Shown: positions 1 to 64,000, counted from the first letter of the stretch. The stretch is DNA of 64,000 bases from an uncultured Acidobacteriota bacterium (GCA_963822445.1 CAWGHO010000003.1:352001-416000); one strand, 5' to 3'. Numbers and translations: made by a program. Notes: a model not told the origin generated them from the letters alone.

Positions 1-339
1 ACTCGCTTCATCAACCGCAGCAGCGGACACGAAAATGAACTGACGCACGCCGGCTTTCTTCGCCGCGTCGATCAGGGCCGCGTTTCCTTCGAGGTCGACG
101 GTGGCGACGTTGTCCTCGCCGCCGCGCTGCGCGGAATTCGCGGTGGTGATCACGGTCGTGACTCCCGCGCACGCCGCGTCGAGCGACGCCGGATCCTTGA
201 GATCCCCCCGAACGGCCTCGGCGTCGGCGAAGTCCGTCGAGCCACTGCGCACCAACACCCTGACCGGAGCGCCTTTGTCGAGGAGCATCTTCGTGATCGC
301 ACCACCGAGTAATCCCGTTGAGCCAGCGACGAGGTTCAT
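1..339 (-). CDS. NAD(P)H-binding SDR/NmrA-like oxidoreductase (runs off the window edge)
   Basis: Translated by hand: MNLVAGSTGLLGGAITKMLL...VRVLVR...GDLKDPASL...AAKKAGVRQFIFVS. GxxGxxG Rossmann motif; AGGAGA RBS upstream. Confidence 0.85.
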   Translation of the reverse strand, partial: MNLVAGSTGLLGGAITKMLLDKGAPVRVLVRSGSTDFADAEAVRGDLKDPASLDAACAGVTTVITTANSAQRGGEDNVATVDLEGNAALIDAAKKAGVRQFIFVSAAAVDEAS

Positions 340-347
340 CTTTTCTC

Positions 348-2207
348 CTATCGGTCCAATCCGGCGGCGGACATCAACTCGCGGAAACGGGGGTCATCGC
401 GGATTCCATCGAATCGCGGCTCGATCGCACTCTGCCAGAGCCATCCGGTGCGATCCTCGAGCGCCCGCGCGAGCCATTCCAGGGCCAGGTCGATCTCTCC
501 CAGTCCGAGGTGAACGAGCATGACGTTGTACGGCGAGACATAGCGCTCGCGCGAGCGTTCGTCCAGCTCGCGGAGAACGGCTCGCGCGGCTTCCTGCTGG
601 CCGCTCACTCCGTAACAGTGGCCGAGCGCGCCGAGGAACAGACCGCCGCGGTTGGCGATCTCCGCGGAGCGGTTGAAGTTGCGAAGGGCCCTGTCGTAGT
701 CCTCGAGCTGTTCGTACGTGAGACCGATGTAGTAGTGCGCCGGCGCGAACGAGGCCTCGCTGTCCAGAACCTGCGTGTAGAGGCGCAATGCGGCCGTGTA
801 CTCGCGGTGCCAGTGATGGGCGAGGCCGATGGCGGTGTGGATGATCGGCGAAAGCGGGTCGAGCTCGTGGGCCAGCGTGACGTGGCGCAGTGATTCCTCG
901 TAGGACTTCGGCGCCGCGATGATGCCGTACCAGTGCGGCGCCCAGGGGTAAGCGGGATTCAGCTCCATCGCCAGACGCAGCTCGCGCTGTGCGGCCGGCC
1001 AATCCCATTCGAAGATGCCCGAGAGATATCCGAGAGATGCATGCGGCTCCGCCCGCGCGGGATCGATCTCGATCGCGCGCAAGGCCGCGGCCTTCGCCTT
1101 GGGCATCACATCGCGCGGCGAGATGACTTGAAGAAAGCCGAGCATGATGTACGCGTCGGCGAGGCCGGCGTACGAGTTCGCGTGCAGCGGATCGATCTCG
1201 ACGGCCTCGTGAAAGAGCCCGATGGCTTCGCGGATCGCCTCGGGATGACGCTTGTTCCATTGGGCGCGGCCTCGAAGGTAGAGCTTTTCCGCGGCGGGAT
1301 CGACAGCTGGAGCTTTCTTGCGACGCTTTCGCGGGATGGACGCCGTCACCCGCTTCGTCGGAGCGGACCGCCCCTCGGCAACCGAAGACAACGCTTCATG
1401 CATCGCCGAGGCATCGGGGAAGCGTCTTGCGACCGGCTTCGCGAGTGCGCGGAGAATGATCGGCTCGAGAGCGATCAGGTCCGCGGTGTCGAGCGGATCG
1501 GGATCGGTCATGAGGATGGCGTTGATCGTCGCCGCGGCCGTGCGCCGGTCGAAGGGGCGCCTGCCGGTGGCGATCTCGTAGAGGACGATGCCGAGGCTGA
1601 AGATGTCGCTGCGGCCGTCGAGAGGCTCGCCGAGGAGTTGCTCCGGGGACATGTACGGCGTTGTGCCCGACACGACGTCCGCGCGCGAGATCACGATCTC
1701 TGTCGCGTCGTCGGGCGCGCGCATGAAGGATTTCGCCAGTCCGAAGTCGAGCACTTTCACGACACCCGAGGAGCTGAGCATGATGTTGCCCGGCTTGATG
1801 TCGCGATGGACGATTCCGCGCTTGTGAGCCTCGCTGAGCGCCGCGGTGATCTGCCGGCCGATGTCGACTGCTTCGGCGAGTGAGAGCCGGCCGCGGCGCA
1901 TGCGCTGGGCGAGCGTTTCCCCCTGGACGTACTGCATGACGATGTAGGGCTGCGCGTTCTCTTCGCCGATCTCGTAAATCGTGCAGACGTTCGGGTGCTC
2001 GATCGTGGCGATGAGGCGGGCCTCGCGAAGCATGCGCTGTTGCGCTTCCGCGTCCGCGCTCGTGGTCGCCGGCAGGATCTTGATGGCGACGCTGCGGCTC
2101 AGGCGCGTGTCGGTGGCGAGGTAGACCTCGCCCATGCCGCCTGCGCCGAGAGGGGAAACGATCTGGTAGTGCCCGAGCGAGACCGGGGCGGAGAGACGTT
2201 CGGACAT
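348..2207 (-). CDS. Ser/Thr protein kinase with C-terminal TPR repeats
   Basis: GAGGMGEVY, VAIK, HRDIKPGN, DFGLAK and YMSPEQ motifs followed by TPR-like helices. Confidence 0.95.
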   Translation of the reverse strand: MSERLSAPVSLGHYQIVSPLGAGGMGEVYLATDTRLSRSVAIKILPATTSADAEAQQRMLREARLIATIEHPNVCTIYEIGEENAQPYIVMQYVQGETLAQRMRRGRLSLAEAVDIGRQITAALSEAHKRGIVHRDIKPGNIMLSSSGVVKVLDFGLAKSFMRAPDDATEIVISRADVVSGTTPYMSPEQLLGEPLDGRSDIFSLGIVLYEIATGRRPFDRRTAAATINAILMTDPDPLDTADLIALEPIILRALAKPVARRFPDASAMHEALSSVAEGRSAPTKRVTASIPRKRRKKAPAVDPAAEKLYLRGRAQWNKRHPEAIREAIGLFHEAVEIDPLHANSYAGLADAYIMLGFLQVISPRDVMPKAKAAALRAIEIDPARAEPHASLGYLSGIFEWDWPAAQRELRLAMELNPAYPWAPHWYGIIAAPKSYEESLRHVTLAHELDPLSPIIHTAIGLAHHWHREYTAALRLYTQVLDSEASFAPAHYYIGLTYEQLEDYDRALRNFNRSAEIANRGGLFLGALGHCYGVSGQQEAARAVLRELDERSRERYVSPYNVMLVHLGLGEIDLALEWLARALEDRTGWLWQSAIEPRFDGIRDDPRFRELMSAAGLDR

Positions 2208-2229
2208 GCGCGCTGCGGCATCTTAGCGC

Positions 2230-2298
2230 TGGTGTGGTGCAGGCCTCCGGCCTGCCTTGGACAGAACCGAAGGCAGGCCGGAGGCCTGCACTACACCA
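2230..2298. repeat. REP-like inverted doublet (REPIN-like)
   Basis: Arms TGGTGTGGTGCAGGCCTCCGGCCTGCCTT and AAGGCAGGCCGGAGGCCTGCACTACACCA, 29 bp with 1 mismatch. Each arm is GT(A/G)G plus an internal palindrome. Confidence 0.85.
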
Positions 2299-2304
2299 AA
2301 ATCC

Positions 2305-5300
2305 CTACCGCACCGACCGGCGTTTGCCGGTCTCGCCCGGCTCCGACACGGTGATGGTGCGCACCATCTGATCCGAACCGGCGGTGTTGGTCACGGTGAG
2401 CGTCACCGTGAACGTGCCGGTCGTCGCGTAGGTGTGAGTGGGGTTCTGCAGCGTCGAGGAAGCGCCGTCGCCGAAATCCCAGTGCCAGGACGTCGGCACG
2501 CCGGCCGACCTGTCGCGGAACTGCACCGGCAGGCCGCGGGCGGGGAAGCCGGGCGCGAAGTCGAAGACCGCGTCCGGAGTCACGACCACGGCCAGGCACA
2601 CGCCGGGAACCTTCACGTTGGTGATGGCGATGTCGTCGAGATAGAAGCCGTCGTACTCGAGTCCCGGATCGCTGGTGAAACGCCAGCGGATGCGAACCGG
2701 TTTGCCCGCGTGCGCCGCGAGCGAGGACTTGTACTGCGTCCATTCGGTCGTGTTCGCGTTTCCGTCCGGACCGGTGAACGCGGGAGTGGTCTTCAGATCG
2801 CCGCAGGCATTCGCCGGTGGCTGGCTGCCGCTCGTCCCCTGCGTGTCGGCCAGCGTGCCGGGATATCCGCTCGCCGGCGGCAGCGCGGACCAGGTCAGGC
2901 CGTTGTCCGTCGAGAGCTCGACGATGACGCCGTCCCACTCCCACTCCAGGTTGAAGCGCGCGTAGTACGAAAGCTCGGCGTTCGCGTCGAGCACGATCTC
3001 CGGCGTCACCAGCGACGCGCAGGTGTTGCGCGCGTAGATGTCGCGGTCCGGAGCGTTGTGATACGAGTGCGTTCCGGTTCGCCCCTGCACGGAGCTGATC
3101 TGCCACGGAGCCTCGGGCGTCAGAAACGCGCCGGTATCGCCGGCCGTGTCGGTCCAGGTGCCGACCGCGCCCGGAGCGCCGAACGCCGTCGCGAAGAGCC
3201 GCGTGTCGTTGGTCTCCTGGTTGCCGCGATTCGGTCCGGTCGATCCGTTCGTCGAGTCTTCGGCGCGGACGACGTAGTAGTACGTCGTGCCGGAGTTCAC
3301 GTTGATGTCGCTGAACGACGTGGCGGTCGTCGTCGCGTACGGCGTGCCGCTCGGAACGAACTCGGGCGACGTGGAACGGTAGATGTTGTAGCGAAGCGCT
3401 GCGCCGAGGGGGCAGTTCGACTGACCGGCGGCCCAGGACAGATTGATGCGGCAGGCCGTGCCGTCGGCGAGTGCGGTCGCCAGACCAGTGAAGTTCGGGG
3501 CGAGGTCGCACAGACCGGCGGCAATGATCGACACAGCGTTGGAAGCGGGACCTTCACCGCAGTCGTCCGCGCCGCGGATGATGTACGAGTAGATGTAGCC
3601 ACCCTGCGCGAAGCGGTCGGTGAAGGTGGAACCGGTGGCCGTGCCGATGTAGCGGAAGTCAGCGGGATTCGGATTCGTGCCGGTGGCGCGATAGACCTGC
3701 GTCCGCGTCGAAGAGCTGGCCGCGGTCCAGGAGAGGTCGACGCCGCGCGTCGGGTTCGTACCCGCCCGCAGACTCGCGGGCGCGGCGGAGATCGAGGTCG
3801 AACAGGTTGCCGCAGAGACCGCGAGTGCGAATCCCTGACGGTTCGTCGCGCTGCGGCCGTTGCCGGGGACGCTCGCTCCGCGAACGGTGATCGTGTACGT
3901 GCCGCCGACAGGCGCCGCGAAGCGGACCTGTTCGACGTTGTTGAGCCGGTCCGCGAAGCCGCCGGTGATCGAGTCGGAGGTCGCGTTGAAGACGTTGCCC
4001 ATGAACGTGCCGGCGCCGTTGGTCACGGTGAGATCGAGATCATTCACCAGCGCCTTCGCCGCCCCCGGCGTCCCCTCGGGATCAGTCCAGACCAGCGTCG
4101 CCCGGAACTCCTGACCGGCGGCCACGCTGACGGTGAAGCTCTGGCTCTCACCGGTCAGCAGGCCCTGCGCGTTCGGCAGGTCCCACACGCGAAGCTTTCG
4201 CGCGTCGCCGGGGAAATAGATGTTGTTGTCGAGGTGGATCTTCCCCCAGCCGAAGCGCGGATTGCCGAACTGCTCGTTGGTGGGAAGGGCCAGCGTGCCG
4301 TTGAGGAGCGTCGCTTTGACCAGCGGTGCCGAGGGGTTGAGGCGATCGTTCGTGGTGCGGGTTCCGCTCGGGTAGAAGCCGTCCGCGAAATACTGGCGGA
4401 CCAGCACCGCGCCGCCGGCGACCGTCGGAGCGGCCATCGACGTTCCCTGTTTCGTCGACGTGCCGCAGTTGTTGCTGTCGTGCACGCCGTCGCCGCCCGC
4501 GGAGATGATGCCCGCGCCCGGGGCGACGATGTCCGGCTTGATGCGGCCATCGACTGTCGGGCCGCGGCTGGAGAAGACGGCCAGGAGCATGCTCAGGCCC
4601 GTGTTCACCGCGCCGACGGTGATGAGGTTCTTCGCATTGGACGGTGAGCCGGTGCTCGTGATCGCCGGTCCGTCGTTGCCCGCGGAGAAGATGATGGTCA
4701 TCTCGTCGTGGTCGAAGAGGAACTGGTCGACGATCTGCTCGTACGCGGTGTACGCGCCCTTGCTCGGCGATCCGTACGAGTTGCTGTGAACGCGTGCGCC
4801 GCCGCGGAGGGCCTGCAGGAACAGGTCGTAGGGATTGCCGCCGCCGCCCAGGTTGCCGTCGGACGCGCCGATGTCCTGGAAGAGGATCTGGGCGTTGGGG
4901 GCCATGCCGTCGCCGCGATCGACTCCGCCGCTGGTCGGGGATGAAGGATTGACGAAGTCGTCGCCGGCGGCCGTTCCGGCGGTGTGCGTGCCGTGGAAGC
5001 TGTTCGCGTCGTAGGCGTCGGCACCTTCCTGCACCCAGTAGCCGATGACTTTGTTCGTCGGGAAGAGCGGTCCCGGCTGATCGGTGGTCGCGCTGGCCGC
5101 GTCGGTCACGGCGTTCACGCCGTTCAGGACGCGGAAGAAGCACATGTCGGAGTCGAGACCCGAGTCGGCGACGGCGACGATCTGCCCAGTGCCGGTGATG
5201 CCTTTGGCGAAGAGGGTCCGTCCGGCATCGCCGTCCTTGTTGCCCTGAATCGCCGCGGAGGAGTTGCCGTTGTGCAGCTCCATGCCGTCATCAGGCTCGA

Positions 5301-5940
5301 TCCAGGCGATGCCTTCGATGTCCGCGGCCTTGCGGATGAAGTAATCCGCTGTACCGGCCGGAATCTGCAGCTCGATGAAGTGTCCGTGTGCGCCGTCGAC
5401 GGTCTTCGTCACGGCGAGGTCGGGATTCGCGCGCTTCAGCAGCTCGATGGTCTTGCCCACCGACATGTCCTCGAAGGGGAGGACGCGGAGGGCGAGGATC
5501 TCCTCGCTGTGCGAGGGCCAGAGGCGGGGATGAACTTTGAAGCCGGGCTCGTAATCGCCGACCCAGCGGACCGCCGCATGCGACGCGACGGTTTTCCTGG
5601 CGGACGGCGCGACGCGCGCGACGTAGGTGTTCTCCGGCAGATAGCGCAGGAACTTCACGCCGAGACGCTCGAGGTCTTCTTTGTTGGCGCCGGCGCGAAG
5701 CTGGACGATCGAGTACTCGATGCCTGCTCGCGGGCGGCCGAAGCCGACCTGCTGAAAGTCGGGACGCTCGGCCAGCGGATCGAAGATGGCCGAGCTGAGG
5801 AAGATCTGGTTTCCTTCCCGGGCCTTGCCGACTTCGGTTGCGGTGATGTCCCGCGGCGCGACTTTGCGCGGAGCGGCGGTACCGGCGAACAGGGAAACGG
5901 TGAAGAACAGCGCGATCAGCACTCGAGCAGTTGATTTCAT
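2305..5940 (-). CDS. Secreted S8 subtilase (KP-43-like) with FN3-like, jelly-roll and PKD domains
   Basis: Signal peptide MKSTARVLIALFFTVSLFA. Catalytic motifs VADSG, HGTHTAGT, GTSMAAP; PKD motif WHWDFGDG. Ends KRRSVR. Confidence 0.92.
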   Translation of the reverse strand: MKSTARVLIALFFTVSLFAGTAAPRKVAPRDITATEVGKAREGNQIFLSSAIFDPLAERPDFQQVGFGRPRAGIEYSIVQLRAGANKEDLERLGVKFLRYLPENTYVARVAPSARKTVASHAAVRWVGDYEPGFKVHPRLWPSHSEEILALRVLPFEDMSVGKTIELLKRANPDLAVTKTVDGAHGHFIELQIPAGTADYFIRKAADIEGIAWIEPDDGMELHNGNSSAAIQGNKDGDAGRTLFAKGITGTGQIVAVADSGLDSDMCFFRVLNGVNAVTDAASATTDQPGPLFPTNKVIGYWVQEGADAYDANSFHGTHTAGTAAGDDFVNPSSPTSGGVDRGDGMAPNAQILFQDIGASDGNLGGGGNPYDLFLQALRGGARVHSNSYGSPSKGAYTAYEQIVDQFLFDHDEMTIIFSAGNDGPAITSTGSPSNAKNLITVGAVNTGLSMLLAVFSSRGPTVDGRIKPDIVAPGAGIISAGGDGVHDSNNCGTSTKQGTSMAAPTVAGGAVLVRQYFADGFYPSGTRTTNDRLNPSAPLVKATLLNGTLALPTNEQFGNPRFGWGKIHLDNNIYFPGDARKLRVWDLPNAQGLLTGESQSFTVSVAAGQEFRATLVWTDPEGTPGAAKALVNDLDLTVTNGAGTFMGNVFNATSDSITGGFADRLNNVEQVRFAAPVGGTYTITVRGASVPGNGRSATNRQGFALAVSAATCSTSISAAPASLRAGTNPTRGVDLSWTAASSSTRTQVYRATGTNPNPADFRYIGTATGSTFTDRFAQGGYIYSYIIRGADDCGEGPASNAVSIIAAGLCDLAPNFTGLATALADGTACRINLSWAAGQSNCPLGAALRYNIYRSTSPEFVPSGTPYATTTATSFSDINVNSGTTYYYVVRAEDSTNGSTGPNRGNQETNDTRLFATAFGAPGAVGTWTDTAGDTGAFLTPEAPWQISSVQGRTGTHSYHNAPDRDIYARNTCASLVTPEIVLDANAELSYYARFNLEWEWDGVIVELSTDNGLTWSALPPASGYPGTLADTQGTSGSQPPANACGDLKTTPAFTGPDGNANTTEWTQYKSSLAAHAGKPVRIRWRFTSDPGLEYDGFYLDDIAITNVKVPGVCLAVVVTPDAVFDFAPGFPARGLPVQFRDRSAGVPTSWHWDFGDGASSTLQNPTHTYATTGTFTVTLTVTNTAGSDQMVRTITVSEPGETGKRRSVR

Positions 5941-6035
5941 GGCCACCATTGATGTTCTCGGACGATAAGAGAGCAAAGAAGGTAAGCCAAGGTGCGCATT
6001 CCCGCGAGGGGAAAGTGTTATTGGGCGCTCCGAGC

Positions 6036-8018
6036 CTACTTCCGCTTCTTCGGTCCCTTCTTCGCGCCGGCGTAGAACGGCGTCTCCGCGCGCGGCCCGC
6101 GCGCGGGGCGAGGGCCGGGGCGGCCAGTCGTGGCCTCGCGACGCGGGCCGGCTGGCTTGGCGTAGCGAGGAGGACCGGACGGGCGGGCGGGGCGATCGTC
6201 GCGCGGGCCGGCATCGCGGCCGTAGCGCGGAGGTCCGCTCGGCCGAGGCGGACGGTCATCGCGCGATGGCCGATCCTCGCGAGGCGCAGCATCGCGTCCA
6301 TATCGCGGCGGTCCCGTCGGCCGCGCGGGGCGTTCGCGATCGCGGTCGGCGTATCGAGGCGGCGGCGGTCCGCTCGGGCGCGACGGTCTTTCGCGCGGCG
6401 GCGGCTCGTTGCCGGCCACGCGGATGTTCACCTTCTTGCCGCGGAACTTCGCGTGGCCGACTTTTGCGATCACCGTCTCGACGAGATGCTCGGGAATGCC
6501 GACGTACGTCATGTCATCGCGAATGTCGATCGGGCCGATGTCGCGGCCGGGGATGTCCGCTTCGTTGGCGATCGAGCCGACGATGTCCGCGGGGCGGATG
6601 CCGTCGCGTTTGCCGACGGCCATCGACAGCCGCACTGTTTTCCCGGGCCTGTCCTCGGACGGCGGTTCGGGACGCGCCGCGACGACAGGCTCCGGCACGA
6701 CGGCCAGAGATCGGGCGTTGTTCGCGATCCGAGCCGCCGCCGCAGCAACCTCCGCCATGTCGAACGGACCTTCCTCGGCCAGCTGCTCGACGAGCTCGAC
6801 GTACAGATCGAGATCGCCTTCCGCGATGGTCTTGCGGATCGCTTCCTTGAATACGCCGATGCGCTTCGCCGCCACGTCCGCGCGAGTGGGGATCTTCATC
6901 GGCTTGATCGGCGAGCCGGTGTAGCGCTCGATCTCGCGCATCATCCGCCGTTCGCGAGGGGTGACGAAGAGCGTGGCCACACCGGTGCGCCCCGCGCGTC
7001 CGGTGCGTCCGATGCGATGCACGTACGCCTCGACGTCATGAGGAACGTCGTAGTTGATGACGTGGGTCGATCTGCTCGACGTCGAGCCCGCGCGCGGCAA
7101 CGTCGGTCGCGACCACGATCTCCACCTGTCCCGCGCGCAGTCGGCGGATGACGCTCTCGCGCAGCGGCCTGGGTCATGTCGCCGTGCATGGCCACGGCGG
7201 CGAATCCGCGGCCTTCGAGCTTCTCCGCGAGCTCCGCCGATCCGGTCTTCGTCCGGCGGAAGATGAGCACGGCCTCGGTCGGCTGTTCGAGCTCCAGGAT
7301 CTGCGTCAGCACCTCGAGCTTCTGCCCCTCGGAGACGTTGAGGAAACGCTGCTCGATGAGCCGGCGTGCTCACGTCGGATGCTCGATCTCGATCCGCTCC
7401 GGATTGCGCAGGTGGCGCTTGGCGATGCGCAGGACTTCGTCGGGCATGGTCGCGGAGAAGAGCGCGATCTGCCGCTCGGCCGGTGCGGCGCCGAGGATGC
7501 GCTCGACTTCTTCGATGAAGCCCATCTTCAGCATCTCGTCCGCTTCATCGAGGACGATCACTCTTGATCTTGTCGAGCTTGAGGCTGCCCCGATCGAGAT
7601 GATCGATGAGGCGGCCGGGCGTGCCGACGACGACATGCGCGCCGCGCTCGAGGCGCTTGAGCTGCGGCACGATCGGCGCGCCGCCGTAAACGGGCAGCAC
7701 GCTGACGTGCTCCATCTTCGCGGCATACGAATGAATGGCCTCGGCGACCTGCATCGCCAGCTCGCGCGTCGGCGTGAGCACGAGCGCCTGCGTGTCGCGG
7801 CTTTTCGGGTCGATTTTCTGAAGGATCGGCAGCGCGAATGCGGCGGTCTTGCCGGTGCCGGTCTGCGCCTGGCCGATGAGGTCGCCGCCGGCGAGCAGCA
7901 GGGGAATGGTGCGCTCCTGGATCGGCGTCGGCACTTCGTATCCGAGACCCGTGAGCGCTTCGAGCAGCTTCGGGTCGAGGCCGAGGTCGGCGAAGGTGAG
8001 CGTGTCGCTTTCGTTCAT
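6036..8018 (-). CDS. deaD: DEAD-box RNA helicase DeaD/CsdA with DbpA RNA-binding domain (several frameshifts as given)
   Basis: Q motif [31 protein letters not shown] and HRIGRTGR are spread over several frames. Indels near 7562, 7372/7361, 7166 and 7068. Confidence 0.9.
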
Positions 8019-8037
8019 GCGTGATAAGAGATCACAA

Positions 8038-9068
8038 ATGCGGGACTTTCGCTCCGACAACACGCAGGGCTGTTCTCCGGAGGTCCTCGAGGCCATCGCG
8101 CGCGCCGCCGCGGGGACCATGAGCTCGTACGGCAGCGACGAGATCACCAGGCGCGTGCAGAAGCAGTGCCGGGAGATTTTCGAGACCGACCTCGAGGTTT
8201 TTCCGGTGATCACCGGCACGGCCGGAAACGCGCTGGCCATCGCCTCCATGCGGCCGTCGATCGTGCTCTGCCACGAGGATGCGCACATCGTTCGCGACGA
8301 ATTGGGGCGCCGGAGTTTTATGCGGATGGGGCGAGGATGGTGGCGGTGGCGGGGGCGGCGGGGAAATTGAGCCCCGGTGTAGTGTGGGCCTCTGGCCTAC
8401 CTCTGACCCCCGCCCAAGGTAGGCCGGAGGCCCACACTACACCGCTAGTCCTCAGCCTCACCACCGTCACCGAAGCGGGCACGGTATACACCGCCGACGA
8501 GATTCGCGCGCTCACTTCATCCGGCCGTTACTCCGTCCACCTCGACGGCGCGCGGTTCGCGAACGCCGTCGTCTCGACCGGCAGCTCGCCGGCCGATCTG
8601 ACCTGGCGCGCGGGGGTGGACATCCTCGTCTTCGGCGGGACGAAGAACGGCCTCCTCGCCGCGGAGCTGATCGTCGTCTTTCGAAAAGAGCTCGCCACCG
8701 AGCTCGCGCCGCGCATTCATCGCGCGGGACATCGTCCGGCGAAGATGCGCTTTCTGTCCGCGCAGTTCGAGGCTTACCTGACCGACGATCTCTGGCTCCG
8801 CAATGCCCGCCACGCCAACGCGATGGCGACGCAGCTCGCGGAAGGGCTGGAGACGATCTACCCGGTCGAGGCAAACATCGTCTTCACGCGATTCAAACCG
8901 GAGGTCGCGAAGAAGCTGACCGAGGACGGATTTCAGTTCTTCGATTGGCCGATTTTCGGCGAGGACGCGTTCAGGCTCGTGACCGGATTCGCCACGACCG
9001 CTTCCGAAGTCAGCGATTTCTCGAGCAGCATCGCCGCCGCATCGGGCGGCAGCGGCCGCGCGAAGTAG
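8038..9068 (+). CDS. ltaE: Low-specificity L-threonine aldolase (one frameshift near 8305)
   Basis: MRDFRSDN...GTAGNALA...HEDAHI, then in the next frame TEAGTVY, HLDGARFANA and FGGTKNG (PLP lysine). Confidence 0.85.
8375..8444. repeat. REP-like inverted doublet inside the ltaE coding sequence
   Basis: CGGTGTAGTGTGGGCCTCTGGCCTACCT...AGGTAGGCCGGAGGCCCACACTACACCG; same family as 2230-2298. Confidence 0.85.
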
Positions 9069-11101
9069 AAGCCCTGCGCGTAGTCGACGCCGAGGCCGCG
9101 CATCCGCCTGGCCTGCTCCTCGATCTCCAGCCCTTCGACGGTGACGGCCATGCCCAGCACGCGCGCCAGGCCGGAGATGGTCCGCACGATCTCGTTCCCT
9201 CGAACGGCATCGGCATCGAGCAGGAAGGAGCGATCGATCTTCAGCATGTCGAACGGAAACTCCCGCAAGGAGCTCAGCGACGAATAGCCCGTACCGAAGT
9301 CGTCGAGACTCAGCTTCACGTTGAGCGCGCACAACCTCCGCAACAGTTGCGCGGCGGCATCAGCATTGTCGATGAGCAGGCTCTCCGTGACCTCGAGATG
9401 CAACCGCTCCGGCGCCACGCCCGATGCGTTGACGATCTCTTCGACGCGCTCGACGAAATTCGGCTGCAGCAGCTGGCGCGGCGACAGGTTGACGTGCAGG
9501 TCGATCGCGTGGCCGGTGAGTCCCGCGTCATCCCATTCCTTCATCTGCCGCAGCGACTCGCTCAGCACCCACTCCCCGATCGGCACGATCAGCCCCGTCT
9601 CCTCGGCGATATTGATGATGGCATCGGCCTGCACGAGTTGATCGCCGCGCTGCCAGCGCACCAGCGCCTCGAAGCCGACCAGCATCGAGTCGCGCATGGC
9701 AACGATGGGCTGGTAGAAGACGCGCAGTTCCTCGCGCTCGATGGCGCGGCGCAAGTCGGTCTCGAACTGGAGCAGTTCCACGGTCCGCTCGTGCATCGCC
9801 GTGTCGAAGACCTCATGCCTGGCCTTGCCGCGCTCTTTCGCGCGATACATGGCGATGTCGGCATCGCGCAGCGCGTCCTGCGGATTGCGGTAGCCCGTGG
9901 TGCTCACGGCGATGCCGATGCTGACGGTGGTGAAGACCTCATGGCCGCCGAGTTGAAAGGGCTCGACGAGCGCTTCCTGGATGCGCCGCGCGGTCCGCAC
10001 CGCTTCGGCCGCCTGATCGAGGCAGTCGATGAGGATCGCGAACTCGTCACCGCCGAGGCGGGCGATGGTGTCGCTGGAGCGGAGCGTGTCGGACAGCCGG
10101 CGGGCGACGGCGATGAGCAGGTCGTCGCCGAGGGTGTGGCCGAGGCTGTCGTTGACGACTTTGAAGCGATCGAGGTCGAGGAAGAGCACGGCGAAAACGC
10201 TGTCCGGGCGGCGGCGATGCGTTTCCATCGCCCGTTGCAGCCGATCCATGAACAGCGCGCGATTCGGAAGCTGGGTGAGGGCGTCGTGAAAGGCGTCGTG
10301 GGTGAGCCGCTCGACGGCGACCTTCCGTTCGGTGACGTCGGTCTGGGATCCGGCGATGCGCGTGGCACTGCCGCTCGCGTCGCGAACCGCCAGTCCGCGG
10401 CTGAGCATCCAGCGGTACGAGCCGTCCTTCGTGCGCATGCGGTGCTCGTTCTCGAAATGCGGGGTCAGCCCGCGCACGTGACGATCCATCTCGCTGCGCA
10501 GAATCACCACGTCATCGGGATGAATGCGCGACCACCACTCATCCGGCGCGTCGCCGACCTCATCCTCGGCATGACCGAGCATCTCCTTCCAGCGAGGGGA
10601 GAGGTAGATCTCGTTCGCGCGCAGGTCCCACACCCACAGCCCGTCGTTCGCGCCGCGCGCGGAGAGCGCGTAACGCTCTTCACTTTCGCGCAAGGCCTGG
10701 AGCGTGCGGCTTTGCTCGAGCGCGTAACGGATCGAGCGCTCGAGCAGGCGCGCGTCGATCTGCCCCTTCACGAGGTAATCCGCGGCCCCTTCCTTCATCG
10801 CGGCGAGATCGATGTCGCCGTCGCCCTGGCCGGTGAGGAGGATCAGCGGCGCGGAAACGCCCGCCTTTCGCGCGTGGCGCAGGACTTCCAGGCCGTCGTG
10901 CTCGCCGAGACGGAAGTCGACGAGAAAGAGATCGTGTCCGTCGCGGGCGATGGCCGGCAGCGCTTCTTCGAATGACGAGACCCATTCGAGCTCGAACTTC
11001 GTGCGGCGGCTGTCGGCAAGGAGATCGCGAGTGAGAACGAAATCGTCCTCATCGTCCTCGACGAGCAGGATCCGTACGGCGCGCGTGTCCAGATCAGTCA
11101 A
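8933..11101 (-). CDS. REC-PAS-GGDEF-EAL diguanylate cyclase/phosphodiesterase
   Basis: Receiver LLVEDD, PAS, intact GGDEF, EAL and DDFGTGYSSL motifs. Confidence 0.95.
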   Translation of the reverse strand: MTDLDTRAVRILLVEDDEDDFVLTRDLLADSRRTKFELEWVSSFEEALPAIARDGHDLFLVDFRLGEHDGLEVLRHARKAGVSAPLILLTGQGDGDIDLAAMKEGAADYLVKGQIDARLLERSIRYALEQSRTLQALRESEERYALSARGANDGLWVWDLRANEIYLSPRWKEMLGHAEDEVGDAPDEWWSRIHPDDVVILRSEMDRHVRGLTPHFENEHRMRTKDGSYRWMLSRGLAVRDASGSATRIAGSQTDVTERKVAVERLTHDAFHDALTQLPNRALFMDRLQRAMETHRRRPDSVFAVLFLDLDRFKVVNDSLGHTLGDDLLIAVARRLSDTLRSSDTIARLGGDEFAILIDCLDQAAEAVRTARRIQEALVEPFQLGGHEVFTTVSIGIAVSTTGYRNPQDALRDADIAMYRAKERGKARHEVFDTAMHERTVELLQFETDLRRAIEREELRVFYQPIVAMRDSMLVGFEALVRWQRGDQLVQADAIINIAEETGLIVPIGEWVLSESLRQMKEWDDAGLTGHAIDLHVNLSPRQLLQPNFVERVEEIVNASGVAPERLHLEVTESLLIDNADAAAQLLRRLCALNVKLSLDDFGTGYSSLSSLREFPFDMLKIDRSFLLDADAVRGNEIVRTISGLARVLGMAVTVEGLEIEEQARRMRGLGVDYAQGFYFARPLPPDAAAMLLEKSLTSEAVVANPVTSLNASSPKIGQSKN

Positions 11102-11552
11102 TGTTGTTGGGTGGGAGCTCCACGATCTCGATCCAGTAGCGCCCGATCTCGCGCATCACTGCGACCAGCCCTTCGAAGCTGACCGGCTTGGTGATGAACG
11201 AGTTCGCGCCGAGATCGTACGTGCGGTAGATGTCTTCTTCTGCCTTCGACGTGGTGAGCACGACGATGGGGATGCGACGGAGGTCGGGATCGTTCTTGAT
11301 TTCGCGCAGCGCCTCGCGGCCGTCTTTGCGAGGCATGTTGAGATCGAGCAGGATCAGGCCGGGCGCCGGCGACGAGCCGGCATCGGCGTAGCGGCCGCGG
11401 TGATAGAGGTAGTCGAGCAGCTCGTCACCGTCCTCGACGAAGCGGAGATCGTTGACCACGCGGCTCTCCGCCAGCGCGTCGGCGGCGAGCATGCGATCTT
11501 CCTCGTCGTCGTCTGCGAGAAGAATGATGATTGGCTTTCCTGGATCGATCAT
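11094..11552 (-). CDS. Single-domain response regulator (Rcp1/CheY-like)
   Basis: LLADDD, LLDLNMPRKDGRE, VLTTS and GANSFITKP motifs. Confidence 0.93.
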   Translation of the reverse strand: MIDPGKPIIILLADDDEEDRMLAADALAESRVVNDLRFVEDGDELLDYLYHRGRYADAGSSPAPGLILLDLNMPRKDGREALREIKNDPDLRRIPIVVLTTSKAEEDIYRTYDLGANSFITKPVSFEGLVAVMREIGRYWIEIVELPPNNID

Positions 11553-13387
11553 GAATGGTCCGGAAGCGTCACGATGAACACGGAGCCCTCCCCTGGTGTG
11601 CTGTACGCGACGATCTCTCCCCCGTGGCGTTCCGCTATTTTGCGACAGATCGCCAGTCCAATGCCCGTCCCATCGTATTTTCCGCGTGCGTGCAGCCGCT
11701 CGAACATCGTGAAAATGCGGTCGGCGTACTTGTCCTCGAAGCCGATTCCGTTATCGGTGACGGTGATGGTCCGGGTGCCGCGGTCATCGCGCTGGCTCTC
11801 GATCTCCACGACCGGCGGGATGCCGGGGCGATGGAACTTCAGCGCGTTCGAGATCAGGTTCTGCAGCAGTTGGCGCATCTGCAGCGGATCGGCGGAGATG
11901 GTCGGCAGGTTGCGAATGACGATCTTTCCGTTGACGTCGTGAGCGCGCGTTTCCAGGTCTTTCGCCACCTCGTGGGCGATCTGGTTCAAATCGACCGGAA
12001 CGAACGGCTGGGCTTTGGTCGTGACGCGGGAGAAGGTGAGGAGGTCGTTGATCAGCACCTGCATCCGCTTCGCCGCGGACTGCATGCGCTCGATGTAGTC
12101 GCGGGCCTGGGCGTCGAGCTCGGCGGCGTGCTTCGACTTGAGCAGGTCCCCGAACGCCTGGATTTTTCGCAGTGGCTCCTGCAGATCGTGCGAGGCGACG
12201 TAGGCGAAGTCCTCGAGCTCGCGGTTGCTCTGCTCGAGGCGTTTCATGGTCAGGCGCAGCTCTTCGTCGGCGCGTTTGCGCTCGCGGATGTCGCGGGCGA
12301 TGACCACCGCGCCCTGCTGCACGTCGTGCTCGCTGACCGGCGAAATGGAGACGCTCACGTCGATGCCGTGGCCTTCCTTGTGATGCAGGCGGCGCTCGGA
12401 ATCGCGAATGGGACCGCGCTGGGAAAGCTCGCGCAGGGTCCGGGAGATCGTCACTTCCTTGTCGACCTCCTCGAGAGCGTCGATGGAGCGGCCGAGGAGG
12501 TCGTGCTCGCCGTAGCCGAGGAGGGTGCGGACCGCGCCGTTGATCACGCGGATGCGGCCGTCGGCGTCGATCACGAACAGCGCGTCAGCCATCGTCTCCA
12601 GAATCTCGCGCGACGCGCGCGCCGCGGTGATGGAAGTGAAGCGATGCCGCCGGATCGTGCCCCAGGCCACGGCGATGAACGCGATCACGGGGACGTAGCC
12701 GATGGGCCGGGTCTCGAAGCCGAACATCGGCAGGAAGTCGTGCACCGCGAAGTAGACGACCATGAACGCGGCGAGAAGGCGGCCGATGCGGCGGCGGCGC
12801 GCTGGATCCCTGGTGCGCCGGTATTCGAGAAATCCCTCGATCAGCTGGCCGATCAGCGCGGCGAAAAAGAACAGCAGGAAGGGAATCGCAGCCGGTCCGG
12901 CAGTCGGATAGAAGCCCCAGGAATGGCTGGTCACGTTCTTCGCGAGCGCGGGAGTGAAGGCGGCGACGATCGCGAACGCGGTGGCCACGACCCAGACGGC
13001 GAGGATCACTTTCTTGCGCGAGGAGTAGAGCCGCAACGCGGTCGCGGTGAAGTCGTAAATCGCCGCGGGCAGAAAACAGACCGCGGCGAGAGCGATGCGT
13101 CCCCAGACCACGGCCATCGAAGGCGCGCTCGAAAGGAACATCGCGGCGAAGCCGGTGAACCAGATCGCGACCAGCACGATCATCAGGCAGAAGAGCACTG
13201 CCACGCGGGACGCGCGTTGTCGCCTGAAGATGATGGCCGCAAGGGTGAACAGCGCTGCGCCGACGATCGCCCAGGGCAATGCGTGTAGGTTCCAGCGGTA
13301 GAGCAAGTGGTGGCTATGATCGCATGGGGCTACACTCGTCCACGTCCTGCTGACAATGGAGGGATCGAATGGCCCGAAAGATCGCAA
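11549..13387 (-). CDS. Sensor histidine kinase: N-terminal 7TM domain, PAS, HisKA, HATPase (true start probably near 13310)
   Basis: Multiple hydrophobic helices; FAYVASHDLQEPLRKI, NLISNALKF, DNGIG and GTGIGLAIC. Confidence 0.92.
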   Translation of the reverse strand: MRSFGPFDPSIVSRTWTSVAPCDHSHHLLYRWNLHALPWAIVGAALFTLAAIIFRRQRASRVAVLFCLMIVLVAIWFTGFAAMFLSSAPSMAVVWGRIALAAVCFLPAAIYDFTATALRLYSSRKKVILAVWVVATAFAIVAAFTPALAKNVTSHSWGFYPTAGPAAIPFLLFFFAALIGQLIEGFLEYRRTRDPARRRRIGRLLAAFMVVYFAVHDFLPMFGFETRPIGYVPVIAFIAVAWGTIRRHRFTSITAARASREILETMADALFVIDADGRIRVINGAVRTLLGYGEHDLLGRSIDALEEVDKEVTISRTLRELSQRGPIRDSERRLHHKEGHGIDVSVSISPVSEHDVQQGAVVIARDIRERKRADEELRLTMKRLEQSNRELEDFAYVASHDLQEPLRKIQAFGDLLKSKHAAELDAQARDYIERMQSAAKRMQVLINDLLTFSRVTTKAQPFVPVDLNQIAHEVAKDLETRAHDVNGKIVIRNLPTISADPLQMRQLLQNLISNALKFHRPGIPPVVEIESQRDDRGTRTITVTDNGIGFEDKYADRIFTMFERLHARGKYDGTGIGLAICRKIAERHGGEIVAYSTPGEGSVFIVTLPDHS

Positions 13388-13689
13388 CCCTGGTCGTGTT
13401 TTGTCTGGTGCTCGCCGCTCCCGCCGCGATGGCCGCGGAGTGGACGGGCTGGATCACCGACGAGCATTGCGGCGCGAAAGGCGCGAAGGCGGAGCATCAG
13501 AGCTGCGCCATTCGCTGCGCGGATCGCGGTGCGGCGCTGGTCTTCTACAACCTCGCCGACGAGAAGGTCTACAAGATCGATGACCAGGCCGCGGCGAAGA
13601 AGCACCTCGGCCACAAGGTCAAGGTCACGGGAACGATGGACGAGGCCACGATCAAGGTCGAAGCCATCGACGAAGTTCCGGCCGAGTGA
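13369..13689 (+). CDS. Small secreted Cys-containing hypothetical protein (OB-fold-like)
   Basis: Signal peptide; WTGWITDEHCG...CAIRC...VKVTG; GGAGGG RBS. Confidence 0.7.
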   Translation: MARKIATLVVFCLVLAAPAAMAAEWTGWITDEHCGAKGAKAEHQSCAIRCADRGAALVFYNLADEKVYKIDDQAAAKKHLGHKVKVTGTMDEATIKVEAIDEVPAE

Positions 13690-14396
13690 AGGCTCTGTCC
13701 CGCGCGGCGGCGCTGCTGCTGTTGATCGCGTGCCGGAACGAAGGTGTATCGACGGCTACTACCGCGACGGCAACGCCGCCCGCGCCGGCATCGGACATCG
13801 TCACCTGTGCGCCGGCGGCGCATCGCCTCTGTCCCGTCGATGAGGGAACCAGCGACGCCTCCTTCGTGGCATTTCGCGATGCGTTGAGCGATGCGGTCAG
13901 CCGCAAGGACGAGACGGCGCTGCTCGCGCTGATCGATCCCGCCATTCGAACGAGTTTCGGTGGCGGCAGTGGATTGGAAGACTTCCGGAACCAATGGAGG
14001 TCTTCTTCAGCGGACAGCAAGCTCTGGGCGGAGCTCTCGGAGGTTCTCAATCTCGGCGGAACGTTCCGCGGGGAAGGGACGGACCGTTCGTTCTGGGCGC
14101 CTTACGTTTACGCGGCCTGGCCCGATTCGATCGACGCGTTTCAGCACGTCGCGGCGACACGCGCGAACGTCCCCATCCGGCGTGAGCCGGCACAACAGGC
14201 GGAGATCGTGGCAACGGTCGATTGGGAGATCCTCGCCGCGAGCGAGCGTGCGAGCGGTTGGATTCAGGTGAAGACGAGCGACGGCAAACAAGGCTGGGTC
14301 CAGGAATCCGATGTGCGTAGCCCCGTCGGCTATCGCGCCGGATTCTCGAAGCGAAGCGGTGCCTGGAAGATGGAAGCGCTGGTCGCCGGCGACTGA
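13686..14396 (+). CDS. Lipoprotein with C-terminal SH3-like domain
   Basis: Lipobox LIAC; SH3b-like GWIQVKTSDGKQGWV; start overlaps the upstream stop. Confidence 0.75.
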   Translation: MKALSRAAALLLLIACRNEGVSTATTATATPPAPASDIVTCAPAAHRLCPVDEGTSDASFVAFRDALSDAVSRKDETALLALIDPAIRTSFGGGSGLEDFRNQWRSSSADSKLWAELSEVLNLGGTFRGEGTDRSFWAPYVYAAWPDSIDAFQHVAATRANVPIRREPAQQAEIVATVDWEILAASERASGWIQVKTSDGKQGWVQESDVRSPVGYRAGFSKRSGAWKMEALVAGD

Positions 14397-14399
14397 GTC

Positions 14400-15032
14400 G
14401 TGAGAACGAAAGCGGAACCGGTCACTGTGTTTGTTTCGGCGGCCCTGATCCTGGTCGCCGTTGCAGTTTCATGGCGCGCTTCCGACTTTCGATCTGCCGT
14501 CTCGCTCGATGAGCTGGCGCTCCTCGGAATCCCGATCACGATGGCAGCGCTGGTGGCTTTCGGCATTCGCGTCGCCGACGGCAAGCTCGCGCACATCTCC
14601 AGTGTGCGTCCGGACACCGGGCATGCGTTTCAGGTTCCGGAGCTGGCGCAGGCGGCGGTGGTCGCGTTCATTGGTTCGCTCTTTTCGGGCACGGCCTACG
14701 TCGCCGCGGCAGTCCTGGATCTGCCACCTTCGTATCGCTGGATCCCGCCTGTGCTTCTCGCCGGTCCGGAGCTGGTGGTCATGTACTACTTCGCGCGCCG
14801 GCTCATCGACATCGACATGCTCCGTCCCGACGTACGTCCCTGGTTTCTGACCGCAATGCTCACCCTCGGCTCGGCAGGCATGGCCACGGCGAAGTTCTTC
14901 ACCTCGCAGCCCGTGAAGAGTGGCCAGAACGAAGGCACTTCGGCGATGACGATTCCCTTGATCATCCTCGCGGTCTTTGCCTGGATCGGCATGAGCTGGA
15001 AACGCTCGAACCATGAACATCCGACCAGTTGA
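14400..15032 (+). CDS. Hypothetical multi-pass membrane protein
   Basis: About 6 hydrophobic segments; lies in an operon context. Confidence 0.6.
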   Translation: MRTKAEPVTVFVSAALILVAVAVSWRASDFRSAVSLDELALLGIPITMAALVAFGIRVADGKLAHISSVRPDTGHAFQVPELAQAAVVAFIGSLFSGTAYVAAAVLDLPPSYRWIPPVLLAGPELVVMYYFARRLIDIDMLRPDVRPWFLTAMLTLGSAGMATAKFFTSQPVKSGQNEGTSAMTIPLIILAVFAWIGMSWKRSNHEHPTS

Positions 15033-15450
15033 TAAGGCCGACGCCGCGGAATGGCTCCGCATGCGGACCACGCTCTGGCCGGGCGATCACACGTCCGAGA
15101 TCGAAGAGTTTTTTCGCTCCGGTGGCTCGCCATTGCTGGCCGCGGTATTGGTCGCCGAGCGATCGCCGTCGGGCCTCTGTGGATTCCTCGAGATCGGACT
15201 CCGAGGGTATGCGGAAGGATGCGAGTCGTCGCCGGTTCCCTTCATCGAAGGCTGGTATGTGGACGAGGACGTGCGCGGCACCGGCATCGGTGCGCGACTC
15301 GTTCGCGCGGCGGAGGATTGGGCGCGCGAACGCGGATACAGCGAGATCGCCAGCGATGTCGAGATCGACAACGAGGGCAGTCTCGCCGCCCACCGCGCCC
15401 TCGGCTACGAAGAGGTCACGCGGATCGTTTGCTTCCGTCGCGCGCTGTAA
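15013..15450 (+). CDS. AAC(6')-I-like GNAT acetyltransferase
   Basis: WLRMRTTLWP, GFLEIGLRGYAEGCESSPVPFIEGWYV and EIASD...NEGSLAAHRALGYEE match the AAC(6')-I family pattern. Confidence 0.85.
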   Translation: MNIRPVDKADAAEWLRMRTTLWPGDHTSEIEEFFRSGGSPLLAAVLVAERSPSGLCGFLEIGLRGYAEGCESSPVPFIEGWYVDEDVRGTGIGARLVRAAEDWARERGYSEIASDVEIDNEGSLAAHRALGYEEVTRIVCFRRAL

Positions 15451-15463
15451 GACGCTCCTCGCT

Positions 15464-15538
15464 CTACGCGTTCTCTTCGCTCCGCGCGAACACGACGAAC
15501 AGCATCAGAAAAAGGCCGATCAGGCCGAAGACTTCCAT
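15464..15538 (-). CDS. Putative 24-aa single-TM small protein
   Basis: MEVFGLIGLFLMLFVVFARSEENA*, with a strong GAGGGAGG SD directly after the glycosyltransferase stop. Confidence 0.55.
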   Translation of the reverse strand: MEVFGLIGLFLMLFVVFARSEENA

Positions 15539-15550
15539 GGGTCCTCCCTC

Positions 15551-16846
15551 CTACGCGCTCCGCGCGAGCTCGTCGCCGTTGCCGGCCAGCTCTTCGAGCA
15601 ACTCGGCGCCGGTCGTCGCTGCGTCGAGGCCCGCCATCTCGTAACGAATGGCCTCGGCGCGCGCGGCGTACGTAGGAGTACTGATTACGCGGCGAACCGC
15701 GTTACGGATTTGCTTTTCCGTGGGAACGAGCACTTTCAATCCGATCCCCACACCGGACCATTGGATGCGATTGGCGATCTCCGGTTTCTCCTCGGTCTTC
15801 CCGATGGCCACGACCGGTACTCCATGGGCCAGCGCGATCTGAATCGAGCCGTAACCGCCATTGGTGAGCAGCAGATCGACCTTCGGCATCAGGTGGGCGT
15901 AAGGGATGAATCGTTCCACGCGGACATTCGCCGGCAGAGGATCGCTTTCCACTTCGCTCGCCGGACGGCTTCCCGTTGTTACGACGACCAGCACGTCTTC
16001 GTTTGCCAGTGCGCGGATCGCGGGCCGGATCAGCTGGTCATAGTCATTGTTGATGGTGCCCTGCGTTACCAGTACGACCGGCCGTCCCGAGAGGTCGCCC
16101 CACCAGGACGGTGGCGTCCAATGCAGCGACGGAGGCGGAACCGAGGCGCCGATGAACCGGACCTGGTGGGGCATGTCCGTCCGCGGATATTCGAATGACG
16201 GCACGCTGCCCTGTAAATAGAGGTCGCTCCGCCGCGTGAATGAAAACAGGCTGCCGTTCGAACGGGCCATGCCCAGCTCGCGGCGGATGCGGCGGTAACG
16301 CTTCATCGCGCCGCGGAAAATCACGTTGTCGACCAGCCAGTACAGGGCGCGATTGCGCAGGCGTCCGAAGTACGTGGAGCTCGGCATGAGGGCGAGTCCG
16401 AAGGGCGCCGTGTCGATGCTCGGAATCGACAGCGGATTGATTCCATAGACCGCCCACGGCGTTCCCTTGCGCTCGCTCACCAGACCCGCGACGGCGAACG
16501 CGTTGTCGCTCACGAGTACGTCCGCGGGCTCTTTCGCCAGCTCGTGCTCGAGGTCGAGCAGCGCGCCCGGAACGATGTTCACGAAGATGTGCTCGATGTC
16601 GAACTGAAGCTGGGCGATGCCGCCGGAGGGGCGGCCGGGAAACTGCTCCGGCAGCCACTCCTCATCGATCGCCGTCGCGGCGCGAAAGGGAACCCAGCGC
16701 GCGCCGACGGCCTCGATGGCCCGCCGGAAACGCGGCGTCGAGTACCAGCGGACGTCGTGACCGCGCGCGACGAGCTCGCGCGCGATCGGAAGTCCCGGGT
16801 TGACGTGGCCGCTCACCGGGAAGACGGCGAAGAGATAGCGGGTCAT
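15551..16846 (-). CDS. GT1 family NDP-glycosyltransferase (OleD/YjiC-like)
   Basis: GHVNPGLPIARELVARGHDV, VTQGT, FIPYAHLMP and TNGGYGS motifs. Confidence 0.9.
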   Translation of the reverse strand: MTRYLFAVFPVSGHVNPGLPIARELVARGHDVRWYSTPRFRRAIEAVGARWVPFRAATAIDEEWLPEQFPGRPSGGIAQLQFDIEHIFVNIVPGALLDLEHELAKEPADVLVSDNAFAVAGLVSERKGTPWAVYGINPLSIPSIDTAPFGLALMPSSTYFGRLRNRALYWLVDNVIFRGAMKRYRRIRRELGMARSNGSLFSFTRRSDLYLQGSVPSFEYPRTDMPHQVRFIGASVPPPSLHWTPPSWWGDLSGRPVVLVTQGTINNDYDQLIRPAIRALANEDVLVVVTTGSRPASEVESDPLPANVRVERFIPYAHLMPKVDLLLTNGGYGSIQIALAHGVPVVAIGKTEEKPEIANRIQWSGVGIGLKVLVPTEKQIRNAVRRVISTPTYAARAEAIRYEMAGLDAATTGAELLEELAGNGDELARSA

Positions 16847-16856
16847 GCGGATGCTC

Positions 16857-17756
16857 CTAGGCCAGAAGGCGTGCGAACGCGTCGCGTTTCGAATCAGCCC
16901 ACTGCTCGAACGTCTGCATCGCGGGATACAGCGCGCGGCTCTGCTCGACGTCCGCCGCACGCGTCGGGATGAAGCGGCGGTTGAAATCGAACATGTCCGC
17001 GAGATCGTCCGCACCGCGGAATCCGAACGACGCGAAGACTTCGCGGGGGATGTAGTTGTACTGAACGTTCTTGCCGGAAACGCGCGACATGACCGCGGCG
17101 TACTCCTCGCCGCGCAGGTCCTCGCCGACGATGCCCACGGTCTTGCCGATGAACTCCGCCGGCTTGGCGAAAATCGACGCGACCACGCCGCCGATGTCTT
17201 CCGCGGCCACGCCGGCCAGCGGCGTTTCGCCCTGCGGGAAGCCGAAGTGATACGCGCCGTCTTCGCCCTTCTGCGGCGGGAAGAAGCTGAAGAAGTTGTC
17301 GTAGTAGAAGGCGACGTGCACGAAGGTCGAGGGGATGCCCAGGCTCTTCGTGTACTCCTCGAGCGCGTGCTTCTGATCGAAGTGCGGCGAATTCAGCTCG
17401 CCGTTGCTGGGCTTCCTCACCGAGGGGAGGGAGCTGAAGACGAAGTGCTCGACGCTCGCGCCGGCAACGGCGTTGATCAGATTGCGGCCCTGCTCGAGCT
17501 CTTTCTCGAAATGCTCCCAGTAGTTCGTGACGCCGAAGACGCCGTAGACGTCTTTCATCGCCGCGCGCAGCGACGCGCGATCGTCGAGCGTGCCCTGCAC
17601 GACTTCCGCGCCCAGCGCGCGCAGCTTCTGCGCGGATTCCGATTCGGTGTTGCGGGTGAGCGCGCGAACGGCGAACTCACCACGTGACAGCAGGTGCCGC
17701 GCGACACCGCCGCCCTGCGCTCCAGTGGCTCCGACGACGAGAATGATTTTCTTCAT
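16857..17756 (-). CDS. NmrA/HSCARG family protein
   Basis: VVGATGAQGGGV, VRALTR and PHFDQK motifs. Confidence 0.92.
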   Translation of the reverse strand: MKKIILVVGATGAQGGGVARHLLSRGEFAVRALTRNTESESAQKLRALGAEVVQGTLDDRASLRAAMKDVYGVFGVTNYWEHFEKELEQGRNLINAVAGASVEHFVFSSLPSVRKPSNGELNSPHFDQKHALEEYTKSLGIPSTFVHVAFYYDNFFSFFPPQKGEDGAYHFGFPQGETPLAGVAAEDIGGVVASIFAKPAEFIGKTVGIVGEDLRGEEYAAVMSRVSGKNVQYNYIPREVFASFGFRGADDLADMFDFNRRFIPTRAADVEQSRALYPAMQTFEQWADSKRDAFARLLA

Positions 17757-17776
17757 GATGGTTATGGCCTCCGATT

Positions 17777-18805
17777 TCAAGAAAGTGGGACGTAGCCGTT
17801 CTGCTCGACCACGCGAATGCTCGACTCACAGCGAAGCGCCGCGATCTGCGCCTGCGTCAGGTTCTCCACGTAGAACACGCCGAACGCGTAGACGCTCTTC
17901 GCTTCGAAACCGTGCTTGTTCTCGAGCTCTTCAGTCGTGGAGTACGGCTCGACACCGGGTTTGAAGATGATCGAGTAACCGGCGGCGGGCAGCGCGGCGA
18001 GACTCAGCGTTGCGGCGGTGGAGCACTGCGGCTGGACGATGTCGTTCGAGTGGTCGATCTCCGTCGCGACGCCGGTGACGAAATCGGCGTCACCGCTGTC
18101 GCTGCGCACGATCGACGCGTAGGGATAGACGCCGTGCGACGAGCGAACCTGAATCGTCGCACCGTCGAGCGGTCCGGTCTGGAAGTGGCTGAAGACGTCG
18201 TTGAGGCGCAGGACCTGATACGCGCCCACTTCCGTCGAGAAACTGCCGCTGAATTCACCGTCGACGTCGAAAATGCTGATCGTGACGCCGGCCGGTTTGT
18301 CGCCGGGATTAGCGATGCCGACGTTCGTGCGGTTGCCGTCCACGCCGGAGAGTCCGGTGAGGACCGCTTCGCGACTGAGCTTCGTGAACGGCATCGCCGG
18401 CACGGTCTGGCCGTACTGGCCAGGATCGGAGCCGGCGTTGTAGATGCGGGCGCGGGCGGTGATCTTCGCGTCGGGTTCCGACGAGGTGATCAGAAGGAGT
18501 CCGGTCGCCTGCTGTTTGCCGAACGAGGAACTGATGACGTCGGCCATCACTCGCGATTCGCGCGGCCAGAGGTTGGCGATGACCGGGCTGGTGACATAGC
18601 CGTCGACGATCAGAAAGATCTGCACGCTCACCGGCTCGCCCTGTCGCGCGGCGTTCGTCACGACGAGGTCCGTTCTCCACTGCGATCCGTTCACGCCGGG
18701 CGTACGGCCGGTGATCGGGATCAGCAGGTGATGGCCGGCGAAATCGGTGGCCGTCGCCGGCAAGGCGATGAGTGCGAGGACTGCGATCAAGAGAAGTCGT
18801 TTCAT
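17777..18805 (-). CDS. Secreted hypothetical protein (paired beta-sandwich domains plus small C-terminal domain)
   Basis: Signal peptide MKRLLLIAVLALIALPATA. Related halves WRTDLVVTN and RTNVGIAN. The C-terminus resembles a protease inhibitor I9/propeptide fold. Confidence 0.7.
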   Translation of the reverse strand: MKRLLLIAVLALIALPATATDFAGHHLLIPITGRTPGVNGSQWRTDLVVTNAARQGEPVSVQIFLIVDGYVTSPVIANLWPRESRVMADVISSSFGKQQATGLLLITSSEPDAKITARARIYNAGSDPGQYGQTVPAMPFTKLSREAVLTGLSGVDGNRTNVGIANPGDKPAGVTISIFDVDGEFSGSFSTEVGAYQVLRLNDVFSHFQTGPLDGATIQVRSSHGVYPYASIVRSDSGDADFVTGVATEIDHSNDIVQPQCSTAATLSLAALPAAGYSIIFKPGVEPYSTTEELENKHGFEAKSVYAFGVFYVENLTQAQIAALRCESSIRVVEQNGYVPLS

Positions 18806-18819
18806 GGTCGGATCCTTTT

Positions 18820-19413
18820 TCAGCTCGCTGGAATTGCGGCCGGCGGCGCGGCGGCGATGATCGGATCGGGGACTTCGTTTCGGACCGGCTTGACGGTGCG
18901 CAGGTAGGCGAAGATCGCCTTGAGGTCCTCGTCGTTGAGGTGATTGAGGTTTTCCCACGGCATCGGCGGGAGGATCGGACGCGACACGCCCATGTGCCGC
19001 CCCGTGCGCATGGTCTTGATGAACATCTCCTCGGTCCAGATGCCGAGGCCGGAGACCTGGTCGGGCGTGAGATTGCGGCCGTAGCTGACGCCCCACGGAC
19101 CGGCGAAGGCGGTGTTGGTGCCGGCGCCGCTCCAGACCCACGGCCCATCCATCTTCGGAGGGGTGGGCATGACCAGATTGGCGGGATGGCCGGAGAGCGC
19201 GCGGCTCATGTCCGGCGCGGGACCGTTCGGACCCATGGTCCAGGGGGTGTGGCAGTGATGGCAGCCGCCGAAGTTGACCAGGTACTCACCCCGCTCGACA
19301 CGCTGCGCGGCGGCGTTCTGCTGCTGCGCGGGTTTGGCGCTCATGTCCTCCGTACAGGCGGTGACGAGCGGCACGGCGATGATGAGGACGACCAGGGCGA
19401 TGACAGGTTTCAT
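18820..19413 (-). CDS. c-type cytochrome lipoprotein
   Basis: Lipobox VTAC; ERGEYLV...CHHCH; NLTPD; PPMPW distal Met; AGGGAGG RBS. Confidence 0.88.
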   Translation of the reverse strand: MKPVIALVVLIIAVPLVTACTEDMSAKPAQQQNAAAQRVERGEYLVNFGGCHHCHTPWTMGPNGPAPDMSRALSGHPANLVMPTPPKMDGPWVWSGAGTNTAFAGPWGVSYGRNLTPDQVSGLGIWTEEMFIKTMRTGRHMGVSRPILPPMPWENLNHLNDEDLKAIFAYLRTVKPVRNEVPDPIIAAAPPAAIPAS

Positions 19414-19454
19414 GACTTCCTCCCTTACTTCGCGGCGAAGGTTACGAATCGCGT

Positions 19455-19482
19455 CTTACGGGGTGCTTACGGGGGTGCTTAC
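19455..19482 (-). promoter_or_regulatory. Three GTAAG direct repeats (11-12 bp period) upstream of a TAACCT -10-like hexamer
   Basis: CTTAC at 19455, 19466 and 19478; AGGTTA at 19439-19444. Confidence 0.45.
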
Positions 19483-19485
19483 TCG

Positions 19486-19577
19486 CGGGGTTCCGGGGTT
19501 GCGGGGTTTCGGGGTTGCGAGGGTAACGGCGGCTCGGTCCTCCCTCGTAACCCCGTAACCTCCGAGACCTCGTAACC
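19486..19577. repeat. Octamer tandem repeat (CGGGGTTN) arranged as an inverted hairpin
   Basis: CGGGGTTC CGGGGTTG CGGGGTTT CGGGGTTG ... TAACCCCG TAACCTCCG AGACCTCG TAACC. Confidence 0.8.
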
Positions 19578-19601
19578 TACAATTGCGTGCGGAGGTGAGG
19601 C

Positions 19602-20021
19602 ATGAATTCTCCGAGGGAAGTGGCGCGCAGGTGGTTTGAAGAGGCCTGGAATCAGAGGAAGAACGACACCATCACTGAATTGATGGCCGAGGACGCGGCC
19701 GGGCATGTGGAGGGTGGGGAGTTGCGCGGGCCGGCGCAGTTTTCCGAGATGCGCGCGACGTTCCTGGGCGCGTTTCCCGACCTGAAAATCACAGTGGAGG
19801 ACATCGCCGAGGATGGGGAGAACGCGATCGTGCGCTGGCGGTTCGCCGGGTCGCACACCGGAGACGCGGAAGGTCTCGGGCTGAAGGCAACGAATGCCGA
19901 GGTGACGGCGCGCGGCATTACGTGGCTGATCATCCGCAACGGCCAGATCGTGGAAGGCTGGGACGCCTGGAACCTCGGCCAGATGATGAACACGCTGCAG
20001 ACCGCCGCCGCGCAGACGTGA
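19602..20021 (+). CDS. SnoaL-like ester cyclase family protein
   Basis: WFEEAWN, AFPDLKITVEDI and GSHTG motifs; GGAGGTG RBS. Confidence 0.88.
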   Translation: MNSPREVARRWFEEAWNQRKNDTITELMAEDAAGHVEGGELRGPAQFSEMRATFLGAFPDLKITVEDIAEDGENAIVRWRFAGSHTGDAEGLGLKATNAEVTARGITWLIIRNGQIVEGWDAWNLGQMMNTLQTAAAQT

Positions 20022-20095
20022 TGTCCAGGTGCCCCGAGGTTCTAAGCGATTCGAGGAGCTGGGGATTTTTGGGGAGATTGGGGAGGCGTTGGTAG

Positions 20096-20512
20096 ATGGA
20101 TGATCTTTCACGCAGTGGTCCGTGGCAGCCATCGAGACCGGCGACGATCGCAATCGGTTTACTCAGCGTCTGGCCATTCCTCTACATGGGCCTGTTCTTC
20201 GCTGCGTTCGCGTACATGTGGTACTCGACGCCGCATCGAGGGCAAAGCGGCGAACCGGTGATCTTCAAGTACATCTTCGCCCTGCACTGTCTGACGATCC
20301 TGCTGATGTTCGTACTCATCGGCATCTACGTATTCCACGCGTACAAGACCGATCGAATTGCAAACGACAAGAAGGTGCTCTGGGTGGTGATCCTCTTTCT
20401 CGGCAACCTGATGGCGTTTCCAATCTACTGGTACCTCTACATGTGGACGCCCGTATCGCAAACCGGCAACGTCTCGAGCCCACCAGTGTCGCCAGACGGC
20501 TCGGCGGGTTGA
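20096..20512 (+). CDS. Hypothetical membrane protein
   Basis: Three TM segments; KKVLWVVILFLGNLMAFPIYWY resembles a PLDc_N-type motif. Confidence 0.7.
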   Translation: MDDLSRSGPWQPSRPATIAIGLLSVWPFLYMGLFFAAFAYMWYSTPHRGQSGEPVIFKYIFALHCLTILLMFVLIGIYVFHAYKTDRIANDKKVLWVVILFLGNLMAFPIYWYLYMWTPVSQTGNVSSPPVSPDGSAG

Positions 20513-20883
20513 GTGCGGCGCGGGTGGGCGGCAGGCTGTTTGTCGGTCTCAGCGGGTGAAGCCAGCGTTTCATCATTGCTCGGCGTCACGGCGGTAGTAA
20601 ATCGTGCCTGAATATTGAGTTAGTTAGCTGCACGCAAACCACGTCTTCCGTGAACTCGCGGTCGAAGGAACGGTCCGAGAACCAAGAGCTGCGCTGGATG
20701 CATCACGTCATTCCCGCGTTGGAATTCTGTCGAGGAGGCGTGACATCATGACCACACGTTGGATGTTCCTGAACCGGCGACGTCCGGCACGGCATGCCCG
20801 GAACGGATCGATCAGAGCCGCACGCTCTCTCGGAGCACACATCTCGTTCCGTCTGTCTCGGGTCTCGCGTAAACTGCTCACCT

Positions 20884-21171
20884 GTGAAGTTTGAATGGGA
20901 TCCGGAGAAGGCGAACGCTAACGTGGAGAAGCACGGCGTTACCTTCGAAGAAGCATCAACGGCCTTCGCGGATTGGGACTCAATGACCGTACCCGACCCC
21001 GAACATTCGATCGCTGAGGAGCGATGGTATCTGCTTGGCGTCTCTGAGAAGGGTAACCTCTTGGTTGTCTGTCACACGGAGCGCGGCGAAAGATTTCGGA
21101 TCTTCAGTGCGTGGAATGCCAACAAGCGTCAACGGAAACAATATGAAGACCAGTTCGAAGAAAAGCGCTAA
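20884..21171 (+). CDS. brnT: BrnT family toxin
   Basis: GTG start; FEWDPEKANANVEKHGVTFEEA...HSIAEERW...LLVVCHTER...RIFSA. Confidence 0.9.
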   Translation: MKFEWDPEKANANVEKHGVTFEEASTAFADWDSMTVPDPEHSIAEERWYLLGVSEKGNLLVVCHTERGERFRIFSAWNANKRQRKQYEDQFEEKR

Positions 21172-21415
21172 ATCTGCCCGTTCGACTACGGTTCCTGACA
21201 TTGATTTCTCTGGTGGGGTCCGCGGTAAGTACGCCGCACGCTACGCAGAGAGTACAAATATCGTCGTGCTTTCGCCCGAAGTCGCCGAAGTGTTTCCTAA
21301 CTCGGAAGCTGTCAATGAGGCGTTGCGTACTCTTGTCCGGCTCTCCGGGAAGACACTACGAGCACCGGCAACACCCACGCCAAAAAGGCGGCGGCTAACT
21401 ACTGCCAGAAGCTGA
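21143..21415 (+). CDS. BrnT-associated antitoxin
   Basis: DFSGGVRGKYAARY...VVLSPEVAEVFPNSEAVNEALR; overlaps the brnT 3' end. Confidence 0.8.
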   Translation: MKTSSKKSAKSARSTTVPDIDFSGGVRGKYAARYAESTNIVVLSPEVAEVFPNSEAVNEALRTLVRLSGKTLRAPATPTPKRRRLTTARS

Positions 21416-21467
21416 CACGGCCCGGCTTCGGGCCTTGGCCGTGCAACCTAGGCGATGGACGTTAGCC
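21393..21467 (+). mobile_element. attC-like integron recombination site
   Basis: GGCTAAC (R'') ... imperfect palindrome CACGGCC/GGCCGTG ... GTTAGCC (R'); 75 bp, overlapping the antitoxin stop. Confidence 0.55.
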
Positions 21468-21577
21468 GGACCCGCCGAGCGCAGCGTGACGATCGGACAT
21501 CTCGCAATGCGTTTCAGCATCGTTCGGGATTCCGCCCGGTGCGTGTCGCGATACCGCACGGGACGTAAAATCGCGAC

Positions 21578-22291
21578 ATGACGCCGATCCTTGCCCTCAT
21601 CCTCGTCGCCACGAGCATCACCGGACGTTATGAAACGTCCAATGCCACGCTCGAACTGCACATCGGCCATGATGGGCAATTGCGCGGACATCTCATCGAC
21701 GAGGCGGGCGTGGCCGCTCTCGACCCGATTCGCGTCGACGGGCAGCAACTGATCGCGACTGCGAGACGTGAGGACGACAGTCGGGCGGAGTTGAAGGCGG
21801 AGGTCCGCAGCGACGGATCGATCCTTATCGGCACGAAAACCTTCAAGAGGAAAGCGGTTGAGCGGCCTGCTACGCCTGCGGTTCGGCGAGCGATTTTCGC
21901 CGCGTACGAGAAGCTGGCGGAAGCCGTGAACGAGAAGGACTTCGACGCGTTCCAGGCTCTTCGCACGAACGAATTCGCCACAATTCCGCCCGAGGGACCA
22001 CCGCGGGACGCAGAATTCATGGCGACGCGCGCACGCGGACTGCTCGCGGGGATTCAGCCACCAGTCAAGGCTCGAAATGACATTCTCACCTTGACCATGC
22101 GCGGCGAGGAGGCCATTGCCACCGTGCGACAGCATTTCTCGCGAAGACAACCGAATCCGCAAGGCGTGCTCCGCCGGGTGGAAACATCCGTCACTCAGCG
22201 TGAGACGTGGAGGCGCATGCCCGACGGCTGGAAGCTCATCTTCGTCGACGAAGTACGCGACCACGCGCGCTGGGCGGAAGACGAGAACTGA
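21578..22291 (+). CDS. Secreted protein with C-terminal NTF2-like (DUF4440-like) domain
   Basis: Hydrophobic N-terminus; ...QRETWRRMPDGWKL end typical of the NTF2 fold. Confidence 0.65.
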   Translation: MTPILALILVATSITGRYETSNATLELHIGHDGQLRGHLIDEAGVAALDPIRVDGQQLIATARREDDSRAELKAEVRSDGSILIGTKTFKRKAVERPATPAVRRAIFAAYEKLAEAVNEKDFDAFQALRTNEFATIPPEGPPRDAEFMATRARGLLAGIQPPVKARNDILTLTMRGEEAIATVRQHFSRRQPNPQGVLRRVETSVTQRETWRRMPDGWKLIFVDEVRDHARWAEDEN

Positions 22292-22334
22292 TAGTCGCGC
22301 ATCGCGCATGAGCGTTGAGCGTACGATAGCGCTG

Positions 22335-23312
22335 ATGAAGCACACGCTGGCCTCGCTTCTCCTGTTACTCACCTTCAATTCCAACGCGGACACGCTCTTC
22401 GTCGTCAACAAGCGTGATGCCACGCTCGTGCTCGTCGACCCGGCGGCAATGAAGGCCATCGGACGAATCGCGACTGGGGAGGCGCCGCACGAAGTGGCTG
22501 TATCAGACGACGGGAAGATTGCGGTGGTTTGCAACTATGGGACAGAAGAAAATCCCGGCTCGTCGCTTACGGTCGTCGACGTGAGTGCCAAGCGAGAGTT
22601 GCGGCGGTTTGCCCTGCCCGGACTGATCCGGCCGCATGGTATCCAGGCAATCGGTTCAAGGTTCTACCTCACGGCCGAGGGAAGCCTCGCGGTGGCGCGC
22701 TACGACGTCGCGTCGAATCGAATCGACTGGATCGCCGGCACGGGGCAGGACATGACTCACATGCTGGTCGTAACTCGCAACGAGAAGAAGATCTACACCT
22801 CGAACGTGGCCAGCAGCAGCGTCAGTGTAATGAACCTCACGAACGCGCCAGGGTACGTTGCTCTGAAGCAGATTGCCGTCGGAAGAGGCCCCGAAGGAAT
22901 CGACCTCGCTCCCGACGGCTCGGCGGTGTGGGTTACCGGAGTCGCCAGGCGAGGCGAGCCGGCCGTGATCAGCGTGATCGATCCGAAGAGCGGCAGCATC
23001 CTGCGATCGATTCCAACCAAGATGAAACTGGCGAACCGGTTGAAATTTACGCCCGATGGCACGCACGTAGCGGTTTCCGATCCGGGGACGAACCAGATCT
23101 CTATCTTCGACGCCGCTACCGGAAATGTCATAAAGGAGATTGCGACTGCCCCCGGACCGGCCGGTATCCTGTTTACACCGGACGGCAAACGACTCTTCGT
23201 TGCCTGTGCCGACGCGGGCAAGGTGCAGGTGATCGACACGGCGACGTGGAACGTCGCTGGAGAAGTCGTGACGGGGGCGGAGCCGGACGGGATGGCCTAC
23301 GCCCCGAGGTAA
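22335..23312 (+). CDS. YncE/YVTN beta-propeller repeat protein
   Basis: Repeats ATGEAPHEVAVSDDGK, AVGRGPEGIDLAPDG and TAPGPAGILFTPDGK; signal peptide. Confidence 0.88.
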   Translation: MKHTLASLLLLLTFNSNADTLFVVNKRDATLVLVDPAAMKAIGRIATGEAPHEVAVSDDGKIAVVCNYGTEENPGSSLTVVDVSAKRELRRFALPGLIRPHGIQAIGSRFYLTAEGSLAVARYDVASNRIDWIAGTGQDMTHMLVVTRNEKKIYTSNVASSSVSVMNLTNAPGYVALKQIAVGRGPEGIDLAPDGSAVWVTGVARRGEPAVISVIDPKSGSILRSIPTKMKLANRLKFTPDGTHVAVSDPGTNQISIFDAATGNVIKEIATAPGPAGILFTPDGKRLFVACADAGKVQVIDTATWNVAGEVVTGAEPDGMAYAPR

Positions 23313-23321
23313 GCCTGCCCG

Positions 23322-23843
23322 ATGAACCGCCGGGCTGAATCGAAGATGCTTCCCGACATCATCGACGACTATCGTGACTACACGCCGCCCTCCTGGGTGC
23401 GCGAAACGGTCATTCGTCTCCTTGAAAATCTCGATCCCGGCCATGTCGGGGGCCTGCAGTCCATTGTGCTCACGAATTCAGCGCGTCTGGGAAAGGGCAA
23501 GACCAATCGCGTGCGGGGGCGGAAATACCGCGAGCGGGATTGTCGCGGCTTCTATCATCACGCCGGCCGGAGTGGTGGGGCCTGGATCCAACTCGTGGTG
23601 GACAACATCGTTCGCCACCGGCGGCCGCGCTTGAAATTCATGCAGGACGTGATCGTCGGCCGGACGTTGTTCCATGAAATCGGGCATCATCTCCACGAAA
23701 CGATCGGTTCGGCAAAGAGGGGTGGCGAGGAGTCGGCCGACGATTGGAGCCATCGTCTGATGGACGTTTTCATACGCAGGCGTCATCGATGGCTCACGGT
23801 TCTGGCCAGGGTCATCGGATTCTTCAAACGCGAGAAACCATGA
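23322..23843 (+). CDS. Hypothetical protein with HEXXH zinc-binding motif
   Basis: TLFHEIGHH with a downstream EESAD. Confidence 0.65.
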   Translation: MNRRAESKMLPDIIDDYRDYTPPSWVRETVIRLLENLDPGHVGGLQSIVLTNSARLGKGKTNRVRGRKYRERDCRGFYHHAGRSGGAWIQLVVDNIVRHRRPRLKFMQDVIVGRTLFHEIGHHLHETIGSAKRGGEESADDWSHRLMDVFIRRRHRWLTVLARVIGFFKREKP

Positions 23844-24250
23844 AAGAGACATTTCCCGGCGCCATCCCGGAGATCCCGGTGAGCGACCTCAAAACGGCGC
23901 TGGACTACTACGCCAACCGCCTCGGCTTCAGCATCGATTGGGGCGATCGGGGTGGAGGCGGCATTGCCGGTATCTCCAAAGGCGACTGCCGCATGTTTCT
24001 GACCGACGCCGCTTTCCGCGAAAATTACGGCAACCGTGGCCCGGTGCTGGTCTGGCTGAATCTCGACAACAAAGAAGAGGTGGACGCGCTCCACGAGCTC
24101 TGGCGAGGGAGTCAGGTCAGGATCATTTCGCCGCCGGAATCCAAGCCCTGGGGATTGCATGAGTTCACTGCCTCCGATCCGGATGGCAATCTGTTGCGCG
24201 TCTTCTATGACTTTGCCACTCCGGAGCATGAAGCTCTCCATTCGTCATGA
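23840..24250 (+). CDS. VOC/glyoxalase/bleomycin-resistance family protein
   Basis: IPEIPVSDLKTALDYY...LGF; PESKPWGLHEF...DPDGNLL. Confidence 0.9.
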   Translation: MKETFPGAIPEIPVSDLKTALDYYANRLGFSIDWGDRGGGGIAGISKGDCRMFLTDAAFRENYGNRGPVLVWLNLDNKEEVDALHELWRGSQVRIISPPESKPWGLHEFTASDPDGNLLRVFYDFATPEHEALHSS

Positions 24251-25215
24251 AAGCGATCGTCCAGGACCGCTACGGCTCGCCGGACGTCCTCGAGCTTCGC
24301 GACATCGAAACCCCCACTATCGATGATCGGGGAATCCTCGTTCGGATCCACGCCGCGTCCGTAAACGCTTTGGATTGGCACATTACCCGTGGCATGCCCT
24401 ACGTCGTGCGGATGGCAGGAGGCTTACGGCGGCCCGATGACACCACCAGAGGCGTCGATCTCGCGGGGCGGGTCGAGGCCGTCGGAAAAAATGTCACGCG
24501 GTTCAAAGTCGGGGACGACGTCTTCGGCGGAACCAACGGCAGTTTTGCCGAGTACACGGTCACCACCGAAGACCGTTTAGCGTTGAAGCCATCCGGCATT
24601 TCGTATGAGCAGGCAGCCGCGCTTCACGTCGCGGGGCTCACAGCGCTCCAGGGATTGCGGGACCAAGCGAAACTCCAGCGTGGCCAGAATGTTCTGATCA
24701 ACGGCGCCGGCGGCGGCGTGGGTACGTTCGCGGTGCAGATTGCGAAGTGGCTCGGCGCGCATGTCACGGCCGTGACCCGCACGGAAAGCGTCGATCTCGT
24801 CCGCTCGATCGGCGCGGACGCCGTCGTCGATCACCAGCGCGAAGACTTCACCGAGCGGAGCGACCGCTACGACGTTCTGTTCGATATCGGCGGCAATCGC
24901 CCGTTTGCGCAATGCCGGCGGGTGATGACCCGCAACGGAACGCTGGTCGTCGTGGGCGGGCCGCCGGGCCGATGGCTGGCGCCCGCGACGCGTCTGCTGA
25001 AGGCGATCGTCCTTTCACCCTTCGTATCCCAGCGGCTGGTGCCGTTCATCTCGAAGAACGACGCTGCCGGGCTGGCGCTTCTGGGCCAGCTCGCGGAAAC
25101 CGGAACCATTACTCCCGTCATCGACCGTCATTACCCGCTGAGAGACGTGCCGGAAGCCATCCGCTATGTAGGCACGGGTCGCGCGCGCGGCAAGGTCACA
25201 ATCAGAATCGAGTGA
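24247..25215 (+). CDS. MDR family NAD(P)-dependent oxidoreductase
   Basis: YGSPDVL, AASVN, GLTALQGL, INGAGGGVG and RARGKV motifs. Confidence 0.92.
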   Translation: MKAIVQDRYGSPDVLELRDIETPTIDDRGILVRIHAASVNALDWHITRGMPYVVRMAGGLRRPDDTTRGVDLAGRVEAVGKNVTRFKVGDDVFGGTNGSFAEYTVTTEDRLALKPSGISYEQAAALHVAGLTALQGLRDQAKLQRGQNVLINGAGGGVGTFAVQIAKWLGAHVTAVTRTESVDLVRSIGADAVVDHQREDFTERSDRYDVLFDIGGNRPFAQCRRVMTRNGTLVVVGGPPGRWLAPATRLLKAIVLSPFVSQRLVPFISKNDAAGLALLGQLAETGTITPVIDRHYPLRDVPEAIRYVGTGRARGKVTIRIE

Positions 25216-25218
25216 GAT

Positions 25219-25518
25219 ATGGCAGACGCAAACAGCAAGACTCTGGACAAGCCGCAGCGGCGAAGTGTTCGCTGGACCTCTTTCGTCGCCAGCGCGCGAC
25301 GCGGAAGAGCGGTCCGTGGATTGGAGGAAGAAGGAAATCCTCGCCATCGCGTTCGCGTCGAGCACAACAAAGACACGCTCCTGGTCCACATCGCCGGCGA
25401 GGGTGGTCGCGGATGGACCACGCTCGCCATCGACAGGGCTACCCGCGAGTGGTCGATCGTCCAGCGCGATCGCCAGTCGGACGCGGCCAGCGCGGCGTAC
25501 GGCAATCTTTATCGATGA
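25219..25518 (+). CDS. Hypothetical protein
   Basis: 99-aa ORF starting 3 nt after the upstream stop. Confidence 0.6.
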   Translation: MADANSKTLDKPQRRSVRWTSFVASARRGRAVRGLEEEGNPRHRVRVEHNKDTLLVHIAGEGGRGWTTLAIDRATREWSIVQRDRQSDAASAAYGNLYR

Positions 25519-25585
25519 GGTTCACGCTCCCACCCGCGCCGCCGCGGCGTTGGCGGCGGGATGGATCGCCTAAAATACCGGCACC

Positions 25586-25858
25586 ATGAAAGAGACGACT
25601 CGGTTCGCCCTCGGCGTCGGCGCCGGATTGGTTGGCTTGGTGGCTCTCTTCACGGAGAGGGAGCTTTCGTTCCTCTGGTTCTCGGCGTTCGCGCTTTCCA
25701 TCGCTCTCACAGCGCCGCAGCGCGAGCAGGACGCCCCCGCCAATCAGGACAGGGCAGTCACGATCATCATCGTCGTTCTGCTCGCCGCATTCGGCGCTGC
25801 GTTACTCCTTCTCTTGCTGGCGCCGTCTGTTCTGGACAATATCCACCGCTTTATCTAG
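25586..25858 (+). CDS. Small hypothetical membrane protein
   Basis: Three hydrophobic segments; TAAAAT 9 nt upstream of the ATG. Confidence 0.55.
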   Translation: MKETTRFALGVGAGLVGLVALFTERELSFLWFSAFALSIALTAPQREQDAPANQDRAVTIIIVVLLAAFGAALLLLLLAPSVLDNIHRFI

Positions 25859-28577
25859 CTGGAAAGCGACTGATAAACCTTCCGCGTCGCCGGCTCGGGC
25901 TCGGTATCGAGCTCCTTCTTCAGCACGTCCGCCAGCCGTTTGTACACGCGCGCGGCGCCGGCCGCATCGCCCTGCTTCGCCAGGGCGGACATGAGATTGC
26001 GGCAGGCCTCTTCATCGAATTCATCGAGCGCAACCAGCCGCCGGAACGCATCGGCAGCGGTCGCGTGATCGCCTGCCGCGGTGCTGAGGCGGCCTAAAGA
26101 CGACAGCGCTCGTGCGTAGAGATCGCGGAGACGATCGCGCGTCTCGAGGTACCACTCGCCGTCGCTGCTCGCGTTCTCGAAGAAATCGCCGCGATAGAGC
26201 TCGATGGCCTTGGCCAGACTCGCGGCCTCTTTCGATTTCGCGTAACGCTCGAACGTGGTCACGTCGAAGTGGATCCCCGGCTTGAGCGAGTAAGCCTCGC
26301 CGTCGACGACGACCCAGTCCGCGTTGCCGAGGGTCTTGCGGAGACGATGCACGGTGACGTGGAAGTTGTTCCGCAGTTTCGCCGGATCGACTTCCGGCCA
26401 GAGCGCGGCGCCGATCTGTTCCTTCGTCGCGCCGGATGGATGGGACAGTAGATAGAGGAGGAGCTCGCGCGAGCGGCCCGCGTCGACGAGCTTGCCGTTC
26501 AGTTCGATCTCCAGCGGACCGAGGGCGCGAACGCGCAGTCCCGTGGCGACCGCGCCGGACGTGCCCGCGGCGGCAATGCGCTCCCGCGCGAGCGCCACCA
26601 TCGCCTCGTACGACAGACCCGCGCCCGAAGCGAGCGTCACGCGCAGCTTTTCATCGCCGAGGGCCTGGCGGATCCGCTCGTCCTTTTCGCGATCGAACTC
26701 CTCATTGCGCCCGGGCCGCGCTCCGAGTTGCAACCATGCCGCGGAGGCGGCGGCGAGCAGGCGCGTTCCCGTCTCGGCATCACCGCCATCGAGCAACAGA
26801 ATGCCGATCCCTTCGATGACCAGCGTCAGACCCCAGCGATCATCGATGCGCGCGTGAACGTCCAGCGCCTCGCGAAAGCAGCGGATGGCCTCCTCGCGCT
26901 TTCCTTCGATCAGCGAGAGATGCCCGAGGACGGTGAGCGAGTGGCCCATCGCCGGAAGGTTGTCGATCTCGCGGCCGAGCTGGTTCCCTTCTTCGAACGC
27001 CGCGCGGGCAGCGGCGAAGTCTCCGCGCAACTGCGCGCCGATTCCCATCCAGTAAAGCGCCAGGCCGAGACCGACGTCGCGGCCGTGCCTGCGCGCGGTG
27101 GCCACCGCTTCTTCGAACACCTCTCGCGCATCGCGTTCGCCGGTGAAAGCTTTGGCCGTGGCGAGAAGCGTCAACGCCCGCGACAGTGCGCGCGTGTCGC
27201 CGCTGTCGCGCAGCGCGTCCACGGCCTCGTCGGCCGACGGCCGGATCGCATTCCAGTCCGCCTGCCAGATCGCCGCGTCGCCGCTGGCGAGGAGGGCTCG
27301 GGCCCGCACGATGCGGATCGATGTTCGCGTTTGCCGCGCGCGCGAGTCCGGCGTCGATTCGCCTTCGGGCCTCGTGAAAATGGCCGCGCGCGAACCAGTA
27401 CCAGTGCAGCGCGTGAAGCATCCGCAGCTCGAGCTCCGCACGCCGACGCTTCTTCCTCGGTCCAATCGAACACAGCGCGGATGTTCCCGATCTCGCGATC
27501 GATCATGGCCATCGTCGGCGGATCGACGGCGCCCGCGAAAAGGCGCGGCTCGGCGCTCTCACGAGACTGGAGAAGTACTGCGCGTGCCGTTCGCGGAACT
27601 GCGCAGTCTCGCGCGCCTGCTCCAGTTTCTCCGCGGCGAACTGGCGGACGGTCTCGAGCAGGCGGTAACGCTCGTCGACAACCATCACCAGCGACTTGTC
27701 GACGAGCGCGGCCAGCGACGCGAGGACGTCGGTCCGCTCGTCTTCGCACACCGCTTCTGCCGCGGCGAGCGAGAAACTCCCCGAGAAAACAGCCAGGCGC
27801 CTCAGCAGAATCTGCTCATCCTCGGAGAGCAGGCGAAAACTCCAGTCGATCGTTTCGCGAATCGTGCGATGCCGCGGCAATGTGCGCGAGCCGGTGGAGA
27901 GCAGGCGGAAGGCGTCGATGAGACGCGCCGCGATCTGCTCGACGGACAGCACTTTCACGCGCGCCGCCGCAAGCTCGATGGCCAGCGGAATCCCGTCGAG
28001 GCGAACGCAGATCGCGCGACACGGCCGGCGTGTTCGCGTCGGTCAGCGCGAACGAAGGCGAGACAGCGCGGGCACGCTCGGCGAAGAGCTGCATCGCATC
28101 GGGCTCGGCCAGCGGCGGCACGAGCCAGGTCTGCTCGCCGGGGATGCCGAGGGCTTCGCGCGTTGTGGCCAGCATCGAGACACTCTCGCAACGGCGGAGG
28201 ATCGACTCGGCCAGCGCCGCACACGCATCGACGAGATGCTCACAGTTGTCGAGCACCAGCAGCGCGTGCCGCGGCTTGAGCGCCTCGATGATCACGTCGA
28301 CGTCGCGCACGTCGGCCACTTCGCGCAGACCCAGCGCCTCGAGGAGTTGCTCCGGAATGAGCTCCGGATCGGCGATCGGTGCGAGGTCGACCCAGACCAC
28401 TTCGTCGAAGCGATCGACCGCTCTTCGCGCCAGCTCCAGCGCAAGCCGCGTTTTGCCGCTGCCGCCCGCGCCGGTCAGCGTGAGCAGACGGGTCTTGTCC
28501 AGCAGACGCTCGGTCTCCGTGAGCTCGCGCTCACGGCCGAGGAGAGTCGTCAGCGGGACGGGGACCGACGAGGGCAT
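25855..28577 (-). CDS. NB-ARC/AAA ATPase-TPR regulator with C-terminal SARP-type wHTH-BTAD domain (frameshifted as given)
   Basis: GAGGSGKTRLA, LLVLDNCEH, RHRTIRETIDWS, YRLLETVRQFA, LRVRALGPLEI and LYRGDFF. Frame switches near 28020, 27550 and 27320. Confidence 0.85.
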
Positions 28578-28588
28578 GGGTAAGGATA

Positions 28589-28684
28589 AGTCGTAGTCGT
28601 TAGTGGTTAGTCGTTAGTCGTTAGTAGAACGAAAACCGCGGGCGCCGGTATCTACTAACGACTGACCACTAACGACTAACGACT
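28589..28684. repeat. Heptamer tandem repeat (AGTCGTT/AGTGGTT) inverted hairpin
   Basis: 4-5 units per arm, ending AGTAGA...TCTACT. Confidence 0.9.
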
Positions 28685-28705
28685 CGAAAACCTATACTGC
28701 CGCGG

Positions 28706-30043
28706 ATGGCCGGACGTGCGGCGGTGATGCTGGTGGTGGGGCTTTGGGCGGCTGCCGCATGGGCCGACGACGTGTCCCGCGCGGAGCAGCTGGCCTGGGA
28801 CAAGAAGTTCGCCGAGTCCGAGGCTCTTTATCGCGAGGTCATCGCCAAAACGCCTTCGCGTCGCGCGAACCTCGGACTGGCCCGGGTGATCCTGTGGCGC
28901 GGCCGCTATCCCGAAGCGATCGAGCGGTTCAACGCGCTCCTGCGAACGAATGCGAAGGACGTCGATGCGCTGGAAGGCCGGGCGACGGCGGAGTACTGGA
29001 GCGGCGATCATCGCGCGGCGGCGCGCGATTTCCGTCGCGTGCTGCAGCTCGATCCAAAACGGGAGACTGCACGGACGTCGCTCGCGGAAATCGCCGCCAC
29101 GATGCGTCCGTCGCAACGGATCGTCGTTGGCGGCGTGCGAGACGATCAGCCGCTCGATGTGAATCGCGGCGAGATCGCGGCCACGTTCTTCTACGATCCA
29201 CTGACGCGATGGACGGTGGCCGTCGGGGCGATGCATCTCGATGCCGAGCGTCGTGGAACGAGAACCGCCGACTTCGTGCGCCTCGAAGGGGACACGCAGT
29301 GGCGGGGGATGGGATTCGCCGGCTCGCTGGGCCTCTTCGATGGCGATTTCATCGGACACGCGAGCGCCCGCCGTGGCAGTTTCACGCTGCGCGTCGAAAG
29401 GCAGGCGGAGCTCGCGAGCGCGACCGCGATTCGCGCGGATGTTTTCTCGACCACGACCACCTTGCGCTGGAGCCGCGAGCGCGATCGGTTGATCGCCGCC
29501 GCGGAACTGAGCGACCGGCGCTACTCCGACGACAACAACGGTCAGGCGCTCATCGCCTACGCCGTCGCGCCGGTGCTGAAGCGGGGCGAGTGGACGCTGT
29601 GGGCTGGCGCGTCTGCGGCGGTGCGGGACACGGCCGAGACGCGGTTTAAGCCCACCGCGGTTTCGTCGTCACTCGAAAACGGCTTCTTCCGCTATTCGTA
29701 TCGCGGCGAGTACGACGCTTACTGGACTCCCGAGGAGCTGATCGAAGGACGGGCTGTGTTCGCGCTGGAGCGGAAGCTTTCCCGCGGCCGGATCAAGATT
29801 CACGCGGACGGCGGCTACGCGCAGGATCGCGGCCACGCGTTCGGGCCCGAGATCGGCAGTGGTCCGCTTCCGCCGGAGATCTTCACGTTCGCGTTCGATC
29901 GCAATTACAACCCGTACCGCTTCGGATTGTCCGCCGGCCTGACCATCGCCCCGACGCTGGGCCTCGACATCGGAGTCGAGCGCAGCGTGACCGTAGACTA
30001 TCGATCGACTTCCTTTCATGCAGCCGTGGCACGACGACGCTGA
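28706..30043 (+). CDS. TPR plus probable outer-membrane beta-barrel export protein
   Basis: Signal peptide, N-terminal TPRs (LGLARVILWRGRYPEA), amphipathic strands and a YWTP motif. Confidence 0.7.
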   Translation: MAGRAAVMLVVGLWAAAAWADDVSRAEQLAWDKKFAESEALYREVIAKTPSRRANLGLARVILWRGRYPEAIERFNALLRTNAKDVDALEGRATAEYWSGDHRAAARDFRRVLQLDPKRETARTSLAEIAATMRPSQRIVVGGVRDDQPLDVNRGEIAATFFYDPLTRWTVAVGAMHLDAERRGTRTADFVRLEGDTQWRGMGFAGSLGLFDGDFIGHASARRGSFTLRVERQAELASATAIRADVFSTTTTLRWSRERDRLIAAAELSDRRYSDDNNGQALIAYAVAPVLKRGEWTLWAGASAAVRDTAETRFKPTAVSSSLENGFFRYSYRGEYDAYWTPEELIEGRAVFALERKLSRGRIKIHADGGYAQDRGHAFGPEIGSGPLPPEIFTFAFDRNYNPYRFGLSAGLTIAPTLGLDIGVERSVTVDYRSTSFHAAVARRR

Positions 30044-31580
30044 GCTCTTCCGCCATCGCCGCGCAGACACCGTCCGAACCTGGCAGCGGTGGGTCCTCGG
30101 CATTCTCCTTTTCCTCGGCGTGCAGAGCGTCTTCTACTTCGGCATCTGGTGGTTCCAGGCGTTGCACGTCAACAACGTCTTTCTGTTCGTGCTGTTGTCG
30201 TTCGCGACCTGGTACGGCGTCTTCCGGATCATGGTCGGCTGGTACAACGTCTTTCACATCGAGCAGCCGGATCCCGTCGATGCGCCGCCGGGGATGCGGG
30301 TGGCCATTTTCACGACCTCCTCGCCGGGCGAGCCGTACGAGATGTTCGTGCGCACGCTCGAGGCCGCGCGAAAGATTACGTATCCGCACACGACCTATCT
30401 GCTCGACGACACGCGCGATCCTCGCTTCAAAGCTTTAGCGGAAGAGATGGGGGCGGTGCATCTCGAACTGATCGGCATCCCCGGCGCGAAGGCGGGAAAA
30501 ATCAACGCCGCGCTCGCACTAACGGATGAGGAGTTCATTCTCGTTCTCGATCCGGACCACATCCCGTTCCCGAATTTTCTCGATCGCGTTCTGGGATATT
30601 TCGCCAGCGAGGAAGTCGGCTTCGTGCAGGTCTCCCAGGCTTATGGCAATGCGCGCGAGTCCTTCGTGGCGCGCGCGGCGGCGGAACAGACGTACGCGTT
30701 TTACGGCCCGATCATGCAGGGGATGCATGGAACGGGAACGAGCGTGGCCATCGGCGCGAACTGCACGTTCCGGCGAAAAGCGCTGGAGTCGATCGGCGGA
30801 CATGGGATCGGACTCGCCGAAGATCTGGTCACTTCGATCCGCCTGCACGCGAAAGGGTGGAAATCGATCTACGTGCCGGAAGTGCTTTCCCGCGGTCTGG
30901 TTCCGTCGGATCTCGATTCCTATCTGAAGCAGCAACTGAAATGGTCGCGCGGCGTGTACGACGTGCTGTTCCGCGAGTATCCGCGCGCGTTCCGCTCGCT
31001 GACGGCCTACCAGAAAATCTCGTACTTCATGATCGGCAGCTACTATCTGGTCGGCGTGACCGCGCTGATCTTTCTGGCCGTGCCGCTGATTTATCTCTGG
31101 ACCGGGCGGCAACCGGCGTTTTTCCTCCTGAGCGAGTACATCCAGCATGCTCTGCCGGTGGGCCTCTTCGGCATCCTGATCTACCAGTTCGCGCAGCGCT
31201 GGATGTGCGATCCGCCGCGGGAGCGCGGCGTGCACTGGAGAGGGATGCTGCTGAAGATCGGCGCCTGGACGGTTTATCTGAAGGGGCTCGTGCTCGCGCT
31301 GGCGGGGATCGCGGTACCGTACATTCCGACGGCGAAAGAGCGGAAGCGGGGGCGTTTCCTGACGCTGGCCCGGGTGCCGCTGGCGGTGCTGATCGTGTCG
31401 CTGTTGACCGTCTTGCGGACGATCTATCTGCAGTTGTATGTCGTGCCTGAATCGGAAGTTCTGATCACCACGGAGGTGACCCTGGGTATGGTGACGTTTG
31501 CGATGATCAACGCGGTACTGATGAGCGGGAGGCTGTACGCAGCCCTTGATGATCTGCGTCAGGATCGGGATCGCGCATGA
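30018..31580 (+). CDS. GT2 processive glycosyltransferase (cellulose-synthase-like)
   Basis: LLDD, AKAGKIN, LDPDH, FVQ, LAED and QQLKW motifs; flanking TM helices; no PilZ domain. Confidence 0.92.
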   Translation: MQPWHDDAELFRHRRADTVRTWQRWVLGILLFLGVQSVFYFGIWWFQALHVNNVFLFVLLSFATWYGVFRIMVGWYNVFHIEQPDPVDAPPGMRVAIFTTSSPGEPYEMFVRTLEAARKITYPHTTYLLDDTRDPRFKALAEEMGAVHLELIGIPGAKAGKINAALALTDEEFILVLDPDHIPFPNFLDRVLGYFASEEVGFVQVSQAYGNARESFVARAAAEQTYAFYGPIMQGMHGTGTSVAIGANCTFRRKALESIGGHGIGLAEDLVTSIRLHAKGWKSIYVPEVLSRGLVPSDLDSYLKQQLKWSRGVYDVLFREYPRAFRSLTAYQKISYFMIGSYYLVGVTALIFLAVPLIYLWTGRQPAFFLLSEYIQHALPVGLFGILIYQFAQRWMCDPPRERGVHWRGMLLKIGAWTVYLKGLVLALAGIAVPYIPTAKERKRGRFLTLARVPLAVLIVSLLTVLRTIYLQLYVVPESEVLITTEVTLGMVTFAMINAVLMSGRLYAALDDLRQDRDRA

Positions 31581-32752
31581 AAGAACCGAGGAGCCGGTAC
31601 AAGGTCGCCTTCTTCGCGCTGGGATGGCTCATCGCGGCGGGGATCGTCTTCCAGATCGCCATCGGCACGGGCTTCGGCAAGTTCTTCACGCTCGTCGACG
31701 AGCAGGTCAGCCGCATCGCCCAATATTTTTCGGACGCGCAGGGACGCGCGGTGCGCACTGCGCGGCAGACGTCGCGCAGTGAATATCTCGCGCCGCTGAA
31801 GCCGACTCTGAGCTCCGTCACCGCGCTTCGCAATCCGCAGAAAGTGTTGTTCGGCATCTACGACGGCGGCTTCCCGAACACGTTCGCGGGGATGGAGCAG
31901 CTGGAGGCCGCGACCAATTACAAGTTCCCGATCATTTCGTTTTACAGCGCGTGGGGCGACAAACCTACGCAGCAGTTTCCTGTGCGCATGGTTCAGACGG
32001 TCCACCAGATGGGATCGATCCCGATGATCACCTGGGAGCCGTGGGTGGTCGATTTCGACGAGCGGATCCGCACGAACCTCAAGCCGCGCGCTGAACGGGA
32101 GTACGCGTCACTGAGCGCGATCGCGAGAGGGGATTACGACTTCTACATCGTGCCCTGGGCCAAGGCCGCCGCCGCGCATCGCAAGCCGATCCTGCTCCGC
32201 TTCGCACACGAGATGAATGACCCGTACCGCTATCCATGGGGACCGCAGAACGGCAACCGGCCGGAGGAGTTCGTGGCGGCGTGGAAGCACGTGCATCTGA
32301 TCTTCCAGAAGATGAGCGCGACGAATGTGCTGTGGGTCTGGTCGCCGCACGTCTCGATGCCCTGGTTCGAGTATTACTACCCGGGCGCGGAATACGTGGA
32401 TTGGCTGGGCGTGGGCGTGCTGAATTACGGCGACGTGGCGTCGTGGTCGCGCTGGTGGAGCTTCCACCAGATTCTGGAGAAGGCCTACCCGACGCTGGCG
32501 CGCATGCAGAAGCCGATCATGATCTGCGAGTTCGGCACGCTGTCGAAGGGCGGGGACATGACGGAGTGGTACCGCCAGGCGTTCTACCACATGAATCACA
32601 CGTACAGCCGCGGCGTGAAAGCGGTGGTGTTCTTCAACCAACCAAACGACATCACGATCTCCCCCGAGTTCCCGCTGGACTGGAGCCTGATGCAGAGCAC
32701 GCGCTCCGCGCAGCTGGTGGGGCAGGAGATGGCCAAGATGTCGGCGATGTGA
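31577..32752 (+). CDS. Membrane-anchored glycoside hydrolase family 26
   Basis: PMITWEP, LRFAHEMN (acid/base), WVWSP, YYPG...VDW and MICEFG (nucleophile). Confidence 0.9.
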   Translation: MKEPRSRYKVAFFALGWLIAAGIVFQIAIGTGFGKFFTLVDEQVSRIAQYFSDAQGRAVRTARQTSRSEYLAPLKPTLSSVTALRNPQKVLFGIYDGGFPNTFAGMEQLEAATNYKFPIISFYSAWGDKPTQQFPVRMVQTVHQMGSIPMITWEPWVVDFDERIRTNLKPRAEREYASLSAIARGDYDFYIVPWAKAAAAHRKPILLRFAHEMNDPYRYPWGPQNGNRPEEFVAAWKHVHLIFQKMSATNVLWVWSPHVSMPWFEYYYPGAEYVDWLGVGVLNYGDVASWSRWWSFHQILEKAYPTLARMQKPIMICEFGTLSKGGDMTEWYRQAFYHMNHTYSRGVKAVVFFNQPNDITISPEFPLDWSLMQSTRSAQLVGQEMAKMSAM

Positions 32753-32758
32753 GCGTGT

Positions 32759-32860
32759 CAGTCGTTAGTGGTTAGTCGTTAGTGATTAGTAGGCCCCGCC
32801 CTTCCGAACGTGAAACGGGCGGGGGTCTACTAACGACTAATCACTAACGACTAACCACTA
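32759..32860. repeat. Heptamer tandem repeat inverted hairpin (same family as 28589-28684); probable bidirectional terminator
   Basis: AGTCGTT AGTGGTT AGTCGTT AGTGATT AGTAG GCCCCGCCC...GGGCGGGGGT CTACT AACGACT..., lying between convergent genes. Confidence 0.9.
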
Positions 32861-32867
32861 TTCAGGC

Positions 32868-35369
32868 CTACAACTGCGCGGCCCGCGGTACCCGGTCCTC
32901 CGCCCGTTTCGGCAGGAACTTCTCAGCGAACTCCGCGGCGGAAACGGGCTTGCTGATCAGGTAGCCCTGGATCTCGCGGCAATCGTGCCCTTCAAGGAAC
33001 CGGCACTGGATCTCCGACTCCACGCCCTCGGCGATTGTTCGGAGGCCGAGGTGGTTGGCGAGCATGAGGATGGCGGTGATGATCCACTCGTCGTTATCGC
33101 CGCTGACGATGTCCTGCACGAAGCTGCGGTCGATCTTTACCGTATCGACCGGGAAGCGCTTCAGGTAGCTGAGTGACGACTGCCCGGTACCGAAATCGTC
33201 GACGGCGATGGCTATGCCCATCTTCCGCAGCTCGTGGACCATGGCCAGGCTGCGATCGCTGGTCTGCATGGCCACCGTCTCCGTGATCTCCAGCTCCAAG
33301 CGGATCGGCGCGAGGCCCGTCGCCGACAGCACGCGCTCCACCATCCCGACGAAATCGCGCTGGTAGAACTGTCGTGCCGAAACGTTCACGCCCATTCGCG
33401 GCGGCGCACCTCCCTGCGTCTGCCACTGCACCATCTGCTCGCAGGCCTTGCGCAGCACGACTTCGCCGAGCTCGGTGATCAGACCGCTCTGCTCGCAGAC
33501 GGGGAGGAAGCCCGCCGGCCCGAGGAGCGTGCCGTCGGGGCGCTGCCAGCGGACGAGCGCCTCCGCGCCGGAGATCGAGCGCGTCATCATGTGCACCTGC
33601 GGCTGGTAATGCAGCACGAACTCATCGCGCTCCAGCGCGGTGCGGATCTGTTCCTCCAGCGACATCCGGCCGATGGCCCGCCGCGCCTCGCGCGTGCTGA
33701 GCTGCACGTTGTTGCCGCCGGTCTCCTTCACGCGATACATCGCCCCGTCGGCGTGGTGGATCAGCGCGTCCGGCGTCTCGCCGTCGTCCGGAAAGATCGC
33801 CGCGCCGATGCTCGTCGTCACGTAAAGCTCATCGCGATCGACGCTCACCGGCTCGCCGACGCGGGTGAGGATCTTCTTCGCCAGCGTCTCCGCTTCATCC
33901 GTCGCCGTCAGCTCCACCAGGATCAGGAACTCATCGCCGCCCACGCGGGCGACCGTGTCATCGGCGCGCAGCGAGTCATGCAGCCGCTGGGCAACGCACT
34001 TCAGAACGCGATCGCCGACCGCGTGTCCGAACGTGTCGTTGATCGACTTCATGTTGTCGAGGTCGAGGAAAAACACCGCCATCCGCGTGTTGTTGCGCCG
34101 CGCGTGGGCGAGGCCGACGGTCAGCCGGTCCAGGAACAGCGCGCGGTTCGGCAATCCCGTGAGCGCGTCGTGGTACGCCTTGAACGCGATCTCTTCCTCG
34201 GCGCGCTTGCGGTCGGTGATGTCGAGCAGGATTCCTTCGAGCAGCGGCTGCTCGTTCTCGCGCACGACGCGGCGGACATTCTCCAGTGCCCACACCGCGT
34301 TTCCATCGCGTCCGCGCAATTCGACTTCCTCGTTCGCGACGGCGCCCTGCTCGCGCAGGCGGCGGACCATCGAGTCGCGGTGATTCGGGTGGAGGTAGTC
34401 GATCGTGCCGCCGGCCAGGAACTCTTCGCGCGACGCGTAACCGAACAGCTTCGCGCAGGCTTCGTTGCAATCGACGATGTGGCCATCCTCGTTCGCGACG
34501 TAAACACCGGCCAGGTTCCGCTGGAAGAGCAGCCGGTACTTCTCCTCGGACACGGTCAGCTCGTGGGTCCGCTCTTCGACGCGCGCCTCGAGCGTGCGAT
34601 TCAGATCGGCGAGATCGTCGTACGCGCTGGCGACGCGATCGACCATGCCGTTGAATGCACGGGCGAGCTGCCCGACCTCGTCTTCGCTCTTCACATCCGC
34701 GCGTTGCGTGAAATCCCCCGCGGCAATGGCTTCGGACGTCTGGGCGATCCGCTTCAAAGGTCCGGTGATGACGGTGCTGAGCCAGACGACCGCGGCTGTG
34801 CCGAGGAGGAAGGCCAGGAGGGTGACCATGGCGATGGTGGCCCGGCTGCGGGCGGCGTCCGCATTCGCGCTCTTCAACGAAACGCCCGTATAGAGATGTC
34901 CGATGACGCGCCCGCGGTGCCGGACGGGGGACATGGTCTGGTAAATCGCGCCATCCGTGGTCACCCCGCCGACGATGTCCTCCGACGGCGAGCGCGCCAC
35001 ACGGCCCGCCTGCAGAGACTGCTGGGGAACTTCGACCGGCTTCATGGCTACGCGATCGAATGTTGCATGACGCGCAACGAGCTCGTTGAAGCTGGCGAAG
35101 ACCTGCCCCTTTTCATCGAGCAGGATCAGATAGACCAGATCGGGATTGGTGCGGACGCCGGTGAGGGCCGCGGCGACCGCGGCCCGGCTTTTGGCCTGCA
35201 GCCCCTCGGCGACGCTGTACGCGGCCATGCCGCTGACGGCCGCGCTCTCCTGCACCACCGCGCCGACGATCTGGCGGTGCAGCCGCGGGGGAAAATAGGA
35301 GTAAATGGCAATCGAGACGATCGCCAGAAGGATCGTCATCAAAACGGCAATTTTGGTGCGGATGGACAT
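32868..35369 (-). CDS. Membrane sensor HAMP-PAS-GGDEF-EAL protein
   Basis: Two TM helices, DEVGQLARAFNGM (HAMP), PAS, GGDEF, EAL and DDFGTG. Confidence 0.95.
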   Translation of the reverse strand: MSIRTKIAVLMTILLAIVSIAIYSYFPPRLHRQIVGAVVQESAAVSGMAAYSVAEGLQAKSRAAVAAALTGVRTNPDLVYLILLDEKGQVFASFNELVARHATFDRVAMKPVEVPQQSLQAGRVARSPSEDIVGGVTTDGAIYQTMSPVRHRGRVIGHLYTGVSLKSANADAARSRATIAMVTLLAFLLGTAAVVWLSTVITGPLKRIAQTSEAIAAGDFTQRADVKSEDEVGQLARAFNGMVDRVASAYDDLADLNRTLEARVEERTHELTVSEEKYRLLFQRNLAGVYVANEDGHIVDCNEACAKLFGYASREEFLAGGTIDYLHPNHRDSMVRRLREQGAVANEEVELRGRDGNAVWALENVRRVVRENEQPLLEGILLDITDRKRAEEEIAFKAYHDALTGLPNRALFLDRLTVGLAHARRNNTRMAVFFLDLDNMKSINDTFGHAVGDRVLKCVAQRLHDSLRADDTVARVGGDEFLILVELTATDEAETLAKKILTRVGEPVSVDRDELYVTTSIGAAIFPDDGETPDALIHHADGAMYRVKETGGNNVQLSTREARRAIGRMSLEEQIRTALERDEFVLHYQPQVHMMTRSISGAEALVRWQRPDGTLLGPAGFLPVCEQSGLITELGEVVLRKACEQMVQWQTQGGAPPRMGVNVSARQFYQRDFVGMVERVLSATGLAPIRLELEITETVAMQTSDRSLAMVHELRKMGIAIAVDDFGTGQSSLSYLKRFPVDTVKIDRSFVQDIVSGDNDEWIITAILMLANHLGLRTIAEGVESEIQCRFLEGHDCREIQGYLISKPVSAAEFAEKFLPKRAEDRVPRAAQL

Positions 35370-35462
35370 TGTTCAATGGGCGCGCTTTAGTAAACTCCGC
35401 ACCCAGGTAGCAGCGCCGCTCGTAGCTGATCGAGCCCGCCCGGATAGCAAAGACAAAGCCAC

Positions 35463-37286
35463 GTGACCAAGTCCCTTCGAGTAAGGATGTTCGTGCGTGC
35501 CTGGCTCGCCCTCGGGCTTGCCTCTGCCTTCGCTGCGGCCGCTTCGGCCGGGACGATCACCGGGACGATCCGGGCCGCCGATACCGGCCTTGCGCTCGGC
35601 GGAAAAGTGGCTGCCGCGTATGACACAACCGGTACTTTACGCGGAACCGCAACCAGCGATGTGACGGGCGTCTATGTTTTGACCCTGCCGGCCGGATCCT
35701 ACCGGGTCTTGGCCTACGACCTGGACGGCGTTTACGCGACGATGTTCGACGCCAACGCGGAGTCCTTCGAGACCTCGCCGGTGACGACGATCGGGACTAC
35801 GAACAGCGTCCAGCGCGACTTTTCTCTCGTCGCCGGAGGGACGATTTCCGGGACTGTGACCGCCACGAGCGGCGCGCCACGCGCCGATGCGGTGGTCGAG
35901 GCCTACAACCTCTCCGGAACGCGGCGCGGGTTCACTACGACCAACGCCCAGGGTCAGTTTTCGCTGGTACTTCCGCCGGGCGACTACAAGCTCCTCGCCT
36001 TCGACTCGACGCCGCAGTTCTCCTTCAGCTTCTTCCGCGACGCCATCGCCTTCGCTGATGCCTTGCCGATCACCGTGCGGGCCGCGCAAGGGAGCGCCGC
36101 GACTTTCCGGCTGCCGCTGGCCGGACGGATCACCGGCGGGGTGATCGATGCCGCGACCGGTCTGCCGCTGAATGGGATCACCGTTTACGCATACACCGCC
36201 GCTGGCTCACTGGTCATGGCCACGACCACGAACGCCAACGGCTCGTTCGCTTTTTCGCTGCCGCCCGGGTCGTATCGAATCGTGGCCGCCGATTTATCGC
36301 GGCATTTCGCGACCGGCTTCGGTGGCAACACGAACGCCTTCGCGACCTCGACAGTGATCAACCTCAGTGCTGCAGGGCAGGCTGGTGCGCAGATCTCGCT
36401 GGCACCCGCGGCGACGATCGAAGGCCGCGTGGTCGATGCGTTCGGTGCTCCGGTCGCGAACGTCACCGCGGCCGCGTACAACCTCGACGGCACACTGCAT
36501 TCATCGGCGCTCACCAAGGCTGACGGCACTTACGAGCTGCTGGTCGCTCCCGGCGCGTACAAGCTGGTGGTGTTCGATGCGCAGTCGGTCTACGCGACGC
36601 GATTCTTCGGCGGCGCGCGTGAGTTCGCGGCCACCAGCTCGGTGGCCCTCGCCTCCGGCCAGCACCTGCGCGGATTCGACTTCAGCGTCGTTCTCGGCGG
36701 TATCGTCACCGGAACCGTTCGCGAGGGCTCGGCGACACGCGCGGGAATCACCGTCGCTGCCTACGACGCCGCCGGCTCGCTCGTGGCCACCGCCATCACC
36801 GATGCGAACGGCGTCTACAGGTTCGTCGTGCCGCCCGGCGACTACCGCATCGTCGCCTTCGACGTCGACCTTCGCTATGCGCCTTCGTACGACCAGGGAG
36901 CGAACAGCTTCGATCAGACAGTGCCCCGTACGGTGAGCGCCGGCGGAACGGTGAACGTCGACATCTCCCTCCGCCGCGGCGTTGCCGTAGCGGGGGACGT
37001 CGTCGATGCAACCGGCCATGGTCTGAGCGGCGTGAATGTGTTCGCCCTGGATGCCGCGGGCAATCGCGTCGCCGGCGGTGTTGCGTCAGACGGAACGTTC
37101 GCGTTCGCCGTCCCGGCCGGGGCGTACAAGTTCGTGGCGATCGACAGTGCAGGCCGCTATGGGGTGACTTACTGGCAGCGCGCCAAAACCCTTGCCGCCG
37201 CGGAATGGGTGACCGTGTCCGCGCAAACGCCGCGGATCACGTTCGTGCTCGAGCCGGCGTTGCGCCGCCGCGGTGTAAGACATTAA
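35463..37286 (+). CDS. Secreted tandem carboxypeptidase-regulatory-like (prealbumin-fold) repeat protein
   Basis: Six repeats of about 95 aa (G.I.G.V...V.AY...G...TTT...G.Y...LPPG.Y...); signal peptide; ends RRRGVRH. Confidence 0.85.
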   Translation: MTKSLRVRMFVRAWLALGLASAFAAAASAGTITGTIRAADTGLALGGKVAAAYDTTGTLRGTATSDVTGVYVLTLPAGSYRVLAYDLDGVYATMFDANAESFETSPVTTIGTTNSVQRDFSLVAGGTISGTVTATSGAPRADAVVEAYNLSGTRRGFTTTNAQGQFSLVLPPGDYKLLAFDSTPQFSFSFFRDAIAFADALPITVRAAQGSAATFRLPLAGRITGGVIDAATGLPLNGITVYAYTAAGSLVMATTTNANGSFAFSLPPGSYRIVAADLSRHFATGFGGNTNAFATSTVINLSAAGQAGAQISLAPAATIEGRVVDAFGAPVANVTAAAYNLDGTLHSSALTKADGTYELLVAPGAYKLVVFDAQSVYATRFFGGAREFAATSSVALASGQHLRGFDFSVVLGGIVTGTVREGSATRAGITVAAYDAAGSLVATAITDANGVYRFVVPPGDYRIVAFDVDLRYAPSYDQGANSFDQTVPRTVSAGGTVNVDISLRRGVAVAGDVVDATGHGLSGVNVFALDAAGNRVAGGVASDGTFAFAVPAGAYKFVAIDSAGRYGVTYWQRAKTLAAAEWVTVSAQTPRITFVLEPALRRRGVRH

Positions 37287-37288
37287 TC

Positions 37289-37315
37289 GGTGTGGTGCAG
37301 GCCTCCGGCCTGCCT
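37289..37315 (+). repeat. Single REP-like unit
   Basis: GGTGTGGTGCAGGCCTCCGGCCTGCCT, identical to the left arm at 2231. Confidence 0.85.
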
Positions 37316-37324
37316 CTCGTCGCC

Positions 37325-37822
37325 TTACACACGCGGCACAGCAATTTCAGCGACGCTCGCGTTCGGCAGCTTCAACAATTCCTGCGGCGCGAGCCGCGCC
37401 TTACTGCTGCGGTTGCCGCCGCCGATGATCACCCGCGGCGCTTCCATCACTTTCTGATCGATGTAAAGCGGCAGATCGGCCGGCAAACCGGCGATGGAGA
37501 CACCTCCGATGAGCATTCCCGTGAGCTCAGCGGTTTCTTCCGCGGATGCAAACGACATCTGCTTGACCCCGGTGATCTCGCGTAGGCGCTTGTTGACGTC
37601 GAGCCGCGTATCGGCGCGAACGAGACAGGCCACATAGCGCCGCGGATTCGTCTTCAGTACGACCACGATCGCATTGCACGCCTCGGTCGCCGCAATTCCG
37701 TAATGCGCGCAGAACTCGGCCGTGTCCGCCAGCTCCGGCGCGCACGCGAGCACTTCGTAATCGATTTCGTTTGCGTCCAGCGATTCGCGCACGCGTTCGT
37801 CGAGGATTGATTTGTCAGGCAT
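37325..37822 (-). CDS. YbaK/EbsC aminoacyl-tRNA editing family protein
   Basis: ELADTAEFC, SFASAEETAELTGMLIGGVS and IIGGGNRSSK motifs. Confidence 0.88.
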   Translation of the reverse strand: MPDKSILDERVRESLDANEIDYEVLACAPELADTAEFCAHYGIAATEACNAIVVVLKTNPRRYVACLVRADTRLDVNKRLREITGVKQMSFASAEETAELTGMLIGGVSIAGLPADLPLYIDQKVMEAPRVIIGGGNRSSKARLAPQELLKLPNASVAEIAVPRV

Positions 37823-37892
37823 TTGGCCCCTTTCTTACAGCAGTCCGTCGGCATGCATCACGCAATTGTTTTGCATCGGAGGAAAAACGCCA

Positions 37893-38486
37893 ATGCCCAA
37901 CGCCATCACGATGTTGAAATCCGACCACGCCACGGTCAAGAGACTTCTCCGCGAGCTTTCGGAGACCACCGAGCGCGCCGTCAAACAACGCGAACAGCTC
38001 GTTTCGCAGATCGAGCGCGAGCTCAAGACGCACGCCCAGGCCGAAGAGGAGATCTTTTACCCCGCATTCAAAGCGGCGGCTGAGAAGTCGGAAGCGGTCG
38101 ACCTGTTTTACGAGGCCGCCGAAGAACATCACGTCGTCGACATGGTCCTCCCGGCCCTGAAGGTGGCCAACCCGAAGTCGAAGGAGTTCACCGCCAAGGC
38201 CAAGGTGCTCAAGGACCTGGTCGAGCATCACATCAAGGAAGAAGAAGGACAGATGTTCGCCGCCGCGCGGCAGTTGTTCGATGAGGAAGAGCTGCGCGAG
38301 CTGGGGGACATGATGCAGGCCCGCAAGGACGCCATCGAAGCGATGTGGGACAACCCGCTGCTCCGCCCGGTGAAGAAGCTTCAGGGCCTGGTGCACAAGG
38401 CCCTGCCCACGAAGGTGAAAACCGCGAAAGCCACCGCCCTCGGCAAGGGAATGATGCGCGAGCTGGGGAGAGAGGAAGTGCGGTAA
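37893..38486 (+). CDS. Hemerythrin-domain protein
   Basis: LKSDH, HAQAEEEIFYP, EEHH and HHIKEEE motifs; GGAGG RBS. Confidence 0.9.
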   Translation: MPNAITMLKSDHATVKRLLRELSETTERAVKQREQLVSQIERELKTHAQAEEEIFYPAFKAAAEKSEAVDLFYEAAEEHHVVDMVLPALKVANPKSKEFTAKAKVLKDLVEHHIKEEEGQMFAAARQLFDEEELRELGDMMQARKDAIEAMWDNPLLRPVKKLQGLVHKALPTKVKTAKATALGKGMMRELGREEVR

Positions 38487-38498
38487 CGCGCTCGCGCA

Positions 38499-38568
38499 GG
38501 AACGAGCAACGAGGCACGAGGTACGAGTGAAGTCTTTACTCGTGCCTCGTCCCTCGTGCCTCGCACCT
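38499..38568. repeat. Heptamer (GGCACGA-like) tandem inverted hairpin between convergent genes
   Basis: GGAACGA GCAACGA GGCACGA GGTACGA ... TCGTGCC TCGTCCC TCGTGCC TCGCACC. Confidence 0.8.
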
Positions 38569-38569
38569 G

Positions 38570-40261
38570 CTAGGCCACCAACTCCTCCACCGCCCGCGGC
38601 TCGGCCACGAAATACCCCTGCACGTAATCGATGCCGATCTCCTCGCACATTGCGAACTGCTCGGCCGTCTCCACCCCTTCGGCCACGATGTCCAGGCCGA
38701 GGTTGTGGGCGAGGGTTGCCACGGTCGTCACCATTTCGCGGTGCTCGACCGACGTGGCGATGCCGGCGATCAGCGTCCGATCGATCTTCAGCGACGTGAA
38801 CGGATAGCGCAGCAGGGAGACCAGCGACGAATAGCCGACGCCGAAATCGTCGATGCACAGTTGAATGCCCAGCGAGCGCACCGCGTGCAGCGCGCGCGCC
38901 GCTGATTCCGGATGCGCGGCAATGGCCGTCTCCGTGACCTCCAGGCGCACGCGGCGCGGCGGAACGCCGTTGCTGCGCACCGTGCGATCGATGCGCTCCA
39001 CGAGATCGGGCTGCTGCAGCTGCATCGCCGACAGATTCACGTTCACGATCGCGTCGTCGAGCTTGTGGTTCCACTCGATCAGATCGCGGCACACGCGATC
39101 GAGCACCCACTCGCCGATTTCCAGAATGCTCCCCGTCTCCTCGGCCACCGGAATGAACGCCGCCGGCCCGATCGCGCCGCGCGTCGGATGATTCCAGCGC
39201 AACAACGCCTCGAAGCCCGCCAGGCGGCGCTCGCGCATCGTCACGATGGGCTGGTAGACGAGATGAAGCTGATCGCGCTCGATGGCGCGGCGGAGATCCA
39301 TCTCGATCTGCATCCGTTCGAACGCCTCCACGCGCATGGCGTCGTGGAACAGCTCCGAGCGAGCCTTGCCCGCGGCCTTCGCGCGGTACATGGCCGTGCC
39401 CGCGTCGCGCAGCACTTCGCCGGCCGCGTGGTACTGCCGCCGCGAGCAGGCGATGCCGATGCTCGCGGTCGTGTAGATGTCCTGCCCCTGAATGGAAAAG
39501 GGAACGGCGATCGCGCCGCCGATGCGGTCGGCGATCTCCGTCGCGCCGGTCTCGTTCGCGCCGTCGAGCAGGATTCCGAATTCGTCGCTGGTCAGGCGCG
39601 CGACGAGATCTGCCGGCCGGATCGCCGCACGGATGCGATGTGCGGTCGCGGCGAGGAGCGTGTCGCCGGCTCGGTGGCCGAGGCTGTCGTTGATGATGTT
39701 GAAGCGATCGAGGTCGAGGAGCAGCACCGCGAAGGGGCGGGCCGAATCGACGGCCAGCTCGACCTGCTGCTCGAACTGCTTGCGGTTCGGCAGCGTGGTC
39801 AGCTCGTCGCGCATCGCTTTCGCCTGCGCGAGGGAGAGCGCTTCGTGGAGGATGCGCGCGCGCAGCTCCGCGCTCGCGCGTGCCGCGGTGAACTCCAGCA
39901 CCGCGCGGACGACTTCGTTGTCCTCGAACGGCTTGTCGCGCATCACGGCAAGCCAGCCGACCAGCGCTTCGCCGTCGGCGAGCGCGATGCCGGCGTACTG
40001 TCCGTCGGAGTAGTACCCGCGCTCGATCACCTCACGGCAGGGGCGACCGGAAAGCGCGAAGTGATCCGCCTCGAACGGACCGCCTTCGCCGTGAAAGGCC
40101 ACCGTGCGTCCGCGCAGCGGCTCGCGATCGGTGAGCTCCGCCACGAACGCAAAGTCCGCTTCCAGCATCTCCGCGAGCTCGCGGAGGAGCGCACTGAAGA
40201 AGCAGTCGGATGCCGTGGCGGAAATGCCGCGGACGAGTCGTAATAGATGCGGCGAAGTCAT
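38570..40261 (-). CDS. GAF-like / degenerate GGDEF (TSDEF) / EAL phosphodiesterase
   Basis: ARLTSDEF, GFEALLRW and DDFGVGYSSL motifs. Confidence 0.92.
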   Translation of the reverse strand: MTSPHLLRLVRGISATASDCFFSALLRELAEMLEADFAFVAELTDREPLRGRTVAFHGEGGPFEADHFALSGRPCREVIERGYYSDGQYAGIALADGEALVGWLAVMRDKPFEDNEVVRAVLEFTAARASAELRARILHEALSLAQAKAMRDELTTLPNRKQFEQQVELAVDSARPFAVLLLDLDRFNIINDSLGHRAGDTLLAATAHRIRAAIRPADLVARLTSDEFGILLDGANETGATEIADRIGGAIAVPFSIQGQDIYTTASIGIACSRRQYHAAGEVLRDAGTAMYRAKAAGKARSELFHDAMRVEAFERMQIEMDLRRAIERDQLHLVYQPIVTMRERRLAGFEALLRWNHPTRGAIGPAAFIPVAEETGSILEIGEWVLDRVCRDLIEWNHKLDDAIVNVNLSAMQLQQPDLVERIDRTVRSNGVPPRRVRLEVTETAIAAHPESAARALHAVRSLGIQLCIDDFGVGYSSLVSLLRYPFTSLKIDRTLIAGIATSVEHREMVTTVATLAHNLGLDIVAEGVETAEQFAMCEEIGIDYVQGYFVAEPRAVEELVA

Positions 40262-40328
40262 TCGGGACGATTGGATGCCCGAAACTGTAACCGGTTACAG
40301 AAATTTCCCGCGGTGACCTGTCTCACGG

Positions 40329-41318
40329 TCAGGAACCGGTTACGACAACGACACGGCCGCGCACGCGTCCACCAAGAATGTCATCTGACAGTTCGTGAAT
40401 GCGCGAAAGCGGTTCCTTTCGGGAAAGACTCGCCAATTTCGTCGCATCGATGTTGCGGGCGAGCCGCGACCACGCTTCGATCCGTTTCGGCTTCGCCGTG
40501 TGAATCGAGCTGACGCCGAGGAGCGACACGTTGCGGAGGATGAGCGGCCACACCGTCGTGTTCAATTCATGACCGCCGGCCATGCCGCAGCAGGCGATGG
40601 CGCCTTCGTACGCGGTCTGGGCGAAGAGATTCGCCAGGGTCTGGCCGCCGACCGTGTCGACGCCGCCCGCCCATTTCTCCGATTGCAGCGGTCCGCCCTT
40701 CTTCGCGAGCTCGTCGCGCTCGAGGATCGACGAAGCGCCAAGCCCGCGAAGGTAATCCGCTTCCTCGGGGCGGCCCGTCGACGCCGCGACGCGATAGCCG
40801 AGCTTCGCCAGCAGCAGCACCGCGATCGATCCCACGCCGCCGGCGGCTCCGGTCACGACCACCTCGCGCTCCGACGGAACGACGCCCGCCTGCTCGAGAG
40901 CCATGACGCAGAGCATGGCCGTGAAGCCGGCCGTGCCGATCTGCATAGCCTGCTCGAGCGACAGGCCCTCGGGCAGCGGCACGAGCGCGTTCGCCGGCAC
41001 GCGCTGGCGTTCGGTGTAACCGCCCCATTCCGTTTCGCCGAGGCCGTGGGCGAGCCCGATCACGCGCTGGCCGGGCTTGAATTCATCCGTCGTCGACGCG
41101 CCGACCGTGCCGGCCAGGTCGATGCCGAGGACCATGGGAAAGCGTCGAATGATCTTCCCCCGCCCCGTCACCGCCAGCGCGTCCTTGTAATTGAGCGAGG
41201 AGTACTCGACGTCGACCGTGACCTCGCCGTTCTGCGGCAGATCGTCGTCGGTGAGCGTTTCGAGGGAGGTGGTGTATCCATCCGCCGTCTGGCGGGCGAT
41301 GAGTGCGCGGAAGGTCAT
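40329..41318 (-). CDS. acuI: YhdH/AcuI family acryloyl-CoA reductase
   Basis: YSSLNYKDALA, GIDLAG, AMQIGTAGFTAMLCV and VTGAAGGVGS motifs. Confidence 0.88.
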   Translation of the reverse strand: MTFRALIARQTADGYTTSLETLTDDDLPQNGEVTVDVEYSSLNYKDALAVTGRGKIIRRFPMVLGIDLAGTVGASTTDEFKPGQRVIGLAHGLGETEWGGYTERQRVPANALVPLPEGLSLEQAMQIGTAGFTAMLCVMALEQAGVVPSEREVVVTGAAGGVGSIAVLLLAKLGYRVAASTGRPEEADYLRGLGASSILERDELAKKGGPLQSEKWAGGVDTVGGQTLANLFAQTAYEGAIACCGMAGGHELNTTVWPLILRNVSLLGVSSIHTAKPKRIEAWSRLARNIDATKLASLSRKEPLSRIHELSDDILGGRVRGRVVVVTGS

Positions 41319-41391
41319 TTGGGAATCTTAGTGGTTGCGGGGTTGCTGGGTTGCCGAAGGATTTCCGCGTCCGCACCCGTCCAACGGGTAC

Positions 41392-42773
41392 ATGAACAAA
41401 CTGATCGTCGCCTGCGTCGTCCTCATTTCCATCGCCGTCTCGGTGCGCGCCGAACCGGCGCGCAGGAAGTATCTCGTCGCAACGGAGAGGCCGTTTCGCG
41501 AGGAAACACTCGGGAAGAGACAGTACGTGCGCTTCGCGGGCGTGGCTGGTTACGCCGTCGAGCTCTCGGATGAGGAAGCGAAAGCGCTCGCCGCGACGAG
41601 CGGGGTTCGGTATGTGGAGCCGGATGTCGAGCGCTACGTCTCGGCGATCCCGGCAGCGCACCTCGACGTCGCGCAGATGACTCCCTGGGGCGTCAGCAGC
41701 GTCAACGCGCCGTCGGTCTGGTTCCTCACGCGCGGCGAGGGCGTCCGGGTCGGAATCATCGACACGGGAATCGATCTCGGGCATCCCGATCTGCAGGCGG
41801 CGTATGCCGGCGGGTACGACTTCGTGCACAACGACACCGTTCCCGAAGAAGAAGCCGAAGGCGACGCCTTCGGACATGGCACGCGCATGGCCGGCATCAT
41901 CGCCGCGTCGGACAACGGCTTCGGTCTCATCGGTGCCGCTCCCGTCGCGCCAACGTGCTCGTCATCGCTGCGGTCGGCAATCACGCGTCCTGGGTTCGCT
42001 ATCCCGCGGCATACCCATCGGTGGTGGGTGTAGGAGCGATGGATCGCACGCGCCGCATCGCGTCGTTCTCCAACACCGGTGCCGAAGTCGATTTCGTGGC
42101 GCCCGGCGTCGATCTCCTGTCGACGATCATCTCGGGCAAAGGCCGCGTGGGCAACATCACGCTCGACGACGGGACGTCATTGACGGCTCGCCCCTTCGCG
42201 TACTCGAGGATGGGCGAGGCCGCGGGCATGCCTGTCGATTGCCTCCAGGGCAACTCGGCCGATTTCCCTCCCGCCACCATGCAGAACGTCGCCCTCGTTC
42301 TTCGCGAGGGACCGTCGATTCCGGTGAAGGCGACGAACGCCGTCGCCGCGAAGGCCGCTGCGCTCGTGGTGATCAATTCCTCACCGGACGACATGCCGAT
42401 GCGCGGATCGCTGGGATTCGCGGACCCGAAATGGCCGGTGGCCGTCAGCGTGTCCCGGCAGAGCGGCCAGATCCTCCGCGAGCGGGGAGGGGCTGTGCTC
42501 GTCGACTCCTACGAGACCGACTACGACGCCTCGGACGGCGCGTCGCTGTCCGCGCCACACGTCGCCGCGATCGCCGCGCTCGTCATCGCGCTGCGTCCGG
42601 ACCTCAACGCCGACGAAGTTCTCGCCCTTCTCGCATCCACCGCAACCGACCTCGGCGACGCGGGCCGCGATCCGGTGTTCGGCCACGGCCTCGTCGACGC
42701 GTACGCCGCGGCGGAGGCGGCGGTGCCGGAACGGATGCCGGTGAAGAAGCGGAGGAGGAGCGCCAGGCAGTGA
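41392..42773 (+). pseudogene. S8 subtilase with PA domain, broken by an internal deletion/frameshift near 41945
   Basis: Signal peptide, IIDTGID and HGTRMAG; then AAVGN, PA domain and GASLSAPHVA in another frame. The segment between IGAAP and VLVIAA is missing. Ends KRRRSARQ. Confidence 0.75.
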
Positions 42774-42785
42774 AACGGTGCGCTG

Positions 42786-43541
42786 CTACTTCCTCACCGT
42801 CCTCGCCAGATACTCCCGGATCCGCGCGTGCGTTTCCGGCGAGCGCCATTCATCGCGCACGGCGTCATCGAGCTCGTTCGCGTAGTGCTTGGCGCGGTCG
42901 ATGGCTTTGTCGCGGAGCTGGCGTTTGGCGAGCTTGAACGCACCCGGTGGAAGCGCGGCCAGTTGCGCGGCCACTTCGGATGCGCGGGTCAGCAAGGACT
43001 CGGGAGCCGCGACTTCGTCGATCAGGCCGAGGCGGAGGGCTTCGTCGGGAGGGACGGTTTTGGCGGTGTAGATCAGCGCCTGCAGGTGTTGCGGTGGAAC
43101 GGAGAAGCGGACCACTTCGAGCACCGCCGGGGGGAAGGGGACGCCGACCAGCAGCTCGGGCATGCCGATGCGGGCGTTGCCGGCGGCCATGATCCGGTAA
43201 TCGCCGGTGAGGGTGAAGATGCAGCCGCCGGCGATGGCGTGACCGTTCACCGCCACGACCAGCGGCTTCGGAAGGGAGAAGAGGTCGAGCATCATCCGCG
43301 ACAGCGCGGGGACGAAGCGGGAGACGTACTCATCGCCGCCGTCGGTCAGGCGAAAGAGATCCACGCCGGCGGAAAAGATAGAGCCCGTGCCGGTGAGGAT
43401 CACCGCGCGCACGCCGTCGTCGAGGGCGATCTCGGCGACGACGCGGGCCAGTCCGTCGAGCAACTCGACGTCCAGCGCGCTCGCTTTTCCATGAGCCAGG
43501 CGAAGGGTGACGATTCCGTCGTTGTTACTGCGCTCGATCAT
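42786..43541 (-). CDS. Enoyl-CoA hydratase/isomerase family protein
   Basis: FSAGVDL, PKPLVVAVNGHAIAGG and IGMPE motifs. Confidence 0.92.
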   Translation of the reverse strand: MIERSNNDGIVTLRLAHGKASALDVELLDGLARVVAEIALDDGVRAVILTGTGSIFSAGVDLFRLTDGGDEYVSRFVPALSRMMLDLFSLPKPLVVAVNGHAIAGGCIFTLTGDYRIMAAGNARIGMPELLVGVPFPPAVLEVVRFSVPPQHLQALIYTAKTVPPDEALRLGLIDEVAAPESLLTRASEVAAQLAALPPGAFKLAKRQLRDKAIDRAKHYANELDDAVRDEWRSPETHARIREYLARTVRK

Positions 43542-44084
43542 CTAAAGACTCCTCATCGCTTCGGCGATCTCCTCGACCTTCGTCGAAGGATCGAACAATC
43601 GCACGACGTCGCCGTCGCGGTCGAGCAGATACAGCCGGATGGTGTGATCGACGACCGGCCCCGCGGCCGAGCCGGTGTCGCGGATCTGATACGTCGCCGC
43701 GAACGCCTTGACCACCGCGTCGATCTGCGCCTTCGAGCCGGTCAGCCCTTTCGCCGGCACGGCCGAGAAGTAGGAGAGGTATTGCTTCAGCAACGGCGGC
43801 GTGTCCCGCGGATCCACGCTGACGAAGAGCGTGGGGATGTCCTGCGCCTTCGCGCCGGCCAGGCGATACGCGCGGGCGACGCGGGACATCATCGTCGGGC
43901 AGGCGTCGGGGCAGTGCGTGTAGCCGAAGAACAGCAGCGCCGGACGGCCGCGCAAGGACTCGCTGCGGAAGACGCGGCCGTCGTGATCGACCAGCGTGAA
44001 CGCGCCGATGTCGAGGAGCTTCTCCTGTTCCGCCGGCTGCGCGCAGGCCGCGAGCAGAAGCAGGGCGAGCGCGCTAATCCTCAT
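43542..44084 (-). CDS. SCO1/SenC copper chaperone lipoprotein
   Basis: Lipobox LAAC; FFGYTHCPDACP; VSVDP; VDH. Confidence 0.93.
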   Translation of the reverse strand: MRISALALLLLAACAQPAEQEKLLDIGAFTLVDHDGRVFRSESLRGRPALLFFGYTHCPDACPTMMSRVARAYRLAGAKAQDIPTLFVSVDPRDTPPLLKQYLSYFSAVPAKGLTGSKAQIDAVVKAFAATYQIRDTGSAAGPVVDHTIRLYLLDRDGDVVRLFDPSTKVEEIAEAMRSL

Positions 44085-44730
44085 CGCGCACCGGAACCTC
44101 GATCGTTTCCCGCGAGCCGTCTTCAAAGGTCACCGTGAGCTCGATCGTATCGCCCGCGCGGAGCGGTTTGACCAGGTCGATGAGCATGAGATGCGCGCCG
44201 TCGGCGGGCGGTGCGGCGATCCGCTCGACCTTGTTCATCGACATCACGCCGTCCACGGTCTTCATCTCATGCAACTCGACCACACGCGCCGCGGGAGTGG
44301 TGACCGCGGTGATGGCCGAGGGGAGGGACACGACGTACGCCACGGCGGTGGTCTGCATGGGGTGCGATGCGCGCGCCCAGATCTGCGTCCGCGGCGGCTC
44401 GAGGGAGAGGATGTATTCGGCGATGGCCATCCGCTCGCGTTTGGGAATGTCGGGATAGGCGGGCATGCCCGTGCGCCCATCCGCCACGCCGAACGCGATC
44501 GTCGCGGCGATCCCCTCGGCCGTCTTGGCCCCGGCGAAGTGCTTCACGTTGCGAAGATCGCGCGGTTTGATCGTGGAGAGCGGCGCGGAGAAGCCCTTTC
44601 CGTCCGCGTTCTCACCATGACACGCGGCGCAGCCGTAGGCGAGGTAGAGCTCCCGGCCCGTCTTGACCTCGGCGCCAGGGCCGCAGGCGGTGAGGGCGAT
44701 CAGGGCGAGGAGAAGGAATGCGCGCGTCAC
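44074..44730 (-). CDS. Cytochrome c fused to a PCu(A)C copper chaperone domain, lipoprotein
   Basis: Lipobox LTAC; CAACH and GMPAY; then HEMKTVDGVMSM...HLML. Confidence 0.85.
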   Translation of the reverse strand: MTRAFLLLALIALTACGPGAEVKTGRELYLAYGCAACHGENADGKGFSAPLSTIKPRDLRNVKHFAGAKTAEGIAATIAFGVADGRTGMPAYPDIPKRERMAIAEYILSLEPPRTQIWARASHPMQTTAVAYVVSLPSAITAVTTPAARVVELHEMKTVDGVMSMNKVERIAAPPADGAHLMLIDLVKPLRAGDTIELTVTFEDGSRETIEVPVRDED

Positions 44731-44984
44731 AGCCTCAGAGTACCAATCCCGACCGCCCGCCCGGTCGATTTAGACGTCCCCACGGACTCACTGAAGGACC
44801 GCTTTGCGGACAGACGCGCTTCGGTTAGTATCGCCGCCGGTCAGCCCAGCCCCAATCCAACAACGGAACACGAACCAATAACGAGAGAGGTCTTGTGGCG
44901 CACGCGTCCCATCGTCGTGCCGGGAGGGGTGGCGGGCGGGTCTTCATCAACGTCGCCGGTCGAACGGACCGCCGCTGACCGACC

Positions 44985-45524
44985 ATGTGGCGCCGCTTCA
45001 TTGCTCTGGTCGCGTTGCCGCAGCTTCTCTGCGCCGCGGCCGCGTTGGCCGACATCACCAGCGCCAGCCTCGAGATTCAGGGCGCGGGATTGCGTCTGGA
45101 AACGGTGTCCGTCACGACCGGGCTCGATATCCCGACCACCATTCAGACCTCGTTCGGCAACAGGACTAACGATCAGTCTCCATCTGTCCCCGGTCTGCTG
45201 GCCGTCGGCGATCTGACGGGTCCCGGAATCGAAATCCCGATTCAACTCACGACCACGCCGGGCTATCGCTTCAACATCCCCGGTCTCACCCGTCTTGGCG
45301 ATTACTACCTCCAGAACGTACGCCTGATGAATGGCAACGACGTCATTCAGCGCGCGACGCCATCGCTCGCGAAAATTACAGTCGCGGATCTATTTCAAAC
45401 GTCGCTGTCGGTGAAACAGCTCACGCCGGAAGAAATCCGCGCGCGCGGCATCGTAGTCGATTCAAGAAATTACGACGTCTATGACAGGCGCGAAAAAAGG
45501 CAATGTCATTTATTACCTCTATGA
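44985..45524 (+). CDS. N-terminal fragment of a large secreted protein, probably the 5' part of the Rhs gene
   Basis: Signal peptide MWRRFIALVALPQLLCAAAALA. The coding character changes abruptly near 45485, where the YD-repeat frame starts. Confidence 0.65.
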   Translation: MWRRFIALVALPQLLCAAAALADITSASLEIQGAGLRLETVSVTTGLDIPTTIQTSFGNRTNDQSPSVPGLLAVGDLTGPGIEIPIQLTTTPGYRFNIPGLTRLGDYYLQNVRLMNGNDVIQRATPSLAKITVADLFQTSLSVKQLTPEEIRARGIVVDSRNYDVYDRREKRQCHLLPL

Positions 45525-48500
45525 CGTCAGTGGACAGCTGCGCCACGTTGTCGATCCCCTGGGGCGGCGGACCACGCTGAGCTACAACGAGCACGACTTC
45601 GTAAGTGAGATCGAAGACTGGCGTGGGCGCAAAGTCACCTACGCGTATGAGGCCGGCCGTCTGGTGTCCGTGAAGGGGCCGGAGGTGCAGAGCGCGGAAG
45701 GCTTCAGCGGGCGTCCCGAAACGCGTTATGGCTACCAGCCCATCGAGGCCGGTCTCACGGCACACACCGACTTCGCGGCAAACCTGAAGACGATCATGAA
45801 TCCCGGCGTTTCCGCCGCGCGGGTAACGTTCGAATACGACTTGTCGACGAACGCCGCGAAGCGCGATCGCGCCACGAGTCAGACCTGGGCCACGGGCGAA
45901 ACGGCGCAATTCCAGGTAACGCAGACCAGCGATCGGTTACCGACCCAGGTCACGATCACCGATGTCCTCGGACAGAAGCGGATCTACGAACTGTCCGGCG
46001 TAGTCCGGCGGCATGTTGCGAAGACCACTCTGGAGAACGTGCCGGTGTTCGAGAGCGACGAATCGCTCGCGCAGGCGCCGCTGAACGCCGACGCCGAGCC
46101 GCAGACCCTCGTTGTGGAAGTCCTCGAACGAAACCCTCATGGCCAGGCCACGCGGATCAAATCACCGCACGACCAGGAAACGACCACGACTACCGAGCCG
46201 GCGGGCGGAGGTGCAGTCGGAACGCGAATCAAAGAAATCGTTCAAAAGCTGGGTCAGGAGACTCTCGCGACGGCCATCCAGTTCGATGTTCTGGAAGGGG
46301 CGGGCAACAACCCTTTGAGCATTGGACGTGCCGCAAATGGCGGAACACCGGAGATGCGCGAGTCGCCTATCGCCACGCGCAACCGGCTCGAAGTGTTGGT
46401 GACTGACGACGACGTGAAGACCCTGCAGAAATTCGACCCGCACGGGCAGTTGCTGAGGGCGGCTCAGCAGGACGCCGGCGGAAGCGCCGAGACGGGCGTG
46501 CAGGAGTATCAGTACTACGACGCCAGCGCGGCGCCGATCGCCCGCGGACGGATCAAATCAGTTACCCGCCCTGACGGAGCGGTATCGCTTCTGTTCAACT
46601 ACGCCACAACCGCGCTCGGCGGCGACCGCACGACCATCACCGACGCTATCCGAGGCACGGTAACAACGGTCGACCGCGACGCTCGAGGGCTCCCGACGCG
46701 AAGCGCGATCACGAAAAACGCGGCCACGCTCAGCGACGTGACGTTTGCATACGACGCGAACGGCCTGCTCAAAGCCTCGACCAGGCAGCAGGAAACGCTC
46801 GGCGAAGTGGTCACCCGCATGGCGTACGACGACATGTTGCGCGAGACCGAGGTTTCCACGACTCAGACACGCGTCGGCGGCTCGCCTGCAACCGTGACCG
46901 CGAAGACGGTGTGGGACCTTTCGAATCACACGATCACACGGACCGATCCCTTCGCCGGCAGCGAAAGCACCGCGGCAAGAGAGATCACCACGCTCGACTC
47001 GTTGGGCCGGACTGCGGAAGTGAAGCGTGTGTCGGCGGCCGGCGATGCGCAAACGCTGCGCGTCTTCCGATACGACCGCCAGGGACAACTGTCGTACGAG
47101 ACGGACCGTACCCGCTGGGGCATCGTCCGCGTCTACGATCCGTTCGGCCGGCAGACGCTGAGCGTGGATTCGCGCATGCAGCGGCACGAAGCGAAGTGGA
47201 CGCCGTGGGATCAGCCGGAGACCGAACAGCGTCTCGATGGGGGCCTCGTCCAGCAGGGAGGCACACCCTCGGTCGTCAGCAACGTGAAGCGCATCTTCAC
47301 GCGGAACGGGCAGTTGCGGGCCATAAATGAAGAGCTGATCGCCGGTACGCAGTTCCGTTCGACCCGCTACGGATGGGCGAACGGCGGACGCGAGACCAGC
47401 GTTCGCATGGGAGCTATCGCCAGCCTGGACGAGCCATTGAGAGCGGACACCGTCGTGCGTCTCACCGAGAGCCACGTCGACGCGGCGGGGCGGACGACCG
47501 ACTTCAAGGTCGGAGAGGGGAGAGGGATCAGCGGCACCTTCACCGAGTTCGGTTTGTACGGTCACACCGAGACGGCATCGAATGAATACACGGGCATGCT
47601 GCCGTCCGCGCAACACGTGCGCGAGCCGCGCACGGGAGCGAGTTTCATCACCATTCACGCCTACGACGGGTTGGGACGGCCGGCCACGACTGTTGCACCT
47701 GGTGGCTACGAGATTCAACGGACGTTCGACGAGGTGGGCAATGTCCTTTCGACGGAAACCTCGGGTCGCGATGATCTCTCGCAGGCCCGATACGACTCGC
47801 GAGGGCTCGTCATTGAACAGATGCACCCCGATTCAACCTCGATTGAGTACCAGTACGACGCCCTCGGCAATCTCACCAGGTATCGCGACGAGCGGGGGAA
47901 AGACACCACCTATGAGACCGATGGTCTCGGCCGCGTCATCAAGGCGAGGTATCCGGACGGAACCTGCGAAGCGACGATCTTCGAGAACGGATCCGGGCTG
48001 ACCGCTGCCACGCGCGATCGCGCCGGGCAATGGCTGATTTATCGATATGCCGGTTATCTCGTCGACGAGATTCGCCTCGGTCCGATAGGCGCAGCAGCGG
48101 AGTGCACCTCGCCGATCACGGCAGCGCCGTGGTCGGAGGAGGTGTTCGTCAAGTACGGGTACGACCTCGCGAATCGTCTCGTCAGCATTCGAAGTGCGAC
48201 CGCGGGTGCCGAGTGGGCTGATTACGACCGCGGCGGAAGGCCGCACACGACGCGTTCGATCCGCTATAAAGACGGAACGGGTCTCACGAGCGGCGAGATC
48301 CTCGACGTTCACAGCCAGCGTCACGTCTGGTCGATTTTCAACGGTGAGCGCACGCGGTATCGGATGCCCGTGCCGGGAACTACCGTCGCCGAGAACGCGT
48401 CGGCCTCCGATTGGAGAAGCTGGATCGACGAGCAGCGCGATGCGGTGGGCAACGTGATCAGTCAAAAGGCGATCACGACCGAATCGAGCGACGCGGTGGG

Positions 48501-50708
48501 TCCTTTCATCTCCCAGGCCTTCGCACGAGGTGTCGGACGTCTTGCTTCGCGGGTACTGCCGTTGTCGGGGAACGCGTCGCTCAAGGCGCTGTATGGCTAC
48601 GCCGAAGCGACGGTTGTCCCGCCGGCGCCCGATGTCCCGACGGTCCCGAGTGCGCCTGCACCGCACTCGGGTCTCATGGGCCGCGCAGAATTCTCTGTTG
48701 GCAACGCGACGATTGCCGGCAGCGTGGTGACGCGTGACGCCGTAAGGCGCGTTTTCGACTCACAGCTCCTCGGGCTTGGAAATCGCTTCTCGCGTTTCGA
48801 TTATGACGACCGCGATCGACTGACGGAATCGATCCTCGCGTCCCTGCCGCAGGCCGCGACTGCCCCGAAGATCGGCGACACACTCGACGCGGCCGACTTC
48901 AGGTCGCACCGCACCGTGACGCGTTTTTCCGCGGACGAACGAGCGCGGCTCGGCGTGGCGACTGCGCGTGAGATTGAGTTGCCGTCGTTCGTCGCAACAC
49001 CGAACGACGCCCATCAGATCGAAAACCTGGATCTGGACGGTCCTGACGATCTCGAGTTCGCCTTCAGCGGCGGCCGGCGAACCAGTGACGGTTCGTGGGA
49101 CGCCAAGTACGACCCGCTCGGGCGACTCGTCCAGCTCACGCGCATCTCGCCGGAACCGGATCAGCCAGCGCGGTTCGAGTACGACTACAACCCACTGAAT
49201 CGGCTGGTCGGACGTCGCGTCTGCACGAACACCGATGCGAACCCGTGCGCGCTCGAGACCAGAACGACCGTGCTTGCGCGCGACGGTCTGCCGGCGCACG
49301 CCACATTCGTCTGGATCCCATAACGGACCGCCTTCTTTCGATCTTCGAGGCTGAGAAGTCCACGGGCGCCGGCGGCGATGAATACGCCGGCCTTCAGCGT
49401 CAGTACATCCACGGTGACCGTGCCTACGACGATCCCATCGTGGTGATCACGCCGAACGGCACCTTCCACCCCATCCTGGACGAAGCGGGGACAGGCAACC
49501 TGATCGCCGTACTCGACGACGCTGGCGTGCTGGTCGAGCGTGCCTTCTACGGTGACTCCTACGGCGCGTCCCCGCGATTCCTGCACGGCCCGGTCGTCCA
49601 GCGCATGACCCGCAAGGTCACGAAAAACCAGCAGGGCGAGATCACCGAAGTCGTCTTCACCGCGAACCTCTCCGACGCCGTCCGCGCCGATACGGTCGTA
49701 GCGGGCACCGTCCTTCGCTCCGTCGCCGGCGACGCAACCGCCGCCCTTTCCACCGTCGAGCCCACCCTCGATATCGCCGACCCCCACACCCTCCGCTGGA
49801 CACTGAACGCCGCTCAATGGAACGCCCTGACCAGCGCTGCCGGCGTGACTGCGATCGAGATCGCAATCACGAAGGAGCTGCGTGCGGTCGGGTGGGGAGA
49901 GGCCGAGGTCCTCCGGCCGCCAGGTTGGCTGGTGACACTCGTCGGCTTGACCTCCACCGCCACCGACTCGGTCGTCCATCGCCAGTCGATCGCCGCGTTC
50001 GAGACGGCGACGGAACAAGAGACGACGCTTTTGGCAATCTCCGATCTGTACTTAGTGGCTTCGACGGAATCTCGAAGCCGAATCCTCACTGGTTGGAAGA
50101 GTGCGCCGTTTGTAGAGCCGGCGACGGGCTTTGCGTTTCTGCGTGACCGCTGGTACGACGCATCATCAGGGACGTTCTTAGGTCCTGATCGGCTTGGGTA
50201 CCGCGACTCGTCGAACTTGTATGCGTTCTGCGGTGGCGACCCGGTCAACTGCTCCGACCCGAGCGGCCTGGGTGGAGTTGGCGAAGCCGTGATGATGGCT
50301 CGCGAACGCCAGCGGCTGAAGACGCCGGAGCAGAGGCGGGCGGAGCATCGTGAACTCGGGAGTCTGACCGTCGGTTTTATTCCGGTCGCTGGAGAGATTC
50401 ACGATGCCTCACAGGCGATCACGGGATATGACCTAGTCACCGGTGAGCGTCTGTCGTGGTGGGGACGTGGACTCACGGCAGGTGCGTTCTTCGTGCCGTT
50501 CGTCGGCGGGAAAGTAGTGCGTGACGCCGCGGCTGAGGTGGTTCGTCCGCTCAGGGGATTCCTCAACGACGTCAACCCGTTCCGCTGGTTTGATGACATT
50601 GGTGATGCTGCAGCGAGAGGTCTGAATGAAGGCGCAGTCGAGGCTTATCAACATCTGATGGCGAACAGAGGGTGCTCGAGTTCTTCCGTGATCTACGCGG
50701 AATGTTGA
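45481..50708 (+). CDS. Rhs/YD-repeat protein with Rhs core and pre-toxin TG-like region; frameshift near 49314; toxin tip apparently lost
   Basis: Many YD repeats; RWYDASSGTFLGPD...NLYAFCGGDPVNCSDPSGL; FIPVAGEIHDASQAITGYDLVTGERLSWWGR. Confidence 0.88.
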
Positions 50709-50717
50709 CATAACCCA

Positions 50718-51002
50718 TTAGGCCGAACGTCGCCGTCGACTGCTGACCTGTTCTACGTGACGGCTGGTGACGAGCGCATCGATGAGGGCGATAGCGATAT
50801 CGCGATCTTTGCGTTCGAGTTTTTCAAGATCTCTGAGTGTGCCGATGCGAAGAGCGAGATGGCGGGGAATCGTGATGTGGTGCTGGCGGGGAGCGCCGAT
50901 CGTCAGGCGCATGTGGCTTTCGGTCTGACGGGTGGCGGTGTAGCCGATCCGGCCAAGGCGCCGGGCGAGCTCGTCGCCCGAAAGATCGCGAGGCAATCTC
51001 AA
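50718..51002 (-). CDS. hicA: HicA family toxin with an apparently foreign C-terminus
   Basis: MRLPRDLSGDELARRL...RQTESHMRL...HHITIPRH...IGTL. Confidence 0.8.
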   Translation of the reverse strand: MRLPRDLSGDELARRLGRIGYTATRQTESHMRLTIGAPRQHHITIPRHLALRIGTLRDLEKLERKDRDIAIALIDALVTSRHVEQVSSRRRRSA

Positions 51003-51211
51003 CCGGTGATCACTTCCTCGCGCGTGAAATGGAGTCTGACCACGCGGGGAATGGCGGCGTCTTCGAAGTGGCAGCGAACGGCGTCGCGAACGTTCTGTTC
51101 GGGCGCGGCGACGTCGTCGGCTTCCGTGAAGATCGATTCGCCTAGTGCACGTGCACGTGCGGTGTAGCCGCCGTCAGGTGCTTCCTCGACAAGGAAAATG
51201 AGCTCGTTCAT
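50999..51211 (-). CDS. hicB: Short HicB-like antitoxin
   Basis: LIFLVEEAPDGGYTAR(AR)ALGESIFTEAD...VRDAVRCHF; overlaps the hicA start. Confidence 0.8.
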   Translation of the reverse strand: MNELIFLVEEAPDGGYTARARALGESIFTEADDVAAPEQNVRDAVRCHFEDAAIPRVVRLHFTREEVITG

Positions 51212-52115
51212 CGAGCCCTGATGTTACCCCTTCCACCCGCCCGCCCCGTTCTCGTGTCCGCAACGGCCGTCGTCTGTGGCGGCCGCCCAAGATGGTGTTG
51301 TGGTCTGACACGGCCGCGCGCTGTGTTGCTACGCGCGCTTCCGCGCGCTCGGTCATCGTGAGTGCACGCCTGGAGCTCGTTGCGCGTGAATCGCGGCCGT
51401 GCAGCCAAACACAGTCTTGGGCGGACCCCGGTTCATCGCGGTCTCACGTGTGCGGCCCTCGCGCTCGCGCGCGGCCGCCGGGCGCTGCACGGCTCGTCGT
51501 TGCGCGTCGCCGCTACCGTCCCGCCAGATGCATCGGCGCCTGCGTTGATCGAAGTCGCGCTGTAGTTGACGCAGCGCCGCCCAACGAAATCGCGAGCGCC
51601 ACTCCATCGCATCGGCGCTGCGCAATTAAGCGCGGCCAAGCCAGGGCGGCGGCGCTCGCCACGCCGCGCGGTGCGATCGTCAACGCGGCCGGGTGGTGGA
51701 GGCGTTGACGATCGTGTCGCGCGGCACTACCGCGCTCGCGAAGAAGTTGGGTGGGAGCTTCGCCGCCGGCGCGGGGAGCGTGGGTGGTGGCCAGCGCCGC
51801 GCGTGGTGCGCTTGTGCGCGCGAAGGGCGGGTGTGTGGTGGCCGCGCGCGCTGCGCACCACGTGGCGCAGCTGCCAGAGGCGGCTGCGTGCGGCGAAAGC
51901 GAGAGGGAACGTGCGACCGGATCGCCGCACCGCGTCGATGCAGCACGTCACGCCGGAGGGGTTGCGCGGGTGGCGCGCGTGCGGCCGGAGCGAACCGAAG
52001 TCCGGCCAATGCCCGCTTCGATCGCGCGTGCGCAGACACGCGTCGGATCGCAAGCGCGCATTGGCCGGCAGCGACGCAGCGAGAACCGTGTGGCCGCGGG
52101 GCGGGCGGGTGGGGA

Positions 52116-52178
52116 TCAGCGAAGGCCGCGTTGCTTGAGCAGTCGCACGACCCGCCGGTAGAGCGGAGATGGTTGCAT
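52116..52178 (-). CDS. Putative 20-aa basic peptide
   Basis: MQPSPLYRRVVRLLKQRGLR*, preceded by AAAGGAGG. Confidence 0.35.
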   Translation of the reverse strand: MQPSPLYRRVVRLLKQRGLR

Positions 52179-52437
52179 GAAGTTGTCCTCCTTTCAGTTG
52201 GTCTCTGAGCGAAACATGTTCGGCAGTTCTGTGAGATCGCCTAATGTCCGAAAAAGCACGTCGGCCTTCGTCTCGAGAATGTTGTGCCGCGATCGACGAA
52301 GCTCAAGTCCTCCGCCACCCAATCGACTTGACCTTCGTCGATCGCGGCACGGCGGAGGAAGTAAGCCGAAGGCCGACGAAGCGCCGAACTGCTGCCTTGG
52401 GCCTCTGAAGCTGCTCTTTCCTTAGCTGCTAAAGTGA

Positions 52438-53925
52438 GTGACATCGATGGCAGCTAAGAAGAGAGCAGCGATCCTCTTCGTGCTGGTGACGATCGTCGCC
52501 AGTTCTAGCGCCTTCGCCTCGATCCCGCGCTCGGCGGTGCTCGATCCGCCGCCGATCGAGACGACAGAGTTCGCTCCTCATCAAGATCTTCCGCTCCTCA
52601 CAGCGCACGGGTACGACGCGTTCCTGCCCACTAACCGCGTGTCGGACGAAGTCGCTCGTTTAGAAAAAACTCGCGCCTGGGGTTCGCGAGTCGGAGCGGA
52701 ACTTTTGCGTCTGCCCGAGAAGGGGCTAAGTCGAGCGCTGCGTCAGGGTTACGCGAAAGGTAGCTCAGAAAACGCAGAAGAGATCAGAGACTTGGCAATC
52801 GCAGATCTCTATCTGGTCGCGGCGACGGAGTCAAAGACGAAGTTATTGACGGGGTTCAAGGCCGCGCCGTTCATCGAGCCGGCGACCCGCTTCGCCCTCT
52901 TCAGGAACCGCTGGTATGACGGCTCGACCGGAACGTTTCTCAGTCCTGACCCGATGTCGTACGAGGACTCCTCGAACGTGTACGCGTTCTGTGCCGGTGA
53001 TCCGATCAACTGCGAGGATCCTCTCGGCCTCGCGCTACAGACGAAGAACGGCGGCACGAACTGGCTTGGGAACCTCGGCGACACCGCGCAGGTGCGGAGC
53101 GGTCCGTGGTACGTGCGCAACAGCCCGCAGACGCTTTCCGCGGGTCTCGACTTCTTCGGGAACACGCTCTCTGAGCTTCTGATGCTGGACGCTTGGGCGG
53201 ACGCGAATGTTGTCATGGGTGACTCATCGCGATCCGCGGGCGAACGGACGTGGGCAGCGACGAAGGGTATTGGCATCACGGCGATGAACCCTGTCGGGGG
53301 TGAGATCGCCGGAACTACCGGCAAGGTTTTGCTTAAAATCCCTGGTACAAAGACGCTCGCCAGCAAGATAGCGAATAGTGGAGTTGGTCGGGTTCTCACC
53401 GCGGAGGTGAACCCCCTGCGGTGGTTCGATGATGTAGGCGAAGCAGCGGGACGAGGTCTCAACGAAGGAGTCGCCGAAGCCATTCAGCAGTTAGCACCGA
53501 ACTTGACGCGGATCGCCGCGTTTGATGCTGCGCGTTCAATGCCTGGCCGCAACGTTGCGTACCGCGCATTCAACGCGAAGGATGCTGAACGATGGGCGCG
53601 AGGGCTCGGAATTGAGGCGAAGAACCCGGCCGGTGAATGGTCCTTGGGTGAATACATCGCATTTGGCTCGCGGCCACCTTCTTGGACGAATGACCCATGG
53701 ATCGCGACGACTACTGACCTCGACCTCGCACGCGCGTTTAACGAACAAGGGAAGCAGCTGGGAATCGCAGCGATTGATCTGAATCTCGTACGGAGGCCAC
53801 AGTTGCGAGCGTGGGACGTGTACCCGCGCGGTTCCGGTGAGCTATATCACTTCTCGATCTGGCAACAAGAACTTTCGGTTTACCAACGGATTCCGCGAGA
53901 AGCGATCATTGGATGGGTTCCATGA
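52438..53925 (+). CDS. Orphan Rhs module: signal-like N-terminus, Rhs core end and ADP-ribosyltransferase-like C-terminal toxin
   Basis: RNRWYDGSTGTFLSPD...DPINCEDPLGL; C-terminal AYR...WIATT...QQE...IP. Confidence 0.8.
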   Translation: MTSMAAKKRAAILFVLVTIVASSSAFASIPRSAVLDPPPIETTEFAPHQDLPLLTAHGYDAFLPTNRVSDEVARLEKTRAWGSRVGAELLRLPEKGLSRALRQGYAKGSSENAEEIRDLAIADLYLVAATESKTKLLTGFKAAPFIEPATRFALFRNRWYDGSTGTFLSPDPMSYEDSSNVYAFCAGDPINCEDPLGLALQTKNGGTNWLGNLGDTAQVRSGPWYVRNSPQTLSAGLDFFGNTLSELLMLDAWADANVVMGDSSRSAGERTWAATKGIGITAMNPVGGEIAGTTGKVLLKIPGTKTLASKIANSGVGRVLTAEVNPLRWFDDVGEAAGRGLNEGVAEAIQQLAPNLTRIAAFDAARSMPGRNVAYRAFNAKDAERWARGLGIEAKNPAGEWSLGEYIAFGSRPPSWTNDPWIATTTDLDLARAFNEQGKQLGIAAIDLNLVRRPQLRAWDVYPRGSGELYHFSIWQQELSVYQRIPREAIIGWVP

Positions 53926-54190
53926 ATCACGAGTTGAACGAATTGGCGGAACGCTCGAGGAGGTAGCGCTGAAAGGACTCAAGGAGATCCTTGACCGGCT
54001 TCGGCAGATGTTGGCGGACGAAGAATACGCCCCATTCTCGGCGAAGCTTGGGACATCCAAGAGCGGCTTCGAAAGATCTTCGGCCCGACGTGGTAGGAGA
54101 TTGCGCCTTCTTCGACCCCGCGACCGCGGCGTCGCGGTCGCCTCGTCGTGGCGCTTTAGTCTCAGGCAGGGACGCGGTGTGCAAACGTAG
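53922..54190 (+). pseudogene. Probable degraded immunity gene
   Basis: ATGA overlap with the toxin stop; MNHELNELAE continues in another frame as LEEVALKGLKEILDRLRQMLADEEY. Confidence 0.4.
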
Positions 54191-54258
54191 AATGTTCGCG
54201 AGCCGCGAGCATCATCAGGCAGCGCCGTACGTCGTGGACCGTGGCGGACAGTCGCGAC

Positions 54259-56478
54259 TCACTTCACCGCCCTCCTCCTCCCCACCCCTCTCGTCAACAC
54301 CACCTCCGTGGTCTCTCCCGACCGTCGCGGAATCGTGATCGTCGTCGCGTGAACGGTGCGGGTGAAGACCGACGCGCCGGCGACGTCCCAGGAGCCGGGG
54401 ATGGTGAGCTGGAACGATCCCACCGCGGTAGCGGTGGGGTCGGCGATGGAGAGGTGCAGGGTGCGCGTGGCGGGCTCGGTGATGTAGATCGTGGCGGGGG
54501 CGGAACTCTGGAAGCCCTCCAGGCTCGCGCCGGCGGTCCAGAAGGTGATGCCGGTGGCGCGGGTGCGGAGGTCGCGCACGGCGGAGACGCGCTCGTTGTT
54601 CGCCAGAATCACCAATGGCCGGGCGGCGGCCCAGGTGCGCATCTGCGTGGCGGTGACGTTCGGGACGATCACGTACTCCGCGCTGGCATGAACCGGCACA
54701 GTGCCGTGGTCGAAGGCCAGCGTGACGAAGGGATGGGTCTTCGGCGTGGCGTCGGTGTTGCCGCCGAGCGCGGCCCAGGTGCCGGTGCGCGTCTGCCGCG
54801 AGACGCGAACGTCGGTCGAGGTCGGGAACCAGTAGCCGACGCCTTCGAGCGCGGCCCAGTCCGTGCCGCGCGTGACCTGCGAGCTCGCGTTCATCAGCGG
54901 CCACTGATTGACGATCGTCTCCACGCGATTCGGGCTCGTTGAGGTGATGCTGTTGGTGAGGAAGGCGATGGCGTCGTCGAAGAAGAACCAGGCTTTCTTT
55001 GCGGTGAGCGTGGAGTTGAGCGGCGCGAGCTCCATCGCCGTGACGCCGTTGCGGCCGTCGCTCGTTCCGCCGGCCAGCGTGTTCCTGCCGAAGCCATAGA
55101 TCGCGCTCGCGGCGTCGGGCTTGAGCTCGACGGTCGTGCCGGGCAGGCGGGTCCAGTCGAGCGCGGGGAAGATCTCCCGGCCGAAGTATTCGTTGCCCTT
55201 CAGCACGAGATGGAAGCGGCCGTCGGACTGGCGCGCGCCGAGAAGGTTCTCCTCGTTGGTGCTCTCTCCGGATTTCGTGCGGGTTGAGAACATCTTCACC
55301 GAGGCGAACCAGCCTTCGCGGCGGTGCACGGTGTAGTCGGAGGCGAAGTAGTGGCGATGCCCGCTCGGCCAGGCCGCGGCGTGACGCGCGCTCTCGATCT
55401 TCGCGGCCAGGCCGGCCAGCTCGATGCTCATCGTGCCCTGCCAGGTCTCGAGCATCTTCGCGGCGGCGGCGCGAATCTCTGCGGCGCGCGGCGATTCGAT
55501 CTCCGAGGCTTGGAGAAGTGCGGCCAGGCCGTTGAAGCCGGTCGTGGTTGGACGGGCGACTTCGCGGCCGACAACGGAGACGTCGAAGTAGTCGCCATGC
55601 AGCGACCAGGCGACGCCGTCGGCGATGTAGTCGTTGAAGGAGGAGAGCGCGTCGGTGCTCAGACCGATGGAAGTCGCGCGCGTGATCAGCGCGTACTTCG
55701 CAACGTCGTTCGCAAACGCGCCGCCGTAGCCGCCGGTGTAGAGCTGCGGCCCGTGCTGATGGAAGGAGCGATCGCGCTTGATGCCGTCGCCGTTGGCGGG
55801 ACGGGTGACGGAGCTCATGGCCGTGCCGACCGCGGCGAGCATGGTCTCGTCGTCTTTGAGCAGCGCGAGCGAGAGATGGGTGAAGCAGGACCAGACCAGG
55901 TTCTGGCCGGTTGGTGTCGGTCCGACGAGCCCGCGCGTCGCCGGTGAGCTGCCGATGCGCAGATGAATGGCGGCGACGAGGTCGTCGTAGGTCTGCTGAT
56001 TGACTTCGCCGCGCATGAGGACGAGGGTCGGGCCGAGGTCGAGGGGGATGCCCATCGTCCAGAACCACCAGTTGCCGAGGGGGAGGATGGTCGCGCCGTA
56101 GAAGCGCTTGACCTGCGCGAGGGACGCGTCGATCTGCCCGAGCAGCGCGCGGTTTTTGTAAAAGGCCTGGCCGGGCGTCTGGTAGGCACGGGCCATGACG
56201 ATCAGCCGCTGGGTGTGCGCCCACGGCGACCAGGATCCGTCAGGGGAGTCGGTGTAGTCGATGTCGCTCCACGTTCCGTCGGAGAGGAGAAATCCGGGCG
56301 CGGTGACGTGCCGGGCGGAGGCCTCGAGGTCGGCCAGGGCGTCTCTCATCCGCGTAGAAGATCGGTCCGCTCCCGCCGCCGTGTGGTAGGCGATGAACTG
56401 GGCGCGGACGCGGTCGATGTCGGCAGCGCTGGCGGCGCCGCTGGCGAGGATGAGGATGCCGAGGAGGAGGTTTTTCAT
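54259..56478 (-). CDS. Secreted polysaccharide lyase family 8 (chondroitin/hyaluronate/xanthan lyase-like)
   Basis: NWWFWTMGIP, TGQNLVW, SFHQH...YTGGYG, GREVAR, NEENL, DWTRLPGTT and KKAWFFFDD. Ends RRRAVK. Confidence 0.93.
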   Translation of the reverse strand: MKNLLLGILILASGAASAADIDRVRAQFIAYHTAAGADRSSTRMRDALADLEASARHVTAPGFLLSDGTWSDIDYTDSPDGSWSPWAHTQRLIVMARAYQTPGQAFYKNRALLGQIDASLAQVKRFYGATILPLGNWWFWTMGIPLDLGPTLVLMRGEVNQQTYDDLVAAIHLRIGSSPATRGLVGPTPTGQNLVWSCFTHLSLALLKDDETMLAAVGTAMSSVTRPANGDGIKRDRSFHQHGPQLYTGGYGGAFANDVAKYALITRATSIGLSTDALSSFNDYIADGVAWSLHGDYFDVSVVGREVARPTTTGFNGLAALLQASEIESPRAAEIRAAAAKMLETWQGTMSIELAGLAAKIESARHAAAWPSGHRHYFASDYTVHRREGWFASVKMFSTRTKSGESTNEENLLGARQSDGRFHLVLKGNEYFGREIFPALDWTRLPGTTVELKPDAASAIYGFGRNTLAGGTSDGRNGVTAMELAPLNSTLTAKKAWFFFDDAIAFLTNSITSTSPNRVETIVNQWPLMNASSQVTRGTDWAALEGVGYWFPTSTDVRVSRQTRTGTWAALGGNTDATPKTHPFVTLAFDHGTVPVHASAEYVIVPNVTATQMRTWAAARPLVILANNERVSAVRDLRTRATGITFWTAGASLEGFQSSAPATIYITEPATRTLHLSIADPTATAVGSFQLTIPGSWDVAGASVFTRTVHATTITIPRRSGETTEVVLTRGVGRRRAVK

Positions 56479-56560
56479 GGTTCCGGGGTTACGAGGTTTC
56501 GGGGTTACGGGGTGGTTGTCGGGTTGTCGGGTTGTCGAGTTGTCAGGTTGTCGGGTGGCT
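56479..56560. repeat. Octamer tandem repeats (CGGGGTTA-type, then CGGGTTGT-type)
   Basis: About 10 units directly abutting the PL8 start codon. Confidence 0.85.
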
Positions 56561-56568
56561 CGAAACTG

Positions 56569-56591
56569 AAAAGGCCGGCGTACGCCGGCCT
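56569..56591 (-). terminator. Intrinsic terminator after the cold-shock gene
   Basis: GGCCGGCG-TA-CGCCGGCC followed by TTTT on the minus strand. Confidence 0.7.
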
Positions 56592-56616
56592 CGTCGCGTG
56601 TATCTGTGGTTGTGAG

Positions 56617-56820
56617 TTAGACGGGAACGACGTTCGACGCCTGGAGTCCTTTCGGGCCCTGGACGAGATCGAACTCGACCGAAGCTCCCTCGGGCAGGCT
56701 GCGGAAACCCTTGGCCTGGATGGCGCTGAAGTGAACGAACACGTCCTCGCCCTTTTCCGTCGTGATGAAACCGAAACCCTTGGCGTCGTTGAACCACTTG
56801 ACCTTACCTGTGCTGCGCAT
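56617..56820 (-). CDS. Cold-shock protein (CspA family)
   Basis: [15 protein letters not shown]...DVFVHFSAI...[10 protein letters not shown]. Confidence 0.97.
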
Positions 56821-56954
56821 CCTTCGGCGTTCTCCCTTGATAGTTATTGCTGGTGCCGAGCGCAACTTCGGCAACATTCAATAAATTTCTGTTTCTGGTG
56901 GGTCGGGGACTTTCCGACGAGCGGCGCGTCTCAGGGTGAAACAAGGGAGGTTTC

Positions 56955-58226
56955 ATGCACACGCTCATGACCCTGCTCCTCGCGGCCACGATCGCCGCCG
57001 GCCCCCTCACCTGGAATGACTCGATCCGCGATGTCTACGTCGATGGGAAGCTCGACCGGACGGCGCAAACACTCACGAGCAGCTCGCCGCGGATGATCGC
57101 GGTGGTCTGCGGCGACGAGGTGTTGCTCTTCGATCCGGAGTCGAAGGCGGTGTCGCGGATGGCGAAGGCGCAGTTTGCGTTCGCACCGGACCGGACGACT
57201 GCCACGACGAACGCGACGGCCGAACCGGCCGGCACGCTGGTGTCGCCGGACGGGACGACGTTCGTGGCCAGCGCCGCGGGAAAGACGGTCATCGTCGCGC
57301 CGCATCAGAGCAAAGCGGGCGCGATGACGATCGACGAGCTCTGGGAAACGGCGCCGGTCTGGAAGAAGATCGCCGAGACGTACGAGCCGGACGGCGCGAT
57401 CGTCGACCGCCTCCGCGCGATCAAGGAGCCGGTGCGGCTGCAGGTCGTGCTCGCCACGTGGTGCGGCGACAGCCGGCAGCATGTGCCGCGGCTGCTGAAG
57501 GCGATCGAGCGGGCGAACAATCCTCATCTCACCGTCGAGCTGACGGGGATCGGTCCGGAGTTCCTCTCGCCGATGGCGGTCGTGCAGAACGAGAACATTA
57601 CGAATGTTCCGACGGTGATCGTGCGCCGCGGGTCCGCGGAGATCGGCCGCTTCGTCGAGACGCCGGCGGGCGCGACGGTCGAGAGCGACATCGCCGACAT
57701 CGCGGAAGGAAAGGCGAAGGTCCATCCGGGACGCTACGAACGCGGCGCGCTGCTGTCGTCGGGCACGTATCTGTTGCGCGACGCGCGCCGGCGGCATGAG
57801 GGAACGGAGCGCTTCGAGGTGTACGAGCGGCCGGGCGGCGGGGTGATCGCGCACAGTCTGATCGCCAGGCCGAACGGAACGAGCGTGGAGACCTGGGCGG
57901 CGATCGACGGCGAGAAGAAGCCGCGCTTCGTGGAGGTCACGCATCGCGCCTCAACGGCGACGCGTACGCGCTATCGCCGCGCTGGCGATACGTGGGCGGC
58001 GCATTCGCGCGGCGCGGACGGCGGGATCATCGACCAGACCGTGGCCATGCCGGACGCGGTGATCGCACCGGCTACCATCACCTATTCATGGGCTCGTGAC
58101 GCGGCGCGCATCTACGTGACCGGTGAGAACGGGATCGGGGCGATGAAGCACGTCGCGTTCAGGATGAATGGCGAGAACGTGCGCCTGGCCGATGGGTCGA
58201 CGCGGACGCTGGTCAAGCGGCAGTGA
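56955..58226 (+). CDS. Secreted multi-domain protein with a central thioredoxin-like domain
   Basis: Signal peptide; ATWCGDS and NVPT (cis-Pro); AGGGAGG RBS. Confidence 0.8.
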   Translation: MHTLMTLLLAATIAAGPLTWNDSIRDVYVDGKLDRTAQTLTSSSPRMIAVVCGDEVLLFDPESKAVSRMAKAQFAFAPDRTTATTNATAEPAGTLVSPDGTTFVASAAGKTVIVAPHQSKAGAMTIDELWETAPVWKKIAETYEPDGAIVDRLRAIKEPVRLQVVLATWCGDSRQHVPRLLKAIERANNPHLTVELTGIGPEFLSPMAVVQNENITNVPTVIVRRGSAEIGRFVETPAGATVESDIADIAEGKAKVHPGRYERGALLSSGTYLLRDARRRHEGTERFEVYERPGGGVIAHSLIARPNGTSVETWAAIDGEKKPRFVEVTHRASTATRTRYRRAGDTWAAHSRGADGGIIDQTVAMPDAVIAPATITYSWARDAARIYVTGENGIGAMKHVAFRMNGENVRLADGSTRTLVKRQ

Positions 58227-60432
58227 AGTAGACGTTCTGCTCGCGGCCGCACGCGCCGCACTGCCGCGTGACGATGGTCATCTCGCGCTCTGCATACCGC
58301 GCCCGGGAAATCTCGGGCGCGGAGTAGACCGCGGCGCCGCACAGGCAGCCGGTATGGGCCAGGTGCTGGTCGATCTGGTGAACGGGCAGCGCGGACGCGG
58401 GCGCTTCGCCGGGCCGGAACGAGGGCACGACCAACACCGGGTGGCGCTTTCGCGTCGCCAGGAACAGGCAGACGCCGACGAACACGGCCAGGATCACGAA
58501 TCCACCGGCCCACTTCACGATCGGCGACATCGGCTCATCGACCGGCTTCGGCTGTGCGCCTTCGGGCACGAGCCGGTAACCGATCTCGCTCCAGATGGCA
58601 TTGAGCTTGGTGAGATGCTCGGCCACGTCTTTGGCTTCGACATGATCGCGCCGCGCGCGCAGTGACTGGCGGAGCGTCACGGTCTTGCCGTTGCTGTCGA
58701 CGACATACTCGTAGCGGAACGCCGGGGTTTCCGTCACCGAGGTGGTCTTGTCGATGTCCATCTCCTCGGGGAAGTTGAAGGTTACGCGCTGTTCCACGTC
58801 GAGCGGATGATCGAAGGCCAACGGCATCGTTCGGATCATCGTGTCGGGACGGGAGAGATGCGACTCGAGCACGCGCGGGTACCAGCTCCAGTTCCCTTCC
58901 TTCCAGAGCTCGGGGATGCGATAGCGCTCGGTGACGACGATGACGTTCTGCAGACGATCATCGCTGATGCGCGGCAGGCCGAGGGCTTCGATCTTCGGCT
59001 GATCGATGGCCAGCTCGTTAATGCGATTCCCGGCGTAGTCCTCGATGGCCAGGCTGGCGAGGAACGAGCGCATTGAGTCGGCTTCGCCGCCGGCGTAAGT
59101 CGTCTTCACTTCGAGCGTGGTCGGCTTCGCGTAGTCGGTGGTGTTGTAGGTCTGCTCGACGCGGGTCTTCGCACGCGCGGCGGGGTTGATCGTGGTGAGC
59201 GCGGTCGTTTCCGCGCGGACGATCAGCGCGCTGCCTTCGCTCGGCGTGTCGATGGTGCTGAGCGTTCCGCCCTGATCGGAGATCGTGCCGTCGACCCAGT
59301 AGGTCTTGCCGCTGTCGATGACCTGAGCGATGACGTGATCGAAGAGGAAGGGCGAGGGGAGTTTCTCGGAGAGCCTGTGACGGAGGCGCGTGTTGACCAG
59401 CGCGGGATACGCCTCGAGGCCGAGCTCACGCAGGAGCGCGACGAGGAGCAGCGTCTTGTCCTTGCAATCGCCCCAGCGCGCGTCGAGGGTTTCCCACGGC
59501 TGGTGCGGCTCGTGGGAGTTGCGGCCCATCTCGATGCCGAGGTAGCGGATGTCGTCCTGGACGAAGCGGATGGCGGCGGTGATGCGCGCGTCGCGGGTTG
59601 GGTGTTCGGTGGTGATGCGTTCGGCGAGTTGCTTCACTTCAATGGTCGAGCGCTCGTCGAGGCGGAACATTAAGTCGGCCCAGACCGCGACTTCGTTCCA
59701 TGACGTGAAGTCGGTGACCTGGACGGAATCCCATGGCTCGAACCAGGTGGGGACCTCGTCGTCGACGGAGAAGGGGGCGACGTCGCGGCGCTCCCAGATC
59801 AGGCCGGATTCGGTGACTTTTGGTGCGAAGCCCTTCCAGTGGAGTGCGGCCGCCGCACTCCATACCAGCCGGTGGCGGATGCGCGCCGAGGGGACGGCCG
59901 AGCTGAGATCGAGCTCGGTGGTGAAGCGGCCGTTCAGAATCGGGTTCGCGCCGTCGAGCGACCAGGAGTAATCGATGATGTCGCCGGGGCGCACGTCCTT
60001 CACGAAGATCAGCGCGGTACGCTCGCCGTCGTAGATGCGGCGGTCGGAGTCGTCCTCTTTTTCGATGACGCGGATCGCGGACGGGCTGTAGGCGCGGATG
60101 CGCGTGCCGTTGCGGATGACCGAGACGTCGTGCAGGGTGAAGCGCTCGAAGGATGGATCGAAGTCGAGCTCGAGCTCGGAGGCGTTCTGCACGCCGCTCG
60201 GGGAGAGGACTTTGCGGACCGTGCGGAAGTAGTGCGATTCCGAGCCGTCGCCGGCAAGGACCTGGTGGTCGTTGAGCAGGTCGTACAGGCCCCAGCGGAC
60301 GTTCTGCTTATTAATGGTGGGGTTGGCGTCGACGGACAGCTGCTCGACCCAGTCCGGCGCCGGACGGATGTCGACCTGCGCGGACACGCCGACCGCGAGA
60401 CACATCAATAGGAAGAGGACCGTGGACCGCAA
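58213..60432 (-). CDS. DUF3857/transglutaminase-like protein with C-terminal TM helix and Cys-rich tail
   Basis: FVQDDIRY, GDCKDKT, FDHVI and WVDGT; TM helix; CLC...CGAC. Confidence 0.9.
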   Translation of the reverse strand: MRSTVLFLLMCLAVGVSAQVDIRPAPDWVEQLSVDANPTINKQNVRWGLYDLLNDHQVLAGDGSESHYFRTVRKVLSPSGVQNASELELDFDPSFERFTLHDVSVIRNGTRIRAYSPSAIRVIEKEDDSDRRIYDGERTALIFVKDVRPGDIIDYSWSLDGANPILNGRFTTELDLSSAVPSARIRHRLVWSAAAALHWKGFAPKVTESGLIWERRDVAPFSVDDEVPTWFEPWDSVQVTDFTSWNEVAVWADLMFRLDERSTIEVKQLAERITTEHPTRDARITAAIRFVQDDIRYLGIEMGRNSHEPHQPWETLDARWGDCKDKTLLLVALLRELGLEAYPALVNTRLRHRLSEKLPSPFLFDHVIAQVIDSGKTYWVDGTISDQGGTLSTIDTPSEGSALIVRAETTALTTINPAARAKTRVEQTYNTTDYAKPTTLEVKTTYAGGEADSMRSFLASLAIEDYAGNRINELAIDQPKIEALGLPRISDDRLQNVIVVTERYRIPELWKEGNWSWYPRVLESHLSRPDTMIRTMPLAFDHPLDVEQRVTFNFPEEMDIDKTTSVTETPAFRYEYVVDSNGKTVTLRQSLRARRDHVEAKDVAEHLTKLNAIWSEIGYRLVPEGAQPKPVDEPMSPIVKWAGGFVILAVFVGVCLFLATRKRHPVLVVPSFRPGEAPASALPVHQIDQHLAHTGCLCGAAVYSAPEISRARYAEREMTIVTRQCGACGREQNVYFTAA

Positions 60433-60447
60433 GACGCGAATTGTAAA

Positions 60448-61098
60448 TTATTTGCTCTTACTTGCCCATCCACAGATTGGGCATCCGGCCGCTTCATGGC
60501 CGCGCGCCGGGCAGTGCTCACGGCCGAAATAGATGATCTGCAGGTGGCGCCGACTCCACTCGTCCCGCGGAAAAACCTTCTTCAGATCCGCCTCGGTCTG
60601 CTCGACGTTCTTGCCGCGGGACAGTCCCCAGCGCTCGGCCAGTCGATGGATGTGCGTGTCGACGGCGAACGCCGGCTCGCCGAAGGCCTGGCTCATGACC
60701 ACGCTCGCGGTTTTGTGGCCGACGCCGGGCAGCCGCTCCAGCGCTTCCATGTCGCGCGGTACTTCGCCGCCGTATTCGTCGACGAGCGTCTGCGCGAGCT
60801 TCTTGATGTTGCGCGCTTTCGTCGGGGAGAGTCCGCAACTGCGGATGGCCTCGAGGATTTTCTCTTCGCTCAGCCTGGCCATTTCCGGCGGTGTGCTGGC
60901 GAGTTTGAACAGCGCGGGCGTGACTCGGTTGACCTGCGCGTCGGTGGTTTGCGCGGAGAGAAGCACGGCGACGAGCAGCGTGAAGGGATCTCGATGGTCG
61001 AGGGGAATGGGCGGCGTGGGATAGAGCTCGTCGAGGATCTCGCCGATCTTCTTCGCCTTGTCCGCGCGCTTCAACGCGTGTCCTCGAGATCGCGCCAT
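60448..61098 (-). CDS. nth: Endonuclease III
   Basis: LLSAQTTD, LPGVGHKTASVV (HhH), AVDTHIHR and GREHCPAR...CPIC. Confidence 0.95.
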   Translation of the reverse strand: MARSRGHALKRADKAKKIGEILDELYPTPPIPLDHRDPFTLLVAVLLSAQTTDAQVNRVTPALFKLASTPPEMARLSEEKILEAIRSCGLSPTKARNIKKLAQTLVDEYGGEVPRDMEALERLPGVGHKTASVVMSQAFGEPAFAVDTHIHRLAERWGLSRGKNVEQTEADLKKVFPRDEWSRRHLQIIYFGREHCPARGHEAAGCPICGWASKSK

Positions 61099-61583
61099 TG
61101 CGCGACGAAATCGGGGATGGCCGGCGACTCGAGGTCTTTGGCGACGAGGGCAACGACTTCACGCGGCGCGATGGTGCCGCTCGGGCCGCGGATGACCGCG
61201 CGCATGTGCCCGGCCGCGCAGAACACGCCTTCCTTTTCGACGATGTGCTCGAGGTAGAACCATTTCTCGTCCCAGCCGACGAGCCGCGAGCGGACGTCGA
61301 ATCGCTCGAAGGGCATGACCGAGCGGCGGAAGCGGATGATGCAGCCGCCCATGATCGGCCGCCAGCCGCGGCGGATGACTTTGTTGAAGAGTCGCATGCG
61401 GCCGAGGAGCTCCATGCGGGCGACGTCCATGAAGCTGATGAAACGGCCGGCGTTGAGATGAAGGTTGAGATCGCAGTCCTGGGGGAGAACGGTGAAGCGC
61501 ACGACCGATTCGTCGAGCGCGCCGATGCGCGAGCGGAAACGGCTCGCGAGCATGACCAGGAGGAAGCGGAAGAGGAGGAGCAC
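61071..61583 (-). CDS. Hotdog-fold thioesterase family protein
   Basis: DCDLNLHLNAGRF...DVAR; GWDEKWFYLEH. Confidence 0.88.
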   Translation of the reverse strand: MLLLFRFLLVMLASRFRSRIGALDESVVRFTVLPQDCDLNLHLNAGRFISFMDVARMELLGRMRLFNKVIRRGWRPIMGGCIIRFRRSVMPFERFDVRSRLVGWDEKWFYLEHIVEKEGVFCAAGHMRAVIRGPSGTIAPREVVALVAKDLESPAIPDFVAQWRDLEDTR

Positions 61584-61593
61584 GGAGGTTCTC

Positions 61594-61707
61594 CAGTTTA
61601 TCCCGCGCGAAGACGCGGGATCTCTCCGTGCACGAACGATCCTCGTGTTTGGGCGGCAGCCGTCGCGGTGTAACCGGAGATCCCGCGTCTGCGCGCGGGA
61701 TAAACTG
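61594..61707. repeat. 31-bp inverted repeat pair spanning a divergent promoter region
   Basis: CAGTTTATCCCGCGCGAAGACGCGGGATCTC and GAGATCCCGCGTCTGCGCGCGGGATAAACTG, 1 mismatch. Confidence 0.85.
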
Positions 61708-61713
61708 AAGAAG

Positions 61714-61890
61714 ATGCACGACGACCCCCCACCGCGCGAGCTTCCGGAGCGAACCGGCAGGCATCTCTGTGTGAAGTGCCTCGCGCAGATTCCGGGCGAG
61801 GAGTACTTCCGGAACGATCACATCTGCGATGCGTGCGCGGCGAGCGATGAATATCCGCTGGCGTCCACGCCCGAAGAGAAGAAGAAGTGA
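61714..61890 (+). CDS. Small zinc-finger-like protein (58 aa)
   Basis: CVKC...CDAC; the stop overlaps the GT4 start; TAAACT 7 nt upstream. Confidence 0.65.
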   Translation: MHDDPPPRELPERTGRHLCVKCLAQIPGEEYFRNDHICDACAASDEYPLASTPEEKKK

Positions 61891-62972
61891 CGCGGGTCGC
61901 GGTCGTTCATGACTGGCTCACCGGCATGCGCGGCGGGGAGGCGGTGCTGGAAGGCATCCTCGAGGTCGTGCCCGACGCTGAGCTCTTCACCCTCTTCCAC
62001 TTTCCCGGTTCCGTTTCGAAAGCGATCGAATCGCGGACCATTCACACATCGGAACTGCAGACCCTCGCCGGCCGCGTCGGCGACTATCGGCGGCTCCTGC
62101 CGTTCTTTCCGCGCGCCGCGCGCAAATGGGACTTCTCGCGATTCGATCTGATCATCTCCTCGAGCCATTGCGTCGCGAAAGGCGTCGACGCGAAGGGCAA
62201 GCCGCACCTCTGCTACTGCCACACGCCGATGCGGTACATCTGGGACCGGTTCGACGATTACTTTCCGCGCTCGCGGCCGTTGCAGCGCGCGGCGATGACG
62301 TCGATTGCGCCGTGGCTGCGGCGGTGGGATGTGTCGACCTCGAAGGAAGTCACGCAGTTCGTCGCGAACTCGAGCTTCGTGCGCGATCGCATCCGCCGCT
62401 ACTACGATCGTGACGCGGAGGTCATTCATCCGTTCGTCGCCGATGAATTTCTGAACGCGCCACTCGCCGACAGTCGCGATGACTATCACCTCGTCGTTTC
62501 CGCGCTGGTCCCGTACAAGCGCGTCGAACTGGCGATCGACGCCGCGGTGGCCAGCGGCAAGAAGCTGGTGATCATCGGCGGAGGTCCGCTGCTCGACAAA
62601 CTACGTCAGCGCGGCCGCACCAACGTCGAGCTGCTCGGGCCCGTACCAACGGCCGTGATCATCGAGCGGCTGGCGCGGGCGCGGAGCCTCATCCTGCCAG
62701 GGGTGGAGGACTTCGGCATCACTCCGCTCGAAGCCATGGCCCTCGGCACCCCCGTGGTCGCGCTCGGCGAAGGGGGCGTGCTCGACTCCGTGCCCCCCGG
62801 CCGCACAGGAATTTTCTTCGACCGGCCGGAGGTAGACTCGCTTCGCCGCGCTCTCGATGAAGTCGAGGCGCGTCAATGGGATCGGGCCGCATTGCGAGCG
62901 CACGCCGCGACGTTTTCGCGGGAGCGTTTCCGAGGCCGGATCAGCGGGGCGATTCAGAAACTGGTCGGATGA
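61887..62972 (+). CDS. GT4 family glycosyltransferase
   Basis: VHDWLTGMRGGE, CHTPMRYIWD, VPYKR and EDFGITPLEAMA motifs. Confidence 0.93.
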   Translation: MTRVAVVHDWLTGMRGGEAVLEGILEVVPDAELFTLFHFPGSVSKAIESRTIHTSELQTLAGRVGDYRRLLPFFPRAARKWDFSRFDLIISSSHCVAKGVDAKGKPHLCYCHTPMRYIWDRFDDYFPRSRPLQRAAMTSIAPWLRRWDVSTSKEVTQFVANSSFVRDRIRRYYDRDAEVIHPFVADEFLNAPLADSRDDYHLVVSALVPYKRVELAIDAAVASGKKLVIIGGGPLLDKLRQRGRTNVELLGPVPTAVIIERLARARSLILPGVEDFGITPLEAMALGTPVVALGEGGVLDSVPPGRTGIFFDRPEVDSLRRALDEVEARQWDRAALRAHAATFSRERFRGRISGAIQKLVG

Positions 62973-64000
62973 TCGAGAAAAAACACAGAGCACTCGCGTC
63001 GGTCTACCTGATCAACGACGCCGTGGCGTCGAACCTGGCCATGCTCTGCGCCTGGTTCCTCCGCTTCCAGTTCGAGGTCATCCCGGTCACCAAGGGGCAG
63101 CAGGAGCTGACCACGTACCTGAAGATGCTGCCGATCGTGACGCTGGTGTTCCCGCTCGCGTTCGCTGTGCAGGGCCTTTATCGCATTCGTCCGACGCGGG
63201 GGAAGACCGAGGAGTCGCTGGCGGTGGCGATCGGGTCGGTGGTGGCCACGATCATCCTGTCCGGCGTTTTGCTGTGGGTCCGGCCGGGGCCGCGCGACGT
63301 GCTGTACTCACGCGCGACGCTGGGCCTCTTCCTGATCTGCGCGATGGTGTTGACCATCCTCGGCCGCACGCTGGTGCGGTTCATCGTCGAGCGCCGTCAT
63401 CGCGCTGGGAAAGACCTCGATCGCGTGCTCATCGCGGGCAACGGCGATCTCGCCCGGGCGGTGCTGGAGCGGATGAAGGAACATCGCGATCAGCTCGGCT
63501 TCCGGATGGTCGGATATCTGCGCAATGGCGATGAGGCGACGCTGCCCGGACTGGAATGCCTGGGGACGGTCGGCGAAGCGGAGGCGGTGGTGAAGGCGCA
63601 CGAGATCGACCATGTGTTCGTCGCCCTGCCGCATGCGTCGTCCGAAGCGATGATGGCGTTGCTCGATCGTCTGACGCGGACTGCCGTGTCGATTCACGTC
63701 GTGCCCGATCTGCTGCAATTCATGGTCTTGCGCTCGCGCGTCGAGGATCTCGATGGCTTGCCGACCATCAATCTGTCCGAGACGCCGCTCGAGGGCTGGA
63801 GCCGTTTCGTGAAGCGCGCGTTCGATCTCGCTCTGGCCGCCGCGGCGCTGATCATCCTGTCGCCGGTGATGCTGGCCGTCGCGATTGCCATCTGGCTGGA
63901 AGACCGCGGGCCGGTGCTCTATCGCCAGATCCGCATGGGTCTCGATGGCAAGCCGTTCCCGATGGTGAAGTTCCGCTCGATGCGCGTCGGCGCGGAGAGC
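62969..64000 (+). CDS. Undecaprenyl-phosphate glucose phosphotransferase (WcaJ-like), runs off the window edge
   Basis: Translated by hand: MIEKKHRALASVYL..., TM helices, VLIAGNG, KRAFDL, GPVLYRQIRMGLDGKPF...KFRSM. Confidence 0.9.
   Translation, partial: MIEKKHRALASVYLINDAVASNLAMLCAWFLRFQFEVIPVTKGQQELTTYLKMLPIVTLVFPLAFAVQGLYRIRPTRGKTEESLAVAIGSVVATIILSGVLLWVRPGPRDVLYSRATLGLFLICAMVLTILGRTLVRFIVERRHRAGKDLDRVLIAGNGDLARAVLERMKEHRDQLGFRMVGYLRNGDEATLPGLECLGTVGEAEAVVKAHEIDHVFVALPHASSEAMMALLDRLTRTAVSIHVVPDLLQFMVLRSRVEDLDGLPTINLSETPLEGWSRFVKRAFDLALAAAALIILSPVMLAVAIAIWLEDRGPVLYRQIRMGLDGKPFPMVKFRSMRVGAES

Follow-up and report, generated by a model that had tools for sequence, protein, structure and literature searches.

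A short arginine-rich C-terminal tail as a candidate localisation tag on exported proteins of Thermoanaerobaculia

Four ORFs in the window, the 64,000-nucleotide (64 kb) stretch of DNA from an uncultured Acidobacteriota bacterium analysed here, end in the same short basic tail, [KR]RR[SGA][VA][RK] followed by zero or one further residue, at the positions given in the original prediction. Working from sequence, we propose that this tail serves as a lineage-specific tag, placed at the C-terminus, for the localisation of exoproteins exported via Sec, a reading to which we assign a probability of roughly 0.45; the tail probably directs protein placement by a previously undescribed route.

The first carrier is an S8 protease (2305..5949/5940, minus strand) with the signal peptide MKSTARVLIALFFTVSLFAG and the domain order S8, PPC, choice-of-anchor J/MAM and PKD; its choice-of-anchor J domain scores 35.0 bits against a cut-off of 30. 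The protein terminates in EPGETGKRRSVR, with the tail KRRSVR (2308..2325, minus strand) abutting the TAG stop at 2305-2307. The repeat protein (35487..37286, plus strand) combines a signal peptide with at least four CarboxypepD_reg/transthyretin-like domains and ends in EPALRRRGVRH, the tail RRRGVRH occupying 37263..37283 (plus strand) directly before a TAA stop. The PL8 polysaccharide lyase (54259..56478, minus strand; signal peptide MKNLLLGILILASGAASA) has a Lyase_8 domain and ends in GVGRRRAVK, with RRRAVK at 54262..54279 (minus strand) and a TGA stop next. The residues EP precede two of the window tails, those of the first S8 protease and the repeat protein. DNA beyond the stops is either a REP-like palindrome or ordinary intergenic sequence, as judged at the DNA level, and read-through or a hidden downstream CTERM was set aside.

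The second S8 gene is broken. Its 5′ piece (41335..42033, plus strand) encodes the signal peptide, the I9 propeptide and the Asp/His part, while its 3′ piece (41955..42773, plus strand), in another frame, encodes the PA domain, the Ser part and the tail; part of the sequence that separates the His region from the Ser region is absent. The 3′ ORF ends in KKRRRSARQ, with RRRSARQ at 42750..42770 (plus strand), KK before it and a TGA stop after it. Local BLAST among the collected sequences returned no homolog of this protein. Pfam assigns S8, four copies of CarboxypepD_reg, S8 with PA, and Lyase_8 to the four proteins respectively. The tails on four proteins thus stand as predicted, whereas the description of these proteins as unrelated does not, since the S8 fold is common to two of them, one being the broken gene, leaving three unrelated families. 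The signal peptide expected on all four is likewise found on the three intact genes; as the second S8 gene is broken across frames, its signal peptide and tail no longer share a reading frame.

The original prediction also held that the tail is preceded by no transmembrane (TM) helix and is not a folded C-terminal domain, and both points are borne out. When the last 45 residues of the four proteins are scanned in 15-residue windows, the Kyte-Doolittle mean peaks at 0.63-0.81, so none has a TM helix there, and no sequence among 121 of PL8 and 120 of the repeat protein reaches a C-terminal 15-residue value of 1.9. In the AlphaFold2 model of the PL8 lyase the tail (residues 734-739) has pLDDT below 50 and is without secondary structure, the last strand being residues 724-729. 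The tail is accordingly modelled as an unstructured stub, 4-8 residues past the last β-strand of the final Ig-like or β-sandwich domain. Searches at E ≤ 10 support the claim that no existing Pfam or NCBIfam model describes it: NCBIfam, run on the four whole proteins and on the 40 C-terminal residues of each, returned no model for a sorting signal, TIGR04183 included, and Pfam on the last 40 residues gave the end of a PKD domain only. No account of the motif turned up in searches of the open PMC and bioRxiv literature, and in the ESM Atlas the C-terminal 40 residues of the repeat protein score at best 0.80, against unnamed and uninformative clusters.

The tail is not a chance occurrence. The proteins called in the window and in 62 related loci total 296,714 residues and contain 25 matches to the strict motif. 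Of these, 23 fall at most three residues from a true C-terminus, although composition predicts only 0.013 over the 788 true C-termini examined; the two internal matches compare with 1.2 expected on the same basis. The related loci (1.1 Mb, 774 called genes) were fetched via the PL8 gene and are syntenic copies of one region, so the sample contains few independent families. Besides the fetching PL8 gene, only four more tail proteins, from three families, are present among the 774 called genes.

Conservation among homologs marks the tail as a genuine motif that selection maintains at the protein level. The tail is present in 107 of 121 PL8 sequences (in relaxed form; the window protein and 120 homologs at 65-93% identity), in 106 of 120 repeat-protein homologs (38-100% identity) and in 21 of 24 first-S8 orthologs of the same architecture (1200-1240 aa). 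Other S8 homologs among the 120 matches, which differ in length and architecture, have different ends and no tail. The distance from the RRR core to the C-terminus is 3-4 residues in 97/108 PL8, 104/106 repeat-protein and 22/22 S8 tails, although the anchoring pattern permitted 1-9. Neither position +4 nor position +5 was constrained by that pattern; the former is V or A in 89/108, 94/106 and 19/22 tails of the three families, and the latter R in 72/104, 95/106 and 14/22. Two adjacent arginines and a later one are nearly invariant, constituting the basic cluster itself with no separate signature before it: in PL8 tails R occupies position 1 in 102/108 and position 2 in 108/108, and K is almost confined to the first position. 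The repeat-protein consensus is RRR[AS]VRH, with a final H in 82 of 106 tails, and the net charge of the tail is +4 to +5. At the nucleotide level, 38 PL8 tails are encoded by 38 distinct 15-nt strings that use all six Arg codons and are followed by TGA (16), TAG (12) or TAA (10); the tail codons also differ among the four window genes. The GC content of the genome is about 65%.

All named carriers belong to Thermoanaerobaculia or Acidobacteriota MAGs. For PL8 genes with a true stop in these loci, the tail core is present in 43 of 56, the other 13 comprising 10 degenerate forms (e.g. KSRAVRRR, KTRAVR) and three truncated or garbled ends; PL8 genes from other phyla carry it in none of 13 cases, so that, as far as sampled, the lineage restriction originally suggested is upheld. 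Tentatively, and with slightly less than even odds, we describe the consensus [KR]-R-R-[AS]-[VA]-R-(H/R)-COOH as a short linear motif, placed at the very C-terminus and specific to the class Thermoanaerobaculia. From their sequences, PL8 homologs of other lineages bear T9SS or MYXO-CTERM domains at the site that the tail occupies: four of six distant homologs with T9SS-like ends reach the TIGR04183 T9SS CTD cut-off, and with the MYXO-CTERM model one attains the cut-off and one is just under it. PEP-CTERM models gave no match at E ≤ 0.01 to distant PL8 ends of the type 'VPEP + TM + RRRR', a label assigned by eye alone. Of 150 representatives, 15 have a TM helix and a basic cluster at the C-terminus.

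A signal peptide is present in all tail families whose N-terminus can be seen, namely PL8, the repeat protein, three types of S8 and M64+PKD. By majority carriage, the tail occurs in 6 of 67 signal-peptide families versus 0 of 207 others (Fisher p = 1.8e-4 after hand reclassification of three tail families; uncorrected p = 0.056), signal peptides having been called by eye and with our own crude hydrophobicity rule, which gives visible false positives, rather than with SignalP. [quoted passage not shown] Most signal-peptide proteins that lack it in this DNA are of periplasmic or membrane types (for example SCO1, PCuAC, cytochrome c, M16, DPP-IV, a TonB-dependent receptor and lipoproteins), and some exported hydrolases (GHL10, an esterase, M16, S9) also lack it. 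Since it is rare and such hydrolases do without it, the tail cannot be a general secretion signal; it may instead, at a little below even probability, mark a subset of Sec-exported multi-domain exoproteins, comprising S8 and M64 peptidases, the PL8 lyase and the adhesin-like repeat protein.

Machinery for reading the tail, which the original prediction described as not visible in the window, was found neither there nor in the 1.1 Mb of related loci. The syntenic neighbours of PL8 are a cold-shock protein (45 loci), endonuclease III (37), a thioesterase (34), a DUF3857-transglutaminase-like protein (30) and a thioredoxin-like protein (20). A functional link of these genes to the tail was considered and set aside in favour of conserved synteny around housekeeping genes. 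A secreted PDZ-Sel1 protein, present in one locus only (L056), is a lead.

Several other explanations were weighed. That the conserved element is a nucleic acid one at gene 3′ ends (a terminator, sRNA site or repeat), with the peptide as a side effect, might be suggested by the REP-like palindrome just 3′ of two of the four genes, but the palindrome begins past the stop codon and is missing from the other two; we reject a DNA repeat or terminator because the tail codons vary, among the four genes as among the 38 PL8 orthologs, with all three stops in use, and consider this reading extremely improbable. Hardly more credible is a tail with no present function, either what remains of a tripartite CTERM whose other parts have been lost, or a side effect of coding rich in Arg in a genome of high GC. 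The Arg ends of tripartite signals (2-5 Arg according to bioRxiv 10.1101/2023.06.07.544157), the EP ahead of two window tails and the base composition would all accord with it, but not the 23 C-terminal matches against 0.013 expected, the absence of majority carriage from all 207 families without signal peptides, or the retention of the tail by three families down to 38-65% identity with free synonymous change. The tail could also be a processing or turnover site, at which a periplasmic or surface protease, dibasic- or tail-specific, would govern how the protein matures, is activated or is turned over, and not where it is located. Basic-residue-specific proteases cut dibasic and tribasic sites, which the core of the tail resembles, and three carrier families are themselves proteases, a class usually matured by cleavage. 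Against this, a folded lyase or a repeat protein would not obviously be affected by losing 3-7 flexible residues, four different folds carry the same tail, and among the homologs listed no natural variant stops right after RR; we consider this reading improbable.

As a localisation tag the tail could work in two main ways, through a receptor that recognises it or by simple binding to polyanions, and the second fits the sequence about as well. If electrostatic, a B-B-B-x-x-B-(B) stub would bind anionic polymers of the envelope or matrix, such as LPS, acidic exopolysaccharide or extracellular DNA, with no dedicated machinery, and would hold exoenzymes and adhesin-like proteins close to the cell. 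The consensus [KR]RR[AS][VA]R fits the Cardin-Weintraub pattern XBBBXXBX (PMC7868326); the charge of +4 to +5 sits on a flexible, exposed stub; the carriers act on extracellular polymers; and the failure to find machinery in the window or the 1.1 Mb of loci is as expected. Binding by charge should, however, tolerate exchange of K and R and variation in length and position, whereas K is nearly restricted to the first position, the distance to the C-terminus is constant at 3-4 residues, and both non-basic positions are limited to A/S and V/A. Moreover, a lone six-residue site would bind weakly, and the motif is internal in only 2 of 25 cases although internal sites would serve equally. Retention by charge alone is a serious, if rather unlikely, alternative.

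For a tag read by a receptor, we envisage that Sec export and removal of the signal peptide would leave the tail exposed, and that a lineage-specific envelope partner would read it, free carboxylate included, a C-terminus-binding domain being the likeliest kind. Such a partner may bring the folded protein onto the cell surface or out of the cell, or hold it there, and clipping at the dibasic site of the tail may follow. On this view the tail would act like a CTERM or CTD sorting signal yet belong to no known family, an analogy that we judge nearly as likely to be right as wrong. The more specific proposal, that it is the first TM-less bacterial C-terminal sorting signal of 6-7 residues, read via the free C-terminus by an undescribed Thermoanaerobaculia envelope receptor or export route, is possible but on balance doubtful.

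The bacterial C-terminal sorting signals compared here are either tripartite (motif, TM segment, Arg cluster) or folded domains, and the tail is neither. A conserved TM-less tag of 6-7 residues, common to proteases, a lyase and an adhesin-like protein throughout a soil class rich in uncultured members, would suggest an unknown means of placing exoenzymes and, if the proposal is true, a new post-Sec sorting pathway with components findable by their co-occurrence with the tail. It would also serve as a cheap sequence marker for Thermoanaerobaculia enzymes acting extracellularly, with a bearing on polymer degradation by these abundant soil bacteria. If it does no more than bind polyanions, the stub would still provide a compact natural tag by which proteins could be tethered at the cell surface or in the matrix.

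The closest known systems are the tripartite signals (LPXTG/sortase, PEP-CTERM/exosortase, GlyGly-CTERM/rhombosortase and MYXO-CTERM/myxosortase), for which we took the criteria from bioRxiv 10.1101/2023.06.07.544157. The tail shares with them the extreme C-terminal position (23/25 matches), several carriers per genome (four in 64 kb), carriers of varied families mostly with an N-terminal signal peptide (by our crude rule), and a terminal cluster of two to five basic residues; MYXO-CTERM occurs at the same place on PL8 lyases of other lineages. In contrast, tripartite signals span about 25-35 residues, with a TM segment and a signature before the Arg cluster, whereas the tail has 6-7 residues, lacks the TM segment and shows no signature apart from the basic cluster itself. 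We know of no cognate intramembrane enzyme for the tail. The T9SS CTD (TIGR04183, type A) is also C-terminal on secreted hydrolases, including distant PL8 lyases, and acts post-Sec, but it is a folded β-sandwich (72 positions in TIGR04183) and the tail a disordered stub of 6-7 residues with no TIGR04183 match. Written as x-[KR]RR-[AS][VA]-R-x, the consensus fits every letter of the Cardin-Weintraub pattern XBBBXXBX (PMC7868326). That motif derives from animal matrix proteins and is usually internal, whereas the tail is tied to the C-terminus. Substrates of type IV secretion carry a positively charged C-terminal transport signal that is short and Arg-rich like the tail, but they are cytoplasmic and without a Sec signal peptide, which the tail carriers have. 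Finally, the basic terminal domain of Fibrobacter succinogenes glycoside hydrolases, although from a different phylum and some tens of residues long against 6-7, is, like the tail, a basic C-terminal extension common to many secreted enzymes of one lineage, in this case ones that degrade polysaccharides.

Four proteins encoded in the window (GC ~65%; 56 genes called with a codon-usage model trained on the window's long ORFs, with Pfam annotation) end in a short Arg-rich tail, the strict form of which is [KR]RR[SGA][VA][RK] plus 0–1 residue. These are an S8 protease (2305–5949, minus strand; ...EPGETGKRRSVR), a CarboxypepD_reg repeat protein (35487–37286, plus strand; ...EPALRRRGVRH), the 3′ part of a second S8 protease (41955–42773, plus strand; ...KKRRRSARQ) and a PL8 lyase (54259–56478, minus strand; ...GVGRRRAVK). 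Each tail runs directly into the stop codon and reads as given in the original prediction, which described it as shared by four unrelated secreted proteins. The sharing stands, although the carriers represent three unrelated folds (two are S8 proteases) and comprise three intact proteins and a disrupted one. Signal peptides, claimed for all four, are clear in the S8 protease, the repeat protein and the PL8 lyase; that of the second S8 lies in another frame together with the I9 propeptide and the Asp/His region (41335–42033), and the segment normally between the His and Ser regions is absent. A DeaD/DbpA-type RNA helicase gene (6036–8288, minus strand) is in at least three pieces, split by frameshifts and one in-frame stop; with the broken S8 gene (41335–42773), this suggests assembly indel errors or real pseudogenes.

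The tail is not preceded by a transmembrane (TM) helix, as had been noted from the sequence, the top 15-residue Kyte–Doolittle mean within the last 45 residues being 0.63–0.81 for the four window proteins. The last domain before the tail is of β-sandwich type in all carriers (Lyase_8_C, CarboxypepD_reg or PKD), and the Pro/Gly-containing linker noted earlier is present as 4–8 residues, often Pro- or Gly-rich, between this domain and the tail. AlphaFold2 modelling of the PL8 lyase (32 sequences; mean pLDDT 74.7) places the end of the last strand at residue 729 and shows no structure at residues 734–739 (pLDDT < 50). The intact S8 protease also contains a choice-of-anchor J domain (35.0 bits; cut-off 30).

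A profile search of genome contigs with the PL8 alignment gave 76 loci, 62 from Thermoanaerobaculia/Acidobacteriota MAGs (in-group) and 14 from other phyla (Fibrobacterota, Sumerlaeota, Planctomycetota-type, Verrucomicrobiota, Lentisphaerae-type, Bacteroidota-type, Kiritimatiellia and Actinomycetes). Further carriers in the related loci are a PKD-domain M64 peptidase (L014, with an ortholog in L016), a 971-aa S8 protease (L030) and a 5′-truncated ORF of unknown family (L046). Called proteins were clustered into families, and signal-peptide (SP) and TM classes were assigned by a crude rule of our own rather than by SignalP; the raw table has 4 SP families with the tail and 61 without, and 3 with and 207 without in the other classes (Fisher p = 0.056). 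The three tail families outside the SP class are artefacts: a hydrophobic stretch of its mature chain led to the misclassing of the window S8, the N-terminal piece of the broken S8 is in another frame, and the third (L062) is only part of a PL8 gene. With these three hand corrections the counts are 6 and 61 for SP families and 0 and 207 for the others (p = 1.8 × 10⁻⁴; 1.76 × 10⁻⁴ with 208), and the proposed enrichment in signal-peptide proteins is found at family level across window and loci under the crude rule. Among the rule's evident false positives are a CheB and an NmrA protein of Rossmann fold; since such cases swell the tail-less SP class, the test is conservative. Lone members of cytoplasmic families that match the tail patterns (one DinB, also in the strict form, two endonuclease III and one 2OG oxygenase) are chance matches; so is that of a 94-aa window ORF (50718–51002). 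The tail-less SP proteins are mostly periplasmic or membrane proteins (SCO1, PCuAC-cytochrome c, cytochrome c lipoprotein, M16, DPP-IV, TonB-dependent receptor, LD-carboxypeptidase), and a GHL10 hydrolase and an esterase are SP-positive yet tail-less. Because such exported proteins exist, the tail marks a subset of exported proteins and is not a general export signal.

The source names on tail-bearing homologs are all Thermoanaerobaculia (a class within Acidobacteriota), Acidobacteriota or Acidobacteria, and the tail occurs in 0/110 families of the out-group loci. Among in-group PL8 genes with a true stop, the core is present in 43/56 and degenerate in ten more (e.g. KSRAVRRR, KTRAVR, KPRVASRR, RRRLVRR), the remaining three genes being truncated, frameshifted or gapped; it is present in 0/13 out-group PL8 genes. 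In an all-against-all search of representatives, a basic tail was confined to the closest representatives, P0245–P0248 and the fragment P0319, at 46–59% identity. A TM segment with a basic cluster forms the C-terminus of 15/150 PL8 representatives, six distant homologs have T9SS-like ends (four at or above the TIGR04183 cut-off), and one homolog (P0298) reaches the MYXO-CTERM cut-off, with another (P0252) slightly under it. Several distant ends of the form 'VPEP + TM + RRRR' appear PEP-CTERM-like by eye and gave no model match at E <= 0.01. Given these TM/basic, T9SS and MYXO-CTERM endings, the short tail occupies exactly the place of the PL8 family's 'choice of anchor' in other phyla.

The genes adjoining PL8 in the window (56617–61583), compared across loci L001–L064, follow the order PL8, cold-shock protein, thioredoxin-like, DUF3857/transglutaminase-like, endonuclease III and thioesterase, which is kept in 20–45 of the 62 related loci. 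The DUF3857 proteins of L043 and L046, unlike the window's copy, have a C-terminal TM helix followed by RRRR or RRAGKKR. A DUF4349 lipoprotein family (~280–300 aa), whose members also end in a TM helix and an Arg cluster, adjoins PL8 on the opposite strand in L001 (13688–14560) and ~15 other Thermoanaerobaculia loci; the window has no such gene at this position.

Homolog searches with the three intact carriers show that conservation differs between their families. For PL8, the best 120 homologs (65–93% identical) together with the window's protein have the tail in a relaxed form in 107/121 and in the strict form in 50/121; among the 120 repeat-protein homologs listed (38–100% identity) the figures are 106 and 84, with a near-stereotyped ending RRR[AS]VRH. 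Only 22 of the 120 S8 homologs listed have the tail, and these are essentially the ones matching the window S8 in length and architecture (21/24 at 1200–1240 aa), the others listed differing in both and having different endings. Recurrent alternatives among tail-less S8 homologs (P0418–P0441, P0433–P0464) include a ~450-aa extension finishing ...WASFVDNxSTDQTFVRPIxxP and the short endings ...PPRTP, ...DGQPVVKRK and ...PVELQxLxVE, which may be further lineage-specific C-terminal features. When tails were aligned on the RRR core and only positions left free by the pattern were counted, V/A at +4, R at +5 and H, R or the protein end at +6 were still conserved; three or four residues follow RRR in 97/108 PL8, 104/106 repeat-protein and 22/22 S8 tails.

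It is very improbable that the tail is a relic or an effect of composition. In the 830 proteins (788 with a true stop; 296,714 residues) called in the window and the 62 related loci, which are syntenic copies of one region, the strict core [KR]RR[ASG][VA][RK] has 25 matches; 23 lie <=3 residues from a true C-terminus against 0.013 expected from composition (a measure of positional specificity and not of 23 independent events, the majority being PL8 orthologs), and 2 are internal against 1.2 expected. An element acting as nucleic acid is harder still to credit. Tail codons differ among the four window genes, and the 15-nt string of five codons that encodes the tail is different in every one of 38 PL8 genes taken from the loci. 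Between them these genes use each of the six Arg codons and each of the three stops, so it is the peptide that selection acts on. A REP-like palindrome lies 3′ of only 2/4 carrier genes and begins past the stop. This GC-rich element, preceded by GTAG, has 4 matches in the window against 0.07 expected, as an inverted pair just downstream of the S8 gene (2237–2291), a single copy downstream of the repeat-protein gene (37295–37313) and one degenerate copy (8419–8437). A processing or turnover site is also unlikely; all three of these explanations are less likely than the two considered next, or already contradicted.

The tail is a disordered, lineage-restricted stub at the extreme C-terminus of Sec-exported exoproteins, under selection at the peptide level, and would serve as a localisation tag on them. 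We favour, at a probability of about 0.45, a tag that a partner protein would recognise through the tail and its free carboxylate together, because the distance to the C-terminus is fixed, Arg is near-exclusive at three positions, the A/S and V/A positions are restricted and internal copies are nearly absent. The main rival, a plain polyanion-binding stub, is possible if doubtful: the consensus fits the Cardin–Weintraub pattern XBBBXXBX (PMC7868326), and such a stub, attached to LPS, acidic EPS or DNA, would hold the enzymes near the cell without machinery. As to a partner for the tag, a PDZ-domain protein with Sel1 repeats (7449–8960, minus strand; SP-positive by the crude rule only) is encoded a few kb from the tail-bearing PL8 gene in a single locus (L056); it might read C-termini, and is a lead only.

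Three window genes in operon-like arrangement (28706–32752, plus strand) may form a locus for exopolysaccharide synthesis, to judge from their products: a TPR protein that is secreted, a GT2 membrane protein resembling cellulose synthase, and a GH26-like protein. An EPS, whether acidic or not, would bear on the polyanion-binding reading. Three GGDEF-EAL proteins within the 64 kb (8933–11101, 32868–35369 and 38570–40261, all minus strand) and a histidine kinase–response regulator pair (11094–13306) constitute dense c-di-GMP signalling. The region 44985–53925 holds an RHS-repeat protein (1280 aa; 45481–49323) and then ~3.5 kb in which confident gene calls are sparse and which includes a small pair (50718–51211) that is HicA/HicB-like by eye. 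Between 20000 and 24000 GC falls to 0.598; with a BrnT-type toxin gene (20884–21171) and several small family-less ORFs, this stretch could be an islet of mobile or acquired DNA.

The check for an existing family model of the tail found none among Pfam and NCBIfam models, and no description of it was found in the open PMC/bioRxiv literature. The tail is not a T9SS C-terminal domain. Compared with tripartite C-terminal sorting signals, by the criteria that the myxosortase preprint (bioRxiv 10.1101/2023.06.07.544157) lists for C-terminal sorting domains of small size, it shares the C-terminal position, multiplicity within the genome, a terminal basic cluster, signal peptides on its carriers and varied carrier families; unlike them, it has no TM segment. 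R-R and one later R hardly vary, but these belong to the basic cluster, ahead of which there is no separate signature motif. On this comparison the tail may work like the C-terminal sorting signals without being one of them.
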